Source: Bacilli bacterium
GTDB taxonomy: Bacteria > Bacillota_I > Bacilli_A > RF39 > UBA660
Length of the DNA: 64,000 nucleotides
Direction of reading: 5' to 3'
Assembly (NCBI GenBank): GCA_017450205.1
Contig: JAFSVF010000007.1
Coordinates: 44,060-108,059, forward strand
Shown: piece after piece, positions 1 to 64,000 of the stretch
Layout of the letters: each line of letters begins with the position of its first letter
Position numbering within the stretch: the stretch's first letter is position 1
Notes under the pieces: model-generated
Told to the model about the DNA's origin: nothing
Database searches by the model: none
Seen by the model: the letters and a program-made list of their open reading frames with translations, nothing else
Made by a program: the position numbers and the translations under genes

Positions 1-87
1 GATGACGATTATTCAATCGAAGACGAAGAACCAAGCGAAGAAGACTTACTTGAAATGGAAGAAGACTTTGAAGGAGGGGAAGAATAA
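1..87 (+). CDS. rpoB: RNA polymerase beta subunit, 3' end (partial)
   Basis: In-frame acidic tail ([28 protein letters not shown]) ends at TAA 85-87 and overlaps the rpoC ATG by 1 nt. The rpoB-rpoC order is conserved. Confidence 0.6.
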
Positions 88-3000
88 TGATAGACGTTAA
101 TAACATTAAAGGTATTAAAATTAGCATTGCTAGCCCTGAAAAAATTAGAGAATGGTCTTATGGTGAAGTAACTAAACCAGAAACTATTAACTATAGAACT
201 TTAAAGCCTGAAAGAGATGGTTTATTCTGTGAAAAGATTTTTGGACCATCAAAAGATTACGAATGTTCTTGTGGTAAATACAAGAGATTAAGATATAAAA
301 ATGTTGTATGTGATAGATGTGGAGTTGAAGTTACTTCCTCAGCTGTTCGTAGAGAACGTATGGGACATATTGAACTTGCTTCTCCATGTTCACATATTTG
401 GTTCTTTAAGGGTGTTCCATCAAAGATGGGTCTTACTCTTGATATGTCTCCAAGAGACCTAGAAGAAGTACTATATTTCGTAAGTTATGTAGTAATTGAT
501 CCAGGAACTGCTCCTTTAGAATTTAAACAAATCCTTTCTGATAAAGAATATAGAGCTTATTATGAAAAATATGGCGATACATTCAAAGTTGGAATGGGTG
601 CTGAAGCTATTAAGACATTACTTTCAATGGTTGATGTTAAAGGTGAAATCGAAACATTAAGAAAAGAATTGGAAACTGCTAACGGACAAAAGAGAGTAAG
701 ACTAATCAAGAGACTTGACTGCTTAGTAGCATTTGAAGAATCAGGAAATAAACCTGAATGGATGATTTTAGACTGTATTCCAGTTATTCCACCAGATTTA
801 AGACCAATGATTCAACTTGATGGTGGTAGATTTGCTACTTCTGACCTTAATGATTTATATAGAAGAATCATTAACAGAAATAACAGACTTAAGAAATTAC
901 TTGAACTTGGAGCACCTTCAATTATCGTTCAAAACGAAAAGAGAATGCTTCAAGAAGCTGTTGATACATTATTTGATAATGGTAGAAGAGGTAGAAGTAT
1001 TACTAATGCTTCATCTAGACCATTAAAATCATTATCATCAATGTTAAAAGGTAAACAAGGACGTTTCAGACAAAACTTACTTGGTAAACGTGTTGACTAT
1101 TCAGGACGTTCAGTTATCGCAGTTGGTCCATCACTTAAGATGTATCAATGTGGTTTACCTAAAGAAATGGCTGTTGAGTTATTTAAGCCACATGTAATTA
1201 ATGGATTAGTTGAAAAAGGACTTGCTCATAATATTAAAGGAGCTAAGAAACTTATCGACAATAGAGATGATTGTATTTGGGATATTGTAGAGGAAGTTAT
1301 TGTTGAACATCCTGTACTATTAAACCGTGCACCAACTCTACATAGATTAGGTATTCAAGCATTTGAACCTAAAATTGTTCCAGGAAAAGCAATTAGATTA
1401 CATCCACTTGTTTGTACTGGATTTAACGCTGACTTCGATGGTGACCAAATGGCTATCCATGTACCACTTTCTGAAGAAGCAAAAGCTGAAGCAAGAATTT
1501 TAATGTTATCTTCTAACAACATTCTTTCACCAGCAAATGGAAAACCAATCGTTACTCCAGGACAAGATATGGTATTAGGTAACTACTACATTACTATGGA
1601 AATGGGTAGAAAAGCTAAGACTGTAGTTATTGCTAAAGGTGAAAAACTAAGTACTGATGTTAAAGATTATATTAAACACATTGATAGAGATGAAACTCTA
1701 GATATCTTAGCAGAAAGCTTAGAAATGAACTTTAAAGATGTTGATACTAAGACTGAAGGAACTTATACATATGAAATCGTATTTAAAGATACTAAAGATG
1801 TATATTTAACTCAAACTGTTGAAGTAGTAGCAACTGAATCAGCTAAAAAAGCAAGAATTGAAGATTTAGAAAAATATAATTACATTGAAGATGGACATAA
1901 GAAACCTTATGGTACTTCTGAAGGTAAAGTATTTAAGAATTCTAATGAAGCATTAATGGCTTATGAAAGAAGAGAAATTGATTTACAAACTAGAATTGCT
2001 ATTCCAGTTAGATCATTTACTCATAAATTATTCCTAGATGATGTAATGGATAAATATCTTGTTACAACAGTAGGTAAATTAAAATTCAATGAAATCTTCC
2101 CAGATTCATTCCAATACTTAAATGAACCAGGAAAAGATAATATTGAAGGAATTACTCCAATGAAGTATTTCTTAGAAATGGGAACTAATATTCCAGTTGC
2201 TATCGCTAAGATGCCTTTAACTGAAGCTTTCATTAAGAAAGACTTAAAGAACTCAATTGGAGAAGTTTACAAGAGATATAAAACAACTGAAACTTCAGTA
2301 ATGCTAGATAAACTTAAAGACACAGGATTTAAGTATTCTACAATTGCTGGTATTACATTCTCAATGAATGATATTACTCCTGCAACTAAGAAGGAAGGCA
2401 TTATTGCTGAAGGACAAGAGAAAGTTGATAAGATTAATAAACAATTTAAACGTGGTCTTATTACTGAAGAAGAAAGATATACATCAGTTTGTGACGTTTG
2501 GGCTAAAGTTACTAACGAAGTTCATGGTGAGTTTGCTGAATTATCTGATAAACTTGCAAATGAAAACCCAATCTTCATGATGATGAAATCTGGTGCCCGT
2601 GGTTCTGTTAACCAATTCGGACAAATGGCTGGTATGCGTGGTTTGATGGCTAAACCAGACGGTTCTACAGTAGAAATTCCTATTACTTCATCCCTTGTTG
2701 ATGGATTAACAGTTAATGAATACTTCTTAAATACACACGGAACTCGTAAAGGTAATGCCGATAAAGCGTTAAGAACAGCAGACTCTGGTTACTTAACAAG
2801 ACGTCTTGTTGATGTAGCTCAAGATATTATTATTCATGATGACGATTGTCATTGTTTATCTGGATTAGTAGTAACTGACCTTATTGATGAAAAAGATGGT
2901 TCAGTTATTGAATCTCTATCTGAAAGAATTACAGGAAGATATGCTGCTAAGAAAATTATTAATCCAGAAACTAAAGATGTTATTTGTGAAAAAGATGAAT

Positions 3001-4064
3001 ACATTACTCCAAGTATTGCTAAGAAGATTAAGAAAGCTGGAATTACTTCAGTAGAAATCAGATCAGCAATTACTTGTCAATCAAGAGATGGTATTTGTCG
3101 TAAATGTTACGGTGAAAACCCAGCTACAGGAAATATCGTTGAAAATGGTGAAGCTGTTGGTGTAATGGCTGCACAATCAATCGGTGAACCTGGTACACAA
3201 TTAACAATGAGAACATTCCACTCTGGTGGTGTTGCCGGAGCAGACGATATTACTCAAGGTCTTCCAAGAGTAGTAGAATTATTTGAAGCTCGTAATCCAA
3301 AAGGTAAAGCTACAATCTCTGAAGTTACTGGTGAAGTTACTAAGATTGAAAATGCTAACGGAAAATGGAAAGTTACAGTTGAAAATGATTCAGTATCTAA
3401 AGAACATACAACATTATATGATGCTAAATTAAGAGTAGAAGTTGGAGACAAAGTTTCTGCTGGAGATAAACTTACTGAAGGTACTATTTCTCCAAAAGAA
3501 TTACTTGATGTAACAGATAGAGTTACAACTCTTAACTACATTCTTAAGGAAGTTCAAAAAGTTTATAAATCACAAGGTGTTGATATCTCAGATAAACATA
3601 TCGAAATTATCTCATCTCGTATGATTAATAGAGTTAAAGTTGTAGATGCAGGAGATTCTTCATTAGTTGAAGGATTAACAGTATCAATAAATGAATTCAA
3701 TGATGCTAATAAACCTGTAATTATGACTGGTGGAGTACCTGCTAATGCAAGACCAATAATCCTTGGTATTACTAAGAGTGCTCTTGAAACTGGTTCATTC
3801 CTTTCTGCAGCATCATTCCAAGAAACTACAAGAGTATTAACTGATGCTTCTATTAGAGGTAAAGTTGACCAACTTAAGGGTCTTAAGGAAAATGTTATTC
3901 TTGGTAAACTAATACCAGCTGGTACTGGTTTCAGAGAATATAACAATGTTGGAATCGAATTAGAACATGAATTCTTAAACGATGACGCTTCTGAAGTTTT
4001 AGAAAATGAATTCTTAAACGATGATGAAGAATCAGAATTAGAAGTTGTTGACACTGAAGAATAA
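87..4064 (+). CDS. rpoC: DNA-directed RNA polymerase subunit beta'
   Basis: 1325 aa. Zn-finger CSCGKYK...CDRCGVEV, catalytic NADFDGD motif, conserved trigger-loop and bridge regions. Carries a lineage-specific insertion and a duplicated EFLNDD C-terminal motif. Confidence 0.97.
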
Positions 4065-4071
4065 TAAATAA

Positions 4072-4102
4072 AAACCTTTAAAGCAATTTAAAGGTTTTTT
4101 TA
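4072..4102 (+). terminator. rho-independent terminator after rpoC
   Basis: aaaccttta / aaaggttt stem followed by a T-run. Confidence 0.6.
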
Positions 4103-4130
4103 TGTGTGTTATACTTATTATGGTGATAAT

Positions 4131-5039
4131 ATGAATAAAGTAGTTATTATTGGATGTGGAAATGTTGGATTAAGTTATGCATATTCACTTTTAAATCAAG
4201 ATAATGCAGTTGAAGAATTAGTATTAATTGATTTAGATATGGAAAAGATCGAAGGAGAAGTAATGGATTTAAATCATTGTCTTCCATTTGCACCTAATAA
4301 AATGAAAATAAAAGCAGGTAGTTATTCAGATTGTAAAGATGCTAGCATCGTAGCAATCTCAGCAGGTGCAAACCAAGCTCCTGGTGAAACAAGAATGGAT
4401 CTAATAAATAAAAACTCTAAGATATTTAAATCAATTGTTACTGAAGTAATGAAATCAGGATTTGATGGTATTTTCTTAGTAGCTACTAATCCACTTGACG
4501 TTATGACACATCTTACATATAAATATTCTAAAATGAGTTCTAATAAAGTAATTGGGACAGGTACTACACTTGATAGTGCAAGGTTACGTTATTTAATCGG
4601 AGAAAAACTTCATATTAGTAATAAATGTATTCATGGTTATGTAATTGGAGAACATGGTGATTCAGAATTTGTTCCTTGGAGTACTTTAAATATCGGACCA
4701 CAAAATATAAGTAAGTATTTAAATAAATCAGAGATGAATGAAATCGAAGAACGTGTAAGAACCGCTGCTTATGAAATTATAAATAAAAAAGGATTTACTA
4801 ATTTTGGAATTGGTGTAAGTATGGTAAGAATTACTAATGCTATCCTTAATGATGAACATGGTATCCTTGCAGTTTCAACTTATGATAAGAAACATGATAT
4901 TTATATAAGTTATCCTGCAATTATTGGAAGAAATGGTGTTGAAGATAATATTGCAATTAATCTTACTCAAAGAGAAACAGCTAAATTCAATGCATCAATT
5001 AAAGTAATAAAGAATGCAATTAAATCAATTAAGGAATAA
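4131..5039 (+). CDS. ldh: L-lactate dehydrogenase
   Basis: N-terminal Rossmann motif VVIIGCGNVGLSYAY and the L-LDH signature VIGEHGDSEFVPWS. The likely ATG at 4131 lies downstream of the GTG that opens the ORF track entry. Confidence 0.88.
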   Translation: MNKVVIIGCGNVGLSYAYSLLNQDNAVEELVLIDLDMEKIEGEVMDLNHCLPFAPNKMKIKAGSYSDCKDASIVAISAGANQAPGETRMDLINKNSKIFKSIVTEVMKSGFDGIFLVATNPLDVMTHLTYKYSKMSSNKVIGTGTTLDSARLRYLIGEKLHISNKCIHGYVIGEHGDSEFVPWSTLNIGPQNISKYLNKSEMNEIEERVRTAAYEIINKKGFTNFGIGVSMVRITNAILNDEHGILAVSTYDKKHDIYISYPAIIGRNGVEDNIAINLTQRETAKFNASIKVIKNAIKSIKE

Positions 5040-5042
5040 TGT

Positions 5043-5071
5043 TTGACACATTATTCTTTTTATTTTAAAAT
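5043..5071 (+). promoter_or_regulatory. putative sigma-A promoter
   Basis: TTGACA, 17-nt spacer, TAAAAT, upstream of the COG0523 gene. Confidence 0.35.
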
Positions 5072-5097
5072 TAGTTTTGTTGAAAGGAAGTGTTGTT

Positions 5098-6216
5098 ATG
5101 AATAAAGGAACTCCAGTCTTAGTTATTACTGGTTATTTAGGTTCTGGTAAAACAACTTTAATTAATAATATTTTAAAACAAAATAAGGAAAAGAAAATTG
5201 CACTAATAGTTAATGATATTGGTGAAGTAAATATAGATGAAGAATTAGTATTAAAATCAGGTTATATAAAACAAGAAGATAAAGGTGATGTAGTACCTCT
5301 ATCTAACGGATGTATTTGTTGTACATTAAAAGAAGATTTAATGAAACAACTTACATCACTAGCAACTAATAAAGATTTTGATTATATAATCATCGAAGCA
5401 AGTGGTATTTGTGAACCACTTCCAATTGCTCAAACTATTTCTATTATGGAACAAACTACTGAATCCTATGGATTACCAAAAGTATGTTACTTAGATAATG
5501 TTTTAACTGTCGTAGATGCTAAAAGACTTGTAAGTGAATTCAATGCCGGCGATGCATTAATTAATAGTGAACATGATGATGAAGATTTAGAAAAACTTTT
5601 AATTGAACAAATTGAATTCTGTAATCAAATTATTATCAATAAAGTAAGTGATGTATCTTCTGAAGAATTAGATACAGTTAAAAGTGTAATTAAAGCACTT
5701 AATCCAACTGCTGAAGTTATTGAAACTGATTATTCAAAAGTAGAAAATGATATTATTCTTGATACTAATAACTTTGATTTAGAAGAGGTTCAAACATCAG
5801 CTGGATGGGTTGAGGCAATGGAACATCCTGAAGAACATGAAGATGGTGAAGCTTATGAATATGGAATTAATACTTTTGTTTTCTATAATAGAAAACCATT
5901 CAAACTAGAAGCTTTCCAAGATGTAATTGAAAAGTATTCAGATAAAATAATCAGAGCAAAAGGATTCCTTTGGACTGAAGAAACTGATTCAGAGACAATT
6001 ATCTTTGAAAAGATTGGTAAAGATAAATCACTAAGATCAATCGGAGCATGGATTATTGATATGCCAAAGAATGAACAAGAACAAATCTTAAAATATAATC
6101 CAGATGTAAAAGCTGCATGGGATCCTGAACTTGGAGATAAAATGAATAAGATAGTCTTTATTGGTAGAAATATGGATAAAGATGAAATTATTGCAGATTT
6201 AGAAAATTGTCTATAG
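5098..6216 (+). CDS. COG0523-family (CobW/YjiA/ZigA-like) GTPase metallochaperone
   Basis: Walker A GYLGSGKTT, a CICC metal-binding motif and a CobW C-terminal domain. RBS gaaaggaag precedes the ATG at 5098. Confidence 0.85.
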   Translation: MNKGTPVLVITGYLGSGKTTLINNILKQNKEKKIALIVNDIGEVNIDEELVLKSGYIKQEDKGDVVPLSNGCICCTLKEDLMKQLTSLATNKDFDYIIIEASGICEPLPIAQTISIMEQTTESYGLPKVCYLDNVLTVVDAKRLVSEFNAGDALINSEHDDEDLEKLLIEQIEFCNQIIINKVSDVSSEELDTVKSVIKALNPTAEVIETDYSKVENDIILDTNNFDLEEVQTSAGWVEAMEHPEEHEDGEAYEYGINTFVFYNRKPFKLEAFQDVIEKYSDKIIRAKGFLWTEETDSETIIFEKIGKDKSLRSIGAWIIDMPKNEQEQILKYNPDVKAAWDPELGDKMNKIVFIGRNMDKDEIIADLENCL

Positions 6217-6406
6217 TCAAACGGTTATATAGCGTATTTTTCTTGATTATTGAAACTATAATTTATATATTTAGTATGAAACGAAATGAGGGTGTGAATA
6301 TATACTCTCATTTTTTGTTTTTAGAAGGGAGGAATTAATTATTGATTTAGAAATAAGGGATATTGATTTACAAAGTATTATTTTTGAAATTAGGGGAGTT
6401 TATGTT

Positions 6407-7192
6407 ATGTTATCTTCTGATGTTGCAAAGATATATCATGTAGAAACTAAAGTTTTGAATCAAACAATAAAAAGAAATATAAATCGTTTCCCAGAGACTT
6501 TTTGTTTTCAATTGACTAATGATGAATTAAAAAATCTATCTTCAAGGTCACAAATTGTGACCTTGAACAAAAGTAATAATTCAAGAGGATATAATATAAA
6601 GTACATGCCATATGTTTTGACTGAACAGGGTATCATGATGCTTTCTGGTTTGTTAAAAAGTGAAATTGCTGTGCAAGTAAATGTTCAAATCATTGAAGCT
6701 TTTTGTTTAATGAAAAAATATTTTAATGATGACGCTTTAGTATCAAATCACGAAATGAGAATACAAAAGTTAGAAAAAGTATTTAATAATTATTTAGTTG
6801 AAACCAAATGCAATAAGATATTTTTTGAAGGGCAAATATATGACTCATATTCTATATTACTAGAAATATTTAATAAAAGTAGTAATGAAATAATTATTAT
6901 AGATAATTATTTTTCAAAAGATTTATTAGATATATTAAGAAAACTGGAAAAGAAAATAATAATTGTTTCTAAAAATTTTGATAATGAATTAATTAAGAAA
7001 TATAATTCACAATATGAGAATATAGTATTTTTAAACAATAACTCTTTTCATGATAGATTTATAATAATAGATAGAAAAATTGTTTATTCGTGTGGAGCAT
7101 CATTTAAAGATTTAGGTAAAAAATGTTTTGCAATTAATGAGTTTAATGATAAAGAATATCTTAATAAAATTCTTTCTATCATAAATGTATAG
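6407..7192 (+). CDS. ORF6N (KilA-N-like) DNA-binding domain protein with unknown C-terminal domain
   Basis: The N-terminal roughly 110 aa match the ORF6N pattern (SDVAKIYHVETKVLNQ...RFPETFCFQLT...LTEQGIMMLS). Confidence 0.55.
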   Translation: MLSSDVAKIYHVETKVLNQTIKRNINRFPETFCFQLTNDELKNLSSRSQIVTLNKSNNSRGYNIKYMPYVLTEQGIMMLSGLLKSEIAVQVNVQIIEAFCLMKKYFNDDALVSNHEMRIQKLEKVFNNYLVETKCNKIFFEGQIYDSYSILLEIFNKSSNEIIIIDNYFSKDLLDILRKLEKKIIIVSKNFDNELIKKYNSQYENIVFLNNNSFHDRFIIIDRKIVYSCGASFKDLGKKCFAINEFNDKEYLNKILSIINV

Positions 7193-7198
7193 TTTTAT

Positions 7199-7232
7199 AA
7201 ATGCACTTTAATGTGCATTTTTTTTATTCTAT
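7199..7232 (+). terminator. rho-independent terminator
   Basis: aatgcac / gtgcatt stem followed by T8. Confidence 0.5.
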
Positions 7233-7255
7233 AATTAAGGTAAGGTAGTGATAAT

Positions 7256-8209
7256 ATGCTTGAAGAATTAAAAAAGATAGAATTGCATTGTCATTTAGAT
7301 GGTTCAGTTAGACCTTCAACTGTTTCAGAAATACTAAATATGCCACTTGAAGAAGCAGAAAAACAAATGTGTTTTAAAGAAACTAAAAAAGATTTAAATG
7401 AATATTTATCTAAATTTGATTTACCATTAAGTATTATGCAAGATAAGAGTGGATTAATTAGAGTTTCCAAGGAATTAGCAGAAGATATGAAAAAAGAAAA
7501 TATTATTTATGCTGAAGTACGTTATTCACCTCATAAATCAACTTTAAAAGGTCTTTCACTAGAAGAAGTCGTAGATGCAACACTTGAAGGATTTAATAAA
7601 GTAGAAGGTATAAAAATAAATATTATTTTATGTATGATGAGAAACTTTGATTATAATACTAATTTAGAAGTTATTGATCTTGCTGAAAAATATTTAGGTA
7701 AAGGAGTATGTGCAATTGATTTAGCAGGTGCAGAAGGATTATATCCTACTTATACATTCGAAGATTTATTTATAGAAGCAAGAAAAAGAAATATTCCATT
7801 TACTATTCATGCTGGAGAAGCAGATGGAGTGGATTCAATAAAGAGTGCAATTGAATTTGGAACTAAAAGATTAGGACATGGAGTAAAATCAGTAGAAGAT
7901 TCATCTCTAGTAGAATATACATGCAATAATCACATATTATATGAAGTGTGTCCTACTAGTAATATTCAAACAGGAGCATCTTTTTCATATGATGAACATC
8001 AATTAAAGACTCTTTTCAAAGAAAAATGTGATGTATGTATAAATACAGATAATCGTACAGTTTCTAATACTACATTAACTAATGAAATTAAGATAATGAT
8101 GTCTCACCAGGGATTTACAATTAACAATATAAGGTATATGTTTAGATGTGCACTTAAACATGCTTTTATAAGTGAAAAAGAGTACAAAGAATATATCAAA
8201 AAAATCTAA
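7256..8209 (+). CDS. add: adenosine deaminase
   Basis: HCHLDGS metal-binding motif, HAGE motif, TIM-barrel deaminase pattern. Confidence 0.9.
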   Translation: MLEELKKIELHCHLDGSVRPSTVSEILNMPLEEAEKQMCFKETKKDLNEYLSKFDLPLSIMQDKSGLIRVSKELAEDMKKENIIYAEVRYSPHKSTLKGLSLEEVVDATLEGFNKVEGIKINIILCMMRNFDYNTNLEVIDLAEKYLGKGVCAIDLAGAEGLYPTYTFEDLFIEARKRNIPFTIHAGEADGVDSIKSAIEFGTKRLGHGVKSVEDSSLVEYTCNNHILYEVCPTSNIQTGASFSYDEHQLKTLFKEKCDVCINTDNRTVSNTTLTNEIKIMMSHQGFTINNIRYMFRCALKHAFISEKEYKEYIKKI

Positions 8210-8217
8210 TAATAAGT

Positions 8218-8246
8218 TTGCAAAAAGCTTCTATTTGTGGTATATT
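8218..8246 (+). promoter_or_regulatory. putative sigma-A promoter for pyk
   Basis: TTGCAA, 17-nt spacer, TATATT. Confidence 0.4.
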
Positions 8247-8287
8247 TATACCTGTTTGCGTTTGCAATTTCAAGGAAGGAAAATATT

Positions 8288-9697
8288 ATGAAAAAGACTA
8301 AAATTGTAACAAGTATTGGTCCAGCTAGTAACACTGTTGAAGTATTTACTAAAATGGTTGAAGCTGGTGCAAATGTAGCAAGAATTAACTTTTCTCATGC
8401 TACTATTGAAGAAAGAGAACAAGCTGTTTCTACAGTAAAAAAAGTTAGAGAAATTACAGGAAAAAATATCTCAATTCTTTATGATACAAAAGGACCTGAA
8501 TTCCGTTCTGGTGTAGCTCAAGAAGAAGGTATTAAATTAGTTGCTGGTAACACTATAAAATTAGTTAAAGAAGATGTTATCGGAACTGAAGAACAATTAA
8601 CATTTAACCATAAGACTGCAATTGATGCTTTAGAAGTAGGTAATATCGTATTACTTGAAAATGGTTTAATGAAAATTGAAGTTATTGAAAAACATGATGA
8701 CTATGTTGTATGTAAAGTAATTAATGGTGGAGTATTATACTCTAAGAAGAGTTGTGCTGTTCCAGGTGTTGACTTACATATTCCATTTATTTCAGACATT
8801 GATAGAGAAGACATTATCTATGCTTGTCAACATGAAGGAGATTACTTAGCTGCTTCATTTGTACAAACTGCTGCTGATGTATTAGCTATCAGAGAAATCT
8901 TAAAAGAACAAAATAGAGAAGATATGAAAATTATCGCTAAGATTGAATCTCAAATGGGTATGAATAACTTAGAAGCAATTGCTGAAGTTGCTGATGGTTT
9001 AATGGTTGCTCGTGGAGACTTAGGTGTAGAAGTTCCATTTGAAGATCTTCCTATTTGTCAAAAGAGAATTGTTAAAACTTGTAGAGCTCATAAAAAGATT
9101 TGTATCGTTGCTACAGAAATGTTAGAATCAATGAAACATAATCCAAGACCTACAAGAGCTGAAGTAACAGACGTTGCTAACGCTGTATGGAATGGTACTG
9201 ATGCAGTTATGTTATCAGGAGAAACAACTACTGGAGATTATGTTGTTGAAACAGTTGCTTCAATGGCAAGAATTTGTGAACATATCGAAGGTTCAATTGA
9301 ATACAAAAACATTTTCGCAGATAAAAAAGTTGAAACTGCAACAGATGCTATTATGAAATCAGTAGCAGAAGCTGCTAACTCATTAGGAGCTAAATTAATC
9401 GTAGTTCCTTCAGTATCAGGTAAAAGTGCTAGATTAATTTCTAACCTTGAACCAAGTTGTCCAATCCTTGCTTTAGTAGGGGATGAAGAAACTGCTAACT
9501 TACTTGCATTAAACTATGGTGTTTATGCTAAAGTATGTGATATTAAAAATGACATGGATGAACTTGTTGATTTATCTATCGAAGAAGCTAAAAAATTTAT
9601 GGATTTAAATACTGGTGATAACGTAATCGTTACTGGTGGATTAGTTGCTGGTAAGATTGGTTTCACAAACCTTATGAAAATTGAAACAATTAAATAA
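8288..9697 (+). CDS. pyk: pyruvate kinase
   Basis: MKKTKIVTSIGPAS...ARINFSHA N-terminus and the canonical PK barrel and C-terminal domains. RBS aggaagg precedes the ATG at 8288. Confidence 0.95.
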   Translation: MKKTKIVTSIGPASNTVEVFTKMVEAGANVARINFSHATIEEREQAVSTVKKVREITGKNISILYDTKGPEFRSGVAQEEGIKLVAGNTIKLVKEDVIGTEEQLTFNHKTAIDALEVGNIVLLENGLMKIEVIEKHDDYVVCKVINGGVLYSKKSCAVPGVDLHIPFISDIDREDIIYACQHEGDYLAASFVQTAADVLAIREILKEQNREDMKIIAKIESQMGMNNLEAIAEVADGLMVARGDLGVEVPFEDLPICQKRIVKTCRAHKKICIVATEMLESMKHNPRPTRAEVTDVANAVWNGTDAVMLSGETTTGDYVVETVASMARICEHIEGSIEYKNIFADKKVETATDAIMKSVAEAANSLGAKLIVVPSVSGKSARLISNLEPSCPILALVGDEETANLLALNYGVYAKVCDIKNDMDELVDLSIEEAKKFMDLNTGDNVIVTGGLVAGKIGFTNLMKIETIK

Positions 9698-9708
9698 TTT
9701 TTAAATAA

Positions 9709-9737
9709 AAATAGACTTCATTTATATGAAGTCTTTT
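9709..9737. terminator. bidirectional terminator between pyk and the minus-strand kinases
   Basis: agacttcat / atgaagtct stem flanked by A- and T-runs. Confidence 0.55.
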
Positions 9738-9768
9738 TGTTTAACATTTAAATAATTTATAAAAAATA

Positions 9769-11193
9769 TTACCTTGTTTTAGTAGGTATTGTTACAGTAA
9801 ATGTAGATCCACTTCCATAAATACTTTCTACTGTAATTGTACCATTTAATAAATCAACTAATTTTTTTGTGATTGATAAACCTAAACCAGTACCAACTAT
9901 ATTCGAATTTTTCTCATCAGTTTGTTTAGCAAAATTAGTAAATAGAGTAATTAATGTTTCATTCTTAATACCAATACCAGTATCAGATATTTTTATTCTT
10001 AAATTATAAGTTTCATAATCTACTTGATCAACAGAAAGGTAAGTAGAAATTTTACCTGTTTCAGTATATTTAATAGCATTATTTAATAAATTACGTACAA
10101 TCTTTCTAATATGTTTTTCATCACCAATTAATTCTTCAGGTATTGAATCATCAAATATAAATTCAAATTCTAGATTCTTATTTGAGTTTCTTGATTTTTC
10201 ACTATTAATAACATCTTCGATAGTACTAATAGGATTAAATGGAGCTTCGTATATTTTAATTTCTTTGTTCTCTAACTTATTTATATCTAGAATATTACCA
10301 ACTATTTCATTTAAATTCTTAGAAGCAGGAAGTAAATATTCAATATCATCTAATACATCTTCATCTTTTATTTCATTTTTCATTGAATAAATTTCTTTAG
10401 ATAAAGCTACTATATTATTAAGTGGTTCTGCTAATTCTTCATTCATTGAATTTAAGAAATCTGATTTAGCTCTTAGAGCTTTTTCAGTTTCTTCTTTATT
10501 TCTATTAAGTTCATTTATATATTTTAAATCTGGATTCTCCATTTTAAAGTAAACTATATAAACAAATAAGAATTCAATTATAGAAATAATATGTACATCA
10601 CTAGTAGTCATAGTAAGTACAAGTACAGTACTTCCTAAGAACATAATAGCAATTATTTGAAGTATTCTATTAGTTTCTACTCTTGATCTATATTTAATAG
10701 TTAAATATATCCAGAATATAATATTCATAAAATAGAAGAAAGATACATATATTGCACCTAAACCATTAAATTCACAATTCTTTAAATTAACAGGTAATAA
10801 CATAACTATAATTACACTACTAATTTCCATAATCATATGTTTCTTATATTTTAAATCAAAGAATATTTTATTTCTAAAGTTTTCTCCTAAATGAAGTAAA
10901 ACTGATATATATAAACTAACATAAACTATATATACTATCGTAGAAGCATTATAAATTCTCATAAGTATTTGAGGTATAAAATTAGTTATTTTAAAAGTAT
11001 CTACTAAAACCATAACTATAGTAATAATAACAGTACTAAAAAATGATAAACCAAGTAGAGTATTATATACTTTAATAGTTTCTGAAGTATTTTTATTTTT
11101 AATATTAAATGTAACATATAATCCTAAACTAAATAATATAATAGGAATATAAATAGCAATATAATGAGAAGGACTTAAATAGTAATGAATCAT
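9769..11193 (-). CDS. sensor histidine kinase paralog lacking the phospho-acceptor His (degenerate H-box)
   Basis: Multi-TM N-terminus. The H-box reads SMNEELAEPLN instead of SMSHEIRTPLN (His to Glu). The N, G1 (DTGIGI) and G2 (GTGLGLSI) ATP-binding motifs are intact. Confidence 0.8.
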   Translation of the reverse strand: MIHYYLSPSHYIAIYIPIILFSLGLYVTFNIKNKNTSETIKVYNTLLGLSFFSTVIITIVMVLVDTFKITNFIPQILMRIYNASTIVYIVYVSLYISVLLHLGENFRNKIFFDLKYKKHMIMEISSVIIVMLLPVNLKNCEFNGLGAIYVSFFYFMNIIFWIYLTIKYRSRVETNRILQIIAIMFLGSTVLVLTMTTSDVHIISIIEFLFVYIVYFKMENPDLKYINELNRNKEETEKALRAKSDFLNSMNEELAEPLNNIVALSKEIYSMKNEIKDEDVLDDIEYLLPASKNLNEIVGNILDINKLENKEIKIYEAPFNPISTIEDVINSEKSRNSNKNLEFEFIFDDSIPEELIGDEKHIRKIVRNLLNNAIKYTETGKISTYLSVDQVDYETYNLRIKISDTGIGIKNETLITLFTNFAKQTDEKNSNIVGTGLGLSITKKLVDLLNGTITVESIYGSGSTFTVTIPTKTR

Positions 11194-12596
11194 TGAGTAA
11201 TCCTCCTTCCTGGTTGTTGAGGTAATTCAACTACAACAGTAGTACCCTTACCATAACTACTAACTATATTAATAGTACCTTTAAGCATTTCTACTATTTT
11301 CTTAGTAACTGATAAGTTTAAAGATAACTTAGCATTATAATATTTATTATTCTTAACTTTATCACTATTGTATTCATATACAAAAGGAAGTATATCATTA
11401 TGAATTCCAAGACCTGTATCTTTAACCACAATCTTTAATCTTGGTTTTTCCATATTATCATCAATATCAATATCTAAATCTATATCTCCATTCGTAGTAG
11501 TTTGTAAAGAATTCTCAAGTAATTTAGTAATAATTTGTCTAATATGTCCTTCATCTCCATAAAGAATAGGAATATTGTCACTAACATTAATATTAAATTT
11601 AGTAGTATTAGATATTTTGTATACTATAGACTTTCTTATTTGAGTAATAATAGTTCTTATATCATAATTACTTTCAATTATATCAGTATGTTTAGTATCT
11701 AGTTTATTAATATCTATAATACTAGAAATAGTATCAAGTAATAGATTAGAATAATAAATTAATTCAGTAGCATCTTCTTCAAGTTCTTTAGGAATATTTT
11801 TACTATTAATTTTAATATCTTCAGCTAGTCCAATAATACCATTAAGTGGAGTTCTTATTTCATGTGACATATTCTTTAAGAAATCACTCTTAACGCTATT
11901 AGCTTCATTAACTTTATTTTTAGCACTTTCAAGTTCTTTAATCATTTTATAGTCTGTATTCTCCATAGTTAAATAAATTAAATACATGATTAAATATTCA
12001 ATTATTGTAACTATTGCAAGAGTTGGAAATAGTGCTTGTATAACACCACCTATAACAGCAAGTAATATAAATATATATAAAGGTAATACAATATTTCTTC
12101 TAAATTTACTTCTATTTCTATGTAAAGTCATAGTCCAAAAGAATACATTAACTACTGAATAAATACTTACTGTATTAATAGCAGCACCATACCCATATAA
12201 GTCATTAATATGTACTGGTAAGAAACAAGATACTATAGAAATAATTATACAAAACATAAAAGAATATCTTTTAGTCTTAATATAGTATTTATTATTTTCT
12301 TTTTCATAACATACAGATAAAATATATAATGTTAATTCATTAATCATTGCACATGTATAAACAATATAAAATTTAATTAGTATTTCTCCAAATAAAATAT
12401 TATAGTTGGGTTGATAATACAAATATAACATTGTACCAAATTCATTGATTAAGCCAGTAAAGTTATATATCAATAATTTAGTAAATATTTTAGTTTGCTC
12501 ATTAATTATTCTTTTTTTTGAAAAGAATAAAATAATTGTTACTAGTGAAAAGAATATTGTAATACCAATTGAATAGCAGTATATCACGTTCACCAC
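11190..12596 (-). CDS. sensor histidine kinase (multi-TM sensor, HisKA + HATPase_c)
   Basis: Canonical H-box KSDFLKNMSHEIRTPLN with DTGLGI and GKGTTV motifs. Overlaps the downstream kinase by 4 nt (ATGA). Confidence 0.85.
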   Translation of the reverse strand: MVNVIYCYSIGITIFFSLVTIILFFSKKRIINEQTKIFTKLLIYNFTGLINEFGTMLYLYYQPNYNILFGEILIKFYIVYTCAMINELTLYILSVCYEKENNKYYIKTKRYSFMFCIIISIVSCFLPVHINDLYGYGAAINTVSIYSVVNVFFWTMTLHRNRSKFRRNIVLPLYIFILLAVIGGVIQALFPTLAIVTIIEYLIMYLIYLTMENTDYKMIKELESAKNKVNEANSVKSDFLKNMSHEIRTPLNGIIGLAEDIKINSKNIPKELEEDATELIYYSNLLLDTISSIIDINKLDTKHTDIIESNYDIRTIITQIRKSIVYKISNTTKFNINVSDNIPILYGDEGHIRQIITKLLENSLQTTTNGDIDLDIDIDDNMEKPRLKIVVKDTGLGIHNDILPFVYEYNSDKVKNNKYYNAKLSLNLSVTKKIVEMLKGTINIVSSYGKGTTVVVELPQQPGRRITQ

Positions 12597-12953
12597 ATCC
12601 TTATTATAATTATATCAATATAATAAATTAAATAAAATATTACTGATATGTTTTTATTAAATTTTAATTATTAATATATTGATATAAGAAAAAATATAAA
12701 AAGAGTGGGGATTAACATTACGTCAGAACCTCCAGCAGAAAATAGAAAAACAGTAAGAAAAACACATGAAGAATTAGAAAAAATGAGAATTGAAAAAAAG
12801 TTAAAAAAACAATTGGTTAAAGATTATTAAGTTTATTAGTTAAGGTTATGAAGTAAAAGATAATTATACACTTGATGAGATAAAGGCTCTTGAACAAGAA
12901 ATTGGTGAAGGTGTAAAAATTTTAAACAAAGTAAAATAAGAAGGGTAACCTTC

Positions 12954-13685
12954 TTATTTTGTTTTTCTTAAAATAGGAGATGTATTTTCTAAATCAGGAT
13001 GACCAAAATCATAATGGAAGTCTTCTGGTGTAACCTCTCTTGATTTAAAGAATGAAAGATTATGTTCTTTAGTTACTGTAGTTGAACAATTCTCATTTAC
13101 ATAAGGATAGTATTCAAGTATTTCTCTATAATCATCTACATATGGACTTCTTTCAACATACCATTTACCATTCTTTTCTTCTACACTATATCCAAAGTAT
13201 TGTTCATGGCATAATCTTACTTTACCAGTATTATCAAAATCATATTGATCTTTATGCCAATCGTAATGAGTTTCAACTATTTCTTTTGTATCAATTACAT
13301 TACCCTTTTCATCTTTAATTTCAATTATTTCTCTAGTTTCATATTTATATTCAAACTCTAAATAATCATAATTATTAGCCATTTTATTATATAGGTAATC
13401 AAAGTTTTCTATACCATCAAATAAGTCTTTTTTGGAAATTTTCTCAAAAGCTAATTCATCTTTTTTATTAATATCTATATATTCAGGATTCCATTGATAT
13501 CCGTTGTGGTCATAAAGATGTTCATTATCTTCATATTTTTTAATGGTAAAACCATTAATTTCTTTAGTATATAAATGAACATGTCTATTAGGTAATTCGC
13601 ACTCACTTGTCTCTCCACAACCAGATAATGTTAATGAAGACATTATCATATAAGGTAATAATTTATATATCATTTTCTTTTTCAT
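12954..13685 (-). CDS. lipoprotein, unknown function
   Basis: Signal peptide with lipobox LTLSGC. Y/E/D-rich mature region. Confidence 0.6.
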   Translation of the reverse strand: MKKKMIYKLLPYMIMSSLTLSGCGETSECELPNRHVHLYTKEINGFTIKKYEDNEHLYDHNGYQWNPEYIDINKKDELAFEKISKKDLFDGIENFDYLYNKMANNYDYLEFEYKYETREIIEIKDEKGNVIDTKEIVETHYDWHKDQYDFDNTGKVRLCHEQYFGYSVEEKNGKWYVERSPYVDDYREILEYYPYVNENCSTTVTKEHNLSFFKSREVTPEDFHYDFGHPDLENTSPILRKTK

Positions 13686-13789
13686 ATTAATCTCCCTTTT
13701 TTCAAGGAATTATTCTATATTTTTTAATTGTTGTTGTCAAATAAATTTTGTGCTATACTAAAAATCGTTTAAGGGGAGAGTTGGTATAA

Positions 13790-15421
13790 ATGAATAATGT
13801 ACAATTCGCAGATAATAAACAAGGTTATGATAAGTATTATGCATTAATTAAGAACCTTGAAGGTATATTTGAAAAAGTATATCAAATGAATAATTATAAG
13901 TTAGATATTAGCTATTATGAAAATGAATTAAATAGAATTAAGAAAGAATTCAATTTAAAAGATGAAATGTTACAATCTTCTACAATTACATTTGAAAGCT
14001 TTAGAACAGATTATGAAATGTTTACATTAGGAGAACTAAATAAATCACTAGAAAAATTAACTAATGAATTTGAAAATAATGTTACACCAATTTATAACAT
14101 TTATTTACTTTTTAGATCAATTGATAAAAAGATAAATAATAAAAAAGATAATGATATTGAAGAAGTTTTATCTGAAACATTTAAATTGTTGGATAGTATA
14201 GATTTAGTTTCAACGCATAATAATATTGAAACTACTACTTTAATTGATAGAGCACACAAAACTATTTATAATGCTCTTCTATATGAAGAAGTATATAACA
14301 GACATGACATTCTAAATTATATTAAATCATTAAATTTATCTACAACAAGAGAAACACTTGGAGAAATTATTAGAAAAGAAACTAAAGATTTAGTTGAAAA
14401 AGGTTTTATTACATCAGAAGATATAGATTCAGAATTTATTAATCATATCAATGAAGGTTTAGGATACGATTATTTAAGTGAAGAGTATTTAAAATTACTT
14501 GCTAATACAAAATTTGCTAATAAAATGAATCGCATGAGTAAAAAACAAGAAGAAGAACTAATCCTACTTGAAAAGAAAATAAAAAGAAATAATGATGAAA
14601 TTACATCAGATGAAACATATTTAAAGAATCATAAGTTTGATTTAGTAAAAAATGTTATTCAAGAGGTTATAATGAGAAGTTCAGTAATTGGTGCATTATC
14701 AATACCAGTATTTGGAACTTACCTTGGATATTCTGTTGGAAAATCAACAAGTGAAAAAATTACTGAATATGCAACTATAACAAGAGAAATAGATTTAGAT
14801 ACACGTGAATATTTATCTGAACCTGTAAAAGAATATGATGACAAAGAAACAAGTTATGTTGCAACGCTTACAATATATGAACCATGGACTAAGAATCCAA
14901 ATGGTCCAGGGTATATTAGAAAAGCTGTAGCTTACGAATATATTACACCAGAAAATGCTTCAAGTGATTTTAGAATTACAAGAGAAAACATCGAAGGTAA
15001 TATTAGAGAAAAGTATAAATTTAGTGAATTATCAGATGTAATTCCTGAAAATGAAAATACAACTGATTCCATAATTCATATTACAGAAACATATCAAGAC
15101 AAATTAGATTCAAGAAAAAGTACTAGATATATCTTACCATTTAGTATAGTAGCAGGTATTTTAAGTAGTGCAATTGGAATTGCAGGTTTAATAGCACTTT
15201 TAACAAATGATAATAGAAGAAGAACATTAGAAAACTTAAGCGATGAAAGAAGAGAATACAAGGAAAATATTAAATCTACAAAGGATAATCTAGAGTATTA
15301 TAGTGAAAAAGCATATGAATTAGAAAAAGAAAAAGAGAATATAGAAAATCAATATAATATAAAACTAGATACTGAAGTATTAAAAAGAACTTTAAAACAT
15401 AATAAGCCTAACAAACGTTAG
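13790..15421 (+). CDS. hypothetical protein with C-terminal TM anchor and coiled coil
   Basis: 543 aa ORF with RBS aggggagag. One predicted TM (ILPFSIVAGILSSAIGIAGLIALL) is followed by a charged coiled-coil tail. Confidence 0.45.
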   Translation: MNNVQFADNKQGYDKYYALIKNLEGIFEKVYQMNNYKLDISYYENELNRIKKEFNLKDEMLQSSTITFESFRTDYEMFTLGELNKSLEKLTNEFENNVTPIYNIYLLFRSIDKKINNKKDNDIEEVLSETFKLLDSIDLVSTHNNIETTTLIDRAHKTIYNALLYEEVYNRHDILNYIKSLNLSTTRETLGEIIRKETKDLVEKGFITSEDIDSEFINHINEGLGYDYLSEEYLKLLANTKFANKMNRMSKKQEEELILLEKKIKRNNDEITSDETYLKNHKFDLVKNVIQEVIMRSSVIGALSIPVFGTYLGYSVGKSTSEKITEYATITREIDLDTREYLSEPVKEYDDKETSYVATLTIYEPWTKNPNGPGYIRKAVAYEYITPENASSDFRITRENIEGNIREKYKFSELSDVIPENENTTDSIIHITETYQDKLDSRKSTRYILPFSIVAGILSSAIGIAGLIALLTNDNRRRTLENLSDERREYKENIKSTKDNLEYYSEKAYELEKEKENIENQYNIKLDTEVLKRTLKHNKPNKR

Positions 15422-15473
15422 ACTTATTTTTATATAAAAAAAACTAACTATTTCTAGTTAGTTAATTTCTAAA

Positions 15474-15550
15474 TGGTAGCGACGGGGAGATTCGAACTCT
15501 CGACCTGCCGGGTATGAACCGGATGCTCTAGCCAGCTGAGCTACATCGCC
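15474..15550 (-). tRNA. tRNA-Met (anticodon CAT)
   Basis: Reverse complement reads GGCGATGTAGCTCAGCTGGCTAGAGCATCCGGTTCATACCCGGCAGGTCGAGAGTTCGAATCTCCCCGTCGCTACCA. This gives a cloverleaf with a TTCATAC anticodon loop, a TTCGAAT T-loop and an encoded CCA. A few stem mismatches or wobbles are present. Confidence 0.8.
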
Positions 15551-15630
15551 ATTTCTTCAAGAACAAAAATATAATAACATATATTTAATTATTAAGTCAA
15601 TATTTATTTTGATGTATTTATTTGATATTA

Positions 15631-15657
15631 TTCTCATGCTATAATTTAACATGAGAA
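15631..15657 (+). promoter_or_regulatory. palindromic operator overlapping the -10 of the Fe-ADH promoter
   Basis: ttctcatg-ctataatttaa-catgagaa is an 8-bp perfect inverted repeat bracketing TATAAT (15640-15645). Confidence 0.35.
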
Positions 15658-15671
15658 TAGGAGGAATTACC

Positions 15672-16826
15672 ATGGCAAATAGAATGGTATTAAATGAAAC
15701 TTGTTATTTTGGTTATGGAGCAAAAGACAGTTTAGTTGATGAAATAAAAGGAAGAGGATTTAAAAAAGTATTAGTAGTAAGCGATCCTGGAATTGTAGAT
15801 GCAGGTATTGCAAAACAAATTACTGACCTTTTAGATGAAAATGGAATAGCTTATAAGTTATATGCAGATATTCAACCTAATCCAAGCATTGAAAATGTTA
15901 AAGGTGGAGTAGAAGTTGCAAGAGCTGAAAATGTTGATTCATTTGTAGTAGTAGGTGGTGGATCAGCAATTGATACTACCAAAGCTATTGCAATTATAAT
16001 GACTAATCCAGAATATGAAGATGTAAGAAGTCTTGATGGAGTAGTAGCTACTAAAAATAAATGTATGCCAATTATTGCACTTCCTACAACAGCAGGAACA
16101 GCTGCAGAGGTTACAATAAACTATGTAATTAGTGATGAAGAAAATAAAAAGAAAATGGTTTGTGTTGATCCACATGATATTCCGGTGGTAGCAATCGTAG
16201 ATCCAGATCTAATGAGCACAATGCCATCCCCACTTGCAGCAGCAACAGGAATGGATGCACTTACACATGCAATGGAAGGTTATATTACTAAGGGTTCTTT
16301 CTTAGCATCAGATATGTTCCATATTAATGCAATCGCGCTTATTTATAAGAATCTAGAAGCGGCAGTTAATAAAAAAGATAAAGATGCAATTGAAAAAGTA
16401 GCATATGGTCAATATATCGCAGGTATGGGATTCTCTAACTCAGGTTTAGGAATTGTTCATTCACTAGCACATTCACTAGGAAGTTATTGTCATATAGCTC
16501 ATGGAGATGCTTGTGCTGTTATGCTTCCACATGTATTAAAATTCAATGGTAGTGTTTGTCCAGATGCCTATAGAGATATGGGTAGAGCTATGGGACTATC
16601 AATGGATGGTTTAAGTGATGAAGCAGCAGTAGATGCAGTAGTTAATGCTGTTAAAGATTTATCAGTTAAAGTTGGAATTAAACAAACTTTAAAAGAATTG
16701 GGCGTTGAAAGAGATATGCTTCCAATCATGGCAGATCAAGCAATTAACGATGTATGTACTGGAGGAAATCCAAGAACAACTACTCGTGATGATATGTTAA
16801 AACTTTACGAAGAAACTTATGAATAA
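15672..16826 (+). CDS. iron-containing alcohol dehydrogenase (FucO/DhaT-like)
   Basis: GGGSAIDTTKA NAD-binding motif and the His-rich Fe site (HAMEGY...HSLAHSLG...HG). RBS aggagg precedes the ATG at 15672. Confidence 0.9.
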   Translation: MANRMVLNETCYFGYGAKDSLVDEIKGRGFKKVLVVSDPGIVDAGIAKQITDLLDENGIAYKLYADIQPNPSIENVKGGVEVARAENVDSFVVVGGGSAIDTTKAIAIIMTNPEYEDVRSLDGVVATKNKCMPIIALPTTAGTAAEVTINYVISDEENKKKMVCVDPHDIPVVAIVDPDLMSTMPSPLAAATGMDALTHAMEGYITKGSFLASDMFHINAIALIYKNLEAAVNKKDKDAIEKVAYGQYIAGMGFSNSGLGIVHSLAHSLGSYCHIAHGDACAVMLPHVLKFNGSVCPDAYRDMGRAMGLSMDGLSDEAAVDAVVNAVKDLSVKVGIKQTLKELGVERDMLPIMADQAINDVCTGGNPRTTTRDDMLKLYEETYE

Positions 16827-16918
16827 TAAAAAAAGATTTATAAAAAATATAAATCTTTTTTTATGATATTTTTTAAAAAATATAATCATGTTATAATGAA
16901 TTTAGATTAGGTGAGAGT

Positions 16919-18715
16919 ATGTCGGATATAAGAAATGCGTATTTAGGTTTATTATTAGCTTATAGTATTGTTGTATTTTTACTTATCATGATAAGAGATA
17001 CTAATAATAACAATTCATTTAAAAAATCTTTAAACTTGTTTAATACATGTTTATTTGTTTTTATAATTGGACTAGTTATTAATATATTAGGTAATAATTT
17101 TTATGATACAAGTAATTGGTACTCATTAAAAAATGTATTTTTAGCTAAGGGCTATTGCGCTTATTTATTTTCACTTATAGCATTCTTGTCTTCTTATTAT
17201 TGTGTTAATATTTTTAATTTTCAAATGAATGTATTACCTAAAAATAAAAAGAGTATTTTTTACTTCTTATTTTATATAATTTCAATTATTTTAATATTTG
17301 CATTACCTATAACAATTGAATTAAATGATGGTAGATTCTCATTTACTGGTCTATCTGTAACATATACTATGATAGCAGCTTTCTCATCATTTGTACCTGT
17401 AATTATTGAATTTATAATGAATATAAGAAAGATAGATTATTTTGAACTATTTTCACCATTCTTATTCTTTGCATTATGTATACTTTCAATATATTTTCAA
17501 TATGTAGTTAATTTATCACTTAATGAATTAGTAATAGCATTCTCTCTAGTTGTTACTTATTTTGGCGTTGAAAAAAGAGAAGAAAAACTTCAAGAAAATA
17601 TAAGTAATGCAATTATTTCTCTACAAAAAGGAGCTAGATTTAAATCAGACTTCTTATCTAATATGTCTCATGAAATAAAAACACCACTAAATTCAATTCT
17701 TTATACATCTAGAACATTAAATGAAAATAATAATATTAATTATGCTACTAAAAGAGAAATCAATGATATTATCTATTCCTCAGATATGCTTCAAGAAGTA
17801 ATAAGTAATATATTAATGGTTAATAAACTAGAAAATAATAAAGCTAATTTTAATAAGATTAATTATAACATTAAAACTGAAATTAAAACCTTACCATTTG
17901 TAGAAAAAATGAAAATAGATCCAAATGGAATAAACTTCTTTGTATATATAGATCCAAATGTACCAGATTTAATCTATGGTGAAAAAGAAGCAATTAGACT
18001 AATAATTAATAACGTATTAACATTTGCTCTTAACTATGTTAAGAGTGGTTCTTTAACTTTAAAAATATCTTGGGATGAAGAATCAGATAAAGGTTCTCAA
18101 TTAGTTCTAGAAGTAGAAAACGTTGAAGAAGGAATTGGAAATCTTTATAAGAATATAGATAACTTATCTGTATCTATATTTGACTGTGTTCAAAATTCAG
18201 ACTTTGGATTAGGTTTAGCATCAATTCTTACAAATAAATTAAATGGTAAAATTGATTTAGAAATCGAAGAAAACAGAAACAATATTATATTTAATATTCC
18301 TCATACAATCGGAGTTAAAATGCAAAACTTTGATAATGTAAGTTATGAAGGTAAGAAAGTACTAGTAGTAGATGATGTTAACTTAAATTTAAAAATTGCT
18401 AATAATGTATTCTCAAGTCTTAATATTGCATGTGATCTTGCAAACTCAGGTAGTGAATGTATTGAATTTGTAAAAAATAATATTTATGATTATATATTCT
18501 TAGATATAATGATGCCAAACTTAAATGGTGAAGAAACATTAAAAAAATTAAAAGAAATAGATGGTTTTAATGTTCCTGTTATAGCATTAACAGCTGATGA
18601 TGTACCAGACGCTGAAAAGAAGTATTTAGAAAAAGGTTTTTCAGGTTTTATAATAAAACCATTTACAAAATCAGATATAGTTAATGTTCTTGAAATTACT
18701 AATGGAGGTGATTAG
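16919..18715 (+). CDS. hybrid sensor histidine kinase (multi-TM, HisKA, HATPase_c, C-terminal REC)
   Basis: H-box KSDFLSNMSHEIKTPLN. Receiver segment VLVVDDVNLNLK...FLDIMMPNLNG...ALTAD. Confidence 0.85.
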   Translation: MSDIRNAYLGLLLAYSIVVFLLIMIRDTNNNNSFKKSLNLFNTCLFVFIIGLVINILGNNFYDTSNWYSLKNVFLAKGYCAYLFSLIAFLSSYYCVNIFNFQMNVLPKNKKSIFYFLFYIISIILIFALPITIELNDGRFSFTGLSVTYTMIAAFSSFVPVIIEFIMNIRKIDYFELFSPFLFFALCILSIYFQYVVNLSLNELVIAFSLVVTYFGVEKREEKLQENISNAIISLQKGARFKSDFLSNMSHEIKTPLNSILYTSRTLNENNNINYATKREINDIIYSSDMLQEVISNILMVNKLENNKANFNKINYNIKTEIKTLPFVEKMKIDPNGINFFVYIDPNVPDLIYGEKEAIRLIINNVLTFALNYVKSGSLTLKISWDEESDKGSQLVLEVENVEEGIGNLYKNIDNLSVSIFDCVQNSDFGLGLASILTNKLNGKIDLEIEENRNNIIFNIPHTIGVKMQNFDNVSYEGKKVLVVDDVNLNLKIANNVFSSLNIACDLANSGSECIEFVKNNIYDYIFLDIMMPNLNGEETLKKLKEIDGFNVPVIALTADDVPDAEKKYLEKGFSGFIIKPFTKSDIVNVLEITNGGD

Positions 18716-18718
18716 AGG

Positions 18719-20536
18719 ATGTTAATTACAGTTACTTTAGAATTTTTATCATTTCTATTTTTAATAATAATATTCTGTTCATTTATGATTAGAAACAAAA
18801 ATAAATCCGATGAATCAATATTCTTCTTTAGATTAACTCTTGTTACATTAATAACAATATTAGTTGAAATAGGAGCAACATTTACATTAGCTTATAGAGA
18901 TATTGTACCAACATTAAATATTATATTTAATAGACTATATGTCTCTTTAATTGCTCTTCTCATGCTTCAAATTAGTTATTTTATAATATTCCTATACAAT
19001 GATGAATTTAAAATAAATGAACAAAAGGGAATTAAAATAAGAAAACTATTAGATATTTCATGTTTAGCAGTAGTAATTATTGATTTATTTTTACCAATGA
19101 AATTTATCAGTAATGAATTTGGTGATAAATTTGGTGTTTATACTGATGGTCCAGGAGTATCCTTTGTAATAATTTATGGATTTATATTATTTATACTTGA
19201 TTTAATATCATGCTTAAAATTTAGAAATTATTTTACTAAACATAGAGTGACTTGTTTAATATTTTATTTTCTATTATTATTTGATGGAGTAATTGCAAGA
19301 CTATTACTACCTGGTATAACAATCATATGTTGTGAAGTAGCACTAATAGTTATTTTAATATATTTCCTTATTGAAAATTATGATACTAAAAGGGTAGAAC
19401 AATTAAAAGTAATAAGAGATCAAGCAAATAAATTTGACCAAGAAAGAACTAAATTCTTATCTAATATGTCCCATGAAATAAGAACTAGTTTAAATACTAT
19501 CGTAGTAACATCAAATGATTTACTTGAATCTAATGTAGATAATTCAATAAAAGAAGAACTTAAAGATTGTTTATATGCATCTGATACTTTACTAGAACTA
19601 GTGGGTAACATCTTAGATTTAAATAAAATATCTAGTGAATTCATATCATTAAACAATGTTCAATATAACTTAAAGAAAGAAGTAGAGTCTATAGTAGAAA
19701 TGACTTCTATTAGAATTGAAAATAAACCTATAAACTTTATTATGAATATAGATAATAGTATCCCAAATACATTATATGGTGATAAAGTTTATATGAAACA
19801 AATAATGAATAATTTACTTACTAATGCATTTAAATATACTAATGAAGGTGAAGTTAAATTTAACATTAGTTGTGAAAATGATTTAACTAATAAAAAATGT
19901 CATTTAATAATATCAGTACAAGATACAGGTATTGGTATTCAAGATACTTCTAAGTTGTTTAATAAATTTGATAGGTTAAATGTAGATAAAATAAGTACAG
20001 TTGAAGGAACTGGTTTAGGTTTAGTTATTACAAAGAAAATAATAGACTCAATGAAAGGTACTATTAATGTTGAATCAACTTACGGAAAAGGATCAAAATT
20101 CACTGTTGAATTAGATCAAGAAATTGTAGATAAACCAGTTAATGTAGTAAATAAATCTCAAGTCATTAATTATAACTTTGGTAATAGAAGAATACTACTT
20201 TTAGATGATGATAAATTAAATTTAAAGGTCGAAAAGAAAACATTATCTAAATTTAACTTTAAGATTGATACAGTTAATAATGTAGATGAAGCATTAGATT
20301 TAATTAAAAACAATGGTTATGACTTAATATTTACAGATGTCTATTTAGAAAATGGTTATGATGACCAAGTACTAAGATATGCTAAAAAGTTTAATATACC
20401 AGTTATATGTTTAACAGCAGATGCTATCGAAGGTGCTGAAGAAAAATATTTGAACTTGGGATATAGTTATTATATTTCAAAACCATATACAGTAAGAGAT
20501 ATCTATGATGTATTAGAAAAAGCATTTAGAAAATAG
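18719..20536 (+). CDS. hybrid sensor histidine kinase (multi-TM, HisKA, HATPase_c, C-terminal REC)
   Basis: H-box RTKFLSNMSHEIRTSLN with DTGIGI and GTGLGL motifs. Receiver segment ILLLDDDKLNLK...DLIFTDVYL...CLTAD. Confidence 0.85.
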   Translation: MLITVTLEFLSFLFLIIIFCSFMIRNKNKSDESIFFFRLTLVTLITILVEIGATFTLAYRDIVPTLNIIFNRLYVSLIALLMLQISYFIIFLYNDEFKINEQKGIKIRKLLDISCLAVVIIDLFLPMKFISNEFGDKFGVYTDGPGVSFVIIYGFILFILDLISCLKFRNYFTKHRVTCLIFYFLLLFDGVIARLLLPGITIICCEVALIVILIYFLIENYDTKRVEQLKVIRDQANKFDQERTKFLSNMSHEIRTSLNTIVVTSNDLLESNVDNSIKEELKDCLYASDTLLELVGNILDLNKISSEFISLNNVQYNLKKEVESIVEMTSIRIENKPINFIMNIDNSIPNTLYGDKVYMKQIMNNLLTNAFKYTNEGEVKFNISCENDLTNKKCHLIISVQDTGIGIQDTSKLFNKFDRLNVDKISTVEGTGLGLVITKKIIDSMKGTINVESTYGKGSKFTVELDQEIVDKPVNVVNKSQVINYNFGNRRILLLDDDKLNLKVEKKTLSKFNFKIDTVNNVDEALDLIKNNGYDLIFTDVYLENGYDDQVLRYAKKFNIPVICLTADAIEGAEEKYLNLGYSYYISKPYTVRDIYDVLEKAFRK

Positions 20537-20617
20537 AGTTTAAACTCTATTTTTTTATCTTTTAAATAGATATTATATAAGAAATTTACTATAATATTAT
20601 AGTAGGAGTTGATTACA

Positions 20618-21511
20618 ATGAATGATTCAAAAGAAAAATTATGCCCCAATTGCAATTCATTATTAAATTATGAAAATGAGTCATTCATTTGTGATTATTG
20701 TGACTCTAAATTTAGTGAATTAGATTTAGAAAATATAAAAAATAACATTCCAATAACTAGTGATATAACAATAGATAAAGTTACAAGATATATTCCATTT
20801 ACTAAAACAAAAAATGATCTTTTAAATGAAGTAAAAAGAATAACTAAGGGTAAGATATTTATTCCTAGTATTTTTAAAAGAATTAGAGAAGAAGATATAA
20901 AACTTCAATATGTACCATTCTATATTTTTGATATTAAAAGCGAAGGAGATACTAATCTTAAATGTACTGATATAGTATCTAAAGTAAAAGATGAAAATAA
21001 AATAATTAATATTAAAAAATATAAAACTACAATTAATTCAAAAGTTGATTTTGCTAAAATTCAAGTATGTGCAAATAATGACTTTGATAAAAAAAATATT
21101 GAAGGTATAAATGAATTTGATTTTAATAATTTGAGTGATATACCAACTGATTTAGATAACACATTAGAAACTAATATAACTTATAATGAATCATTAAAAA
21201 TTGTTTATAAAAAATGTAGAAAACTAATTAATGATTTAGTTATGAAAAAGACTGAACATAAATATTCAGTAATAAATTCTAATAATATAAAATATGATTT
21301 AATAAATGCTGAATTAGTATACTTACCAATTCTTTATGTAGAAATAAATTATTTAAATAACAAGTATTATTTAAAAATGAATGGTGAATCAGGAGAATTA
21401 GACTTAGATATTCCTATTTCTAATGAAAGAATGTTTATACTGACTACTCTTGTATTTTTAATAACTGTGCTTATTGCATCATTAATATTCTTCTTAGGAG
21501 GTGCTAAATGA
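20618..21511 (+). CDS. zinc-ribbon membrane protein, unknown function
   Basis: N-terminal CPNCNS...CDYCDS double Cys pair and a C-terminal TM. RBS aggag 9 nt upstream of the ATG at 20618. Confidence 0.5.
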   Translation: MNDSKEKLCPNCNSLLNYENESFICDYCDSKFSELDLENIKNNIPITSDITIDKVTRYIPFTKTKNDLLNEVKRITKGKIFIPSIFKRIREEDIKLQYVPFYIFDIKSEGDTNLKCTDIVSKVKDENKIINIKKYKTTINSKVDFAKIQVCANNDFDKKNIEGINEFDFNNLSDIPTDLDNTLETNITYNESLKIVYKKCRKLINDLVMKKTEHKYSVINSNNIKYDLINAELVYLPILYVEINYLNNKYYLKMNGESGELDLDIPISNERMFILTTLVFLITVLIASLIFFLGGAK

Positions 21512-22359
21512 AAAAAGTAATATTATTCTTAATTCTTTTAATACCTTCTTTTATATCTGCAAAAGAAATAAATTATTGTGAAAGAACTTATGATGATTTA
21601 AAAATAAATGAATCAATAGATATAAATACGATTAATATTGAAGATGTTATGAATACACCATGTGTTAATGATGAAAATAGAGTATACGACTTCAGCGATA
21701 TTCTTACAGATAGTGAAGAAGAAACACTTGAAGGTTTAGTTAAATCTTATATCGAAGCTTATACTAGTGACTATGTAATTTTAACTATAGAAAAAAATCC
21801 TGAATGCAATTATGACTTAGAGACTAATTGTAGTTCAAAATATGCAGAAAACTTTTATAACTATAATAGTTTTAAGAAAAATGGAATATTAGTTTTAATA
21901 GATCTTCAAAATAAAAATAATTTAGTAAGTATTTATACATTTGGCAATGTAACATCAATATTTACTAAATCAACTATTAATAGTATCCTAGATTATTCTT
22001 ATAAGTATTTTAATAATAATGAGTACTTAAATGGACTTAAAGATATTATTTATAATATGAGTAGTTATTATAAAAAAGATTTATCATTCTATAATGAAAC
22101 TAAAGTAACTACTGTTAAAACAGAGAATAAATATTTTATATATTCAATACTAATATTCTTAATATCTTTTTCTATCTCACTTATATTCATTATTTTTAAT
22201 TATAATAAAAGTAAAATAAAAAAAGATGAAACAAAAGAAAATACATTTGTTAAAAATAATGGAGTTAATAAAGTAAATGATCTATTAGTAAGTGAAAATG
22301 AAATAATATCCGATTTAAGTTATTTAGATGATTATAATTTTAAAGGTGATATTTTATGA
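21508..22359 (+). CDS. secreted/membrane protein with possible TPM (TLP18.3/Psb32/MOLO-1-like) domain
   Basis: Signal peptide followed by a YDFSDILTDSEEETLEGLVKSYIEAYTSDYVILTI segment that resembles the TPM-domain start. C-terminal TM. Translationally coupled to the upstream gene. Confidence 0.4.
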   Translation: MKKVILFLILLIPSFISAKEINYCERTYDDLKINESIDINTINIEDVMNTPCVNDENRVYDFSDILTDSEEETLEGLVKSYIEAYTSDYVILTIEKNPECNYDLETNCSSKYAENFYNYNSFKKNGILVLIDLQNKNNLVSIYTFGNVTSIFTKSTINSILDYSYKYFNNNEYLNGLKDIIYNMSSYYKKDLSFYNETKVTTVKTENKYFIYSILIFLISFSISLIFIIFNYNKSKIKKDETKENTFVKNNGVNKVNDLLVSENEIISDLSYLDDYNFKGDIL

Positions 22360-22997
22360 AAAAGAAAATATGTTTATTTGATTGGGGAGGGGTAATTGAA
22401 ACTTCTCATATTGAATATCAAACAATTAGGGATTGCCTTTATTCATTAGGATACTATAATATACATACAACTGATGTATATGATGAATTCCATGAAAAAG
22501 ATTCTTTCTCTCAATTTGATTACATAAATGATGAATCTAAAATAAATGAAGTACTTAAAAAATATTTAAGTAGATTTTCTGATGTAGTAACTGATGAAGA
22601 TGTAAAAAAATATAAAGAAATTTATATTAACATGTTAGTTAATAACCCATATTATAAAGAGGTAAGTGAATATATTTATTCACTTAAAGGAAGAATAGAA
22701 ATAGGAATCTTAAGTAATGCATCAATGTTAGATAAAAAAAGACAAGATAGTCACATAAATTATGAAAAATTAGATTATAAATTTTTATCTTATGAATTAG
22801 GAATGGTCAAACCATTCAAAGAAATATATGAATATGTAGATAATGTATTAAAGGATTATGAAATATTATTTCTAGATGATAAAGAAGTTAATCTAGAAGT
22901 TCCAAAAAGTCTTGGTTGGCACACTTACTTAGTAAAACCAGGTGGAGACTTAGAAGGAATAAAAAAAGTATGTGAAGAATTTATAAAGGAGAATTAA
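22356..22997 (+). CDS. HAD-superfamily hydrolase (YihX-like variant motif I)
   Basis: N-terminal KICLFDWGGVIE resembles the FDLGNV-type HAD motif I. Confidence 0.55.
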   Translation: MKKKICLFDWGGVIETSHIEYQTIRDCLYSLGYYNIHTTDVYDEFHEKDSFSQFDYINDESKINEVLKKYLSRFSDVVTDEDVKKYKEIYINMLVNNPYYKEVSEYIYSLKGRIEIGILSNASMLDKKRQDSHINYEKLDYKFLSYELGMVKPFKEIYEYVDNVLKDYEILFLDDKEVNLEVPKSLGWHTYLVKPGGDLEGIKKVCEEFIKEN

Positions 22998-22998
22998 T

Positions 22999-24213
22999 AT
23001 GAAGAGAGTAGTTATTATTGGAGCTGGTCCAGCAGGACTTACTGCTGCTATAAATGCAGTAAATGATGATACAAGTGTTACTATCTTAGAAAGTAATAGT
23101 GAAGTAGGTAAAAAATTATTACTAACTGGTAATGGAAGATGTAATTATTTTAATGAAACTTTTACTATTGATAAATTTAACTCTAATAATAATGAATTCT
23201 TAAATTTAATAATTAATGAAGATAATATTGATAGAGTATACAAATTCTTTTCTAATTTAGGTATTGAAACAAGGGTTAAAAATGGATATATGTATCCATA
23301 TTCTAATAAAGCATCTACTATTAGAAATGCTCTTTTAGATGAGTGTCTCTTAAGAGGTGTAGATATTAAATATAATTATACAGTTGAGAAAGTAGAATAT
23401 AAAAATGGAGTATATTTAATAGATAAAACTATCGAATGTGATTATTTAATAATTGCAACTGGAGGTTTATCTTTCCCTAAAACTGGATCAACTGGATTTG
23501 CAAAAAAAGTATGTGAAGAATTTGAACTTACATATGTACCTAATACACCATCACTAGTTAAACTTATTACTGATAGTGATCTAAATATAGTTAGTGGTGT
23601 AAGAAGTGATGCAGAAGTATCTTTATATATAGATAATAAAAAGGAAAAATCTGAACTTGGAGAAATCCAATTTAATAAAGATTCAATCTCAGGTATATGT
23701 ATATTTAATATATCTAGAAATGTTAATATAAGCTTAACAAGAAACAGAAAAGTATCTCTTTTTGTAAATCTACTTCCATCTATTAAATATGAAGATATGG
23801 TTTCCTACCTAGATAATAAAGCAAAAAATTTAAAAGATATAACTGTTTCTTCATTCTTACAAAGAATATTTAATGATAAGTTAGTTAAGTTTATTCTTCT
23901 TTCTTCATCAGTAAAAGAAACTAAGTATTATAATAAACTAAGTAATGAAGAAAAAATAAATATAGCTAAAAATATTAGTAAACTTAAATTTAATATCATA
24001 GGCACTGGCGACTATACAACCGCAGAAGTTACTACTGGAGGGATATCTCTTCTAGAACTTAATCTAAACTCTTTCGAAGCTCTAAGACAAAAGAATCTAT
24101 TCTTCATTGGAGAATGTGTAGATGTAGATGGTGACTGTGGTGGATATAATTTAGGTTTTGCATGGATTTCTGGAATTCTTGCAGGTAGTTTTATAAGAGG
24201 AAAAAATGATTAG
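22999..24213 (+). CDS. HI0933/YhiN/BaiN-like flavoprotein
   Basis: VVIIGAGPAGLTAA FAD-binding fold and the TGNGRCNYFN family signature. Confidence 0.85.
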   Translation: MKRVVIIGAGPAGLTAAINAVNDDTSVTILESNSEVGKKLLLTGNGRCNYFNETFTIDKFNSNNNEFLNLIINEDNIDRVYKFFSNLGIETRVKNGYMYPYSNKASTIRNALLDECLLRGVDIKYNYTVEKVEYKNGVYLIDKTIECDYLIIATGGLSFPKTGSTGFAKKVCEEFELTYVPNTPSLVKLITDSDLNIVSGVRSDAEVSLYIDNKKEKSELGEIQFNKDSISGICIFNISRNVNISLTRNRKVSLFVNLLPSIKYEDMVSYLDNKAKNLKDITVSSFLQRIFNDKLVKFILLSSSVKETKYYNKLSNEEKINIAKNISKLKFNIIGTGDYTTAEVTTGGISLLELNLNSFEALRQKNLFFIGECVDVDGDCGGYNLGFAWISGILAGSFIRGKND

Positions 24214-25753
24214 AATTAGAAATATAAAGGTAAATTTAACTGGTGATTTAAAATCGCAAATAAGAAAACTTCTTAAAGTAAGTGATTTTGAATACTCAAT
24301 TGTTAAAAGATCAATAGATGCAAGAAAGAAAGATGTTAACTATATCTATACAGTTGATGTAGATGTATCGCTTAAAGATGTAAAACATATGAGTGATTCT
24401 ATTACAGAAGCTCCAAATGAAAACTATGAATTTAAAATTACTGGAACTAAAAAGCAAGAAAGTAATCCAATCATAGTAGGTGCAGGACCATCAGGTTTAT
24501 TTATAACTTATTTATTAAGTTTATATGGATATAATCCAATACTAATTGAACGTGGAGAAGACGTTGATTCAAGGGTTAAAACCATTAATGAATTTTGGGA
24601 AACTAATAATTTAAATGAAGAAAGTAATGTTCAATTTGGTGAAGGTGGAGCAGGAACATTTAGTGATGGAAAACTAAATACACTTGTTAATGATAAAGAA
24701 TTTAGAAAAAAGTTTGTCTTGGAAACTTTTGTTAAATTTGGAGCAAAAGAAGATATTTTATATGATGCTCATCCTCACATTGGAACAGATTATTTAAGAA
24801 AAGTAGTTAAAAACATGCGTGAAGAAATAATTAGATTGGGTGGTTCAGTAAGATTTAATACAAAACTTACAAATATCAATGTTTCAAATAATGCATTAGT
24901 TTCCATCGAAGTAAATAATAATGAATTAATTAAATGTGATTCTTTATTCTTGTGTATTGGTCACTCAGCAAGAGATACTTTTTATATGTTAAATAGTGTT
25001 GGTTTAGAAATGACTAATAAGCCATTCGCAGTAGGTATAAGAATTATTCATAATGAATCTGATATATCTAAATCAATGTATGGAGAAGCTTATAAATATC
25101 TAGAACCAGCAAGTTATAAACTTACATATAATACAAGCGATAAACGTGGTGTTTACTCATTTTGTATGTGCCCAGGTGGATATGTTGTTAATGCATCAAG
25201 TGAAAAAAATAGATTATGCATTAATGGAATGAGTGATCAAAAACGTGATAGTGGAGCAAGTAACTCAGCAATTGTTGTTACAGTTAACTCTAATGACTTT
25301 GGAGAAAATCTCTTTGCTGGTTTAGAGTTCCAAAGAAGTCTTGAAGAAAAAGCATATGTATTAGGCAGTGGAGTTATACCAATTCAAAGATATGAAGATT
25401 ATACTTTAAATAAAATTAGTGATCACTTTGGTAGTATTAATCCAATTACAAAAGGTAAAACAAACTTTGCTAATTTAAATGAATTATTTCCAAATTATAT
25501 AAATAATTCTTTAAAAGAAGCAATTCCTTATTTTGAAAATAAAATAAAAGGATTCAGTAATCCTGATTCACTTCTACTAGGTATTGAAGCAAGAACATCA
25601 AGTCCAATAAAAATGTTTAGAGAAAATTATGAATCTAATATTAAAGGAATATATCCAACTGGTGAAGGGGCAGGATATGCAGGTGGTATTACTACTGCTG
25701 CAATCGATGGAATTAAACAAGCAGAAAATTACGTTTCAATTTATAGACCTTAG
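24206..25753 (+). CDS. FAD-dependent oxidoreductase (COG2509-like)
   Basis: IIVGAGPSGLF dinucleotide-binding motif. 515 aa. Overlaps the upstream flavoprotein gene. Confidence 0.7.
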   Translation: MIRIRNIKVNLTGDLKSQIRKLLKVSDFEYSIVKRSIDARKKDVNYIYTVDVDVSLKDVKHMSDSITEAPNENYEFKITGTKKQESNPIIVGAGPSGLFITYLLSLYGYNPILIERGEDVDSRVKTINEFWETNNLNEESNVQFGEGGAGTFSDGKLNTLVNDKEFRKKFVLETFVKFGAKEDILYDAHPHIGTDYLRKVVKNMREEIIRLGGSVRFNTKLTNINVSNNALVSIEVNNNELIKCDSLFLCIGHSARDTFYMLNSVGLEMTNKPFAVGIRIIHNESDISKSMYGEAYKYLEPASYKLTYNTSDKRGVYSFCMCPGGYVVNASSEKNRLCINGMSDQKRDSGASNSAIVVTVNSNDFGENLFAGLEFQRSLEEKAYVLGSGVIPIQRYEDYTLNKISDHFGSINPITKGKTNFANLNELFPNYINNSLKEAIPYFENKIKGFSNPDSLLLGIEARTSSPIKMFRENYESNIKGIYPTGEGAGYAGGITTAAIDGIKQAENYVSIYRP

Positions 25754-25831
25754 GGTCTTTTTTCTTTGTCTAAAAAATCGACAAAAAATATATTTCAAAT
25801 AGTTTATTATTCTTTATAAGAAAGGAGTACT

Positions 25832-26716
25832 ATGAATTACTATAATGAAATTAAAAATGAACTTATAAATAATGAGATAAATAGAAGAGTAAAAAACTAT
25901 TCAATTAATAAAAACGAACTAGATACGTACTATACAGTTGGAAAATTATTATTAGACGCTGGTAACCAATATGGAGATAGAATTATTAAAGAGTATTCTT
26001 TAAAACTTACAAAAGAATTAGGACCAGGATATAGTCAAAGAAACCTAAGAAACATGAGACAATTTTATAAAATATCTCTAAAATGGCAGACATTGTCTGC
26101 CAAATTAAGTTGGAGTTATTATTGTGAAGTTCTTTGGTTTGATGATGATAGATTTCAATATTATATTAAGGCTGCAGAATTAAATAATTTATCAGTAAGA
26201 CAATTAAGGGAAAGAATAAAATCTAATGAATACGAAAGATTGCCAGATGAAACAAAAAACAAAATTATCAATAGTCAAAAACTTGATGTAAAAGATTTAG
26301 TTCCTAATCCCATATTAATTAAAAATAAGAATAATGTTGAAATTGTAAATGAAAAAGCACTACATAGATTAATCTTAGAAGATATTGAATCGTTTATGAA
26401 AGAACTAGGAAATTCCTTTTGCTTTATAGGTAGTGAATATAAAATAAAAATAGGCGATAGAAATTATTATATTGATCTATTGTTATTCAATATAAAGTAT
26501 AATTGCTATGTAGTTGTTGAATTAAAAGTAACTGAATATAAAGCAGAATATATTTCACAAGTTCAAAAGTATATGAATTACATAGATAAAAATGTCAAAG
26601 AAGTAAGTAACAATAATACAATAGGAATATTAATTTGTAAAAGAGAAAACAAGTTTGTAATAGAATATTGTTCAGATGAAAGAATTGCAGTTAGAGAATA
26701 TAAGATTATATTATAA
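25832..26716 (+). CDS. YhcG/DUF1016-family PDDEXK nuclease-domain protein
   Basis: YhcG-like N-terminal region (NYYNEIKNELINNEINRRV...TVGKLL). C-terminal core YIDLLLFNIKYNCYVVVELK carries a D...ExK motif. Confidence 0.7.
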   Translation: MNYYNEIKNELINNEINRRVKNYSINKNELDTYYTVGKLLLDAGNQYGDRIIKEYSLKLTKELGPGYSQRNLRNMRQFYKISLKWQTLSAKLSWSYYCEVLWFDDDRFQYYIKAAELNNLSVRQLRERIKSNEYERLPDETKNKIINSQKLDVKDLVPNPILIKNKNNVEIVNEKALHRLILEDIESFMKELGNSFCFIGSEYKIKIGDRNYYIDLLLFNIKYNCYVVVELKVTEYKAEYISQVQKYMNYIDKNVKEVSNNNTIGILICKRENKFVIEYCSDERIAVREYKIIL

Positions 26717-26908
26717 TTTCAATAATAAAAAAATTACGTTAATATTTTTTATGTAATAATAGAAAACAATTTATGAAGAAGTGAGTAATGATAAATTATT
26801 ATTTTAAATAAATTTAGGGAGTTGCTTAAAATGAAAAAAGATCAGTAATCTTTTTCTTTTTTTGTTAAATGAATTGTATTATAATTTATTTAAGATGGAG
26901 GGTTTTAA

Positions 26909-27292
26909 ATGGAAGAGAAAAATTCATATGTATTTATCGGAACTGAATACTTTTTAAGTAGTAAATCAACTGCATTTTGTTATTTAAAGTTAAATAATGA
27001 AATTGGACATGTAGAAATTAAATATATTTTTGATTTAGTTCATGAAAAGTTTTTAAGTAATAATAATATTTATCACTTAGATAATGAAGTATTTAATAAA
27101 ATAGTTAATACAAAAGTTTTTGATAATAATGGAGTTCCTGGAATAATTTCTAAAATGGTTCCAGATAATATATGTAGAGATTTCGTTTATATTTATAATG
27201 AACTTACTAAGGATTATACTTTTAGTGATTCATTTGCAATTAATCATATAAATGAAGAATATAAATTAAAAATAAAAGAAAGAGTGATTTAA
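26909..27292 (+). CDS. hypothetical protein
   Basis: ORF with RBS ggaggg. No recognisable motif. Confidence 0.4.
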   Translation: MEEKNSYVFIGTEYFLSSKSTAFCYLKLNNEIGHVEIKYIFDLVHEKFLSNNNIYHLDNEVFNKIVNTKVFDNNGVPGIISKMVPDNICRDFVYIYNELTKDYTFSDSFAINHINEEYKLKIKERVI

Positions 27293-27293
27293 T

Positions 27294-27980
27294 ATGCGCG
27301 AGTGGATAAAATATAATAAAGGTTCAAATCCTTTAAAAATACTTGAACTTGTTAAAGATAATAATGTATGGAATTTAAATAGAGAAGAAATACATCAAGT
27401 TCTTGATAAGAATGATATTTTATTTTTTATGGTAGATGGATCAATTAAATTAATGATTTATGTTAATGGATTAAAAGTAAATGGTGTCTTTGGCTATGGA
27501 GAAAAAGCTAAAGTAGAAGATATCTACTTAGATGATTTAAAAAAAGAATTATCTTTATTTAAAGATAATAAAGAATATATGGAAAAAGTTAATAATCATA
27601 TTCAAGTAGCTGAAGTATATAAAAAGTTTAATAATGATTGTGAACTTAATATTGATGATTTAAAAGTAATTTATCAAGTTAACAAACCACTTGAAGGCTT
27701 TACTTCAGCACTTGAACAAAAACTAGACGAGATGAAAAGTAATCGAATTAAAGAAAAAGATATATCTGAAATATTTAATGTTAATGAAGAAAAAATTGCG
27801 TTTGATATTGATGAAGTAAATGAAGAAACTGAAGTATTCGTAGGTAATCTATCAGTAGATGATTATAATTTAGATCTAATAAGTAATATTAAATATGTAA
27901 TTGGATACATTTACTTAGATAATAAAAAATTAAAAACAAAAGTACATGTTAAATCCTGCTGGGGATATGAATGTTTATAA
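27294..27980 (+). CDS. hypothetical protein
   Basis: Translationally coupled to the upstream ORF. No recognisable motif. Confidence 0.4.
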   Translation: MREWIKYNKGSNPLKILELVKDNNVWNLNREEIHQVLDKNDILFFMVDGSIKLMIYVNGLKVNGVFGYGEKAKVEDIYLDDLKKELSLFKDNKEYMEKVNNHIQVAEVYKKFNNDCELNIDDLKVIYQVNKPLEGFTSALEQKLDEMKSNRIKEKDISEIFNVNEEKIAFDIDEVNEETEVFVGNLSVDDYNLDLISNIKYVIGYIYLDNKKLKTKVHVKSCWGYECL

Positions 27981-28010
27981 AAAATAGAAGAACTATCTTC
28001 TATTTTTTTT
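27981..28010 (+). terminator. rho-independent terminator
   Basis: aatagaaga-acta-tcttctatt stem followed by T8. Confidence 0.45.
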
Positions 28011-28043
28011 ATATTTTAATTATAATTATACTAGGTGGTATAT

Positions 28044-28529
28044 ATGAGAGTAATAAAAATCATATTTGCTTGTTTAGGTATTCTAATATCTATTGGTACT
28101 TTCTATATAGTATCTAATTATTACGATAGTACTAATGATAGATTTTCATTTATAGATTTAAATGTTGTAGAAGTAAAAAAAGATACTGGAGACAATACTC
28201 AAGATGAAGTAGTAGGAGACAGACCAAAAATAACATTCTCAAATGTATATAGTTTAAAATATAAATATTATCAAATGGCTGGAATATTCTTTGTAAATGG
28301 ATTTTTAGTTTCTCTAATAATTATCTGGATGCTTCAAACAAGATTTTATAAAATAAGTGCATCAGAAAACATTGAAGACATAGATAACTTAATTGTATTA
28401 TTTATGACAGCAATTACTTTAGGACTAATCCTAGCTATGACTCAAATAGTTATTTTTAATAGAGTTTATAGAACTACTAATACTAAAAATATTAATAGTA
28501 TTAATACAAAAGAGGTAGTTAAAAATTAA
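28044..28529 (+). CDS. small membrane protein (3-4 TM)
   Basis: Hydrophobic segments. The ATG at 28044 is preferred over the GTG at 28035. Confidence 0.45.
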   Translation: MRVIKIIFACLGILISIGTFYIVSNYYDSTNDRFSFIDLNVVEVKKDTGDNTQDEVVGDRPKITFSNVYSLKYKYYQMAGIFFVNGFLVSLIIIWMLQTRFYKISASENIEDIDNLIVLFMTAITLGLILAMTQIVIFNRVYRTTNTKNINSINTKEVVKN

Positions 28530-28559
28530 CTTGTTTTATTAACAAGTTTTTGTTATAAT
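28529..28559 (+). promoter_or_regulatory. putative sigma-A promoter for the small K-rich ORF
   Basis: TTGTTT, 17-nt spacer, TATAAT. Overlaps the upstream terminator hairpin aacttgtt / aacaagtt. Confidence 0.4.
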
Positions 28560-28586
28560 GTTAATCGACGCAAAGGAGTGAAATAA

Positions 28587-28736
28587 ATGAGAACTTATAA
28601 AAAGAATTTACCAGATGGAGTAAAATCTGCATTCGGAGCTGTTCGTGGAGTTAAAGTTAAATTTATTAACAAAAAAATGGCTGACGAAAAAAAGAAAAAA
28701 GAAATCGCTAAAAAAGCTGCAAAATCTGCTAAATAA
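28587..28736 (+). CDS. small lysine-rich protein (49 aa); below the 60-aa length of the shortest ORF in the supplied track
   Basis: Strong RBS aaaggagtg 6 nt before the ATG. Sequence MRTYKKNLPDGVKSAFGAVRGVKVKFINKKMADEKKKKEIAKKAAKSAK. Own promoter and a T-run after the stop. Confidence 0.5.
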   Translation: MRTYKKNLPDGVKSAFGAVRGVKVKFINKKMADEKKKKEIAKKAAKSAK

Positions 28737-28814
28737 TTTAGTTGATTTTTTTTTGCTTAATTTTTGACAAAAAAATAATTTGTGATAATATATATCCTAC
28801 GAAAGAGGATTATT

Positions 28815-29654
28815 ATGATCAAGTTAGATAAAGATTCAAATGGAATAATTAATATTAATAATTTAAATGTTAATATAGATATGTTTAATCCTGATAGATG
28901 TGGATTTAGGTTTGTTAAAGATGAAACAAGATATTTCTTTAAAAGATGTGGTAAAGAAGAAACCTTTAAGGAAATTTTTGCATCAAAAGTCGCAGATAAA
29001 ATGGGTATTGAACATGCAAGTTATGATATTGCTACATTTAGTGGTAATGAAGGCGTTGTATGTAACGCAGTTAATAAACAAGATGAAGAATTTATTTCTT
29101 TTGGTCAAATAAGAAGTAAACTTAAAATTAGTTATAAATATGATAATAGTATTGATACTATGAAAAAGAAAATATTACCTAAGATATGTTTATTTAATTC
29201 TAAAGAAGAATTAGATAAATTTATTAATGTATTTATCTTTGATATATTAATGGCTAATAGTGATAGAAACTGTGGAAATATAGGTTTTATTAAAAAGAAT
29301 AATAATTATAGAGTTTCTCCAATATTTGATAATGAAGAAATAGTAAATACACTTGCAATTGATGAACATACATATTCATTTACTGTTATAAATAGAAAAT
29401 TTGATGGTTTAAATTATGATACAATCATAGATTTCTTTAAAAATAAAAACTATGGTTATTTACTTAGTGATGCAATAGATAATTTCAATTTAGAAGATTT
29501 ATATGATTTAGTAGAAGAAATAAATCAAATATATCCTAATAAATTTGATAAAGACTATGAAATCCATGTTCTTAGTGAACTTAAAAGAAATTTACAAATA
29601 CTAAAAGAGTATAGATATGATTACTATAATGAAAGTAAAATGTTGAGAAGATAA
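28815..29654 (+). CDS. HipA-like (HipA_C kinase core) protein
   Basis: FINVFIFDILMANSDRNCGNIGFI...RVSPIFDNE matches the HipA C-terminal catalytic region pattern (F..VFN.L..N.D.H.KN......LSPAYD) with His replaced by Asn. RBS aagagga. Confidence 0.45.
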   Translation: MIKLDKDSNGIININNLNVNIDMFNPDRCGFRFVKDETRYFFKRCGKEETFKEIFASKVADKMGIEHASYDIATFSGNEGVVCNAVNKQDEEFISFGQIRSKLKISYKYDNSIDTMKKKILPKICLFNSKEELDKFINVFIFDILMANSDRNCGNIGFIKKNNNYRVSPIFDNEEIVNTLAIDEHTYSFTVINRKFDGLNYDTIIDFFKNKNYGYLLSDAIDNFNLEDLYDLVEEINQIYPNKFDKDYEIHVLSELKRNLQILKEYRYDYYNESKMLRR

Positions 29655-29656
29655 TT

Positions 29657-30286
29657 ATGGATGCGCATTTTGATTCAAATAATTTAAAAGAGTTTTTAAA
29701 AACAAATAAACCAATAGGTAAAGGTTACTTTGGTAGCTGTTACTTATATAATAATGACTACGTATTAAAAGCTATGGTTGAAGAATCTAAGAAGAAAAGT
29801 AATAGAGTTATTTATAAAGAAATTAAAGAAGATAAAAAACTAGAAGAATATTATTTTAAGACTTATGATACTAACTATACAACTAAAGAAGAAAGACTAA
29901 AAGAAACAATGGAAAGACTTTCCTATACAAAATATAGTTATGATTTAATTCAAGGATTAGCATACTATTATAATTATTGTTTTGGTACAGTATTAAAGTA
30001 TTATAAAGATTATTTAACTCTAGCGCATTCATCAATATATAATTTATCACAAGAAGAATTAGATGAGTTATATCATAACATTGAAGTATCTTATGAAGAT
30101 TTATTTAATAACTATATATATCCATTAGATATTAGAGATGAAAATATAATGTTTAATAATAATTTAGAAGTTAAACTAATAGATTTAGATGATGGATTAA
30201 CTTTTTATAATTATAATAAAAGTGAGAAAAAAGAAGAAATATGTAGAAATAAATTAAAAGAAATTAGAAAGGATCTTAAAAGATGA
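29657..30286 (+). CDS. minimal protein-kinase-like fold protein
   Basis: Gly-rich loop IGKGYFGSCY, beta3 Lys in VLK, catalytic-loop-like DIRDENIM and DFG-like LIDLDDG. 209 aa. Confidence 0.4.
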   Translation: MDAHFDSNNLKEFLKTNKPIGKGYFGSCYLYNNDYVLKAMVEESKKKSNRVIYKEIKEDKKLEEYYFKTYDTNYTTKEERLKETMERLSYTKYSYDLIQGLAYYYNYCFGTVLKYYKDYLTLAHSSIYNLSQEELDELYHNIEVSYEDLFNNYIYPLDIRDENIMFNNNLEVKLIDLDDGLTFYNYNKSEKKEEICRNKLKEIRKDLKR

Positions 30287-30846
30287 AGATTATAAATAAA
30301 AGAAAAATAAAAGGGAGTTTAATAGGTTTAAGTTTACTTGCTTTAGTAGGATGTACAAAAATAAATCCAGATACAGATATTCCAAAGTCTATTGATGCTT
30401 TAAATATCGAAGAAGTAAATGATGAAGAAGTGGTAAAATTTAATGATTTAGAAGATATAAATGTTTACTTCGAATATAGAGTAACTGATAAAAATATTAT
30501 ATATGGATCATCTGTTTTAAAAGAAGTAGATGGTGATAATTATAAAGCCTACTACAATTATAAAAGTGGTAATTTAGTGGGAGTAGAATTTGATAACTTA
30601 AGTGAAGCTGATAAATTCTTTTACAGAAATTATTTAAATACATCGTTCATTAAAGTATCAACTCTTGAAGAACAACTTACTAATCCAAATAATATTAAGT
30701 TAATTCAAGATGGTATAAACTTTGATGAAGAATATATAAACTTGGATACTTTAAGATTAATGGACGCTTCAATGTATCCACATAACAAAGAAGTATTTAC
30801 AAATGAATTAGATAAAGTATGTGAAGAAAAGAAGCTAACTAGATAG
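30283..30846 (+). CDS. lipoprotein, unknown function
   Basis: Lipobox LLALVGCTK. Coupled to the upstream kinase-like gene. Confidence 0.6.
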   Translation: MKIINKRKIKGSLIGLSLLALVGCTKINPDTDIPKSIDALNIEEVNDEEVVKFNDLEDINVYFEYRVTDKNIIYGSSVLKEVDGDNYKAYYNYKSGNLVGVEFDNLSEADKFFYRNYLNTSFIKVSTLEEQLTNPNNIKLIQDGINFDEEYINLDTLRLMDASMYPHNKEVFTNELDKVCEEKKLTR

Positions 30847-30975
30847 TTAACTTCATTTACTAAAGGCTTTTTAGAACCTTCCAAAATTTGACAAAATCAT
30901 TAAAAAGTAATATATTATGGGCAATTCAAGGGAAGATGATGACTTGAATTTCCGTATAGATAATGGGGGTTATTT

Positions 30976-32778
30976 ATGGAAAAAAATTATAGTTTTTATA
31001 GAAATGAACCAGTATTAGATTTAAATCCTAATCAAACAATGTATTCATTTATTAAAAATATTAATGAAAATAATATGGATAAAAAAGCAATTGATTTCTT
31101 TGGTACAAGAACATCATTTGATAGTTTAATTAATGAAAGAACTGTTAAACTTGCTGATGCATATTATAAAAATGGTGTTAGAGAAGGAGATTCTGTTGGT
31201 TTGCTTTTAATTAACATTCCTGCTGTTCAAGAAAATCTTTTAGCACTTAGTTATCTTGGCGCAACTGCTAAATGGATTGATGTAAGAAATAAAGAAAAAG
31301 ATTTAATTGATAAATTAAATGAAAATGATGGTTGTAAATTTGTAGTTGCATTTGATGGAGTTGCAAATAATGTAATTAATATTCTTAATGAAACAAATGT
31401 CGAAAAAGTATTAGTTGTTTCTCCTAAGGATTATTTAAATCCAATTGCTAAAATTGTTGCTAATTATAAAGATTTTAAAGAAAACAAAAAAATAGATATT
31501 GATTATAACGATAAAGTTATGAAATATATGGACTTTTATAAAGAAGGTTCAAAAAATACTGATATTACACCTGTATCGTTTGAAAAAGATAGACCATCTA
31601 TTATTGTTCAATCAAGTGGTAGTACTGGTAAGTCTAAATCTATTTTACATACTGAGTATAACTTTAATAGTGAAATGGTTAAAGAATCATATTCTGATTT
31701 ACCTTTAGTTGCTGGCAATAGGATGTTTGTTACTGTTCCACCATTTATTATATATGGTTTATGTAACTCGATTTATGCAGCAATGACTTTTGGACTAGAA
31801 GGTGTTCTTTCTCCATACTTAGACGATGATGTAGTTTTGAAAGCTCTAGGTAAGATTGATATTTCTGCTGGTGTTCCATTACATTATAGATGTATATATG
31901 CTAAAATGGTTTCTTTAAAAAATGAAATTGATGAATTAATTAAATTAGATTCACCATCAGTTAAAAAAGATTTATTAAAGAAAACAAAAGAATTAGATGA
32001 TATTATTAATAAGTTAAAAAATACTAAAGCATTTATTTCTGGTGGAGATAAAATTACTGCTGATGAAATATTAAGAATGGAACATACATTTAACGTTCCT
32101 GTTATTAATGGATATGGAAATAATGAAATGTGTGGTGCTTCCGTTATTACACCTGTTTATGGTTCTAAACCTGATTCAATTGGTATTCCTTTAAAAGGTG
32201 TAGAAATTCATGCTTTTGATGAAAATACTAATGAACAACTACCTGATGGTGAAGTTGGAGAATTATGTATGAAATCAGATAATATGTTTGTTGAATATAT
32301 TAATAATCCAACTGAAACAAATAAAATTAAACAAACTCATAAAGATGGATCTTCATGGGTTCATACTGGAGATTTAGGATTTATTGATCAAGATGGATTT
32401 GTATTTGTAACTGGTAGAAATCGTCGTTTAATTAAAATGGATAGCTTTAAAATATCACCTGAAACTATTGAATCATGTGTTTTAAAACTTAATTATATTA
32501 AGGATTGTGTAGTAGTAGGTGCTCCTGATGAAGAACATAAGGAAGTTCCTATGCTATATATTGAAAAAAATGTCGATGTTACAGTAAACAACGATGAATT
32601 GATCGAATGTGTAAAACAATATTGCGCAGAAAACATTCCTGATTATGAAAATCCTGCATATATTGAAATTTTAGATAGTATACCATATTCGAATGGTAAA
32701 CATAATTTTAAATTATTAGCAGAAAAAGCCAAAAATTTTGTAAACGAAAATAATAAGAGTAAAGTATTAATGAAATAA
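30976..32778 (+). CDS. AMP-dependent synthetase/ligase (acyl/aryl-CoA ligase family)
   Basis: AMP-binding motif SSGSTGKSK. Adenylation-domain core motifs YGNNE and GDLG. Confidence 0.85.
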   Translation: MEKNYSFYRNEPVLDLNPNQTMYSFIKNINENNMDKKAIDFFGTRTSFDSLINERTVKLADAYYKNGVREGDSVGLLLINIPAVQENLLALSYLGATAKWIDVRNKEKDLIDKLNENDGCKFVVAFDGVANNVINILNETNVEKVLVVSPKDYLNPIAKIVANYKDFKENKKIDIDYNDKVMKYMDFYKEGSKNTDITPVSFEKDRPSIIVQSSGSTGKSKSILHTEYNFNSEMVKESYSDLPLVAGNRMFVTVPPFIIYGLCNSIYAAMTFGLEGVLSPYLDDDVVLKALGKIDISAGVPLHYRCIYAKMVSLKNEIDELIKLDSPSVKKDLLKKTKELDDIINKLKNTKAFISGGDKITADEILRMEHTFNVPVINGYGNNEMCGASVITPVYGSKPDSIGIPLKGVEIHAFDENTNEQLPDGEVGELCMKSDNMFVEYINNPTETNKIKQTHKDGSSWVHTGDLGFIDQDGFVFVTGRNRRLIKMDSFKISPETIESCVLKLNYIKDCVVVGAPDEEHKEVPMLYIEKNVDVTVNNDELIECVKQYCAENIPDYENPAYIEILDSIPYSNGKHNFKLLAEKAKNFVNENNKSKVLMK

Positions 32779-32797
32779 TTGATGTATTTCTATTTAA

Positions 32798-32829
32798 GGA
32801 AACGATATATATCGTTTCCTATTTTTTTT
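32798..32829 (+). terminator. rho-independent terminator after the ligase gene
   Basis: ggaaacgat-atat-atcgtttcc stem followed by T9. It sits inside the N-terminal extension of the 32779 ORF-track entry and argues against that start. Confidence 0.65.
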
Positions 32830-32880
32830 GCTTTTTATTTATGTTATAATTTCACTAGAACAAGAATAGAAGGTAGATAT

Positions 32881-35334
32881 ATGAACTTTGATTTGTTAAA
32901 TTTATGTACATTTATATATACTGTAACGATTAGTATATTATTTTTTAGAAAGAAAAGAGTAAAATCTACTGAATTAACTATTTTTTCTTTTTTACTTGTT
33001 ATTTCTGTTTGTTCACTATCATGTGAGCAAGGTTTGATTTTGCTTGTTGGTTTCAAAAATACTTTGTTTTATACTGCTTTATTAAAATTATTATTAATTT
33101 TTTATTACTTATGGACTGCGTTCTTTTTACTATATACAATATCTGTTTCATTTGAAAAACTAATTACTAAGAAGTTTTTGATTCCATATTTTTTATTTGG
33201 TTTAGCTATTATTGGTATTGTATTTACATTACCAATCCAATTAATTGATTATGGCAGTTCGGGATATTCTTCTGGTCTTGCTGTAGATTTTATAAGTTCT
33301 ATTTGTGGATTATATTGTTTTATTATGATTGTTTTATGTGTTATAAGCTTTAATAAATTTAAAACTAAAAAGTATCTACCTATTATTATTTTATTAATAT
33401 TACTTATTGGATCATTTGTTATTCAACGTTCGAATCCACAAATACTTTTAATGGCTTTTGTTCATGCATTTACGGGATTTGTTATGTACTTTACTGTTGA
33501 AAATCCAGATTTAGGAATAATTAAAGAACTTGAAAAAGCAAGAGATGAAGCTAATAGAGCTAATAAAGCTAAGAGCGAATTCTTAAGTTCCATGTCACAT
33601 GAAATAAGAACACCTCTAAATGCTATTATTGGTTTTTCTGAATTTATCTTAGATAGTGATTCTATCGAAGATGCTCATAATACTGCTAAAGATGTTGTAT
33701 GTGCGTCTCAAACATTACTAGAAACAGTTAATGGTATTCTAGATATATCTAAAGTTGAATCAGGTAAACTAGAAATTATTGAAGACAATTATAACTTAAA
33801 AGAATTACTTGATAACACAGTTAGAATAGCTAAAGCAAGAATGGGTGATAAACAACTTGATTTAAGAGTTCATTTCGCACCTGATCTTCCTGATACATTA
33901 TATGGTGATAAAAATAACTTAAATAAAGTTATTATTAACTTACTTACTAATGCAATTAAATATACTAAAGAAGGCTATATTGATTATTCAGTCCAATGTG
34001 CTAAAACACCTGAAATATGTAGACTTATTATTACAGTTAAAGATACTGGTATTGGAATTAAAAAAGAAAATATTGATAAGTTATTTACTAGATTCCAAAG
34101 ATTTGATGAAAAGAGTAACGGTACTATTGAAGGTACAGGATTAGGACTTGCTATTACTAAACAATTAGTTGAAATGATGGGTGGTAATATTGTAGTTTCT
34201 TCTATTTATGGAGAAGGTTCTAACTTTACAGTTGCACTAGATCAAAGAATAAGTCTTGCTCATGTTGCTCGTGAAGATATTCAAGCAGATGAATATAGAT
34301 TTGATCTACATGATAAAAAGATTCTTGTAGTAGATGATAATAATTTAAACTTAAAACTTGCAGAAAGAATATTCTTAAAATATAACTGTAAAGTTCAATG
34401 CGTAACAAGTGGATTCGAATGCTTAGATTACATTAATAAAGGATATACTTATGATTTAGTATTACTAGATGATGTAATGCCTAAGATGCTAGGTAGTGAA
34501 ACTCTAACAAGATTAAAAAGAATTGAAAACTTTAAAACACCAGTTATTGCATTAACTGCTAATGCAATCGCAGGTATGAAAGAAAAATATTTACTTCTTG
34601 GTTTTGATGATTATTTAGCTAAACCAATTGAAAAAGATCAATTAGAAATAATTCTTAAGAAATTCTTACTTGATAAGAAAGAAGCTAAGAGTCTAAGTGA
34701 TGATGTATTAACTTCAAGTAGACCAATGAGTGTTATTAGTGATGAAACTAAAAATGATATTTTATCAAGTGCTTCTTCTAAGAACACAGTAGTAGTTACT
34801 AAAGAACAAGCTGCACCTGAACCTGCAACTCAAGCACAAACAGCAAAACCTGAAGAAAAATCTCAAGTTGAAGGAATTAAATTCAATGATAAAGGTGCTA
34901 ATGCTGAAATAGTTATTCCTGAAAATGAACAATTTACTGATTACTCTGATAAGAGAATCTTAGTAGTAGATGATAATAAATTAAACTTAAAAGTTGCTCT
35001 TAAATTCTTATCGAGATATAAATTCCAAGAAGATGAAGCATACTCCGGTGAAGAATGTCTTGAAAAGATTAAGAATGGTGAAAAGTACGATATTATCTTT
35101 ATGGATATTATGATGCCTAACTTAAACGGTGTAGAAACATTCCATGAATTACAAAAGATTGAAGGATTTAATATCCCAGTAGTAATTGCCTTAACAGCAG
35201 ATGCTGTTGAAGGTGCAAAAGAAAAGTACTTAAAAGAAGGTTTCGCAGAATATATCTCTAAACCAATCGTAAGAGAAAGACTTGATAAAGTAATACATAA
35301 AGTATTAGATGAAAAAGAACAAAGTGAAGACTAG
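32881..35334 (+). CDS. hybrid sensor histidine kinase with two C-terminal receiver domains
   Basis: Multi-TM N-terminus and H-box KSEFLSSMSHEIRTPLN with DTGIGI and GTGLGLAI motifs. REC1 (ILVVDDNNLNLK...) and REC2 (ILVVDDNKLNLK...DIIFMDIMMPNLNG). Start at the ATG at 32881, which follows the terminator and a TATAAT box. Confidence 0.85.
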   Translation: MNFDLLNLCTFIYTVTISILFFRKKRVKSTELTIFSFLLVISVCSLSCEQGLILLVGFKNTLFYTALLKLLLIFYYLWTAFFLLYTISVSFEKLITKKFLIPYFLFGLAIIGIVFTLPIQLIDYGSSGYSSGLAVDFISSICGLYCFIMIVLCVISFNKFKTKKYLPIIILLILLIGSFVIQRSNPQILLMAFVHAFTGFVMYFTVENPDLGIIKELEKARDEANRANKAKSEFLSSMSHEIRTPLNAIIGFSEFILDSDSIEDAHNTAKDVVCASQTLLETVNGILDISKVESGKLEIIEDNYNLKELLDNTVRIAKARMGDKQLDLRVHFAPDLPDTLYGDKNNLNKVIINLLTNAIKYTKEGYIDYSVQCAKTPEICRLIITVKDTGIGIKKENIDKLFTRFQRFDEKSNGTIEGTGLGLAITKQLVEMMGGNIVVSSIYGEGSNFTVALDQRISLAHVAREDIQADEYRFDLHDKKILVVDDNNLNLKLAERIFLKYNCKVQCVTSGFECLDYINKGYTYDLVLLDDVMPKMLGSETLTRLKRIENFKTPVIALTANAIAGMKEKYLLLGFDDYLAKPIEKDQLEIILKKFLLDKKEAKSLSDDVLTSSRPMSVISDETKNDILSSASSKNTVVVTKEQAAPEPATQAQTAKPEEKSQVEGIKFNDKGANAEIVIPENEQFTDYSDKRILVVDDNKLNLKVALKFLSRYKFQEDEAYSGEECLEKIKNGEKYDIIFMDIMMPNLNGVETFHELQKIEGFNIPVVIALTADAVEGAKEKYLKEGFAEYISKPIVRERLDKVIHKVLDEKEQSED

Positions 35335-35352
35335 AGAAATCTAGTCTTTTTA
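35328..35352 (+). terminator. rho-independent terminator
   Basis: agactaga-gaaa-tctagtct stem followed by a T-run. It overlaps the stop codon. Confidence 0.5.
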
Positions 35353-35585
35353 CTTGTTTTAATTTAATAATATACTTAAATAAATAGGGAAGTATAGTAA
35401 GTTTACGATTAAGACAATAGAAACAAAAAAAGAATATATTAAACACTTTGAAAAGAATGTTCCTATCTCTCATGCACAATACATATTTGAAAAAAATTTA
35501 TAGTATTAAAATTGTCTATTACTTTACATTTTTACTAAAGAGATTATTAATATTATGATATACTTATAAAGTAAGGTGGGAAATT

Positions 35586-36002
35586 ATGGATACATACACA
35601 GAAGAAGACAATAGACAATATACAGATTATTCAGATAAAAGAATTCTTGTAGTAGATGATAATAAATTAAATTTAAAAGTTGCTCTTAAATTTATGTCTA
35701 AATATAATTTTAAAACTGATGAATGCTATAGTGGAGAAGAATGTTTAGATAAAATTCGTAGAGGAGAAAAGTATGATATTATTTTTATGGATATAATGAT
35801 GCCTACACTTAATGGTGTAGAAACATTCCATGAATTACAAAGAATTAAAGGATTTAATACTCCAGTAGTAATTGCTTTAACTGCAGATGCGGTTGAAGGA
35901 GCAAAAGAAAAATATTTAAGAGAAGGATTTGCTGAATATATTTCAAAACCAATAGTTAGAGATCATCTAGATGAAGTAGTTCATAAAGTATTAGATAAGT
36001 AA
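35586..36002 (+). CDS. stand-alone receiver (REC-only) response regulator
   Basis: 138 aa. Roughly 85% aa identity to REC2 of the upstream hybrid kinase, with a shared 28-nt identical DNA stretch. Confidence 0.85.
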   Translation: MDTYTEEDNRQYTDYSDKRILVVDDNKLNLKVALKFMSKYNFKTDECYSGEECLDKIRRGEKYDIIFMDIMMPTLNGVETFHELQRIKGFNTPVVIALTADAVEGAKEKYLREGFAEYISKPIVRDHLDEVVHKVLDK

Positions 36003-36004
36003 TT

Positions 36005-36421
36005 ATGAATATTGAAACTATAAAGAATACATTAGAAATAACTAATGGAGATAATATATTTGTATATTTACCAAGTACATTTTTAAATTTTAAAAGACTA
36101 TTAGAGTTTGAACTTAAAAAGTATGGAGTAAATAAAATATATTTCCATGAAGTAGATATGAATAGAGAAAAAGCTATGATTGATTATTTAGATATAGAAA
36201 ATATATACAAGTATCCAATGTTTGATTATAGTGATTTTAACAAGTATGCTAAACTTCAATATAAGTTTATTATATTTGATGTAGATAGAAATAAAATATA
36301 TTCTTATTTAGATAAAAGCAAGCTAGAAAATACTTTAAAGCATATTGAATCTACTAGAGAATACTTTAATAATTGTTTAGAAAACAATTCTTTAAAAATA
36401 TATATTCATAAAGAAGATTAA
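36005..36421 (+). CDS. hypothetical protein
   Basis: ORF abutting the REC gene. No recognisable motif. Confidence 0.4.
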   Translation: MNIETIKNTLEITNGDNIFVYLPSTFLNFKRLLEFELKKYGVNKIYFHEVDMNREKAMIDYLDIENIYKYPMFDYSDFNKYAKLQYKFIIFDVDRNKIYSYLDKSKLENTLKHIESTREYFNNCLENNSLKIYIHKED

Positions 36422-36671
36422 TTCTTCTTTTTTTTGTAAAGTGTGAAACTTTTTATCAAAAAACATTCAAAAAGTATCACACTAATAAATTATTGAAAAA
36501 TATAAGAAATGTACGTATTTTAGTTGAAAAACGTACATTTTTTTGTTAAACTACTATTGGTTTTGTATAAACAAAACTAATAGACACATTTACCCAGAAG
36601 TCTCTGCCCAGTGGCCATAAGGTTGGTGGAGCTTAGGTAAGTGGATGAAAAAACAAAAGGAGAGTGAAATT

Positions 36672-37601
36672 ATGGCAGTTGTTTCTATGAGTTATTTATT
36701 AGAAGCAGGTGTTCAATTCGGACACCAAACTAAAAGATGGAACCCTAAAATGAAGGAATACATCTTTACTACTAGAGACGATATTTATATTATCGACCTA
36801 GAAAAAACTGTTGCATGCATCGAAACTGCATATGCAAAAGTTAAAGAAATCGCTGAAAACGGTGGAAACTTCCTATATGTAGGAACTAAAAAACAAGCTG
36901 TTGAAGCATCAGTAGAAGAAGCTCAAAGAGGAGAATCTTTCTATGTAACATCTAGATGGTTAGGTGGAACTCTAACTAACTTCAGAACTATTAGAAGAAG
37001 AGTTAGAAGATTAGATGAAATCGAAGCTATGGAAAAAGATGGTACTTTTGAAAAATTACCTAAAAAAGAAGTTATCGGTTTAAGAAAAGAATATGAAAAA
37101 TTAAACAAAGTATTATGTGGTATCAGAGGAATGGATAAATTACCTAACGCTTTAATCATTACTGATCCTTCTAAGGAAATTAATGCTATTAGAGAAGCTA
37201 GAAAATTAAATATTCCAGTATTTGGTATCGTTGATACTAATTGTGATCCTGATTTAGTTGATTATGTTATTCCTGGTAATGACGATGCAGTTAGATCTGT
37301 AAAAGTTATTTTAGGAGTATTAACTAATGCTATTTGTGAAGCTAAAGGACTTCCATTAGTTGATTATATTACTGAAGTAGAAAAACCAAAAACTCAAAAA
37401 GAAGTTTTAGATACTGAAAAAACTAAAGAAGTTAAAAAAGAATCTAAAAAAGAAGAAAAAGTTGAAGTAGTTGAAGAAGTTGCTTCTGAAAACGACTTAG
37501 CTTCTAAAAATGTTACTGAATTAAGAAACATGGCTAAAGAAGCTGGCATCAAAGGTTATTCTACAATGAAAAAAGATGAACTAATCGCATCTTTAAGTTA
37601 A
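36672..37601 (+). CDS. rpsB: 30S ribosomal protein S2 with C-terminal Rho_N-like extension
   Basis: [27 protein letters not shown]... matches the S2 core. A K/E-rich linker is followed by [26 protein letters not shown] (Rho N-terminal / SAP-like motif). RBS aaaggag. Confidence 0.93.
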
Positions 37602-37624
37602 TTAATTAAGATAGGAGAATATAT

Positions 37625-38503
37625 ATGATATCTGCAAAAGATGTAAATGAATTAAGACAAAAAACTGGTGCAGGAATGATGGACTGCAAAAAAGCATTAA
37701 CTGAATGTAATGGTGACATTGAAGCTGCTATTGATTGGTTAAGAGAAAAAGGTATTTCTAAAGCTGCAAAGAAAACTGAAAGAATTGCTGCTGAAGGATT
37801 AGCTAATATTTATGTTGATGGTAACAAAGCTGCTATCGTTGAAGTAAACTGCGAAACTGACTTCGTTACAAGAAATGCTGATTTCGTTGCATTAGTTGAT
37901 GAAATTGGTAAAACAGCTGTTAAAAGTGATGCTAAATCATTAGAAGAAGTACTTGCTTTACCTGTTGAAGGAACTGAAGGAACTGTAAACGATTTAGTTA
38001 TTGCTAAAACTGCAGTTATCGGAGAAAAATTATCTTTAAGAAGAGTTGAAGTTGTTACTAAGACTGATGAAGATAACTTTGGTTCATACATCCATATGGG
38101 TGGAAAAATTGCTTCATTAGTAGTTGTTAAAGGCGCTAATGAAGATGTAGCTAAAGACGTAGCTATGCAAGCTGCAGCTATGAAACCAGCTTACTTAAAA
38201 GCTGATGACGTTCCTGCTGAAGTATTAGAAAAAGAAAAAGAAATCTTAAAAGAACAAGCTATTAATGAAGGAAAACCTGCTGATATAGCTGAAAAGATGG
38301 TTCAAGGAAGAATTTCTAAATACTATAAAGAAAATTGCTTAGTTGACCAAGAATTCGTTAAAGATTCTTCTATGGATATCAAAACTTTCGTTAAAAATGC
38401 TGGTGGTGAAGTTACTGCTATGTACAGATACGAAGTAGGCGAAGGAATGGAAAAGAGAAGCGAAAATTTAGCTGAAGAAGTTGCTAAACAATTAGCTGAA
38501 TAA
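37625..38503 (+). CDS. tsf: elongation factor Ts
   Basis: N-terminal UBA-like LRQKTGAGMMDCKKAL and EF-Ts dimerisation domains. Conserved rpsB-tsf order. Confidence 0.95.
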   Translation: MISAKDVNELRQKTGAGMMDCKKALTECNGDIEAAIDWLREKGISKAAKKTERIAAEGLANIYVDGNKAAIVEVNCETDFVTRNADFVALVDEIGKTAVKSDAKSLEEVLALPVEGTEGTVNDLVIAKTAVIGEKLSLRRVEVVTKTDEDNFGSYIHMGGKIASLVVVKGANEDVAKDVAMQAAAMKPAYLKADDVPAEVLEKEKEILKEQAINEGKPADIAEKMVQGRISKYYKENCLVDQEFVKDSSMDIKTFVKNAGGEVTAMYRYEVGEGMEKRSENLAEEVAKQLAE

Positions 38504-38510
38504 TTAATAT

Positions 38511-38543
38511 AAAGAGTTTATTTCATATAAACTCTTTTTTTTA
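38511..38543 (+). terminator. rho-independent terminator after tsf
   Basis: agagtttat / ataaactct stem followed by T8. Confidence 0.55.
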
Positions 38544-38694
38544 CTTATTTTTAATTTTGGTCCAAAAAATCGCATTTTTTATTCATTTTATTGACAAATA
38601 TAAGAAAAATATCATTTTTTGGTCCAATAATTAATAAAAAACTTGATTTTCATCATTTTTTGTTTATTATTAAAATTAGGAAGTGGTAAAGTGT

Positions 38695-40014
38695 ATGAAG
38701 AAGAATTTTAATAATGAATTATATTTTCAAAAACAAAAAGAAGGTCTTATTAAAAGCTTTGAAGGTGATTTTCAAAGATTTTACGTAGAAATTGGTGGTA
38801 AAACACTTGGTGATTTTCATTCAAATAGAGTTTTAAATGGATATGATCCTGATATTAAATATAAAATTATAAAAGATATAGAAATTGGTTTTGAAATTAT
38901 TGTTTGTATTAGTGCGATATCTATTATCAAAAGAAAAAAGAAAAAAGATACTAAAAAATTATATACTGATGAAGTATTAGAATTATTAGATAGATTAAAA
39001 AAAGATAAAATTAAATTTAATGTTGCTATAACTAGATATAGAGAAAATTTCCATGTAGATGGATTTATTGATAAATTAAAAGATATGAATTGTGGTGTTT
39101 ATCGTTTTTTTGAAGATACAAATTATCCTTATGATGTAGAGAGTGTTGTTTCAAAAAATGGACTTGGATCTAATGATTATATTCCTTGTACTGAAAGAGT
39201 AGTTTATGTTATTGCTCCTGGTACAAATTCTGGTAAATTTGCAGTTTGTATTTCTCAAATTTATCATGAAAAGAAACAAAAAATATGTTCGACTTATAGA
39301 AAATTTGAAACTTTCTTAATTCCTGATTATCCAATTAATCATCCTGTTAACTTAGCTTGTTCAATGGCGATGTGTGATGTTAGAGGGGATGATACAATTG
39401 ATTCAGATTATTTAAAAAAGAGAGGAATGCTTATTTGTATTGATTCTCGAGATGCTGAATCCTTTAAAATATTAAATAGAATAATTCCAAAAGAAGAAAA
39501 AAGAACAACTGTTTATGAATATTTCATTAATAATACTAGTGCCGGAATTATTGATGAAGAACTTGCTATTAAACATGCGAAAAAAGAAATTGTTAGAAGA
39601 TATAAAGAATATATAAAAGCATATAATGGTAATAAAGTAAGTCAAATTGAATTTGATGAAGCTTCTAGAATTTATAATTTGATTGATAAAAATATTATTC
39701 TTAGTAGAAATGAAATGCATGTTTTATTGAAAAACTTTATTGACCTATGGGGATTTGATTGTCAAAGTAATGTTTGTATGGAAGAGATGGGTGAGTTAAT
39801 TCAAGCCATTTGTAAATATAAAAGAGAAGACAATGATGAGAGATATATTCCAAATATTTTAGAAGAAATTGCTGATGTTCATAATATGATTATTCAACTT
39901 GAGGAGTATTTTGGTTATGAAGAAATAAGAAAAATCAGAGAAAGAAAAATATTTAGAGCTCAAAAGTATTTAATGGATGAAATAGAGGAAGGTTTAATAG
40001 GTGATAAGAAATGA
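38695..40014 (+). CDS. DUF1846/UPF0371-family protein (tentative, from recalled family pattern)
   Basis: FYVEIGGKTLGDFHSNRVLNGYDPD, VYVIAPGTNSGKF...YRKFETFLIPDYPINHPVNLA and AKKEIVRRYKEY resemble my recollection of UPF0371 (not checkable here). First gene of the overlapping operon. Confidence 0.5.
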   Translation: MKKNFNNELYFQKQKEGLIKSFEGDFQRFYVEIGGKTLGDFHSNRVLNGYDPDIKYKIIKDIEIGFEIIVCISAISIIKRKKKKDTKKLYTDEVLELLDRLKKDKIKFNVAITRYRENFHVDGFIDKLKDMNCGVYRFFEDTNYPYDVESVVSKNGLGSNDYIPCTERVVYVIAPGTNSGKFAVCISQIYHEKKQKICSTYRKFETFLIPDYPINHPVNLACSMAMCDVRGDDTIDSDYLKKRGMLICIDSRDAESFKILNRIIPKEEKRTTVYEYFINNTSAGIIDEELAIKHAKKEIVRRYKEYIKAYNGNKVSQIEFDEASRIYNLIDKNIILSRNEMHVLLKNFIDLWGFDCQSNVCMEEMGELIQAICKYKREDNDERYIPNILEEIADVHNMIIQLEEYFGYEEIRKIRERKIFRAQKYLMDEIEEGLIGDKK

Positions 40015-40457
40015 ATATATTTTTAGCATCTCCTTTTTCTCAATTTTGTGAAGGAGATTCAGATATAATTGTAGAAAATAGATGGTTTTTTGAAAGATTA
40101 ATTAAGTTTTTTAAAAAAAATAAATTTGATTATTTTTGTTCTCAAGAAAGAGAAAATTGGGGAGAAAATTATGTGAGTCCCGAAGAAAGTATTATATGTG
40201 ATGTTAATGGAATTAAGGATTGTGATTTATTTGTTGCAATTCCTGGTAATCCTATTTCAGGTGGAGTACATGTAGAGATTGGATGGGCAAGCGCATATAA
40301 TAAAAAAATGTTAGTATTTTTAGATAAGAATATTGAATATAGTCCTATGATTTTAGGATTAAAAGAATTAACTGATTGTACTTTTATTTATTATGATGAT
40401 TTATTAACTGATGAAACTGTTGATTTAATTATAAAATCAATTAAGGAGGTAATTTAA
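40011..40457 (+). CDS. nucleoside 2-deoxyribosyltransferase-fold protein (NDT/MilB-BlsM-like)
   Basis: IFLASPFS N-terminus and GGVHVEIGWASAYNKKMLVFL with a candidate catalytic Glu. Confidence 0.6.
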   Translation: MNIFLASPFSQFCEGDSDIIVENRWFFERLIKFFKKNKFDYFCSQERENWGENYVSPEESIICDVNGIKDCDLFVAIPGNPISGGVHVEIGWASAYNKKMLVFLDKNIEYSPMILGLKELTDCTFIYYDDLLTDETVDLIIKSIKEVI

Positions 40458-40458
40458 T

Positions 40459-41463
40459 ATGTATCAAAAATTATTTCCTGAAATGTTAAAATTTGATAAT
40501 AAATTTCCTTTATATTATTGGATTTCACTTTCTAATAAATGTAATGCTAATTGTAAATTTTGTGATATTCACGAGAAAGAAGATATTAATACTAAAGTAG
40601 ATGTTTTTAAATTATTGGATAATATTAAAAATATTGGTGGAAAATATGTTCAATTTACCGGAGGTGGAGAACCTTTCGCAAATCCTGAAATCTTTGATTA
40701 TTTAGAATATGCTACCAAATTAGGTTTAAATATTGTTTTTATAACTAATGGATTTTTTCTTACAGAATCAATTGTAAAAAGATTTAAAAATTACAATATT
40801 AGAGCTATTTTTGTTTCAATAGATAGTCATTTAGCAAAAGTGCATAATGAGACTAGAAGTGTTAATAAACTATTTGAAAGAGCTACTGCTGGTATAAATA
40901 ATATAAAGCATTTATATCCAAATATAAAAATAATAATTAATCATGTTTTAAATGATTCAAATATTGATGATTTAGATAAATTTATTGCGTTAAAGGATGA
41001 AATTAAATACGATTATTTAAATCCTATTATTGTAAAGGAATGTCCTGAGTTTTATTTTACAGATGATCAGATAGATGATTATAAAAATAAAACTAACTTA
41101 TTATTAGAATTGGCTAAAAATCATAATGTTGAATTTTTATATGATGATATAAATTATTTTGTTGATTCTAAATATTTAAACGATGGTTCTGATTTAAGAA
41201 AAAATGATGTTCCTTGTAATGCTTTAAATTACGCTTCTTTTATAGATTGTGTAAGTGGAAATGTTTATCCATGTGATTGCAGTGTACATAGAGATTATGA
41301 CTATTATTGTTTTGGAAATGTTTTAGCTGATAATTTAGAAAAAATATATAGTAATGATAAATGTAAACAATTAAGAAAGGAATTAAAATGTGCGAGTAAG
41401 TGTAAGTCAAAATGTGATTATGCTAATGTTCATTTTAATTTACTAGTTAATGAAAAAAAATAG
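40459..41463 (+). CDS. radical SAM enzyme with C-terminal SPASM-like Cys-rich domain
   Basis: CNANCKFC (CxxxCxxC) motif. C-terminal cysteines CNALNYASFIDC...CDC...C...CKQLRKELKCASKCKSKC. Confidence 0.85.
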   Translation: MYQKLFPEMLKFDNKFPLYYWISLSNKCNANCKFCDIHEKEDINTKVDVFKLLDNIKNIGGKYVQFTGGGEPFANPEIFDYLEYATKLGLNIVFITNGFFLTESIVKRFKNYNIRAIFVSIDSHLAKVHNETRSVNKLFERATAGINNIKHLYPNIKIIINHVLNDSNIDDLDKFIALKDEIKYDYLNPIIVKECPEFYFTDDQIDDYKNKTNLLLELAKNHNVEFLYDDINYFVDSKYLNDGSDLRKNDVPCNALNYASFIDCVSGNVYPCDCSVHRDYDYYCFGNVLADNLEKIYSNDKCKQLRKELKCASKCKSKCDYANVHFNLLVNEKK

Positions 41464-42541
41464 TATTATTCTTTTAGCGGAAGATTTTGGGTTTGGTCCA
41501 GTTACCACATTAATTGAAATAGCTAAAGAGATTAAAAGAAGAGATAAAGATATTGAATTGATATTTATTGGTCCTAAGTTTTGTATTAATAAAATAAAAA
41601 GTGAAGGATTATGTGATAAATATGTTGATATTCGTTATATGCCAGAAGAAATTGAAAAAAACATAGATCTTTTTAAAAATGCTAATAAGATCTTAGCTGT
41701 TGAGACAACTGATATTCTTATTTATTTAATTAATAATTATGATTTAAAGAATATTTATTTAGTAGATAATTTATTTTGGATGTGGGATTTTTTAGAAGAA
41801 GAATTAAAAAAATTAAAAAGATATTATATTTCCGATGTTATATCGTGTGATGAAAACATCGAAAGAATTGGACAAGGATTTAATAATTTATATAAAGTTG
41901 GAATGTTAAGACATAACTATAATAAAGATATTAAAACTGATAATAATTTGATGATTTCATTAGGCGGAGCAAAATCTTATATGTTTAATAGTGATTTAAT
42001 ATATAAGTTCTATTTAAATGTTATTAATCATATTTTAAGTAATGCTAAAGCTAAGGAATTTAAAACTATTTATATTACTGGTGGTTCTGAACTAATAGAT
42101 TATTTAAAAGATAATTTAATTGTTTTAGATAATGTTATTTTAAACACTTATAATCATGATGAATATTTAGATAAATTACATTCTTGTCGTTATGCGATTA
42201 TGTCACCTGGGCTAGGTAATTTTAATGAAATTATTCTATCTAATATTAATACAATGTTTTTATTACCAATAAATTATAGTCAATATATTCAAAGACTAAA
42301 ATTTAAAAAGTATTATGATTATTTTGATTATCAAATTAATAATAAAGAGAGTGCAATTGAAGAATATTTAGAAGAATCAATTGGAGTTAATAAAGTAATT
42401 GATAATCTTAAAAAATATGATTTTAGTAGTTTTGATGCAGAAATAGAATCATTCTTTAACAAAAATGATGTAAATAAAAAAATAGACAAGGATAAATTTG
42501 ATACGAATGGAATTTGTGAAATAGTTGATGATTTATTATAG
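41450..42541 (+). CDS. hypothetical Rossmann-like protein, possibly GT-B glycosyltransferase-like
   Basis: 363 aa. Weak resemblance to GT28/MurG-like C-terminal features (GGSE...SPGLGNFNE). Confidence 0.3.
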   Translation: MKKNSIILLAEDFGFGPVTTLIEIAKEIKRRDKDIELIFIGPKFCINKIKSEGLCDKYVDIRYMPEEIEKNIDLFKNANKILAVETTDILIYLINNYDLKNIYLVDNLFWMWDFLEEELKKLKRYYISDVISCDENIERIGQGFNNLYKVGMLRHNYNKDIKTDNNLMISLGGAKSYMFNSDLIYKFYLNVINHILSNAKAKEFKTIYITGGSELIDYLKDNLIVLDNVILNTYNHDEYLDKLHSCRYAIMSPGLGNFNEIILSNINTMFLLPINYSQYIQRLKFKKYYDYFDYQINNKESAIEEYLEESIGVNKVIDNLKKYDFSSFDAEIESFFNKNDVNKKIDKDKFDTNGICEIVDDLL

Positions 42542-42549
42542 GAGTTAAT

Positions 42550-43716
42550 ATGAAAAAGATTTGTTTTGATCCTTTTTATGGTTTAAATTATATTGGTTTT
42601 AGAGAAAAGCTTAGAGTAAATAAGATTCTTAAGAATAAAAGCTTATTTAGATATGATGGTGTAAACATGCTTTATGAGTCTGATAAAGTAGAAGAAAGCC
42701 TTAAGAACATGTTTAATGAAGATGCATTACTTGTAAATAATGGAACAAGTGCACTAAAACTTTGCTTACTAGCCAATGGAATTGGTGAAGGTGATGAAGT
42801 AATAGTTCCTTGCTTATCATTTATTGCTACAGCTGCTTCTTGTTTATCTGTTGGAGCTATTCCTGTTTTTGCAGACATTGATGAGTCATTTTCTATTGAT
42901 CCTAATTCAATAGTTGAAAGAATTACAAAAAAAACTAAAGCTGTAGTGGTTGTTCACTATCAAGGATATTCATGTGATATGGATAAAATACTAGAAATAT
43001 GCAGAAAATATAATTTAGCTTTAATTGAAGATTGTGCTCAAGCTTTTGGTAGTAAGTATAATAATAAATTAATTGGTACATTTGGAAATAGTTCTGCTTT
43101 TAGTTTTCAAGCTTGCAAAGTTATAACTTGTGGAGAAGGTGGAGCTGTTATTTCTAAAGTTAATATGGATTATATTAATAGATATGCTGATAATGGTGGT
43201 TATAGAGAAAAAGACATGATGCCACTATGGAATAAAAGTTTTACAAGTTTTGGTGAAAATTTCAAAATAACAGATTATCAAAGTGCGTTATTAAGCATTC
43301 AATTAACGAGATTAGATAAAATAATTAATCATCAAAAATTAATATTTAATGCATTAACTGAAGGATTAAATAAATATAATCTTAGAAAGATTAATAAAAG
43401 TTCTGATATTATTCCTATGTCATTATGTGTTACTTTTAAAACTAAAATAGAATGCGATAAGTTTATTGATTATATGAATGACAATGGTATTGAATTTTCG
43501 AAAAGAATAACTAATTTTTTACCCAAATATAATACATTTGAAAAAGGTTTATCCCCTTATAAAAATAATTTTCCTTATAAGAATTATAAGGTTCAAATTT
43601 GTTTAAAAAGTTTAAATCTTTTGAATAGAAGTGCTTGGTTAGTTTTGAATTCAAAATTAAGTAAAAAAGAGATAAATTATATTAAAAATAAAATGGTAAG
43701 TTATTATGAAAAGTAA
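42550..43716 (+). CDS. DegT/DnrJ/EryC1/StrS-family PLP-dependent sugar aminotransferase
   Basis: GDEVIVPCLSFIATA...PVFADID segment and the SFQACKVITCGEGG catalytic Lys motif. Confidence 0.9.
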   Translation: MKKICFDPFYGLNYIGFREKLRVNKILKNKSLFRYDGVNMLYESDKVEESLKNMFNEDALLVNNGTSALKLCLLANGIGEGDEVIVPCLSFIATAASCLSVGAIPVFADIDESFSIDPNSIVERITKKTKAVVVVHYQGYSCDMDKILEICRKYNLALIEDCAQAFGSKYNNKLIGTFGNSSAFSFQACKVITCGEGGAVISKVNMDYINRYADNGGYREKDMMPLWNKSFTSFGENFKITDYQSALLSIQLTRLDKIINHQKLIFNALTEGLNKYNLRKINKSSDIIPMSLCVTFKTKIECDKFIDYMNDNGIEFSKRITNFLPKYNTFEKGLSPYKNNFPYKNYKVQICLKSLNLLNRSAWLVLNSKLSKKEINYIKNKMVSYYEK

Positions 43717-44518
43717 TTTTACAAATGATAAATTGTATAGAGATTCACTATATTTTAGATTTACAACTAATAAGATTAAGTCATCTAAGAATTTAGATAT
43801 AGTTAAATATTTTGGTAAGAATATTTGTTTTCAATATTTTGATAGTGCAATAGATGATGAAGATATATCTTTTTTAAAAAATATAAATAAATCTTCAAAT
43901 ATTCAATTTAGATACATTAATATGGATTCTAATTTATATAAGGTATTAAACATTAATTTTATTATTGATATTACAGATAAATGGAAAGCACCTATCCTAG
44001 AATTAAAGAAAAATGAAGTTGATAATTATGTTAATTCAAAATCATATAATTTTAGAAGAATGATTAAGAAGAATGATAATTATTTAAAAGAATTAAAATT
44101 TAAAAAAGGAAATACCTTTGATTTATGGAAGAATATTTTATATATAGATCAAAATAGTTGGAAGAGTGAAGAAGAAAGTGATATGTTTAATCTTTCTTAT
44201 GAACATATTACTTTGTTATCACAAATTAAGAATTCTGATATTGAAGTTGCTTATAAAAATGGCGTTCCAGTTGGTTATTCATTATTAATTTATTATAGCG
44301 GTATATATTATGCTGCTAAATGGGGAGCAACTGAAGAAGGAAGAAAATTAAATGCTGGAATAATTTGTTTATTTAATCAAATAAAAAGGTTATCTAAGAA
44401 GAAAGACTTATATATAGATTTATGGGGAAGGAATAATAAGATTTATGATAGAATTGCTACAAGTTTTATTGATAGATGTTATTTAAGGATTAGTAAAAAT
44501 GGAAGTAAAAAGAATTAA
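43706..44518 (+). CDS. hypothetical protein, possibly FemAB/BioF2-like GNAT-fold transferase
   Basis: 270 aa. Weak similarity to Acetyltransf_6-type domains. Coupled within the operon. Confidence 0.35.
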   Translation: MKSNFTNDKLYRDSLYFRFTTNKIKSSKNLDIVKYFGKNICFQYFDSAIDDEDISFLKNINKSSNIQFRYINMDSNLYKVLNINFIIDITDKWKAPILELKKNEVDNYVNSKSYNFRRMIKKNDNYLKELKFKKGNTFDLWKNILYIDQNSWKSEEESDMFNLSYEHITLLSQIKNSDIEVAYKNGVPVGYSLLIYYSGIYYAAKWGATEEGRKLNAGIICLFNQIKRLSKKKDLYIDLWGRNNKIYDRIATSFIDRCYLRISKNGSKKN

Positions 44519-45461
44519 ACTCAAAAGTTTAAAAAATATCAATGAATTAGTTGATAATTCTTATAATGGAACATCTTTTTCATATGATTTCTTTTTGAAA
44601 CTTAAAAATGTTGAATATGTTTTATGTGTTTATGATGAAGATAAATTAGTATCTTTTATGCCATTATTTGAAGATAATGGTGATTTGAATCAATCTACCA
44701 TGTATATTCCTTATGGTGGTCCTGTAATTCTATATAATTTTCCTTCTTATAGAAAAAATATTATATATACCAGAAATATTTTAAATGTTATATGTTTGTA
44801 TTTAAAGAATAATTATAAGAATGTATGTTTATCATTAGATCCATTATTAACTGATATTATTTCTTTTGTAAAAAATGGTTTTATTCCTGAAGTTAGATAT
44901 ACTTATAAGATTGATCTAAACGATAATCTTGATATGATTTATTCTAATTTTGGTAGAGATAGAAAGAAACAAATTAAGCTTTGTAAGAATTATAAAGTGA
45001 TTTTTGATGATAAGTGTTCACTTTTTGATTTAGAAAAGGCTCTTATTTGGGAATATAACTATAGTAATGATATAAGTGTAGATTTTACCAAAAAGTATTT
45101 AAGTGAAGCTATCAAAAATAATAATGGTAAAATATTTTTAGCTTCTGATGGAGAAAAAATATTAGGTGGCGTTGCGATAGTTTGGGATAATAAAAATGCA
45201 TATATTATGTATTCATATTATGATAAAACAACAACTACAGTTATTCCTTTCTTATATTATGAGATTATTAAATATTTAAAAGATCATAATATATGTGAAA
45301 ATTTAGATTTTGAAGGATCAGTATTTAAAGAAATAGAAGAATGGAATCTTTCATTTGGATCTAAGCAAGTTTTATATTTTAATTTTTATTATGGAGAAAA
45401 TAGAGAAGAATTATTTAATGACTTGTACGATTATGGTGAAAAAAATGACAAATATGTATAA
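44499..45461 (+). CDS. FemAB/BioF2-like (GNAT-fold, possibly aminoacyl-tRNA-dependent) transferase
   Basis: C-terminal segment ...IVWDNKNAYIMYSYYD...IPFLYYEIIKYLKDHNICENLDFEGS resembles FemX/BioF2-like cores. Confidence 0.45.
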   Translation: MEVKRIKLKSLKNINELVDNSYNGTSFSYDFFLKLKNVEYVLCVYDEDKLVSFMPLFEDNGDLNQSTMYIPYGGPVILYNFPSYRKNIIYTRNILNVICLYLKNNYKNVCLSLDPLLTDIISFVKNGFIPEVRYTYKIDLNDNLDMIYSNFGRDRKKQIKLCKNYKVIFDDKCSLFDLEKALIWEYNYSNDISVDFTKKYLSEAIKNNNGKIFLASDGEKILGGVAIVWDNKNAYIMYSYYDKTTTTVIPFLYYEIIKYLKDHNICENLDFEGSVFKEIEEWNLSFGSKQVLYFNFYYGENREELFNDLYDYGEKNDKYV

Positions 45462-46320
45462 ATATTATTCTAACAGTGGTACTGAATCTTTTGATGTTAT
45501 TTTTAAATCCGATTTTTTCAAAAATGGTGATGAAGTAATTGTACCTGTTTCATTATGTGAATGTGTAATTAATTCTATTATAAAGAATTCATTAGTTCCT
45601 GTTTTTGTAGATATTGATAAAAATTTTTTGATAAAAAAAGAAGACATTAAAAAGAAAATTACCAATAAAACAAGGGCAATCATTTTTGTTGAACAATATG
45701 GTTTTGATATTAATAATGTTTGTACTTATAAGAATAAGAAAAATGAAAAAATTATAAATATATTGGATTCTTGTCAAAATATCATTAAAAATAATAATTC
45801 TGATTATGATTTTATTGTTTATTCCTTTAATAAGAATAAACCTATAAGTATTGGTAAATATTCATTATTTTATTCAAGTAAAAAAATAAATTTTGAGTAT
45901 AAAATTAGTCTTAAATTAAGGTTTATTATTAATTTTAAAAGATTATTATTTTTATTTAAATATTTAAAAAGAAGACATATTTATAATTTTATAAAAAAGA
46001 ATTTGCTTATACATGGGTATTTTATTAGTCATAGTAACTCTTCATTACATAGAATAGTATTTATTATGAAAATCACAAAAAAAGGTTTTATTAAATTAGA
46101 TGATAAATTATATGAATTTTTAGATAAGAATAATTTTAATTGTGTTCAAACTACAATTGAAGTTTCACCATTTGAAAGATTAAAAATTAAAGACGAGTTT
46201 AAACAATTTAATGATTATAGATATAAAGCATTGTATTTTAGACCATCATTCAAAAAAAGTGAATATTTAAAAGTTATTAAATACTTGAATGATATATGGG
46301 GTGATTTAAATGAAAATTGA
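45445..46320 (+). CDS. divergent N-terminally truncated DegT-like protein
   Basis: GDEVIVPVSLCECVINSI...PVFVDID...TRAIIFVEQYG and YSFNKNKPISIG mirror DegT motifs, but the protein is about 80 aa shorter. The ATG at 45445 overlaps the upstream stop. Confidence 0.4.
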   Translation: MTNMYKYYSNSGTESFDVIFKSDFFKNGDEVIVPVSLCECVINSIIKNSLVPVFVDIDKNFLIKKEDIKKKITNKTRAIIFVEQYGFDINNVCTYKNKKNEKIINILDSCQNIIKNNNSDYDFIVYSFNKNKPISIGKYSLFYSSKKINFEYKISLKLRFIINFKRLLFLFKYLKRRHIYNFIKKNLLIHGYFISHSNSSLHRIVFIMKITKKGFIKLDDKLYEFLDKNNFNCVQTTIEVSPFERLKIKDEFKQFNDYRYKALYFRPSFKKSEYLKVIKYLNDIWGDLNEN

Positions 46321-47773
46321 TTATGTACATAAAGAATTAATTTCTAGAAAACCATATTTATTAGAAGATAATTTTTGTCCAAATGTAGGTTTATTTGAAT
46401 ATGGAAAATCAGAAAACGTTGATAAAGTTTTATATGGAGCAAATGTTTATAGATATGATATTTATAACTATAGAGATGATGAAGATAGGATTAAGAACCT
46501 TGGTGGTGGTGATCCTATTCAATTTAAGACGTATAAATACATAAATAAAGATATTAATTCTTATTTAAAGAAAAATAAATTAAATGATTATCCTCATACT
46601 TCAGGTGATGAAGAAGTAAAAAATAAACTAATTGATTATCTTAAAAGTATTGGTATAAGTGATGTTAATGAAGAAGAACTTCTTATAACTGCTTCTACTA
46701 CTCATGGTTATTCTTTAATTTTAAAATCTATTATTAGGCCGCATGATGTTGTAATAATACCAACACCAACTTATGGTTTATTTGTTTATGAACCTGAAAA
46801 ACTTGGCGGAAGAGTAGAGTTTATTGAACTTCATGAAGATAAGAATTGGAAATTAGATTTAAAAGAGTTTGAAGATTTAATAATTAAAATTAATAAAGAT
46901 TTAAAGAATAAATATAAAGATTTAGGATATACTCCAAGAGTAGTTTCTATTTATCATCAAAATCCTAATAATCCTTTAGGAATTACTTATTCCAAAAAGG
47001 ATAAAAAGTATTTAAAAGATTTTTTAAAAATTTGTGAAAAATATAAATTATTGGTTATTGATGATTTAGTTTATAGAGATTCAGTATACGATTTAGATGA
47101 TATATCTATACCACTTGCTTCTTTTAAAGAATATAAAGATTGTGTTATTTCTTTATTTGGTATTTCAAAATCATTTTCCCTTGCGGCATTAAGAACTGGT
47201 TTTATACACGGAAATAAATATATTATTCAAGATATCAGAGATAGTTTATTTATTCAAATGGATTCTATTTCAATGTTAAGTCAAATAGCTTTATCTAGCG
47301 TATTTAATAATGATACAAAGAGAGTTGAATATAGAGAAAAATTTTTAAGTAAAATTAAGCAAAAATATTTAGATAACCTAGATATTATTAAATTTTTTGT
47401 CAATGGTGAGACTGATATTTCATCTAGAAATAAAAGAAGAATCAAGAGATTATTAAAAGGTAATTATAATAAGTATAAAGATGGAAATAAAGATGTAAGT
47501 ATTTATCATAATCTTATTCCTAAATCTGGATTCTTTATATTATTAGATTTTTCTAAATTTAAAGGGAAAAAGATTAATAGGAAACTTATTAAAAATGATA
47601 TAGATTTCTTAATCGAGATTTATAAGTGTTCTAAAATTAAATTTCTTCCTGGTAATTCATTTGCATGGAATAATACGGATGATATTATTGGAAGAATTAC
47701 ATTTTCTAAGCCTTTTGAAACATTGTTATTTGATTTTAAATCTTTAATGGATGTTTTAAATGGTTTTAAATAG
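46310..47773 (+). CDS. class I/II PLP-dependent aminotransferase-like protein
   Basis: NPNNPLG segment and the SKSFSLAALRTG motif containing the PLP-binding Lys. Confidence 0.7.
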   Translation: MKIDYVHKELISRKPYLLEDNFCPNVGLFEYGKSENVDKVLYGANVYRYDIYNYRDDEDRIKNLGGGDPIQFKTYKYINKDINSYLKKNKLNDYPHTSGDEEVKNKLIDYLKSIGISDVNEEELLITASTTHGYSLILKSIIRPHDVVIIPTPTYGLFVYEPEKLGGRVEFIELHEDKNWKLDLKEFEDLIIKINKDLKNKYKDLGYTPRVVSIYHQNPNNPLGITYSKKDKKYLKDFLKICEKYKLLVIDDLVYRDSVYDLDDISIPLASFKEYKDCVISLFGISKSFSLAALRTGFIHGNKYIIQDIRDSLFIQMDSISMLSQIALSSVFNNDTKRVEYREKFLSKIKQKYLDNLDIIKFFVNGETDISSRNKRRIKRLLKGNYNKYKDGNKDVSIYHNLIPKSGFFILLDFSKFKGKKINRKLIKNDIDFLIEIYKCSKIKFLPGNSFAWNNTDDIIGRITFSKPFETLLFDFKSLMDVLNGFK

Positions 47774-47782
47774 GGTGTTTAT

Positions 47783-48643
47783 ATGAATAAGTATATTGAT
47801 TTACATTGTCATTCAACTTTTAGTGATGGTGATTATAGTGTTGATGAATTAGTTCAAATGGCTAAGAATAATAATGTTGGATTTTTTAGTATAACTGATC
47901 ATGATAAAGTAGATGCTTGTTCTCATAAAGTAAATGATGAGGATATAACTATGGTTAATGGAATAGAATTATCTACTTATTATAAATATAATAATGAAAT
48001 TTGTTATATTCATTTATTGGGTTATGATTTTAATCCATATAATAAGAAATTACTTAATGAACTTAAAAGAATGAGAGAGATATTAATTGATGATAGTACT
48101 AGATTTGTTAATTGTTTATTGAGTAAAAAAATACCATTAGCTCCTAATGTTATTGAACAAATAGATGTTTCTAGTTATAGACTTATTCAGGATCAATTAA
48201 AAATTGTTATGTTAAATAATGGTTATGATGAGAAATATTATAAATTTATTAGTTCTATTATTAAAGATGATTATCCATTATATGAAGATTATGAAATTGA
48301 ATTAGGTAAAGCAATTGATATTATATTAGAAGCTGATGGTATTCCTGTTTTAGCACATCCTAATAGAATTCATATAAGCGAAGAGAAAAAAGATTCTTTA
48401 ATTAAAGAGTTAAAAAATAAAGGTCTTATGGGAATTGAAAGCAATTATTCTTATTATAGTGATTATGAATTTGATTTATATTCTAAAATAGCAAAAAAAT
48501 ATTCTTTACTTGAATCAGTTGGTTCTGATTTCCACTTTTATACTAAAGAAAATAATGTTAATATAGGAAGTGGGATAAATTCTAATCTTCTAAAAGAAGA
48601 TTGCTCACTTAAGAGAGTATTGATAGAGAGGCCATTAAGATGA
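47783..48643 (+). CDS. PHP-family metal-dependent phosphoesterase
   Basis: IDLHCHSTFSDGDYSVDELV...ITDHD motif, typical of PHP/histidinol-phosphatase-like enzymes. Confidence 0.8.
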   Translation: MNKYIDLHCHSTFSDGDYSVDELVQMAKNNNVGFFSITDHDKVDACSHKVNDEDITMVNGIELSTYYKYNNEICYIHLLGYDFNPYNKKLLNELKRMREILIDDSTRFVNCLLSKKIPLAPNVIEQIDVSSYRLIQDQLKIVMLNNGYDEKYYKFISSIIKDDYPLYEDYEIELGKAIDIILEADGIPVLAHPNRIHISEEKKDSLIKELKNKGLMGIESNYSYYSDYEFDLYSKIAKKYSLLESVGSDFHFYTKENNVNIGSGINSNLLKEDCSLKRVLIERPLR

Positions 48644-49404
48644 AAAGCAAGATAGATGAAATAATGAAGAACGCAACAATTAATGATATAAGTATTGGTT
48701 GTTCAGGAGATAGTGTTAAAGAAATAGTTAAAAACGATAAAACTTATTATTTGAAAAAGGCTAAAGGGAATAAACTTGATAAAGAATATTATATGTTTAA
48801 TTATTTAAGTGAATTACATTTAGCTCCAAAAATAGTTGAGTTTAAATTTGATGGTGAATATAGTTATTTATTTACTGAAAAACTATCTGGTGATATGATT
48901 TGTTGTGATGAAATTTTTGATGATATGAATCATGTTATTGAATTAGCAGCAAAGGCAATCAACATTTTACAATCAATTGATGTTGATACTTGTCCTTTTT
49001 ATAATAATTTAAATATTAAATTAAGAACTGCTAAATATAATATTGAACATGGATTGGTAAAGACTGAAGATATGTCTGAAGAGAGCCAAAAAAGATTTGG
49101 AAGTGTAGAAAGGGCATATGAGTATTTAGTTAATAATAAAATTGTAGAAGAAAAATTAGTGTTTTCTCATGGAGATTTAAGTATTCCAAATATATTTTAT
49201 GAAAATGAAGAAATTACAGGATTTGTTGATTTAGGAGATTCTGGAATTGCTGATATGTGGTTTGATATAGCAATTTTAGTTAAATCTTTAAGAAAAAATT
49301 ATGAAACTGATGAAGCAGAGAAGTATTTATTTAAACTATTAGGAATTGAACCAAAATATGATATTATAGATTATTATATTATTTTAACAGATGTATTTTT
49401 ATAA
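48640..49404 (+). CDS. aminoglycoside 3'-phosphotransferase-family kinase (APH(3')-like)
   Basis: VFSHGDLSIPNIFYENEEITGFVDLGDSGIADMWFDIA aligns along its length with APH(3')-III-type catalytic and Mg-binding motifs. Gly-rich loop GCSGDSV...YYLKK. Confidence 0.85.
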   Translation: MKSKIDEIMKNATINDISIGCSGDSVKEIVKNDKTYYLKKAKGNKLDKEYYMFNYLSELHLAPKIVEFKFDGEYSYLFTEKLSGDMICCDEIFDDMNHVIELAAKAINILQSIDVDTCPFYNNLNIKLRTAKYNIEHGLVKTEDMSEESQKRFGSVERAYEYLVNNKIVEEKLVFSHGDLSIPNIFYENEEITGFVDLGDSGIADMWFDIAILVKSLRKNYETDEAEKYLFKLLGIEPKYDIIDYYIILTDVFL

Positions 49405-49422
49405 AAAACAGGGGGTGATATT

Positions 49423-51066
49423 ATGCAAATATTAAATGTAAATGAGTTAGGAATGAATTTTGGGTTCGGAACATTATTTAGTAATTTATCTTTTACTTTA
49501 AATGAAGGAGAATCTATTTCAATTGTTGGTCCAAATGGATGTGGAAAATCCACATTATTAAAGATTATTGCTGGTTTAGAAAAACAAGATTGTGGTCAAG
49601 TAAGTATTAAAAAAGGTGCTAAAGTAGCTTATTTAGATCAAACTGGTGCTTCAAAGGATGATTCAAGAAAAGTATATGATGTTTTAAAAGAATCTTTTGG
49701 TAGTTTATATGAATTAGAAAAAGATATTAAAGAGTTAGAAAAAACTATGGAAGCACAACCAGACAATTCTAAAATAATTGAAAAGTATTGTGTTATGATT
49801 GATAAGTTTTCTCAATTAGGTGGATATGAGATGGATTCTACTATTAATACAGTATTATCTGGATTAAGAATTGATTCTAAAGTTCTAGAACAATCATTTA
49901 ATAATTTAAGTGGTGGAGAAAAAACTTTAATTCAATTATGTAAATGTTTAATTACTAAACCGGATTTATTGTTATTAGATGAACCAACAAACCATTTAGA
50001 TATAGAAAGAATAGAATGGTTAGAAAAATATATTAAGAATTTTAAAGGTGCTTGTGTAATTGTTTCACATGATAGATATTTCTTAGATAAAATGTGTAAT
50101 AAGATTTTAGATTTAGAAGATAAAGAACCTGAAATTTTTAATACTAATTATACTGGTTATTTAGAAGAAAAAGAAAATAGATTTGAAAAACAATTAGCTG
50201 AATATAAAGATCAACAATTAGTTATTAAAAGATTAGAAACTGAAATGAAAATGTTTGCGGAACGTGGTATGCAAACTAACAGTTCTACCTTGACAGCAAG
50301 AGCTCATGCGCTTCAAACTAGAATTAATAAAATTAAAGAAAATGCTGTTGCTAGACCAGTTAAAAGAAAAAAATCAAATATTGAATTTAATGAAGAAGCT
50401 AAATCTAGTAAAAAGATAATTCAAGTTAATGATTTAACTGTTATGTTACCAAATGCTGATCTTTTATTAGATGATATTAGTTTTGATATTAAAGCTGGTG
50501 AAAGAATTGCTTTAATTGGTTCAAATGGATGTGGAAAATCAACAATTGTTAAATCAATTATGGGTACTAATGACTTAGAGTATGATGGTGAAATAATAAT
50601 TGGACCTAGTGTTAAAATCGGATACATTCCTCAAATTATTCAATTTAGTGATGAGAAGAAGTCATTACTAGAATACTTTAGAAATGCTACTGGTTTACCT
50701 GAACAAAGGATTAGACAAATACTTGTTGGTTTCCAATTCTATAATGATTCAATTATGAAGAGAGTAGGAAATCTTTCTGGTGGTGAAAGAATGAAATTAA
50801 AATTAGCTGAGTTGTTACAAAATAAAGTTAATACATTAATTTTAGATGAACCAACAAACCATATAGATATTGATACTAAAGAGGTATTTGAAAGCGCTTT
50901 AGATGATTACAATGGAACAATGATTTTTGTATCACATGATAGATATTTTATTAATAAATTTGCGGATAAGATTTATGAAATTGATAATGGTAAATTAGAT
51001 ATTTATTATGGCGATTATGATTATTATGCTGAAAAGAAAGCTCAACAATTAGTAAGAAAAAGATAA
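49423..51066 (+). CDS. ABC-F family ATPase (tandem ABC domains with inter-domain linker; ARE/ribosome-protection-like)
   Basis: Two Walker A motifs (GPNGCGKST, GSNGCGKST), two LSGGE signatures and no TM domain. Confidence 0.9.
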   Translation: MQILNVNELGMNFGFGTLFSNLSFTLNEGESISIVGPNGCGKSTLLKIIAGLEKQDCGQVSIKKGAKVAYLDQTGASKDDSRKVYDVLKESFGSLYELEKDIKELEKTMEAQPDNSKIIEKYCVMIDKFSQLGGYEMDSTINTVLSGLRIDSKVLEQSFNNLSGGEKTLIQLCKCLITKPDLLLLDEPTNHLDIERIEWLEKYIKNFKGACVIVSHDRYFLDKMCNKILDLEDKEPEIFNTNYTGYLEEKENRFEKQLAEYKDQQLVIKRLETEMKMFAERGMQTNSSTLTARAHALQTRINKIKENAVARPVKRKKSNIEFNEEAKSSKKIIQVNDLTVMLPNADLLLDDISFDIKAGERIALIGSNGCGKSTIVKSIMGTNDLEYDGEIIIGPSVKIGYIPQIIQFSDEKKSLLEYFRNATGLPEQRIRQILVGFQFYNDSIMKRVGNLSGGERMKLKLAELLQNKVNTLILDEPTNHIDIDTKEVFESALDDYNGTMIFVSHDRYFINKFADKIYEIDNGKLDIYYGDYDYYAEKKAQQLVRKR

Positions 51067-51070
51067 TTTA

Positions 51071-51097
51071 AAGATATCATTTGATATCTTTTTTTTG
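51071..51097 (+). terminator. rho-independent terminator ending the operon
   Basis: aagatatca / tgatatctt stem followed by T6. Confidence 0.5.
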
Positions 51098-51300
51098 ACA
51101 CTTTTTATATTTATTATTTTATATGTGTAAGTAATATAAGAGTTAGTAATTATGAATTGTTTTTTTATAAAAAATAATGAAGAAGAGTGAATTATATGAA
51201 TGATATGAATTAATAAAAGATCAATAAAGAAATATATGTTAAATATTTATTTTTCAATAAATATATGATATAAATGATGTAGAGGAAGCATTATCAATTA

Positions 51301-51486
51301 ATGTTATCTCGGTTTGGGTTAACGCCTAGTCAATGACTAGGTGTTTTTTATTAACCAAAACCCCTGAAAGAAAAGACTCCTTCTATATGATCAATAAAAG
51401 AATAATTATAAGTAAAATAAAGATAATCTTATCTCTTCTGCTCATAACTAAACACCTCACATTCACTTAGAATGCCGAGATAACAT
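51301..51486. repeat. nested inverted-repeat structured element
   Basis: Outer IR aatgttatctcgg (51301-13) / ccgagataacat (51475-86). Inner IR ggtttgggttaa / ttaaccaaaacc encloses the hairpin cctagtcaatgactagg followed by T6. Confidence 0.4.
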
Positions 51487-51780
51487 CAAGATAAATAATC
51501 CTCTAATATTATATATACACGGTCGAAGTCCATTTTTCTCATTTTTATATTTAAAACTTTAAAAATATTTGTAAATTTCAAAAAAATGCTATTTCCAAAA
51601 CTAAATTAAATTAATAGTAAATAAATTTAATATCTTTTTTTATGATTTTATTATAAAATTAGTTTAGGAGGCTAACTATTAAAAGTCAATAATTTTTAAT
51701 AGTAGTTATAAATTGGAAGAGAATCCCACGCCAAAAAGATTTCACTTTCGTGAAATTTTTGAAAAAAATAATTATTTTAG

Positions 51781-52947
51781 TTATTTCAATAAAGACGGAT
51801 CAAAAAGGATATTTTGAGTTTCGAGTTTGTAAATAACTCTAAGTAGTTTTTTACAAACATGAGATAATGCAACACGATGATTTTTACCTTCTGAACGTTT
51901 CTTTAAGTAAAAATCATAAAAAGTCGGGTTATATTTAATAACAATATTTGCAATATTCATTAAAGAATATCTTAAATATCCAGAACCACGCTTAACCATT
52001 TTACCATTACATGAAATAGTACCTGATTGGTATATTCCAGGTTCTAAACCTGCAAATGATAATAATTTATCTGCATTTGAAAATTTATTAAAATCTCCAT
52101 ATTCAGATATGATTACAGCTGTGGTAAGTTCACCAATTCCTGGAATAGAAAGTGTTGGTGGATTTAGTTCTTTGACAATTGTAGAAATTTGTTTATCAAT
52201 TGAATTTATTTTTGAATCAATTTCGTTGTAAAGGCAAATAAGAGTTTGAAGTTCAATTTCAAATACTTCGTTTGATTCACCAATCGTATTTTTTGCAAGT
52301 TCTTTAAGTTTTGCAAATTTAGCATAAGTTAAGTGACATTTAGATAGTTTATTTGGTGTTTCAAAATCACGCATATTAGCCATTTTTTCAGCAGTACCAT
52401 ATTTATTAAGAAAATATAACGATGTAACTGAAAACTTATTATTAAAAAATGGTTTAAACTCAGGAAAAATAATATCTAATATATTAGTTAATTGAACCAT
52501 ATATTTAGATCTTTGTTTTACTAAAGATTCTCTTAGTCTTGAAAGTGACTTGATTGAATATTTATGATAAAATAGTTTTGAATTTGGGGTGTATGGAACT
52601 GACATAAGTTTTTGACAAATTATAATAGCATCAACTTTATCAGTTTTAGTTCTTCTTAAAGTTAATGATTTTTTAAATTCTTTAACTAATAAAGGATTAA
52701 ATTCCATAAAATTATAATTATTCTTTTCTAAGAATAATTTCAAATTCAAACCGTAATGTCCAGTGGCTTCGAGACCGATATGGACATTTTCATTATCATA
52801 GGATTTCAACAAGTCTAGAAATCGTTGGAATCCTTTTTTATTATTTTCAAATGATAAATTTTCTACAATGATTTCACCTGTATCTTTACAGATGAAACAA
52901 TCGTGTTTGTATTTTGATATATCTATTCCAACATATATCATATACAT
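51781..52947 (-). CDS. IS110-family transposase (DEDD RuvC-like N-terminus + C-terminal Tnp domain)
   Basis: N-terminal YVGIDISKYKHDCFI and conserved family architecture. 388 aa. Confidence 0.85.
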   Translation of the reverse strand: MYMIYVGIDISKYKHDCFICKDTGEIIVENLSFENNKKGFQRFLDLLKSYDNENVHIGLEATGHYGLNLKLFLEKNNYNFMEFNPLLVKEFKKSLTLRRTKTDKVDAIIICQKLMSVPYTPNSKLFYHKYSIKSLSRLRESLVKQRSKYMVQLTNILDIIFPEFKPFFNNKFSVTSLYFLNKYGTAEKMANMRDFETPNKLSKCHLTYAKFAKLKELAKNTIGESNEVFEIELQTLICLYNEIDSKINSIDKQISTIVKELNPPTLSIPGIGELTTAVIISEYGDFNKFSNADKLLSFAGLEPGIYQSGTISCNGKMVKRGSGYLRYSLMNIANIVIKYNPTFYDFYLKKRSEGKNHRVALSHVCKKLLRVIYKLETQNILFDPSLLK

Positions 52948-53223
52948 GCACCTCCTTGATTAGATTTTTTTGCACTGTTTGTTTGGCCACAAGTTTTTCT
53001 TATTTTGTATCCTCGCTGAACATATAAAACATCAAAGTGTTAACTAACTAATCAACAATTAAATAAAAAATCTGTGGTAAGAGCCTCCTTGACCAGTCAA
53101 GCCGGAACTATACAGAAACAAATCCACAGTGCGATTCTTATTATATAAAATAATAAGAAAATATAAAATGAAAGGAATCAATTAAAAGGATCAATTCCTT
53201 AATATTGATTATACGAGGATTAT

Positions 53224-54831
53224 ATGAAAAATATTAAATTATTATTAGGTATCATTTTAGAAGTATTAATTGTATTCTTTATGTATTACTTTATGTTACC
53301 TGCAATTAATATTCACTCAATTGGGTTTTGGGCATTTATATTTATTGCATTAATCATTTGGGAATTCATTTATTTAATTGTATGTTCTACAGAAAGAATA
53401 GAAAGAATCTTTAAAGGAAGAAGAATTGATGTACAAAATAAATTTAGTATTGTACCATTTATATTAGCTTTTGCTATTATAATTGTAATTGTAGTAATTA
53501 ATTTCTTTGCATCTCCTTTATTTAATGCTAAAAGTTATTCAAGAAGAATAACAGTAGATGAAACTGGAGACTTTATAAAAGATATTAATGAAGTTGATTT
53601 TAACTCTTTACCACTTCTAGATAGAGATTCTTCTGAAAAACTAGGAGATAGAGTAATGGGTCAAATGAGTGACTTTGTATCACAATATTATGTAAGTGAT
53701 CAATACTCACAAATTAATTATAATAATGATATTATTAGAGTTACTTCACTTGAATATGCTGACTTTATAAAATGGATCAGTAATAGAAAAGAAGGAGTTA
53801 AAGGTTATATTACAGTTAACTCAGTTAATGGAGAAGCAAATCTAGTTAAATTAGATAAAGGTATGAAATATATGCCTAGTGCTCACTTTAATGAAAAACT
53901 AGTTAGAGTATTAAGATTTAAGTATCCAACATTAATTTTTGGAGCAGAAAAGTTTGAAATTGATAATGAAGGAAATCCTTATTGGATTATTCCAACATAT
54001 ACTTACACAGCATTTGGTCTTAAGACTAAAGTAACTGGAGTAGTTATTCTAGATCCAATCACAGGAAAGTCTAAACACTATAAAATAGATGATGTTCCTA
54101 CATGGGTAGATAATGCTTATAACGCTGATTTAATTATCGAACAAGTAAATGACTGGGGAACATATAGAAATGGCTTTATTAATAGTGTATTTGGCCAAAA
54201 GAACGTTGTTAATACTACTCAAGGATATAATTACTTAGCTATGAATGATGATGTATATTTATATACAGGAATCACTTCAGTATTAAGTGATGAATCTAAT
54301 TTAGGGTTTATCTTAACTAATATGAGAACAGGTAAGACAGTATTCTACTCAGTACCAGGTGCTGAAGAGTATAGTGCTATGTCATCTGCTGAAGGTCAAG
54401 TTCAACAAATGTCATATAAATCTACATTCCCACTTTTAATCAATTTAAATAATAAACCAACTTATTTAGTTAGTTTAAAAGATGCAGCAGGACTAGTTAA
54501 GATGTATGGTTTTATTGATGTAGCAGACTATCAAAAAGTAGTAGTTACGGATGCTTCTCAAGGAATTAAAACAGCAGCTCAAAACTATTTAAATCAATAT
54601 GCTGAAGAAATTAGTGAAGACTTACTAATCAAAGAAACAATCAAAGTAGATAAGATTACTAGTGCTAATAAGAATGGTAATACTTATTATTATGTAACTT
54701 CTAATAATAAAAAATATGTAATATCTATTGAACTAAGTGATGAACTTCCATTTGTTAATACAGGAGATACTTTAAATATTGGATATTATGAATCAGATAA
54801 AAAGATAATAGAAGTTGTTAAATTAATATAA
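53224..54831 (+). CDS. hypothetical membrane-anchored protein
   Basis: Three N-terminal TM helices followed by a large extracytoplasmic domain. 535 aa. Confidence 0.4.
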   Translation: MKNIKLLLGIILEVLIVFFMYYFMLPAINIHSIGFWAFIFIALIIWEFIYLIVCSTERIERIFKGRRIDVQNKFSIVPFILAFAIIIVIVVINFFASPLFNAKSYSRRITVDETGDFIKDINEVDFNSLPLLDRDSSEKLGDRVMGQMSDFVSQYYVSDQYSQINYNNDIIRVTSLEYADFIKWISNRKEGVKGYITVNSVNGEANLVKLDKGMKYMPSAHFNEKLVRVLRFKYPTLIFGAEKFEIDNEGNPYWIIPTYTYTAFGLKTKVTGVVILDPITGKSKHYKIDDVPTWVDNAYNADLIIEQVNDWGTYRNGFINSVFGQKNVVNTTQGYNYLAMNDDVYLYTGITSVLSDESNLGFILTNMRTGKTVFYSVPGAEEYSAMSSAEGQVQQMSYKSTFPLLINLNNKPTYLVSLKDAAGLVKMYGFIDVADYQKVVVTDASQGIKTAAQNYLNQYAEEISEDLLIKETIKVDKITSANKNGNTYYYVTSNNKKYVISIELSDELPFVNTGDTLNIGYYESDKKIIEVVKLI

Positions 54832-54927
54832 TAAAAAGGTACTTTTAAGTACCTTTTATTATGGCATATAAAAGTGGAATAATATGCAAAAACATGTTAT
54901 AATAATTGCATATTAGAGGTGGTTTAT

Positions 54928-55536
54928 ATGCTTAATAATAAATTAAATATTACAAGCGAAATTGAACTTTCTAAGGAAGAGGAAAGAATTACAAAACTTA
55001 AAGCATTAGAACTATTTGATAAAAAAATAATAGATCAGTTTGAGGTAGGTACATTTAATGGCTTATCTGAAATTCACAAATATCTTTTTGATGATATATA
55101 TGATTTTGCTGGAAAAGTTAGAAATGTAAATTTAGCTAAAGGAAACTTTAGATTTGCATCTGTTTTGTATTTAGATGATGTTTTAGATAGTATTAATAAA
55201 ATGCCTCAAACTAATTTTGATGAAATAATTGATAAATATATTGAAATGAATATAGCTCATCCGTTTAGAGAAGGAAATGGAAGAAGTACTAGAATTTGGT
55301 TAGATTTAATACTAAGAAAAGAACTTTCTAAAGTTATTGATTGGAGTAAAGTAAATAAAGAAGATTATTTACTTGCTATGGAAAGAAGTCCGGTAAGAAG
55401 TATTGAAATAAAAAAATTACTTAATAGTGCTTTAACTGATGATGTAAATAATAGAGAAATATATATGAGAGGTATTGATGTAAGTTATCAATACGAAGGA
55501 TATTATACTTATTCTATATCGGATTTAGATAAATAA
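54928..55536 (+). CDS. Fic/Doc-family protein (putative AMPylase)
   Basis: Canonical Fic motif HPFREGNGRSTR. RBS agaggtgg before the ATG at 54928. Confidence 0.85.
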   Translation: MLNNKLNITSEIELSKEEERITKLKALELFDKKIIDQFEVGTFNGLSEIHKYLFDDIYDFAGKVRNVNLAKGNFRFASVLYLDDVLDSINKMPQTNFDEIIDKYIEMNIAHPFREGNGRSTRIWLDLILRKELSKVIDWSKVNKEDYLLAMERSPVRSIEIKKLLNSALTDDVNNREIYMRGIDVSYQYEGYYTYSISDLDK

Positions 55537-55537
55537 A

Positions 55538-55565
55538 AAAACTGAAGATTTCTTCAGTTTTTATT
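55538..55565. terminator. bidirectional terminator between fic and the pilB-like gene
   Basis: aactgaaga-tt-tcttcagtt stem flanked by A- and T-runs. Confidence 0.5.
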
Positions 55566-57480
55566 GTGTATTTAAATTTGAAAATAATGGATTATTACTT
55601 AAAAATGAAAAATCATCATTATTTGCAGCATTTGTTACTTCTTCAGGTTTAGGTTCGTTTGAAAAATCAATTGGAGCATTTTCAACAACAGGGCTTTCTT
55701 GAACTGTAGTTTGTTGTGTCTCTTCAACAACTTCAGGAGTAGATTCTACATTAGAAGTTTCTGGTTCAGAAGTAATTTCTGTTTTGATTTCTTCTTTAAC
55801 CTCAGGTTCTTTAACTTCTTCTTTAACATTTTCAGTTTTAACTTCTTCATTAGGTTCATAATTCATTTGAGTTTCTTCAATTTGATTTTGCAATCCTAAT
55901 TGAGTATCTGATCCTAAATCATCATCTAAGTCTATAAGTTTAATGATTTCATCAAATGTTGTATCTCCTTGAAGAACTTTTCCTAAACCATCTTCAAGCA
56001 TTGTTCTTGTATCAGCTCTACCATAAACAGCTTTTCTTAATTCAGACTTAGGTACGTTTTGAGTAATTGCATCTCTAACATGTTGATTTAATAATAATAC
56101 TTCATGTACTGCAATACGTCCTCTATAACCTTTAGAACATTCATCGCATCCAACTGCATCATATATTTCATTAACTTCTTGTTTAACTGTTTTTCTAAAT
56201 ATTTCTTTTTCATAATCAGTAGTAGGTCTTAATTTTTTACATTTAGGACATAATCTACGAGCTAACTTTTGTGAGATGATACCAGAAAGGGCAGATCCAA
56301 GTAAGTATCTTTCAACTGACATATCTGTCAAACGTTCGATTGTATTAAGAGCGTTATTTGTATGGATTGTTGATAATACTAGGTGACCAGTTATGGCAGC
56401 TCTAACTGCGATTCTTGCTGTTTCATCATCACGAATTTCTCCGACCATTATGATATCTGGGTCTTGACGTAAGATAGAACGTAATACTGAAGCAAATGTA
56501 AGTCCGATTTCAGATTGAGTTTGAACTTGGTTAATACCTTCGATATTCATTTCGACTGGGTCCTCAACTGTGATAATATTTGTTTCTTCATCATTAAGAG
56601 CTTGAAGAACTGAGTATACAGTAGTTGATTTACCAGAACCAGTAGCACCAGTTACTAAGATAATTCCATTAGGAAGTTCCATCATTTTATGTATCTTAGT
56701 TATATTGAAATCTGAAAAATCTATATGATCAATACCTTGAGCAGACATTGTATAGTCCATGATACGAAGAACGACTTTTTCACCCATGTTAGTAGGAAGT
56801 ACTGATACACGGATATCTATAGGTTGGTTATTAATAGTAGTTCTAATAGCACCATCTTGAGGTATTCTTGATTCTGTAATATTCATACCAGAAATAATCT
56901 TAATACGAGTTACTAAATTTCTTTTTACATATAAAGGTACGATAGAGTAGTCATGTAATAAACCATCTATTCTTATTCTTATTTTAATACCTTCTTCATA
57001 AGGGTCAAAATGGATATCTGATACACCTTTGTCAATAGCATCCAAAATAATAGAGTTAACTATATCTGTAATTGGAGTATTGTTGTAATCAAATGTAACC
57101 ATACCAGTTAAACCAGCACCTCTAGTAGCAGGTCCACCACTTGATGCATCAGATAATTCAAGATTTTGTGCAGGTACTTGTGCTTCATTTCCAGGAAGTT
57201 GTTCGTTTCCAGGTAATGCTTGCGTATCTCCTGGTAGAGTAGCATCAGCAGGTAAACTAGTTTCTACTTGTTGAGCATCTCCCGGTAAAACAGAAGTATC
57301 TTGTGGAATTTCTTGTGTTATTACTTGAGTTTCTGCTTGTGGTACAACAGCCTCTACAACTGGAGATTCTTGAGCAACTGGAGCCTCAGGAACAACAGGT
57401 GCTTCAGGCATAGTTTGAACTTCAGGTTGTACTGCTTCAGCAGGAACAGCATTATTTACTAAAATTTCTTGATTATCCAT
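55561..57480 (-). CDS. GspE/PilB-family secretion ATPase with disordered N- and C-terminal extensions
   Basis: Walker A GATGSGKST, Asp and His boxes, tetra-Cys CPKCKK...CDEC. P/E/A/V/Q-rich N-terminal roughly 120 aa and an E/K/V-rich tail. Confidence 0.85.
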   Translation of the reverse strand: MDNQEILVNNAVPAEAVQPEVQTMPEAPVVPEAPVAQESPVVEAVVPQAETQVITQEIPQDTSVLPGDAQQVETSLPADATLPGDTQALPGNEQLPGNEAQVPAQNLELSDASSGGPATRGAGLTGMVTFDYNNTPITDIVNSIILDAIDKGVSDIHFDPYEEGIKIRIRIDGLLHDYSIVPLYVKRNLVTRIKIISGMNITESRIPQDGAIRTTINNQPIDIRVSVLPTNMGEKVVLRIMDYTMSAQGIDHIDFSDFNITKIHKMMELPNGIILVTGATGSGKSTTVYSVLQALNDEETNIITVEDPVEMNIEGINQVQTQSEIGLTFASVLRSILRQDPDIIMVGEIRDDETARIAVRAAITGHLVLSTIHTNNALNTIERLTDMSVERYLLGSALSGIISQKLARRLCPKCKKLRPTTDYEKEIFRKTVKQEVNEIYDAVGCDECSKGYRGRIAVHEVLLLNQHVRDAITQNVPKSELRKAVYGRADTRTMLEDGLGKVLQGDTTFDEIIKLIDLDDDLGSDTQLGLQNQIEETQMNYEPNEEVKTENVKEEVKEPEVKEEIKTEITSEPETSNVESTPEVVEETQQTTVQESPVVENAPIDFSNEPKPEEVTNAANNDDFSFLSNNPLFSNLNTQ

Positions 57481-57554
57481 AATATCAACCCATTCTTTTA
57501 TTCTAGTAAAATTATAAAAGAATATATATTAATAGTCAATAAACTAAAATAAAA

Positions 57555-57574
57555 AAGGAAGTAAATACTTCCTT
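57555..57574 (-). terminator. terminator downstream of ponA (minus strand)
   Basis: ggaagta-aat-tacttcc stem with a T-run on the minus strand. Confidence 0.45.
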
Positions 57575-60500
57575 TTAACATGAATTACTAATTCTAATTG
57601 TCTTAGATTTTATAGTTTTTCTTGTTGAATCATCTATTAAATCAAATCTAATTGAATATGTATTTCCATCACTTATATTTGCACAAGATGTTTGTGAATT
57701 ACTTGAGTTATAACAAGTAGCTTGAATACTTAATCCAGCACTACTAGGACTAATAGTTGAACCATTTCTTTTAACATCAACCTTTGATTCAGCAGAAGCA
57801 CCACCAGTAGAAGAGTAAGCAGAGTAGCTTAAGCAATCACTTCCTTTGAATGATATGTCATAGTTTTGAATGTCTCCACCATTTTCTACTTTAGTAGAAG
57901 CACCAGTAGACATATTAGCAGTAAAGTTAGAATATGATGATTTAACTATATAAGTTGTATCTCCAGCAGGTAAGTTAACTGTCATTGTTGTATTAGTAGT
58001 AAATCCTAAATCAACTGTACCACTAGATGTTTGTTGGTAAACTCTATAACCAGGAGTACCAAATACTGAATTATTATAATTAATTCTATCATTTACCATT
58101 CTTTCAGCCCATGGTTTATAAATCTTAGAATCATTAAAGTATTTATTTAACCATTCATTACTAACAGCATTAGGTGTATAAGCGTTCCAACTTAATGTTA
58201 CTTGTGAACCATTTCTTGTAGCTTTAAGTCCACTAACATTTTCAAGTCTTGCAAATCTTTCACTTACCGTATCAGGTGCAGTACCATCTCTAAAGTAAGC
58301 AACTTCTTTTAAATCATTTGGAGTAAATTCTGATGCTAATTGAATAGGATCAGTACCTAACTCGATAGTTACTTCTTCAACTGTTGAAGGTTTAGTAAAT
58401 GTTCTATTCTTTTCCATAATACCTTTAACAAGTGATTTAGTAATAGCTTTTCTAGCAGCACCACCTTCTTCATTAAGTAGGTAGTGATCTTTTGTAATCT
58501 TATCATAACCATACCATGTAGATATTACATAGTCTGGTGAATAAACATTTTCCCAAGAGTCACCAATTAAGTTCCCTTTAATACCAAGGTCTCTCTTAAT
58601 AGCTGCATCTACAGTAGATGTTCCAGTTTTAGCACATATATCAGTTCCAGATACTGTTCCTGATGAAACAGCTCCAGAAGTAACAGCATATTTTAATATT
58701 TGAGTAATAATATAAGCAGTATCTTCGCTCATAACTTCTTTTCTAACAGGGTTAACTCTATAAGTTTCTCCAGTATCAGTATATTCAATTGTTCTAACTG
58801 AATATGGTTCAATATAAACGCCACCTCTAGCAAAAGCACCATAAGCAGCAGAACTTTGAAGTGGGTTAACTCCATCAAAACCGCCAATTGAGTTAGTTTC
58901 AAGTAAGTTACCATTACCATCTTCAATAGGATACCATCCTAAGTTATTAGCAAATTCTTTCTTTTGGGCATTTGTAGTTAATTGGAATGTTTGTAGAGCA
59001 GGGATATTTCTTGATTGAGCAAGAGCATATCTAACTGTCATAACACCTTTATATTTATTATCCCAGTTCTTAATAGAACCACCACTAGAGTAATTATATT
59101 CTAAGTCTACTACTGTATTAGATGAACCCCATCCTAAATACTCAATTGCAGGACCATAATCAATTACAGGTTTTGCAGTAGAACCAGGATGTCTTGAAAT
59201 TTGTGTAGCATAGTTATAACTACGTTCACTAGTTTTATTTCTACCACCACCAATGGCAACTATTGATCCATCTTTAACAGATGTAACAGCAATACCAACT
59301 TGGCTATATTCATTTTTATATTTAAAGTCTTGTCCATATTTACTAAATTCACCATTAGTTATATCATTAACAACATTTTGTTTTTCAGGAACCATTGTAG
59401 TATGAATAACCATTGATACATTATATGGATTATTACCAGTTCTTTTAATTACTTCATCAACAACTGTATCTATAAATGATACATTTGGATTAACACCACT
59501 ATTACTTTTTTCTCTAATTAAATCTTTAACATGAATTTTTTTAGCAGCTTCACATTCTTCATCTGAAATATATCCATGTCTCTTCATTAAGTTTAATACA
59601 ATATTTTTTCTTTGATTTGCTTTCTCACTACTATTAAATGGATTATAAGAATCAGGAGCTTGATATAAACCAGCAATCATTGCAGCTTCTGGTAAAGTTA
59701 ATTCTTTAACACTCTTACCAAAATAAGCATTACTTGCTTGTTCAACACCATAAGCTGCTCCTAAATAAGGAATATTAGTATAGAACTCTAATATTTCTTC
59801 TTTAGTATACTTCTTTTCAAGTACAAATACTGCAAGGTAAATATCAGTAAACTTTCTAATAATACCTTGAATACCAGTAGATTTAGTAGAAGTAGCAACA
59901 AGTTTAGATATTTGCATTGTTAGAGTAGAACCACCACCAGCATCACTACGACCTAGAAGTTGTCCAACAACTGCTTTAGTAAATCTTGCAAGGTCAATAC
60001 CATTGTGTTGGAAGAATCTTGAATCTTCAGTAGCAACAATAGCATCAATTAATACTTCAGGAAGTTCATCATATGTTATAACTTCACGATTTTGTTTTCC
60101 AAGTCTAGCTATTTGATTATCATTAGCATCAAGTATAACAGTAGAACTTGCTTGATATAATTTTTCCTTACTTATTTGTGGAGCATGAATTACTATATAA
60201 CTAATAAATCCAACACCTGCTAAACAAATAAGAATTAAAAGAATCATAAAGATAATTAATAATTTATCTTTAAAAGTTCCATACTTTAATCTTTTTCTTA
60301 GTCTTTTCATATCGAATCTCATCACCTTAAATCTATTCCTCAAAAAAATAATAGGCCATAAGTATACAGGAGTTCCTTTATATTTATGAAACACTAATTT
60401 ACTATATTCATCTTCGTAAATTTCTTTTCTGAGTTCTAATTTATTATATACTTTTTTAGTATTTCTTTTAAATAGTGGAGTAGAAACTTTACATTTCCTT

Positions 60501-60853
60501 TTCTTAGATTTTGTAGTTTGCTTTATTGGTTTTTTAAGTTGATTTCCTTCTAAAACAATTAAATTGTATTTTTTAGGTATACCATCTTTTTCAGTACTTT
60601 TTCTTTTCTTTGTATTAGTTTTTTTCTTAGTAGTATTTTTAACTTTATTTGTTGTTGTAGTTTTCTTAGGAGTCTTAGCTTTACTAGTACTAGTGGAAGT
60701 TTTCTTTTCTTCTTTAGTAGAAGTTTTAGTACTAGTTTTATTAGTACTTGTACTTTTCTTAGTAGAAGTAGTTTTCTTTTTAGTACTAGTCTTACTACTT
60801 GTAGTCTTTTTAGTATCTATTTCTTTTTCTTTTTGTTTCTTACTATTTGCCAT
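57575..60853 (-). CDS. ponA: class A penicillin-binding protein (GT51 transglycosylase + transpeptidase) with K/T/S-rich N-terminal tail
   Basis: GT51 motifs EDSRFFQHNGID and GGSTLTMQ. Transpeptidase STAK (SxxK) and KTGTS motifs. A roughly 200-aa low-complexity N-terminus precedes the TM. 1092 aa. Confidence 0.9.
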   Translation of the reverse strand: MANSKKQKEKEIDTKKTTSSKTSTKKKTTSTKKSTSTNKTSTKTSTKEEKKTSTSTSKAKTPKKTTTTNKVKNTTKKKTNTKKRKSTEKDGIPKKYNLIVLEGNQLKKPIKQTTKSKKRKCKVSTPLFKRNTKKVYNKLELRKEIYEDEYSKLVFHKYKGTPVYLWPIIFLRNRFKVMRFDMKRLRKRLKYGTFKDKLLIIFMILLILICLAGVGFISYIVIHAPQISKEKLYQASSTVILDANDNQIARLGKQNREVITYDELPEVLIDAIVATEDSRFFQHNGIDLARFTKAVVGQLLGRSDAGGGSTLTMQISKLVATSTKSTGIQGIIRKFTDIYLAVFVLEKKYTKEEILEFYTNIPYLGAAYGVEQASNAYFGKSVKELTLPEAAMIAGLYQAPDSYNPFNSSEKANQRKNIVLNLMKRHGYISDEECEAAKKIHVKDLIREKSNSGVNPNVSFIDTVVDEVIKRTGNNPYNVSMVIHTTMVPEKQNVVNDITNGEFSKYGQDFKYKNEYSQVGIAVTSVKDGSIVAIGGGRNKTSERSYNYATQISRHPGSTAKPVIDYGPAIEYLGWGSSNTVVDLEYNYSSGGSIKNWDNKYKGVMTVRYALAQSRNIPALQTFQLTTNAQKKEFANNLGWYPIEDGNGNLLETNSIGGFDGVNPLQSSAAYGAFARGGVYIEPYSVRTIEYTDTGETYRVNPVRKEVMSEDTAYIITQILKYAVTSGAVSSGTVSGTDICAKTGTSTVDAAIKRDLGIKGNLIGDSWENVYSPDYVISTWYGYDKITKDHYLLNEEGGAARKAITKSLVKGIMEKNRTFTKPSTVEEVTIELGTDPIQLASEFTPNDLKEVAYFRDGTAPDTVSERFARLENVSGLKATRNGSQVTLSWNAYTPNAVSNEWLNKYFNDSKIYKPWAERMVNDRINYNNSVFGTPGYRVYQQTSSGTVDLGFTTNTTMTVNLPAGDTTYIVKSSYSNFTANMSTGASTKVENGGDIQNYDISFKGSDCLSYSAYSSTGGASAESKVDVKRNGSTISPSSAGLSIQATCYNSSNSQTSCANISDGNTYSIRFDLIDDSTRKTIKSKTIRISNSC

Positions 60854-60855
60854 AA

Positions 60856-61419
60856 TTACTCCTTAAAATATAATTTGTCTATTATTTCAAGATAATCAAT
60901 TCTTGGATTTATTTTTTGTTTTATTACATATCCATTTTCTTCAATAAAAGAGTAGGAAATACTTTTTTTAGTCTTATTATTTTCTATATAATTAATAATA
61001 TCATTTCCATCTAAATAATATATTAAATCATTTATACTAATTATTAAAAATGTAATACCACCATGTTCTAATACCTTCTTCATATGAAGTAGTTGATGTT
61101 CATGTATATTTTGTAAAGGAAATCTAGTAACTTCTTTAGTCTCTTTGGCATCGAAGTCTATATATTTACCCTTATATAATCCGTTGTAATCTAATGTTGA
61201 AGGTGCTTCGAAATATGCATCACTTATCTTAATTCCTTTATTAGATATCTCAGTTTTAACTATCTTAATAGGAGTAGGCTTCTTATAAATAATTGCTTTA
61301 TTAATCTCTCTATAATAATCATTAGTTAGATTAAGTAAACTTTCTAATTTCATACCTCTATTAGCATGAGATACTTTTTGTCTTTCATAAGTTTTATTTA
61401 TCTTATTAGGATATTGCAT
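60856..61419 (-). CDS. recU: Holliday junction resolvase RecU
   Basis: RecU pattern LESLLNLTNDYY...KPTPIKIV...DYNGLYKGKYIDFDAKET...FPLQNIHEHQ...GGITFLII. Conserved recU-ponA arrangement. Confidence 0.85.
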   Translation of the reverse strand: MQYPNKINKTYERQKVSHANRGMKLESLLNLTNDYYREINKAIIYKKPTPIKIVKTEISNKGIKISDAYFEAPSTLDYNGLYKGKYIDFDAKETKEVTRFPLQNIHEHQLLHMKKVLEHGGITFLIISINDLIYYLDGNDIINYIENNKTKKSISYSFIEENGYVIKQKINPRIDYLEIIDKLYFKE

Positions 61420-61536
61420 ATTCTCACCAATATAATTATATAATAAAGATAATCTTTTATCTACAATAATGATTCTTAGTAATAGGTTTTTTTATATTTG
61501 TTTGATATAATACATTTGTTGAAGGAGTGTGTTCTT

Positions 61537-62127
61537 GTGAAAATAACAAGTTCTAATTTAGAGACTATCGCAGTAAGAATGAGTCAATATCCAACTGATC
61601 ATAGAAATGAATATATGTTATGTGGTAGAAGTAACGTAGGAAAGTCAAGTTTTATTAATACCATCTTAGGTAGAAAAAACTATGCTCATACATCTTCTAA
61701 ACCAGGTAAGACTCAATCACTTAATTTCTATTTAATTAATGATGACTTTTATTTAGTAGACGTACCAGGATATGGATATGCTGATGTATCAAAAGAAAAA
61801 CAACAAAAATTTGGTCTTATGATCGAAGAATATGTTAAAACAAGAAGTAATTTAAAATGTGTATTCTTACTTGTTGATTTTAGACATAAACCTGATGAAA
61901 ATGATTGTTTAATGTATAACTTCTTAAAGTACTATGAAATACCAACAGTAATCGTAGCTACTAAATATGATAAAGTTAAACCTAGTCAAAGAGAAAAGGC
62001 AGAAAAATTACTTAGAGATACATTAAATATACTTCCAAATGACCAAGTAGTACTATTCTCATCCGTTACTAAAAAGGGAAGAGAAGAAACTTATGGCATA
62101 TTGTCAAGTTACGAAAAAAAACAATAA
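61537..62127 (+). CDS. engB: ribosome biogenesis GTP-binding protein YsxC/EngB
   Basis: GRSNVGKSSFIN G1 motif and DVPGYGY G3 motif. GTG start 9 nt after RBS gaaggag. An extended -10 TGATATAAT sits upstream at 61499-61510. Confidence 0.85.
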   Translation: MKITSSNLETIAVRMSQYPTDHRNEYMLCGRSNVGKSSFINTILGRKNYAHTSSKPGKTQSLNFYLINDDFYLVDVPGYGYADVSKEKQQKFGLMIEEYVKTRSNLKCVFLLVDFRHKPDENDCLMYNFLKYYEIPTVIVATKYDKVKPSQREKAEKLLRDTLNILPNDQVVLFSSVTKKGREETYGILSSYEKKQ

Positions 62128-62179
62128 TATAGATTTTTATTATTGTTTTTTTATGCTAATATAAAAATAGGTGATGATA

Positions 62180-62782
62180 ATGAAAAAAGGTTTTACTTTA
62201 GTTGAATTATTAGCAGTTATAGTAATAATTGGATTATTAATGACAATTGCAATTCCTGCTGTTTTAAAAATCTCTGGTAATGTAAAAGATGAAAGTTATA
62301 ATACAAAAATCAAAATGATTACTAATGGTGCTGTTTCCTATGGAGATGTTATTAAAAGAGAAAAACTAATTAATAGAGTTGGAAAAGAAGTCGTAGGTCA
62401 ATGTACAGCTTCAGGTGTACAAGAACAATGGATTAAAATATCACAAAATGCGAATACAAAAGAAGCAGAAGTAGAATGTAAAGATAGTAATCCAGATGCA
62501 GATGTACTTTATCCCGCTTATAGAATGACAGTTGAAGATTTAGCCAATGCAAAAGAAATATCTTTTGATGAAACAGATAGATGTAAAAGTGGTTCTAAAT
62601 GTACTACTGGTTCCGATTATGATAATGTAATTAAAAATCCAGTAAGCGGAAACATTATCAACAAGTGTTATGTATATATTTATTATAAGAATAATAGATT
62701 ATATGCAATCTTTGATAAGAAAACATGCAGTGAAGTAAAAGACTCAACTGCAGGTCATGAATATAAAGACATTTTAGCATAA
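62180..62782 (+). CDS. type IV pilin / prepilin-type N-terminal cleavage-methylation domain protein
   Basis: Class III signal MKKG^FTLVELLAVIVIIGLL and C-terminal Cys pairs. Confidence 0.75.
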   Translation: MKKGFTLVELLAVIVIIGLLMTIAIPAVLKISGNVKDESYNTKIKMITNGAVSYGDVIKREKLINRVGKEVVGQCTASGVQEQWIKISQNANTKEAEVECKDSNPDADVLYPAYRMTVEDLANAKEISFDETDRCKSGSKCTTGSDYDNVIKNPVSGNIINKCYVYIYYKNNRLYAIFDKKTCSEVKDSTAGHEYKDILA

Positions 62783-62858
62783 TTCTAAAAAGCCTAAATA
62801 ATTGATATTTAGGTTTTTTTATGCTATTATAAAGGCACTTTATGAAGGGGTGATATAT

Positions 62859-64000
62859 ATGAGAAAAACAGTATGTTTAGTAGGTAGACCAAATACTGGA
62901 AAATCATCTTTATTTAATAGAATGGTAATGCAAAATAAAGCTATTATTAGTGATACTGCAGGTACTACTAGAGATAGACTTTATGGGGTTTGTTATCATA
63001 ATGATAAATCTTTTACAGTTATAGATACTGGTGGTATTGATTTAGAGAATGCAGATTTTAATACTAATATTAGAATGCAAGCAGAACTTGCTATTGATGA
63101 AGCAGATGTAATTGTATTCGTAGTAGATGGAAAAGAAGACTTAACACAAAATGATTATGAAGTAAGAAATATGTTAATGCGTACTGATAAAAAAGTAATT
63201 GTTGCAGTTAATAAAATAGATAATCCCGAAAGAGAAGAAAATATATATAACTTCTACGAATTAGGATTTGAACATATAGTTACTATCTCAGTAGAACATA
63301 AAAGACACATTACTGAACTTCTAGATTTGATTACTGAAGATTTTCCTCCATATTCAACTGAACCAAGAGATTCTGTTTGTAGATTCTCACTAATTGGTAG
63401 ACCAAATGTAGGTAAATCAAGTTTAGTAAATGCAATCCTTGGAGAAGAGCGTCAAATAGTATCTAACGTTGAAGGTACTACAAGAGATGCTAGCGACTCT
63501 AGATTTACATATAATCATGAAGACTATATCGTAGTAGATACTGCAGGTATAAGAAAACGTGGAAAAATCTATGAAGAACTAGAAAAGTATTCAATTATTA
63601 GAGGATTTAGAGCAATCGAAAGAAGTGATGTATGTTGTGTTGTTATTGATGCTGAAGCTGGTATCATTGAACAAGATAAACATATAGTTCAATATGCTCT
63701 AGAAAATAATAAAGCAATCGTACTTGTAGTTAATAAATGGGATACAGTTAAAAATAAAGATCAAGCTTTAAAAGAATGGAAATTAAAAATTCAAAACGAA
63801 TTCCAATTCATTCCATATGTAAGAACAGTATTCTTAAGTGCTAAAGAAAAACCAAAAGTTCCAGAACTTATGGATGCTATTATTAAAGCTTACGAATCAT
63901 TTACTAAAGAAGTTAAAACAAGTACTATAAATGATATTATTAGAGATGCTTATGCTCTACACATGGCACCAAGTTATAAAAAGAATAGACTTAAGATATT
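62859..64000 (+). CDS. der: GTPase Der/EngA (partial, runs off window end)
   Basis: Two GTPase domains: GRPNTGKSSLFN...DTGG and GRPNVGKSSLVN...DTAG. RBS gaagggg. Confidence 0.9.
   Translation, partial: MRKTVCLVGRPNTGKSSLFNRMVMQNKAIISDTAGTTRDRLYGVCYHNDKSFTVIDTGGIDLENADFNTNIRMQAELAIDEADVIVFVVDGKEDLTQNDYEVRNMLMRTDKKVIVAVNKIDNPEREENIYNFYELGFEHIVTISVEHKRHITELLDLITEDFPPYSTEPRDSVCRFSLIGRPNVGKSSLVNAILGEERQIVSNVEGTTRDASDSRFTYNHEDYIVVDTAGIRKRGKIYEELEKYSIIRGFRAIERSDVCCVVIDAEAGIIEQDKHIVQYALENNKAIVLVVNKWDTVKNKDQALKEWKLKIQNEFQFIPYVRTVFLSAKEKPKVPELMDAIIKAYESFTKEVKTSTINDIIRDAYALHMAPSYKKNRLKI

What the first reader, a model, noticed from the sequence alone, without database searches (positions are those of the whole stretch)
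9769..12596. Tandem sensor kinases, one with the phospho-acceptor His replaced by Glu (pseudo-HK with intact ATP lid)
The two kinases overlap by 4 nt and share a multi-TM sensor architecture and a juxtamembrane MEN(P/T)D motif. The upstream one has a canonical H-box (SMSHEIRTPLN). The downstream one reads SMNEELAEPLN: His is replaced by Glu and the RTP is altered, yet the N/G1/G2 ATP-binding boxes are intact. It cannot autophosphorylate on His. It may act as a heterodimeric regulator, a phosphatase-only partner or a phospho-mimic of its sibling.
Basis: seen in the sequence. Interest (0 to 1): 0.65.

Follow-up and report, generated by a model that had tools for sequence, protein, structure and literature searches.

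The report
Two half-broken sensor kinases, one enzyme
Two overlapping membrane sensor-kinase genes carry opposite, conserved defects: the first keeps the phosphorylatable histidine but lost part of its ATP site, and the second keeps the ATP site but lost the histidine, so they most likely work only as a mixed pair.

Summary
B (9769-11193, minus strand) reads SMNEELAEPLN, with Glu252 (GAA) where the phospho-acceptor His should be, and its N, G1, F and G2 ATP boxes are intact. All 25 relatives of B carry Asp or Glu there, in nine independent assemblies, so it is not a sequencing error.

Its H-box is perfect, but its G2 box (GTGLGL) is replaced by AKLSLNL and its F box is lost. This holds in all 17 relatives of A.

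The two genes are translationally coupled. A's last codons carry B's ribosome-binding site. They form a two-gene operon and are adjacent in every genome fetched. Both are under purifying selection.

The closest solved relative, GacS, autophosphorylates in trans. That was shown by mixing a His-minus mutant with a G2-box mutant, which is the combination fixed here.

Best explanation (about 0.55): an obligate A:B heterodimer in which B's ATP domain phosphorylates A's His242.

Precedents are FasB/FasC and RetS/GacS. I rate it a new variant of a known kind, moderately interesting.

The parts
11190..12587 (-). Gene A: 7-TM sensor kinase, 465 aa from the GTG at 12587 (the mechanical ORF start is 12596). 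It is the His donor: intact H-box, ATP domain lacking the G2 and F boxes.
11862..11864 (-). CAT codon of A His242, the proposed only phospho-acceptor of the pair. It sits in NMSHEIRTPLN (11841-11873), which is invariant in the A clade.
11313..11333 (-). A's G2-box remnant AKLSLNL, replacing GTGLGL. The three glycines have become K, S and N. It is conserved as YYNAK[LV]xLN in all 18 A-clade sequences. The F-box remnant LPFVYEYN lies at 11367-11390.
11403..11420 (-). A's retained G1 box DTGLGI. The N-box Asn is also retained, in KLLENSLQTT at 11496-11525. Some nucleotide binding by A therefore cannot be excluded.
11202..11207 (-). AGGAGG Shine-Dalgarno for B, lying inside A's last codons (PGRR, 11202-11213), 8 nt before B's ATG. 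The ATGA stop/start overlap is at 11190-11193. Together these indicate translational coupling, and the arrangement is conserved in orthologous loci.
9769..11193 (-). Gene B: 7-TM kinase-like protein, 474 aa. It is the ATP-domain donor: His replaced by Glu, complete N/G1/F/G2 boxes.
10438..10440 (-). GAA codon of B Glu252, in the column of the phospho-acceptor His, within SMNEELAEPLN (10417-10449). The column is D or E in all 26 B-clade sequences.
9877..10092 (-). B's ATP-binding boxes: N box NLLNNAIKYT (10063-10092), G1 DTGIGI (9967-9984), F LFTNFAK (9925-9945), G2 GTGLGL (9877-9894). All are invariant in the B clade. This domain is the most constrained part of B.
9713..9734 (.). Bidirectional intrinsic terminator hairpin between B and the convergent pyruvate kinase gene. 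It marks the end of the A-B operon.
12588..12932 (-). Intergenic leader and promoter region of the A-B operon. It lies downstream of the terminator of the preceding gene (12933-12960). The only promoter evidence is a weak consensus match at 12673-12700.

Best explanation
A and B are the two subunits of one obligate heteromeric sensor histidine kinase that has divided the catalytic cycle between paralogs. Both are 7-TM membrane sensors whose last TM helix runs straight into the dimerisation (DHp) helix. They are made in fixed proportion from a translationally coupled two-gene operon and, by inference, pair through their DHp helices. B supplies the only competent ATP-binding (CA) domain. A supplies the only phosphorylatable histidine (His242), the intact HExxT motif and the conserved receiver-docking face of helix 1. 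B's CA domain phosphorylates A's His242 in trans, giving one active site per dimer. The phosphoryl group then goes from A to a receiver domain encoded elsewhere; candidates in the window are the stand-alone receiver at 35586-36002 and the receivers of the neighbouring hybrid kinases.

Shown: the reciprocal motif losses, their conservation, the synteny and coupling, purifying selection, and trans autophosphorylation in the closest solved relative.

Inferred: physical heterodimerisation, inability of A's CA domain to support catalysis, trans geometry in this pair, and the identity of the receiver.
For: 1. Reciprocal, clade-wide defects. All 26 B-clade sequences have D or E at the His column, with all ATP boxes invariant. 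All 18 A-clade sequences have an invariant H-box but lack G2 and F. Of the other retrieved family members, all 217 have the His and 220 of 225 have all three boxes scored (N, G1, G2).

2. B has no alternative conserved His in its DHp. Its invariant His residues are H101 and H201 (TM region) and H361 (start of CA).

3. A is followed directly by B in all nine contexts fetched: the window, L001, L002, L026, L027, L028, L029, L031 and L032. The genes overlap or abut, and B's AGGAGG lies inside A's last codons. The operon is bounded by terminators.

4. Both genes are under purifying selection. Window vs L029 (dS about 0.7) gives omega of 0.08 for A's DHp, 0.14 for A's CA, 0.14 for B's DHp and 0.13 for B's CA. 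Against the most distant ortholog, B's CA is by far its slowest part: dN 0.20, against 0.39 for DHp and 0.66 for TM. The helix-1 residues after the H site, which form the receiver-docking region, are conserved in A but variable in B.

5. The best solved relative of both proteins is GacS, PDB 7z8n. GacS and BarA autophosphorylate in trans. This was demonstrated by complementation between GacS H293A and the G2-box mutant G472A/G474A, which cannot bind ATP (PMC8498467). A/B is the natural counterpart of that mutant pair.

6. A's model matches the RetS kinase region best (TM 0.79). RetS keeps its His, lacks the G boxes, cannot autophosphorylate and forms DHp heterodimers with GacS.

7. The same theme appears next door. 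Hybrid kinase C (16919-18715) has a conserved dead CA domain and is always followed by the complete kinase D. That pair is duplicated as a unit in L030.

8. FasB/FasC of group A Streptococcus is an experimental precedent for a tandem heterodimeric pair with proposed trans phosphorylation (PMC12675982).
Against: 1. There is no direct evidence of an A-B contact.

2. Whether this pair works in cis or in trans is unknown. The relatives HK853 and ArcB work in cis (my own knowledge). The DHp loops of A and B are 2-3 residues longer than that of GacS.

3. A keeps the N-box Asn and the G1 DxGxG motif, and its CA domain is under purifying selection. It may still bind nucleotide or have another role.

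4. No response regulator or Hpt is encoded beside the pair.

5. Other His-less members of this family with an intact CA domain (H to K, R or Q) sit beside paralogs that are also His-less. No complementary partner (His kept, CA degenerate) was seen next to them, although complete hybrid kinases lie nearby. His loss in this family therefore does not always imply a complementary partner next door.
Confidence: 0.55

Rival explanations
1. B is a non-catalytic regulatory pseudo-kinase of the DivL or RetS type. It uses its sensor and its nucleotide-bound CA/DHp surface to modulate A, or the neighbouring hybrid kinases C, D and E, by heteromerisation. It does not phosphorylate anyone. A itself acts as a RetS-like phosphatase or phosphate sink rather than as a kinase.
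For: A's cytoplasmic model matches RetS best, and A shares RetS's combination of retained His, HExxT motif and degenerate G boxes. DivL also appears among B's solved relatives. Several related kinases lie within 25 kb. His-less relatives carrying K, R or Q exist that have no complementary partner adjacent.
Against: B's catalytic boxes (N, G1, F, G2) are all invariant, and its CA domain is the slowest-evolving part of the protein. That is more than a scaffold would need. The two defects are exactly complementary, and the genes are translationally coupled in every genome.
Confidence: 0.2
2. A is still an autonomous homodimeric autokinase despite its altered ATP lid. B only tunes it, for example by forming inactive heterodimers that lower output, acting as a dominant-negative brake under control of B's own sensor.
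For: A keeps the N-box Asn and the G1 DxGxG motif. Its HATPase_c score (58.6 bits) is above the Pfam cut-off. Its CA domain has omega of about 0.14.
Against: All three G2 glycines are replaced (K, S, N) and the F box is gone in all 18 A-clade sequences. Changing two of those glycines to Ala in GacS abolishes ATP binding (PMC8498467). RetS, which lacks the G boxes, cannot autophosphorylate. A pure brake would not need an invariant catalytic site in B.
Confidence: 0.13
3. B autophosphorylates on a non-canonical residue: the Asp/Glu itself as an acyl phosphate, or another His.
For: B has an intact, conserved catalytic domain but no canonical acceptor.
Against: D and E interchange freely (16 vs 10), which is unlikely for a specific chemical acceptor. 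There is no conserved His in B's DHp. I know of no precedent in this kinase family.
Confidence: 0.05
4. The finding is an artefact or decay: a sequencing error at the His codon, or two duplicated kinases turning into pseudogenes.
For: None was found beyond the degenerate motifs themselves.
Against: The same D/E codon (GAA or GAT) is present in nine independent assemblies. Both ORFs are full length in all loci, with omega of 0.1-0.2 in every domain. The replacement motifs are themselves conserved.
Confidence: 0.02

Closest known systems
GacS H293A + GacS G472A/G474A complementation pair (Pseudomonas aeruginosa; PMC8498467). The same classic experiment was done on EnvZ (my own knowledge).
   Same: One partner lacks the acceptor His and the other lacks a functional G2 box. 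Activity appears only in the mixed dimer, by trans phosphorylation. GacS (7z8n) is the best solved sequence relative of both A and B.
   Different: Those are laboratory point mutants of one protein. Here the two defects are fixed in two diverged paralogs (32% identical), each with its own 7-TM sensor, and are conserved across a lineage. Activity has not been measured.
FasB/FasC of group A Streptococcus (PMC12675982, 2025)
   Same: Two adjacent sensor-kinase-like genes in one operon. The proteins interact with each other but not with themselves in a two-hybrid assay. One partner's kinase domain is dispensable. The other partner's kinase domain is proposed to phosphorylate the first partner's His in trans.
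   Different: The fas locus also encodes its regulator FasA, whereas no regulator lies next to A/B. In Fas the kinase-providing partner still has candidate His residues, so the losses are not cleanly reciprocal at motif level. Relatedness of A/B to FasB/FasC was not tested here.
RetS-GacS multikinase network (P. aeruginosa)
   Same: RetS keeps its His and the HExxT motif, lacks the G boxes, cannot autophosphorylate, and forms a DHp-DHp heterodimer with a BarA-type kinase. A's model matches RetS best.
   Different: RetS inhibits a fully competent GacS, and both proteins also form homodimers. The genes are not adjacent (my own knowledge). Here the partner (B) has no His of its own, so the heteromer would be productive rather than inhibitory.
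DivL (Caulobacter), a pseudo-histidine kinase with His replaced by Tyr
   Same: A histidine-kinase fold whose acceptor His is replaced while a CA domain is retained. DivL appears among B's solved relatives (4q20; literature).
   Different: DivL works as a sensor of a phosphorylated response regulator and controls another kinase. It has no adjacent paralog with a complementary defect (my own knowledge). The substitution is Tyr, not Asp/Glu.

Membership tests
Class I (HisKA + HATPase_c) sensor histidine kinase, BarA/GacS/TorS-like transmitter | DHp domain with the phospho-acceptor His in the H-box | tested here: not met
   Met by A: NMSHEIRTPLN, HisKA 37.3 bits against a cut-off of 26.9. Not met by B: Glu252 at the His column, HisKA 19.7 bits, below cut-off. 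B alone is therefore not a functional member.
Class I (HisKA + HATPase_c) sensor histidine kinase, BarA/GacS/TorS-like transmitter | CA domain with N, G1, F and G2 nucleotide-binding boxes | tested here: not met
   Met by B: all four boxes are invariant and HATPase_c scores 91.6 bits. Not met by A: G2 GTGLGL has become AKLSLNL and the F box is lost in 18 of 18 sequences, while N and G1 are kept. A alone is therefore not a complete member.
Class I (HisKA + HATPase_c) sensor histidine kinase, BarA/GacS/TorS-like transmitter | Overall homology and fold of the transmitter module | tested here: met
   The best NCBIfam partial matches are BarA, TorS, LuxQ and ArcB. The best PDB relatives are GacS 7z8n, HK853 and RetS. 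The models have pLDDT of 82.7 and 77.5, with a DHp hairpin plus an alpha/beta CA domain.
Heteromeric tandem sensor-kinase pair (FasB/FasC type) | Two kinase-like paralogs encoded side by side and co-expressed | tested here: met
   4-nt overlap; B's SD lies inside A's coding sequence; the operon is bounded by terminators; the genes are adjacent in all 9 contexts.
Heteromeric tandem sensor-kinase pair (FasB/FasC type) | Physical heteromerisation, with one subunit's CA domain phosphorylating the other's His | not testable with these tools
Support is indirect only: complementary motifs, and trans autophosphorylation in GacS/BarA.
Heteromeric tandem sensor-kinase pair (FasB/FasC type) | Dedicated response regulator in the same locus | tested here: not met
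   No receiver-domain gene is adjacent in any locus. The nearest receivers in the window are in C and D (16919-20536), in E (32779-35334) and in the stand-alone receiver at 35586-36002.
RetS-type kinase-dead sensor (for A) | His and HExxT retained, G boxes degenerate, no autokinase activity | tested here: inconclusive
   The sequence features are partly met: His and HEIRT are kept, G2 and F are lost, but G1 is kept, unlike in RetS. The best fold match is RetS 6dk7. Activity was not testable.
DivL-type pseudo-histidine kinase (for B) | Acceptor His substituted, CA domain retained but catalysis not needed | tested here: inconclusive
   The His substitution is met. However, B's catalytic boxes are invariant and its CA domain is the most constrained region, which argues that catalysis is needed.

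The most novel reading that the evidence does not exclude
A naturally hard-wired asymmetric histidine kinase. It would be an obligate heterodimer with a single active site (B's ATP domain acting on A's His242). The opposite, doubly dead site would have been turned into a permanent latch: the invariant Lys that replaces the first G2 glycine of A pairs with the invariant Asp/Glu that replaces the His of B. Two different 7-TM sensors would then feed one catalytic centre, giving two-input logic. The complementary decay would make the paralogs mutually dependent, so the pair would be a clean bacterial case of subfunctionalisation within a homodimer. The neighbouring C/D pairs would represent an earlier stage of the same process.
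Probability: 0.3. Interest if true: 0.75.

Novelty: new variant of a known kind. Interest (0 to 1): 0.6.

Why it matters
Histidine kinases are usually treated as homodimers whose paralogs are insulated from each other. Heteromeric kinases are known only from a few cases studied by experiment: RetS/GacS, and FasB/FasC in 2025.

This pair would be readable from sequence alone. The two halves of the catalytic cycle are assigned to different genes, and that assignment has been kept across a lineage.

If confirmed, it would provide three things. First, a natural system with exactly one active site per dimer, useful for studying trans phosphorylation and the asymmetry of kinase dimers. Second, an example of two membrane sensors converging on one phosphorylation event. 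Third, a simple rule for finding more heteromeric kinases in genomes: a tandem pair with the H-box lost in one gene and a G box lost in the other.

It also warns annotators. Both proteins are currently labelled 'sensor histidine kinase', but neither is likely to be one on its own.

Tried and rejected
1. Sequencing error or pseudogene. Rejected: the same D/E codon occurs in 9 assemblies, the ORFs are intact, and omega is 0.1-0.2.

2. Heterodimer structure prediction. I fused the cytoplasmic parts of A and B with a Gly-Ser linker and built a paired 8-row alignment. Cis versus trans geometry and the A-B interface therefore remain untested.

3. Origin of the pair. A neighbour-joining tree with 200 bootstraps shows that A, B, C and D are each monophyletic. 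It cannot decide between A+B as sisters (48%) and (A,C),(B,D) (43.5% and 19.5%). A first attempt timed out.

4. Search for more distant B-like proteins. An exhaustive profile search of 1.84 billion representatives returned the whole B clade as a single 50%-identity cluster (790 bits), with the next hit at 340 bits.

5. Independent complementary pairs elsewhere. The three other His-less members with an intact CA domain (H to K, R or Q) looked promising. Their neighbours in L033 and L035 turned out to be His-less too, so they do not replicate the A/B logic. Two further contigs were too short to be informative.

6. A response regulator or Hpt next to the pair. None was found. A home-made Hpt profile found nothing in the window. 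The 138-aa ORF after the stand-alone receiver shows no similarity to an Hpt-containing relative.

7. Phosphatase-only role for B. Judged unlikely because the Thr of HExxT is lost.

8. Named sensor domain for the 7-TM region. Neither Pfam nor NCBIfam matched it.
Full report
WHAT IS THERE

The flagged interval holds two minus-strand ORFs, A (11190-12596 mechanically) and B (9769-11193). They overlap by the four bases ATGA. They are paralogs, 32% identical over 458 residues with E 7e-49. Orthologs of A start at MIYCYS..., so A most likely starts at the GTG at 12587 and is 465 aa long.

Hydropathy and AlphaFold models (pLDDT 82.7 for A, 77.5 for B) give both proteins seven transmembrane helices with very short outer loops. 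The seventh helix runs without a break into helix 1 of the dimerisation/phosphotransfer (DHp) domain, and an alpha/beta ATP-binding (CA) domain follows.

A reads NMSHEIRTPLN, with His242 at 11862-11864. B reads SMNEELAEPLN, with GAA (Glu252, 10438-10440) in the His column. B's boxes are N box NLLNNAIKYT, G1 DTGIGI, F LFTNFAK and G2 GTGLGL, and all are invariant in 18 aligned orthologs. In Pfam, B's HisKA match falls below the family cut-off (19.7 against 26.9 bits) while its HATPase_c match is strong (91.6 bits).

The substitution is not an error. All 25 B-clade proteins in the database, 47-97% identical to the window copy, carry Asp (16, counting the window with the Glu group) or Glu (10) at that column. 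All 217 other family members retrieved carry His. The codon is GAA or GAT in nine independent assemblies.

The upstream kinase A is not canonical. The G2 box GTGLGL is replaced by AKLSLNL, so the three glycines have become Lys, Ser and Asn. The F box (LFxKF) is replaced by LPFVYEYN.

This holds in all 17 A-clade proteins plus the window copy. The replacement is itself conserved (YYNAK[LV]xLN). Of the other 225 family members, 220 have N, G1 and G2. A keeps the G1 DxGxG motif and, with two exceptions, the N-box Asn.

The two genes therefore carry opposite defects. A has the histidine but an incomplete ATP site. B has a complete ATP site but no histidine. B also has no alternative conserved His in its DHp. 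It has lost the Thr of the HExxT motif as well, which I know from the literature to be needed for transmitter phosphatase activity.

THE PAIR IS A UNIT

In all nine genomic contexts fetched, A is followed directly by B, with the genes overlapping or abutting. The contexts are the window, L001, L002, L026, L027, L028, L029, L031 and L032. The orthologs in them are down to 48% identical, and they sit in the same rpoC-ldh-cobW-add-pyk neighbourhood.

A's last codons (Pro-Gly-Arg-Arg) spell the AGGAGG ribosome-binding site of B, 8 nt before its ATG. This is conserved in the orthologous loci. Terminator hairpins bracket the two genes.

Both genes are under purifying selection in all three regions. 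Window vs L029 (dS about 0.7) gives omega values of 0.19, 0.08 and 0.14 for A's TM, DHp and CA regions, and 0.19, 0.14 and 0.13 for B's. Against the most distant ortholog, B's CA domain is much the slowest part of the protein: dN is 0.20, against 0.39 for DHp and 0.66 for TM.

A consensus comparison shows that the helix-1 residues after the H site, which form the receiver-docking region, are conserved in A as in ordinary family members but are variable in B. Selection thus preserves in each protein exactly the half that the other lacks.

HOW IT MOST LIKELY WORKS

The best solved relative of both proteins is the GacS kinase of Pseudomonas aeruginosa, PDB 7z8n (identity of the entry confirmed). 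GacS and its E. coli homolog BarA autophosphorylate in trans. For GacS this was demonstrated by mixing H293A (no acceptor) with G472A/G474A (a G2-box mutant that cannot bind ATP). Neither works alone, but the mixture does (PMC8498467). A and B are the natural equivalent of that mutant pair.

I therefore propose an obligate A:B heterodimer with a single active site, in which B's CA domain phosphorylates A's His242. A then passes the phosphoryl group to a receiver domain.

Three further points fit this reading.
- Solved kinase dimers are known to be asymmetric (PMC3904827, listed).
- A's model resembles RetS most closely (TM 0.79). RetS keeps its His, lacks the G boxes, cannot autophosphorylate, and forms a DHp-DHp heterodimer with GacS.
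- FasB/FasC of group A Streptococcus shows that tandem sensor-kinase-like proteins can act as a heteromer, with one kinase domain proposed to phosphorylate the other protein's His (PMC12675982).

None of the following is shown here: the A-B contact, the failure of A's CA domain, the trans geometry, or the receiver.

SUPPORT FROM THE NEIGHBOURHOOD

About 4 kb away lies a second tandem pair on the plus strand. C (16919-18715) has an intact H-box and receiver. Its CA domain has lost the Mg-binding Asn (to Phe/Tyr in all 22 orthologs) and the G1 box. D (18719-20536) is complete. In L030 this pair occurs twice in a row, so it was duplicated as a unit. Dependence of a CA-dead upstream kinase on the kinase encoded just downstream thus seems to be a habit of this lineage. 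A/B looks like the extreme case, in which the downstream partner has also given up its His and both have lost the receiver.

A neighbour-joining tree cannot resolve whether A/B arose from a C/D-like pair.

CAVEATS

1. Some relatives work in cis (HK853 and ArcB; my own knowledge). The DHp loops of A and B are 2-3 residues longer than that of GacS.
2. A's CA domain keeps N and G1 and is conserved, so nucleotide binding or another role is possible.
3. No response regulator or Hpt lies beside the pair. The window holds a fifth kinase with two receivers (32779-35334) and a stand-alone receiver (35586-36002), which are only candidates.
4. An exhaustive profile search shows that the B clade is a single narrow cluster.
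5. Three other family representatives have lost the His while keeping the CA domain (to K, R or Q). In L033 and L035 their neighbours are also His-less, not complementary. Pseudo-kinases in this family therefore do not always come with a complementary partner next door. This keeps a purely regulatory role for B alive.

COMPARISON AND NOVELTY

Functionally the pair resembles the GacS or EnvZ complementation experiment, FasB/FasC, and the productive mirror image of RetS/GacS. Taken one at a time, neither protein passes the membership test for a functional class I histidine kinase: B fails the His criterion and A fails the G2/F criterion. Together they pass.

I found no description of a naturally reciprocal H-box/G2-box pair in the literature searches, although the library searched is incomplete.

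I rate it a new variant of a known kind. The host is an uncultured low-GC (about 25%) Bacilli lineage known from metagenome-assembled genomes.

VERDICT

- Observation: confirmed and extended.
- Best explanation: obligate heterodimer with division of labour, confidence about 0.55.
- Interest: 0.6.

Noticed in passing
window 16919-18715 (+) and 18719-20536 (+); L030 2301-9605: A second tandem kinase pair. Hybrid kinase C keeps its His and receiver but has a conserved dead ATP domain: the N-box Asn is Phe/Tyr and G1 is lost in all 22 orthologs, and there is no Pfam HATPase_c hit. It is followed at a 3-nt gap by the complete hybrid kinase D. In L030 the pair is duplicated as a unit.
   Followed up: partly
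window 32779-35334 (+), 35586-36002 (+), 36005-36421 (+): A fifth family member with two receiver domains, followed by a stand-alone receiver that scores very high against the family's own receiver profile. After that comes a 138-aa ORF with no family match and no similarity to an Hpt-containing relative. The first two are possible downstream partners of the orphan A/B pair.
   Followed up: partly
L033 842-4309; L035 2979-11479: Other lineages hold clusters of this 7-TM kinase family in which several members have lost the His to Lys, Arg or Gln (P0409, P0462, P0483). One is a 337-aa truncated copy without any ATP domain. His loss has therefore occurred repeatedly in this family.
   Followed up: partly
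window 11202-11213 (-): The conserved C-terminal tail of A (Pro-Gly-Arg-Arg) appears to be constrained by the nucleotide sequence, since it encodes the AGGAGG ribosome-binding site of B. More distant orthologs have a different tail (K-D/E-V-K) that still carries AAGGAGG or AAAGGA.
   Followed up: yes
window 12587-12596 (-): The mechanical ORF start of A (GTG at 12596) is probably three codons too far upstream. The orthologs and their gene calls start at the GTG/ATG equivalent to 12587.
   Followed up: yes
window 6407-7192 (+): An ORF6N/Rha-like (phage regulatory type) gene sits between cobW and the adenosine deaminase gene. A related gene is present in L031, but none is present at this position in L027 and L029, so it is a variable insertion in an otherwise syntenic housekeeping block.
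   Followed up: no
window 28782-29654 (+) and 29657-30286 (+): A HipA-like kinase domain gene is followed by a short ORF with a weak protein-kinase match. This may be a toxin-type kinase module.
   Followed up: no
window 12954-13685 (-) and 13790-15421 (+): Two ORFs with no Pfam match: a 243-aa protein with a lipoprotein-like N-terminus, and a 543-aa coiled-coil-rich protein with a C-terminal TM segment. They flank the A/B operon and are also present next to it in L031 and L032.
   Followed up: no
window 15477-15550 (-): A single tRNA gene. It is the only Rfam match at gathering threshold in the 64 kb window.
   Followed up: no

Follow-up and report, generated by a model that had tools for sequence, protein, structure and literature searches.

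The window, i.e., the whole 64-kb stretch of DNA analysed here, comes from an uncultured gut Bacilli bacterium whose genome (∼25% GC) looks small and fast-evolving. It carries five histidine kinase genes, named K1 to K5. All five open reading frames proposed as kinases in the initial annotation are present, and Pfam matches HisKA and HATPase_c in each of the five, but two of these matches are below cutoff: HisKA of K1 (19.7 bits against 26.9), because Glu replaces the phospho-acceptor His, and HATPase_c of K3 (20.8 bits against 26.4), owing to loss of the N-box Asn and the G1 box. C-terminal REC domains were correctly predicted in three kinases (one each in K3 and K4 and two in K5), and Pfam finds a REC domain standing alone after the last of them. 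The features of the locus are as follows.

9769..11193, minus strand: K1, seven-TM sensor, DHp without the phospho-acceptor His and intact ATP-binding domain (CA); no REC (Pfam, alignment and motif table)
10420-10449, minus strand: K1 H-box, SMNEELAEPL, with Glu252 at the His site (alignment)
10063-10092, 9967-9984 and 9877-9894, minus strand: K1 N, G1 and G2 boxes, respectively (motif table)
11190..12596, minus strand: K2, seven-TM sensor, DHp with His245 and ATP-binding domain with degenerate G2 and F boxes; no REC
11844-11873, minus strand: K2 H-box with His245 (motif table)
11310-11333, minus strand: degenerate K2 G2 box, AKLSLNLS (motif table)
15651..16826, plus strand: Fe-dependent alcohol dehydrogenase (Pfam), with 92 nt between it and the downstream K3, which has the same orientation
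16919..18715, plus strand: K3, seven-TM sensor (VEKRE), DHp with His251, dead ATP-binding domain and REC (Asp529)
17660-17689, plus strand: K3 H-box with His251 (motif table)
18011-18040, plus strand: K3 N box, Asn replaced by Phe369 (motif table)
18116-18136, plus strand: lost K3 G1 box, ENVEEGI (motif table)
18719..20536, plus strand: K4, seven-TM sensor, complete HisKA/HATPase_c (His252) and REC (Asp540)
30976..32778, plus strand: AMP-binding enzyme, acyl-CoA-synthetase-like (Pfam; NCBIfam fatty-acid-CoA-ligase-like, below all cutoffs)
32797..32820, plus strand: terminator-like hairpin and T-run separating K5 from the AMP-binding gene
32881..35334, plus strand: K5, seven-TM sensor (residues 1 to 206), VENPD, complete HisKA/HATPase_c (His240), REC1 (Asp530), low-complexity linker and REC2 (Asp742)
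35326-35349: terminator-like hairpin separating REC6 from K5
35586..36002, plus strand: REC6, stand-alone receiver with Asp69 (Pfam) and its own Shine-Dalgarno sequence, AAGGTGG

The five genes had been described as sharing one architecture, but they are not equivalent kinases: only K4 and K5 have every catalytic motif, and K1, K2 and K3 are defective. The H-box SHEI(R/K)T is found in K2, K3, K4 and K5, leaving K1 as the only member without a phospho-acceptor. A complete ATP-binding domain (N-box Asn, G1 DxGxG, F and G2 GxGxG) is present in K1, K4 and K5 but not in K2 or K3. The phospho-Asp is kept in all receivers, making K3 (D529), K4 (D540) and K5 (D530 and D742) hybrid kinases; K1 and K2, lacking REC, are not. 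The proposed juxtamembrane motif, (V/M)EN(P/T)D, holds in four of the five (MENPD in K1, MENTD in K2, IENYD in K4 and VENPD in K5) but not in K3, which has VEKRE. The defects of K1, K2 and K3 are shared by orthologues at 43 to 97% identity.

K2 is the upstream gene of the K2-K1 tandem, and its stop overlaps the K1 start by 4 nt; the same order without a spacer occurs in the relatives L080 and L082. In these linked genes, K2 has the His and has lost G2 and F, whereas K1 has lost the His and keeps an intact CA. All 12 full-length K1 orthologues read directly (48 to 97% identity) have Glu or Asp at the position of the His and intact boxes N, G1 and G2, and a motif screen of the retrieved set agrees with these twelve. 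CA is the best-conserved domain of K1 (at the distance of P0036, 66% for CA, 58% for DHp and 30% for the sensor). K2 orthologues (L080, L082 and P0135) keep the His, have always lost G2 and F and stand in the same tandem order. In K2 itself, the N-box Asn and G1 are still present. A sister relationship between the paralogues K1 and K2 is not robust (neighbor-joining tree, 30% bootstrap). Just outside the window on the left, syntenic relatives have rpoB; at the right end, the last complete gene of the window has no exact match on record.

K4 starts 3 nt past the end of K3. Orthologues of K3 with the same losses and a retained His were found in L080 (43%), L086 (96%), L087 (59%) and L088 (66%); the tandem with an intact K4 is kept in L086 to L088, and the alcohol dehydrogenase gene also adjoins the K3 orthologue in L080. 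With a His-bearing DHp and a CA predicted not to bind ATP, K3 has sequence features that fit a phosphotransferase of the Spo0B/ChpT/RedE type, and K2 fits in part. The complementary pattern recurs in another genome (L041), where a gene with the His and a degenerate CA (6058-7950) is followed in tandem by one with His replaced by Val and an intact CA (7940-9796). L022 contains one intact kinase plus another copy whose CA is dead. In a large clade of the family, amounting to 51 of the 213 sequences with a full core in the mixed retrieved set, neither the His nor G2 is present; complementation cannot explain this pattern, and family pseudokinases may therefore signal without phosphotransfer.

The N-terminal polytopic sensor was confirmed as approximately seven hydrophobic segments at the N terminus of each kinase, and an AlphaFold model of K5 residues 1 to 260 (pLDDT 88.5) has seven TM helices with an external hairpin of merely 14 residues. 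The spacing from TM7 to the His is identical in K1 to K5, and pairwise sensor identity is just 15 to 25%. A profile built from 44 sensors, all from genomes other than that of the window, matches K1 to K5 at 38 to 125 bits, with reversed decoys at <0. Because foreign sensors recover all five and the decoys fail, the sensors belong to one family, which upholds the proposed paralogy and answers the concern that they might come from unrelated families. No relevant Pfam match to known seven-TM sensor families (7TMR-DISM, 5TMR-LYT, HisKA_7TM and MASE) was obtained for the five sensors at E ≤ 10. The best Foldseek matches in the PDB are seven-TM domains of class C, class B and adhesion GPCRs (TM-score, 0.45 to 0.59; E about 1e-3; 12 to 19% identity), and the likeness to GPCRs is at the level of generic seven-TM topology. 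Like 7TMR-DISM-type receptors and GPCR seven-TM domains, the K sensors have very short loops joining seven TM helices, but they have no extracellular domain and no match to a Pfam seven-TM family. We conclude that this is a lineage-restricted family of seven-TM-receptor histidine kinases of uncultured, low-GC gut Bacilli, with a sensor for which Pfam has no model.

K5 is the positional orthologue of the core kinase of this family and clusters with L002a/b (neighbor-joining tree, 76% bootstrap). Its start is placed at ATG 32881, which is preceded by a GAAGG ribosome-binding site, since the upstream hairpin sits within the TTG-extended open reading frame. In about 25 relatives, as well as in L083, L084 and L106, the acyl-CoA-synthetase-like gene lies upstream of a K5-type kinase. 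Given the buried seven-TM sensor and the acyl-activating neighbor, a membrane- or lipid-derived ligand is conceivable, an idea drawn only from gene neighborhood. REC6, which the closest relatives L001 and L003 also have, shows 81% nucleotide identity to K5 REC2 over 300 nt and is its tandem duplicate. REC6 was considered as the terminal receiver of the family and rejected, as it is of the REC2 type and not of the LLDLNMP...IITGD type of relatives, which is absent from the window.

The reported absence of an HTH regulator and an Hpt protein from the 64 kb is borne out for every open reading frame of at least 100 amino acids (Pfam, also at E ≤ 5), and no response regulator with a DNA-binding output adjoins a kinase in the window as in a classical two-component system. 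A lineage-specific Hpt profile found nothing in the six-frame translation of the window (best E, 0.54), there are no intergenic open reading frames of 60 to 99 amino acids in the window, and about 45 kb of DNA syntenic to it in the relatives L002 and L080 to L082 likewise yielded no Hpt. In most of the distant relatives retrieved, an Hpt follows or is fused to the orthologous kinase and in many a receiver-only protein comes next, which supports the multi-kinase, multistep relay envisaged by the initial annotation; L084 has no adjacent Hpt. The Hpt takes the form of an Hpt-REC fusion, separate Hpt and REC genes or a kinase fusion (database annotation PF01627). The commonest core cluster in the family is an acyl-CoA-synthetase-like gene, a seven-TM kinase with a receiver, an Hpt and a receiver-only protein, and it constitutes a His-Asp-His-Asp relay whose last member is a single-domain receiver. 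Within the clade of the window, the family has expanded to three modules, and the Hpt and terminal receiver are gone from the K5 locus. Elsewhere, related genomes contain OmpR-type pairs (L024 and L025), and the lineage has Spo0A (L033) and spore-coat genes (L084).

On balance, and with moderate confidence, we favor a multi-kinase network in which kinases act as split pairs, with phosphorylation in trans, and whose output the window does not encode. The usual form of a histidine kinase is a homodimer. K2 and K1, whose genes are probably translationally coupled, would instead form a functionally split kinase in which K1 contributes a conserved ATPase without a His and K2 a His with a crippled ATP lid; in the heteromer that we infer, the K1 catalytic domain would phosphorylate His245 of K2 in trans. 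K3 and K4 would be a second pair, comprising a complete hybrid kinase (K4) and a partner with a His and a REC but no ATP binding (K3). K3 could be trans-phosphorylated by K4 or, like RedE, Spo0B and ChpT, could be a kinase-shaped protein that retrieves phosphate from a receiver, in which case it could substitute for the missing Hpt. K5 would autophosphorylate and then load its two receivers and REC6. The K1-K2 and K3-K4 interactions are predictions from sequence and gene linkage. Several points weigh against this explanation: K2, with its N-box Asn and G1, may bind ATP and work alone, leaving K1 as only a regulator, K4 is complete and does not require a partner, K1 and K2 are not firmly grouped as sisters, a large clade lacks both the His and G2, and an adjacent Hpt is missing in the relative L084. 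A more elaborate possibility is offered tentatively: these may be obligate heteromeric class I kinases in which tandem paralogues split His and ATPase, a GPCR-like seven-TM domain reads a membrane or acyl signal together with the acyl-CoA-synthetase-like enzyme, and paralogues with dead ATPases took over the Hpt step in this clade.

It is unlikely, in our assessment, that the locus encodes a receiver-only network that lacks an Hpt and has a non-transcriptional output, similar to Myxococcus Esp/Red, in which the RECs of K3 to K5 and REC6 are end points acting through protein contacts or as phosphate sinks. RedCDEF provides a precedent (PMC2755868), duplication of REC2 has given a free receiver that has a ribosome-binding site of its own, the relay in relatives also terminates on a receiver-only protein, and neither the window nor the ∼45 kb of syntenic DNA contains an Hpt. 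However, just ∼64 kb of genome sequence is covered by the window, and an Hpt adjoins the orthologous kinase in most of the distant relatives retrieved, so that such hybrid kinases normally use one; this network alone also leaves the conserved ATPase of a His-less K1 unexplained. The genes could alternatively be five independent orphan kinases, acting as homodimers on distant regulators (e.g., Spo0A, as for clostridial orphan sporulation kinases), with the motif deviations tolerated or serving as tuning. This would accord with a cognate regulator near none of the five, with Spo0A and spore-coat genes in the lineage, with the N-box Asn and G1 of K2 and with the rapid sensor divergence expected if each senses something different. 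We regard it as less likely still: the K1 DHp has no conserved His, so K1 cannot be a kinase alone, the Asn that binds Mg-ATP and G1 are missing from every K3 orthologue, and the defective genes always abut a partner supplying what they lack.

That K1, K2 and K3 are functionless copies decaying after a recent expansion is very improbable. Catalytic motifs have been lost and the genome has the low GC content of a small, fast-evolving one, but all three are full-length open reading frames, the same substitutions are kept in orthologues down to 43 to 48% identity with no frameshifts seen, and the domains are more conserved than the sensor. The conservation data contradict decay.

Among known systems, the networks formed by GacS, LadS, RetS and PA1611 in Pseudomonas, RscS and SypF in Vibrio and RcsC and RcsD in enterobacteria also have several hybrid kinases feeding one relay, and the K1 to K5 cores score best against the TorS, BarA, ArcB, LuxQ and RcsC models, with K1 also matching RcsD, all below NCBIfam cutoffs. 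RcsD is kinase-like and His-less, and LadS and RscS have no Hpt of their own and borrow that of another protein; LadS uses the Hpt of GacS, and RetS and GacS form heteromers (PMC12189002). In contrast to these proteobacterial networks, the K1 to K5 host belongs to the Firmicutes, the sensor is an unrelated seven-TM bundle, the window yielded no Hpt and the defects are point losses in full-length paralogues encoded by abutting gene pairs.

Spo0B and ChpT are kinase-shaped, cannot autophosphorylate and accept phosphate from a receiver. In Myxococcus RedCDEF, RedE likewise cannot autophosphorylate and obtains phosphate from a dual-REC protein, and its parts include dual- and single-receiver proteins that have no output domain (PMC2755868). 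K3 and K2, with a His and a dead or impaired CA, the dual REC of K5 and REC6 mirror this parts list. The likeness is one of sequence features without orthology; K2 and K3 are seven-TM membrane proteins, and K3 bears its own receiver. In CheA3/CheA4 of Rhodobacter sphaeroides, the His is on one protein and the active catalytic domain on the other, and neither is expected to function by itself (PMC3591291). Both this pair and predicted split HisKA/HATPase kinases share with K1/K2 the logic of divided His and catalysis; for K1/K2, trans-phosphorylation is a prediction. CheA, however, is a class II kinase split by domain loss, whereas K1 and K2, membrane kinases of class I, retain all domains and have complementary motifs inactivated.

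Five polytopic sensor kinases (K1 to K5) are encoded where the initial annotation had placed them, each with about seven hydrophobic segments in its N terminus. Pfam detected HisKA and HATPase_c domains in all five and recovered the claimed numbers of receiver (REC) domains, including a lone receiver (REC6). The juxtamembrane motif (V/M)EN(P/T)D, described as common to all five, is of the ENPD type in four, while K3 has VEKRE. The kinases had also been presented as alike, but alignment and motif extraction showed that only K4 and K5 have complete motifs in both the DHp domain (which carries the phospho-acceptor His) and the ATP-binding CA domain (N, G1, F, and G2 boxes). K1, K2, and K3 carry losses. 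The observation is therefore real and its general frame reasonable, but the main interest lies elsewhere: gene pairs resembling split kinases are conserved, and the clade of the window has lost an Hpt and a terminal receiver.

Sensor kinases and stand-alone receiver of the window
9769-11193: K1; His lost (SMNEELAEPL, with Glu instead); N, G1, and G2 boxes intact; no REC
11190-12596: K2; His present; G2 reads AKLSLNLS rather than GTGLGL and F box degenerate; no REC
16919-18715: K3; His present; N-box Asn replaced by Phe and G1 reads ENVEEGI (HATPase_c only 20.8 bits in Pfam); one REC
18719-20536: K4; His present; CA complete; one REC
32881-35334: K5; His present; CA complete; two RECs
35586-36002: REC6; stand-alone REC

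Decay or a pseudogene origin of the K1 to K3 defects is ruled out by conservation of the same motif states in orthologues. Glu or Asp occupied the His position in 12 of 12 K1 orthologues read directly (97% to 48% identity), all with intact CA boxes and none with a conserved alternative His. Screening the motifs of all retrieved sequences gave the same pattern, and at the greatest distance K1 conservation was 66% in CA, 58% in DHp, and 30% in the sensor. K2 orthologues (49 to 81% identity) kept the His, with G2 and F missing in every case; K3 orthologues (43, 59, 66, and 96% identity) kept the His, lacked the N-box Asn and G1, and were directly followed by an intact K4 every time. For annotation, kinase activity should not be assumed for three of the five window proteins called “sensor histidine kinases.”

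The complementary motif states fall within two tandem gene pairs, K2/K1 and K3/K4. The K2 stop and K1 start overlap by 4 nt, the gap between K3 and K4 is 3 nt, and the members of each pair abut or overlap in relatives as well. A related locus, L041, contains a kinase with His and a degenerate CA that overlaps a second kinase in which His is replaced by Val and CA is intact; in another, L022, the copy that follows an intact kinase has a dead CA. Orthologues of K1 to K4 are confined to the genus-level clade of the window and have long branches in an NJ tree, in which K5 groups with the copies of the syntenic relative L002 (76% bootstrap). A sister grouping of K1 and K2 received only 30% bootstrap, and the claim that they are sister duplicates was dropped.

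Both His and G2 were missing from 51 of 213 full-core sequences in the mixed retrieved set, and a clade of such proteins (P0137, P0213, P0274, and others; loci L083, L105, and L106) had 97% bootstrap. In this clade, His is mostly replaced by Gln, the N box, G1, and REC are kept, and members in which the upstream gene was identifiable (L083 and L106) follow an AMP-binding gene. From their motifs, these proteins look like full pseudokinases. Because sequences that lack both His and G2 still keep REC and the position after the AMP-binding gene, pseudokinase signaling in the family is not always complementation.

Pairwise identity among the five window sensors is only 15 to 25%, and Pfam searches of the sensors alone (E ≤ 10) matched no relevant sensor family. 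On profile evidence, they are nevertheless assigned to one family rather than to unrelated ones, because a profile built from 44 sensors of other genomes detected all five at 38 to 125 bits, with reversed decoys below zero. A profile search run exhaustively against 1.84 billion representative proteins placed 1,522 of them in the family at E ≤ 1e-3 (733 at E ≤ 1e-10), compared with only 16 fragments in a word-indexed search; the majority are hybrid kinases of ∼600 residues, and at 50% identity the family amounts to ∼1,500 clusters. For K5 residues 1 to 260, an AlphaFold2 model based on 50 homologues (pLDDT 88.5) has seven transmembrane (TM) helices, the last of which continues unbroken into DHp; the sole sizeable external element is a hairpin of 14 residues that connects TM4 and TM5. 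Foldseek matched this model in the PDB to TM domains of class C, class B, and adhesion G-protein-coupled receptors (TM-score, 0.45 to 0.59; E, ∼1e-3), which is a generic 7TM-receptor resemblance. The ENPD-type motif is near-invariant across the family, and its position (VEKRE in K3) lies 31 residues from the H-box in each of K1 to K5; from this constant spacing, TM7 and the phospho-acceptor site would be joined by a rigid helix.

When K5 was used as the query for family context, an Hpt domain adjoined the orthologous kinase in most of the distant relatives fetched, as an Hpt-REC fusion (∼258 amino acids [aa]), as separate Hpt (∼118 aa) and REC (∼127 aa) genes, or as a C-terminal fusion to the kinase. 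Its signature H-x-x-K-S...G is invariant (database annotation PF01627); one abundant relative had no Hpt next to the kinase. An AMP-binding enzyme, acyl-CoA-synthetase-like but below every NCBIfam cutoff, is encoded directly upstream of the kinase in ∼25 relatives and three further contigs. The commonest core arrangement is therefore an acyl-activating enzyme, a 7TM kinase with REC, an Hpt, and a receiver-only protein. The window encodes the same AMP-binding enzyme at 30976-32778, so that K5 is the positional orthologue of the core kinase of the family. These two genes are paired family-wide, yet a strong hairpin of terminator type, T-run included, lies between them (32797-32820) and may act as an attenuator or uncouple their expression.

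The Hpt and terminal receiver are gone from the K5 locus in the window and in its nearest relatives, L001, L002, and L003. As the initial annotation had proposed, neither an HTH regulator nor an Hpt was found in the window by Pfam among open reading frames (ORFs) of ≥100 aa or among unassigned ORFs at E ≤ 5. Searching the six-frame translation with a lineage-specific Hpt profile yielded no E-value below 0.54, and the window has no intergenic ORFs of 60 to 99 aa. Two small ORFs considered as a cryptic Hpt (26909-27292 and 30283-30846) were rejected, as both lack the HxxKS/G motif and any Pfam signal. The second receiver of K5 is of a different subtype, which pairs with non-hybrid 7TM kinases in four relatives (L049, L053, L063, and L068). 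REC6 is a further copy of it (81% nucleotide identity) with a strong Shine-Dalgarno sequence of its own and is preceded by a terminator-like hairpin. All receivers keep the acidic pocket, phospho-Asp, Thr, and Lys.

The window has a GC content of ∼25%, with almost all genes on the + strand, and its housekeeping genes (rpoC, ldh, pyk, rpsB, tsf, and those for RecU, a class A PBP, and Der) point to a Firmicutes/Bacilli host. Among the matches listed, the closest public DNA is from uncultured gut “Bacilli” metagenome-assembled genomes (human, rabbit, and rumen samples), named relatives include Clostridium sp. CAG:417, CAG:628, and Candidatus Scybalousia, and the nearest fragments have 85 to 97% protein-level identity, with no identical genome among these matches. 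Relatives encode Spo0A (L033, 2693-3451, 6.5 kb upstream of a kinase-REC-Hpt gene) and the spore-coat proteins CotZ and YutH (L084, 13394-15641), and because of these genes this small-genome gut lineage looks spore-forming.

Several other regions vary among relatives. A block of ∼14 kb between tsf and the gene at 53224 (38683-52947) has no counterpart in syntenic L002 and L003. It encodes DUF1846, nucleoside deoxyribosyltransferase-like, and radical-SAM/SPASM proteins, DegT-type and class I aminotransferases, FemAB-like acetyltransferases, a PHP protein, an APH/choline-kinase-like protein, and an ABC-F ATPase, is closed by an IS110-family transposase (51781-52947, − strand), and is probably a strain-specific surface-modification island. 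The interval from K2/K1 to the Fe-ADH gene and K3 also differs: at 12954-15421 the window has a lipoprotein-like ORF and a 543-aa ORF without a family match, together with tRNA-Met (15474-15550, − strand), and L080 (3189-8255) has genes for a LysR regulator, a cytidylyltransferase, a metallo-beta-lactamase-fold protein, PHP, PAP2, and a glycosyltransferase. The only window protein with a putative DNA-binding-type domain is the product of a phage antirepressor-like gene of the ORF6N/Rha type (6407-7192), which is inserted between cobW and an adenosine deaminase gene and is missing at that position in L080. A HipA_C-like ORF directly followed by one with a weak eukaryotic-type protein-kinase match (28782-30286) may form a toxin-type kinase pair; blastp (E ≤ 1e-10) found no homologue in the corresponding stretch of L002. 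The match of the 138-aa ORF at 36005-36421 to M29 aminopeptidases is limited to their N-terminal third (profile positions 13 to 137 of 406); the ORF is kept in L003 (76% identity) and missing from L002, and it represents an old remnant or else a truncated domain protein that is stable.

The most economical reading of these sequences is a multi-kinase network consisting partly of functionally split kinases. K1 would need a substrate, because its conserved intact ATPase sits on a protein that cannot be phosphorylated, and the obvious one is the His of K2, which is co-translated with K1 and has a crippled ATP lid; the K1 ATPase is therefore predicted to act on that His. Against complementation, K2 perhaps still binds some ATP, and K4 needs no partner. 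K3, with His, REC, and a dead ATPase, might receive phosphate in trans from K4. Another possibility is that K3 acts like Spo0B, ChpT, or RedE, the last of which cannot autophosphorylate and takes phosphate from a dual-receiver protein (PMC2755868), and so supplies the second-His step of the lost Hpt.

Within a network of partly split kinases, K5 would load its two receivers, REC1 and REC2, and REC6. The final phosphate destination is not encoded in the window; phosphate may end on the receivers themselves or pass to an Hpt or a regulator (for example, Spo0A) encoded at a distance, and an Hpt relay could in principle feed Spo0A. As far as gene neighborhood indicates, the buried 7TM sensor and acyl-activating neighbor suggest a membrane- or acyl-derived signal. 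More broadly, this unannotated 7TM family is widespread in uncultured gut Bacilli and rich in pseudokinases; it is associated with a conserved acyl-activating enzyme and with a relay of Hpt and receiver-only proteins. Homodimers are the textbook form of histidine kinases, and as candidate natural heterodimers, K2/K1, K3/K4, and the L041 pair would offer a direct handle on whether, and why, obligate heterodimers evolve among class I kinases.

In a classic laboratory experiment, a kinase mutant without His and one without ATPase activity complement each other in trans, and the window pairs and the L041 pair look like a natural counterpart of it. The kinase cores of K1 to K5 are ordinary hybrid-class HisKA/HATPase_c domains, with TorS, BarA, ArcB, LuxQ, and RcsC as the best NCBIfam models (all below cutoffs) and HK853-type kinases and RetS among their PDB relatives. 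K2/K1 parallels the characterized split kinase CheA3/CheA4 (PMC3591291), trans-phosphorylation in K2/K1 being a prediction, and the logic of the network is like that of GacS/LadS/RetS, RscS/SypF, and RcsC/RcsD (PMC12189002) and of RedCDEF (PMC2755868). Unlike these systems, the family has a 7TM sensor without a Pfam model, consistent linkage to an acyl-CoA-synthetase-like gene, a relay that terminates on a receiver-only protein, and recurrent, conserved, complementary motif loss in abutting full-length paralogues.

Follow-up and report, generated by a model that had tools for sequence, protein, structure and literature searches.

The window, by which we mean the whole 64,000-nucleotide stretch of DNA that was analysed, derives from an uncultured low-GC gut Bacilli bacterium and carries a gene for a small basic protein (p49), followed by a small islet with genes for a HipA-like kinase, a mini-kinase and a lipoprotein (Table 1). 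ORF analysis of the window confirmed all four genes at these positions, and they are not chance ORFs, because each of them is conserved in relatives under purifying selection. The last three (28815–30846) form one translationally coupled operon, as the sequence-only reading of this DNA had proposed on the basis of the 2-nt gap and the 4-nt overlap between them.

Table 1. Features of the islet and of the block upstream of it (positions in the window)
Feature	Position	Strand	Details
Conserved upstream block	26909..28529	+	p127, 26909-27292; p228, 27294-27980 (coupled); 3-TM protein, 28035-28529
Putative p49 promoter	28531..28559	+	-35 TTGTTT, 28531-28536; 17-nt spacer; extended -10 TGtTATAAT, 28551-28559
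p49	28587..28736	+	49 aa; RBS AAGGAG, 28573-28578
Weak AU-rich hairpin	28721..28754	+	spans the p49 stop codon; a U9 run comes after it; judged by fold energy
Kinase operon promoter	28764..28791	+	TTGACA; 14-16-nt spacer, depending on the choice of -10; -10 preceded by TG
HipA-like kinase	28815..29654	+	279 aa; ATG start; RBS AAGAGG, 28803-28808
Mini-kinase	29657..30286	+	209 aa; starts 2 nt after the HipA-like stop
Lipoprotein	30283..30846	+	187 aa; ATGA, 4-nt overlap with the mini-kinase stop

Transcription signals and the small basic protein p49

The putative p49 promoter scores 9/12 and was overlooked by a consensus scan because its -35 element matches at only 3/6 positions; its extended -10, the entire 5' UTR and the RBS are invariant in the related loci L001, L002 and L017. 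It overlaps an AU-rich hairpin (28528-28548; -6.5 kcal/mol, z -2.0) that is probably the terminator of the upstream membrane-protein gene. In the window the hairpin at the 3' end of p49 has a fold energy of -8.7 kcal/mol (z -1.1); its L001 counterpart, with a G-C in place of a G-U pair owing to a U-to-C change, reaches -9.9 kcal/mol (z -2.3). Together with the U9 run the hairpin probably acts as an intrinsic terminator of the p49 transcript, with some read-through being possible. The promoter of the kinase operon reached 10/12 in the consensus scan, the TG motif included, with either GATAAT (28784-28789) or TAATAT (ending at 28791) as candidate -10, and its TTGACA lies within a 12-nt stretch that is missing from L001, L002 and L017. 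The GTG at 28782, which the ORF finder had listed for the HipA-like gene, precedes the RBS, and the homologues do not start there.

p49 is a Lys-rich protein in which MRTYKKNLPDGVK is followed further on by RGVKVK and then by a basic tail. The sequence-only reading had pointed to its strong RBS, its own promoter and its basic C-terminus, and this description held: the AAGGAG and the extended -10 were found. The p49 family comprises 20 clusters of 39–57 amino acids, with an invariant N-terminal half. The ORF, which had been reported as missing from the ORF track, is real, yet NCBI already annotates it as hypothetical protein IJS56_01460 (MBQ7240084.1). Compared with L001, p49 is 98% identical at the amino-acid level, with 5 differences in 150 nt, and the p49 cassette, UTRs included, shows approximately 96% DNA identity in relatives whose flanking proteins are 45–81% identical. 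Identical residues keep the same codon at 93% in p49 and at only 60–77% in ten neighbouring genes. Such near-invariance extending to the UTRs is unusual, and no RNA family in Rfam accounts for it (gathering level for the whole window; E<=1 for 28300-29000). We found no match for p49 in Pfam, NCBIfam, PADLOC or PHROGs, and a PDB profile search gave chance-level matches only. The protein is probably highly expressed and possibly associated with nucleic acids or ribosomes.

The position of p49 directly upstream of the HipA-like gene, together with a weak terminator that might allow read-through, could suggest an antitoxin or regulator of this kinase, as the framing of the sequence-only reading had implied. 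We give this explanation hardly any credence, as p49 has its own promoter and a terminator-like hairpin and as near-identical copies occur in L070-72, which are relatives without a HipA-like gene. p49 is likewise found without any kinase in L010-15 and L073-74, and elsewhere it adjoins other genes or, in other Bacilli clades, rpsB-tsf, with no kinases nearby. In L001, L017 and L035 a mini-kinase gene lies between p49 and the HipA-like gene, and the conservation of p49 (98%) is decoupled from that of the HipA-like protein (45%). p49 is a self-contained, stand-alone gene that is separate from the kinase module, and its independent distribution and own transcription signals led us to reject it as an antitoxin.

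The two kinases and the lipoprotein

Judged by its sequence and predicted structure, the 279-aa protein is a short, core-only HipA_C kinase of the Ser/Thr-specific HipA family. It matches Pfam HipA_C (PF07804) with 40.1 bits (gathering score 30.5; E 4.1e-10), a domain present in all its homologues, as well as PADLOC PDC-M03A (1.1e-20) and the PDB profiles of CtkA (5.7e-9) and HipT(Lp) (2.9e-6). Foldseek placed the AF2 model (pLDDT 82, pTM 0.84) closest to CtkA (TM 0.64, E 1.6e-9), then to HipT(Lp) and HipA (E 1e-7 to 1e-5), with PI3K/PI4K lipid kinases at ranks 31-50, so that the HipA_C fold suspected from the sequence emerged clearly from Pfam, PDB profiles, AF2 and Foldseek. Residues K43 (in YFFK), E53, D150, N155 and the Mg-binding D172 (in FDN) are kept, and D150, N155 and D172 are invariant among the homologues. 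The catalytic loop (D150-R-N-C-G-N155, nt 29262-29279) had been described as partially degenerate, which is correct for its His, replaced by Asn, but not for the catalytic Asp and Asn, which are retained. This H152N change is seen in the window, P0001 and P0002, with His in deeper members of the clade; at position 83 the window's sub-clade carries Cys, where more than 90% of the family have Ser. Judging from these alignments, H152N and S83C may attenuate the HipA-like kinase of the sub-clade. We recognised no SxxGxQxK-like Gly-rich-loop motif in the protein, whose N-terminal residues 1-33 were modelled with a pLDDT <65; the N-terminal motif NGIININNLNVN is nevertheless invariant in the clade. 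The gene is under purifying selection (dN/dS 0.32), and this value and the retained Asp, Asn, Asp, Lys and Glu led us to reject a dead pseudokinase. A scan of genome contigs with HipA-like alignment A1 came back empty; alignment A6, which was narrower than the 26-sequence alignment A5, yielded 12 MAG loci. Among the more distant family members, short HipA-like genes stand alone or form tandem arrays of 2-4.

The mini-kinase carries the motifs GKGYFG (21-26), VLK (K38), DIRDEN (158-163) and IDLDD (175-179). It matches Pkinase (PF00069) at 5.5e-5 and 23.1 bits, which is below the gathering score of 31.7, over profile positions 3-143 of 263, and 15/15 family members match this profile at E<=0.01 (best 2.7e-6). 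These 15 sequences all carry G23, G26, K38, D158, N163, D176, D178 and D179, and even relatives at 30–40% identity keep the motif IYPxDxKxxNI...VK[LI]IDLDD. The C-lobe is incomplete: subdomains VIII-XI (APE, alphaF-alphaI) are missing, and the protein ends approximately 30 residues past IDLDD, the DFG-equivalent, with a single helix there. In the model (pLDDT 68) the N-lobe is poorly resolved, and the catalytic-core segment superposes at 1.3-2.5 A over 55-70 residues. The top-50 PDB matches in Foldseek are all protein kinases, with a best E of only 5.8e-3, as are nearly all matches in BFVD (best E only 1.2e-4). A truncated ePK-like fold, consisting of the N-lobe and the catalytic core, is therefore a predicted assignment that is weaker but consistent, in line with the kinase fold originally read from the 209-aa sequence. 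The conservation of catalytic Asp residues, which had been suggested as a check, was borne out in both enzymes, with D150 and D172 kept in the HipA-like protein and D158, D176, D178 and D179 in the mini-kinase. The mini-kinase gene is under purifying selection (dN/dS 0.16). Its family is rare: 5.8 billion proteins contained only 16 clusters, and more distant relatives come from gut metagenomes, some of them inside a suf operon and others elsewhere; weak Kdo/WaaP and YrbL profile matches among the relatives stay below the family thresholds.

The third gene of the operon had also been identified correctly: its product has a signal peptide and a lipobox, LVGC, with Cys24 (nt 30343-30354; sequence MKIINKRKIKGSLIGLSLLALVGC), judged by inspection against [LVI][ASTVI][GAS]C. 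Orthologues in L001, L017, L032 and L070-72 have the equivalent Cys, within LVGC in L001 and LSGC in L070. No match to the lipoprotein was found in Pfam, PADLOC, NCBIfam or PHROG.

An islet of variable kinase content at a fixed chromosomal site

In all relatives the islet occupies the same chromosomal site, between the genes for a FAD-dependent oxidoreductase and an AMP-binding enzyme. The genes for p127, p228 and the 3-TM protein are kept in every syntenic relative, the kinase-less ones included, and form the stable core of the region together with p49. None of the three products matched Pfam, NCBIfam, PADLOC or PHROGs, and PDB profile searches with p127 and p228 gave chance-level matches only. 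The remaining content varies among relatives, where we observed the HipA-like gene with mini-kinase (MK) and lipoprotein (Lipo) genes as HipA-MK-Lipo, MK-HipA-MK-Lipo, HipA-MK-MK, MK-Lipo (L071/L072, without the HipA-like gene) and Lipo alone (L070). Kinases have thus been gained, lost and duplicated, with 1 to 2 mini-kinase copies per locus. Wherever a locus of the clade has a HipA-like gene and extends far enough downstream of it (the window, L001, L002, L004-8, L016, L017, L030, L031, L033 and L035), a mini-kinase gene comes directly after the HipA-like gene, either overlapping it or separated from it by 2 to ~10 nt, and this order survives rearrangement or duplication in L001, L032, L033 and L035.

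Within the block, the two kinase genes diverge fastest (45% identity for the HipA-like protein, 48% for the mini-kinase); the conserved neighbours p127, p228, lipoprotein, HAD, hybrid HK, HI0933 and FAD-dep are 57–81% identical, and the TM protein 50%. The sequence-only reading had named conservation as a core with housekeeping neighbours as an observation that would speak against a toxin-antitoxin or defence module; the position is indeed fixed, but the kinase content changes, and both kinases diverge more quickly than the genes around them. Across the conserved core, a further slot holds mobile or defence-type cargo, namely a DUF1016/YhcG nuclease (PADLOC PDC-S02) in the window, KilA-N in L033 and Bro-N in L070. 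Scans of viral contigs with alignments A1, A4 and A2 all came back without relatives. Since the contig also carries rpoC and further housekeeping genes, we rejected a prophage or plasmid origin.

Searching Pfam, NCBIfam and PADLOC at the sequence level, we found no HipB-like HTH, HipS-like (couple_hipA), HIRAN or Stl-like partner in p127, p228, the TM protein, p49, the mini-kinase or the lipoprotein, in agreement with the lack of a HipB-like HTH partner that had been noted before. The PADLOC search that had been recommended returned a candidate defence system in part only: component A of PDC-M03, the HipA-domain protein, was matched, and no neighbour contained PDC-M03B, the HIRAN-domain protein that makes up the other component (PMC13245101, PMC11706625).

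A possible toxin/neutraliser pair and its relation to known systems

Hip kinases are the prototype of the persistence toxins; HipA and HipT target aminoacyl-tRNA synthetases and are silenced by autophosphorylation, and the known Hip neutralisers are HipB, HipS, HipS-HIRAN and Stl-like or resolvase-like proteins. The explanation that we favour, tentatively and with less than even confidence, is that the HipA-like kinase and the mini-kinase constitute a Hip-type toxin/neutraliser pair, that is, a variant Hip module with a kinase as neutraliser. By analogy with HipA/HipT, the HipA-like kinase would slow growth by phosphorylating some target in the cell, and the mini-kinase, which occupies the slot of the HipS/HipN antitoxins, would keep it in check by binding or by phosphorylation, the latter modelled on the autophosphorylation of HipA/HipT and on the action of TakA on TglT; the lipoprotein might contribute as well. 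The HipA_C fold, the retained catalytic residues of both enzymes, the strict HipA-then-MK adjacency, the variable islet content, the fast divergence of the two kinases and the mobile or defence-type cargo across the core all point in this direction. These observations, like the gene structure and the lack of known antitoxin types, were made directly, whereas toxicity, the target, neutralisation by the mini-kinase and any part played by the lipoprotein are inferred. In these loci the HipA-like gene always has a mini-kinase gene behind it, but MK-Lipo exists alone, which is the asymmetry expected of a neutraliser-dependent toxin, although it is only suggestive because few independent lineages are involved. 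A kinase-on-kinase toxin-antitoxin or abortive-infection module, in which a HipA-family toxin would be held inactive through phosphorylation by the mini-kinase, in a type VII-like manner and with no DNA-binding or HipS-type partner, we regard as unlikely.

A serious rival, itself somewhat unlikely in our view, is a non-toxic, lineage-specific regulatory module, in which two atypical kinases would form a signalling cascade or act as parallel regulators, with the lipoprotein translated alongside them and the 3-TM protein encoded close by as possible links to the envelope. The fixed chromosomal position, the purifying selection on both kinase genes and the failure to detect an antitoxin- or defence-type partner fit such a module, as does the fact that in related low-GC bacteria distant members of either family are found as solitary genes within housekeeping operons, so that a linked partner is not a general requirement for either family. 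MK-Lipo is moreover kept without the HipA-like gene, so the mini-kinase must have some function of its own. For core signalling genes, however, both the fast divergence and the differences in occurrence and copy number that close relatives show within a few kb would be unusual; both kinases lack sensor and transmembrane domains, and nearly all characterised HipA-family kinases are toxins, with CtkA being a secreted effector. Besides the partner-less occurrence of both families and the persistence of MK-Lipo on its own, further observations count against the toxin/neutraliser pair: the site is chromosomally fixed, vertically inherited and devoid of phage relatives, a DNA-binding autoregulator is lacking, and H152N and S83C represent the loss of two near-invariant residues in the window's sub-clade.

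It is quite unlikely that the locus is only a shared, insertion-prone islet, where the HipA-like gene inserted into a pre-existing and functionally unrelated mini-kinase/lipoprotein operon. The presence of MK-Lipo, or just Lipo, at this site in the sister clade, the variable cargo at both flanks of the conserved core and the independence of both families elsewhere would agree with this; yet the HipA-like stop and the mini-kinase start lie within 2 to ~10 nt or overlap in all arrangements examined, and the HipA-like gene is never without a mini-kinase gene directly downstream, even in L001, L032, L033 and L035. A role for either or both enzymes as kinases of small molecules or lipids rather than of proteins, with an envelope component or metabolite as the substrate, we consider improbable. 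The PI3K/PI4K matches of the HipA fold, the Kdo/WaaP and YrbL similarities, the absence of the substrate-binding ePK subdomains from the mini-kinase and its coupling to a lipoprotein are compatible with such a role, but the best matches are protein kinases throughout, and the resemblances to lipid and Kdo kinases are weak and fall far short of the family thresholds.

Should the toxin/neutraliser pair be real, a second kinase in the neutraliser slot would provide an enzymatic way of neutralising Hip systems, and the mini-kinases would define a new, very small kinase-like family (~210 aa, ending right after the DFG-equivalent) that may reveal the minimal catalytic unit of the protein-kinase fold. 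Uncultured low-GC gut Bacilli also harbour large and so far unstudied families of short HipA-like kinases that have no partner and at times form tandem arrays, which challenges the assumption that a HipA_C domain equals a TA toxin.

Among known systems, CtkA of Helicobacter pylori (JHP0940; PDB 3akj/3akk/3akl) is the best profile and structural match to the HipA-like kinase and likewise a short, stand-alone HipA_C kinase, with motifs DRHxGN and FDxG. CtkA is, however, encoded by a single gene and is a secreted effector that translocates into the host cell, whereas the HipA-like protein, with which it shares only 15–17% identity, has no signal peptide and is coupled to a second kinase. HipBA and HipBST (E. 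coli HipA and HipT, Legionella HipT) share the kinase fold and the catalytic Asp, Asn and Asp, but here HipB HTH and HipS are absent, SxxGxQxK is unrecognisable and the His of DRH is Asn in the sub-clade. The mini-kinase resembles Bud32/PRPK (PRPK being Foldseek rank 3), Rio, Kdo/WaaP kinases and YrbL in its small size, in the retained G-loop, VAIK-Lys, D...N and DFG-like Asp, and in missing canonical activation-segment and C-lobe elements; it differs in that no family model reaches threshold and in its own signature (RLSxTKY, IYPxDxKxxNI, IDLDD). Its likeness to TakA of the M. tuberculosis TakA/TglT pair (Rv1045/Rv1044), where a kinase antitoxin silences the toxin by phosphorylating it (PMC7205606), is an analogy of mechanism only, as that toxin is a nucleotidyltransferase rather than a kinase and there is no sequence relationship. 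With 279 aa, the HipA-like protein falls within the range of HipG/I/J/M (279–321 aa), and like hipIN, hipJS and hipM it lacks the HipA N-subdomain-1 and has a partner gene immediately downstream, which in the short HipI, HipJ and HipM families encodes a putative antitoxin (Gerdes et al. 2021, PMC8262856). In contrast to these and to PDC-M03, the downstream gene here encodes an ePK-like mini-kinase rather than a HipS-like or HipS-HIRAN protein, the third gene encodes a lipoprotein, and the islet sits at a fixed chromosomal site; a kinase-on-kinase organisation would lie outside the ten Hip organisations catalogued so far.

Gene structure and the p49 unit

The window (26% GC) begins with rpoC and also holds genes for pyruvate kinase, PBP1A and a PilB-type ATPase, and is therefore chromosomal. 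Four ORFs had been described from the sequence alone, encoding a 49-aa Lys-rich protein (p49), a HipA-like kinase, a mini-kinase (MK, 209 aa) and a lipoprotein (Lipo, 187 aa), and all were found with the spacing and motifs quoted for them. They correspond to NCBI proteins MBQ7240084.1 to MBQ7240087.1 (IJS56_01460 to 01475), of which the second is labeled 'HipA domain-containing protein' and the others hypothetical. Judging from a TTGACA promoter predicted ahead of the HipA-like gene and a separate one predicted for the next gene downstream, which encodes an AMP-binding enzyme, the genes at 28815-30846 look like a single transcription unit.

Coordinates of genes and units in the window and in loci of related genomes (L-numbers)
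Feature	Locus	Position	Strand	Remarks
Hybrid histidine kinase/response-regulator genes (three)	window	16919-20536 and 32779-35334		two in tandem upstream; third downstream of AMP-binding gene
DUF1016/YhcG PD-(D/E)xK nuclease	window	25832-26716		slot A; PADLOC PDC-S02, 3.5e-61
p127, p228, 3-TM protein	window	26909-28529		p127 and p228 translationally coupled
p49 unit	window	28527-28755
p49 unit	L001	6990-7215
p49	window	28587-28736	+	AAGGAG 8 nt before start
HipA-like	window	28815-29654	+	ATG after AAGAGG, start common to all homologues
MK	window	29657-30286	+	2-nt gap after HipA-like
Lipo	window	30283-30846	+	ATGA overlap with MK; lipobox LVGC, Cys24
Predicted promoter of AMP-binding gene	window	30888		TTGACA-17-TATATT
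AMP-binding enzyme	window	30976-32778
AMP-binding enzyme	L001	10640-12427
138-aa ORFs (two)	window	35586-36002, 36005-36421		adjacent
Region with p49 homologue	L073/74	7001-9130		immediately upstream of rpsB-tsf
Region with p49 homologue	L010-12	6001-10510		rpsB-tsf one gene away
p49 homologue	L013-15			precedes unrelated lipoprotein gene
HipA_C-only array	L020	3411-6744		four genes
HipA_C-only array	L023	5638-7342		two genes
Short HipA-like	L024/L025	~5920-6720
Short HipA-like and GltX-type gene	L026	5929-8305		same strand, HipA-like immediately upstream
MK relative	L040/L045	7962-8642		between sufD and sufS
MK relative	L050	7959-8420		between sufD and sufS; 153 aa, seemingly N-terminally truncated

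The p49 family comprises 20 clusters of 39-57 aa, with an invariant N-terminal half (MRTYKxNLPxGVK..F..RGVKV) and a variable Lys-rich tail, and p49 had no match in Rfam, PDB or protein families. Between the window and the syntenic relative L001, p49 is 98% identical (5 of 150 nt differ) compared with 45-81% for neighbouring proteins, and the same codon is used at 93% of identical residues, versus 60-77% in ten neighbouring genes. DNA alignment delimited a sharp-edged conserved cassette of ~230 nt, running from the stop of the upstream gene and a hairpin through TTGTTT-17-TGtTATAAT, the 5' UTR, RBS and CDS to an AU-rich hairpin followed by U9 (-8.7 kcal/mol in the window; L001, with G-C in place of one G-U pair, reaches -9.9). 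The whole unit shares about 95-97% DNA identity with L001, L002 and L017; in the genomes sharing it, synonymous sites of the flanking genes have reached saturation, and conservation ends abruptly at its edges. This conservation could reflect a function at the RNA level, recent exchange or strong constraint linked to expression, and p49 is probably highly expressed.

Its placement in the kinase module by the sequence-only reading had to be abandoned. In other Bacilli clades the gene carries its own promoter and terminator with no kinase nearby, in L001, L017 and L035 another gene separates it from HipA-like, and L070-72 keep p49 while HipA-like is absent. We conclude that p49 stands as a gene of its own and encodes a small basic protein. 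That it serves as the antitoxin is extremely improbable and was effectively excluded, since this independent gene occurs where HipA-like is absent. The rpsB-tsf adjacency of some homologues hints at a role in translation; a tie to nucleic acid or the ribosome, suggested by this linkage and by composition, is only a guess.

The HipA-like kinase and the mini-kinase

The assignment of the 279-aa protein as a HipA_C-like kinase was borne out: it scores above the Pfam HipA_C threshold, a seven-homologue profile matched CtkA (5.7e-9) and Legionella HipT (2.9e-6) in PDB, and its AF2 model (pLDDT 82, pTM 0.84) is closest to CtkA (TM 0.64), then HipT and HipA, with PI4K/PI3K more distant. It is a core-only kinase without N-subdomain-1. 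An exhaustive profile search retrieved 2312 representatives at E<=1e-3, of which 188 reached <=1e-10; most are 260-295 aa long. The window protein retains every residue that is invariant (D143, D150, R151, D172, N173) or near-invariant (Y40, K43, E53, N148, N155) in 26 family members. Its loop DRNCGN, previously called partially degenerate, deserves that description for the DRH histidine, replaced by Asn, but not for D150 and N155, which are kept. The same Asn, and a Cys replacing a Ser conserved in >90% of the family, occur in the nearest relatives (at least 65% identity), while deeper members of the clade keep both His and Ser. With a dN/dS of 0.32 (against a 91%-identical orthologue), these features mark it as a protein under constraint, plausibly active but perhaps attenuated.

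For MK, the proposed minimal kinase fold stands in part. Pkinase matches occurred in 15/15 family members, all sub-threshold and covering profile positions ~3-143 of 263, and profile matches in PDB were weak and confined to the protein-kinase alphaE/catalytic-loop/DFG segment. However, G23, G26, K38, D158, N163, D176, D178 and D179 are invariant, so that the catalytic aspartates are conserved in both families (D150 and D172 in HipA-like). The AF2 model, of mediocre quality as a whole (pLDDT 68), scores 73-95 over residues 120-209, and Foldseek returned protein kinases, PRPK/Bud32 included, as all top PDB and nearly all BFVD matches, with E-values of only 6e-3 and 1e-4. The protein ends ~30 residues past IDLDD, its dN/dS is 0.16, and its family numbers only 16 clusters in a 5.8-billion-protein collection. 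MK is a new minimal kinase-like family.

Distant relatives of both kinases lack a partner, and the HipA-MK pairing is therefore restricted to the window's clade. Short HipA-like kinases of 22-25% identity, from MAGs labeled Erysipelotrichaceae, Tenericutes, Lactobacillales and Clostridium sp. CAG:417, are encoded solo or in tandem arrays in housekeeping neighbourhoods, with no MK, p49, HipB or HipS found within 6 kb. MK relatives (28-40% identity) are solitary and share the IYPxDxKxxNI...IDLDD signature. In the Erysipelotrichaceae-labeled MAGs (L020, L023, L024/L025), a polyprenyl-synthase-like gene, the HipA-like gene(s), an optional GNAT and a CDF transporter make up a neighbourhood that is conserved, with no recognisable antitoxin. 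At L026 the gene downstream of HipA-like encodes a class I Glu/Gln-tRNA synthetase (Pfam tRNA-synt_1c, 2.7e-70). HipA classically targets GltX; the adjacency, seen at a single locus, could be due to chance. A distant MK relative (Pkinase 4.2e-7) sits within sufCBD-sufS-sufU-mnmA clusters on human-gut contigs.

Fixed site and variable kinase cargo

Relatives share the order HAD, HI0933-like, FAD-dependent protein, slot A, p127, p228, TM protein, p49, slot B, AMP-binding enzyme and hybrid histidine kinases. Slot B holds HipA-MK-Lipo in the window, MK-HipA-MK-Lipo in L001, L016 and L017, MK-HipA-MK in L035 (whose contig ends within the downstream MK), HipA-MK-MK in L033, HipA-MK in L030 and L031, MK, a HipA fragment, MK, Lipo and HipA in L032, MK-Lipo in L071 and L072, and Lipo only in L070. 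The site is thus fixed and its kinase cargo gained, lost and duplicated; conservation as a core among housekeeping genes, which would have spoken against the sequence-only reading, applies to the site but not to the kinase content. MK and Lipo do occur without HipA-like, whereas in the loci compared no HipA-like gene of this clade was found to lack an MK whose start lies a few nt at most from its stop. Within the block, identity between window and L001 proteins is lowest for the kinases (45% and 48%), followed by the TM protein (50%), with p127, p228, Lipo and housekeeping-type neighbours at 57-81%. No relatives of the three families were found in the viral contigs of IMG/VR.

Slot A, which holds a nuclease in the window, KilA-N in L033 and Bro-N in L070 and is empty in L001, L017 and L071, is therefore a second small variable or integration slot adjoining the conserved p127-p228-TM-p49 core. 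The clade-specific p127-p228-3-TM block matched no entry of Pfam, PADLOC or PHROGs, nor, for p127 and p228, of PDB; p228 (dN/dS 0.11) shares 72% identity with its orthologue in L001. The downstream boundary of the islet also varies, since the AMP-binding enzymes of the window and L001 share only 25% identity, and are probably not orthologous, and L001 and L016 carry an opposite-strand NUDIX gene there. Tandem hybrid kinases occupy the equivalent position in L070-72, and the two 138-aa ORFs may be tandem paralogues.

Interpretation and relation to known systems

A divergent toxin-antitoxin or phage-defence module, or a signalling pair, had been proposed. We tentatively favour a Hip-type toxin/neutraliser pair, a real possibility though short of an even chance, in which HipA-like would act as the toxin and MK, replacing HipS/HipN, as the neutraliser, possibly by phosphorylating it. 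This reading draws on the strict HipA-then-MK coupling, on the asymmetric occurrence, on an islet that varies, evolves fast and has mobile-type cargo at its flank, and on the downstream position of antitoxin genes of short Hip kinases (PMC8262856). Its main rival, a non-toxic, lineage-specific signalling pair, is less probable yet still a serious contender, in keeping with the fixed locus, the partner-less relatives in both kinase families and the survival of MK-Lipo alone. That the two kinases are neighbours fortuitously is doubtful, and a small-molecule or lipid kinase activity more doubtful still.

Known defence and toxin-antitoxin labels do not fit the locus as memberships, because HipB, as already noted from the sequence, and equally HipS, Stl-like and HIRAN partners were not found there in sequence comparisons; PADLOC's PDC-M03 requires a HIRAN protein (PMC13245101, PMC11706625). 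What comparative genomics supports here is a Hip-family kinase module, confined to uncultured bacteria, whose partner, MK, is without precedent. Neutralisation of the kind proposed for MK, by phosphorylation, is known from TakA/TglT, and the HipA-like kinase resembles the short HipG/I/J/M families, which are likewise core-only and without N-subdomain-1 (PMC8262856).
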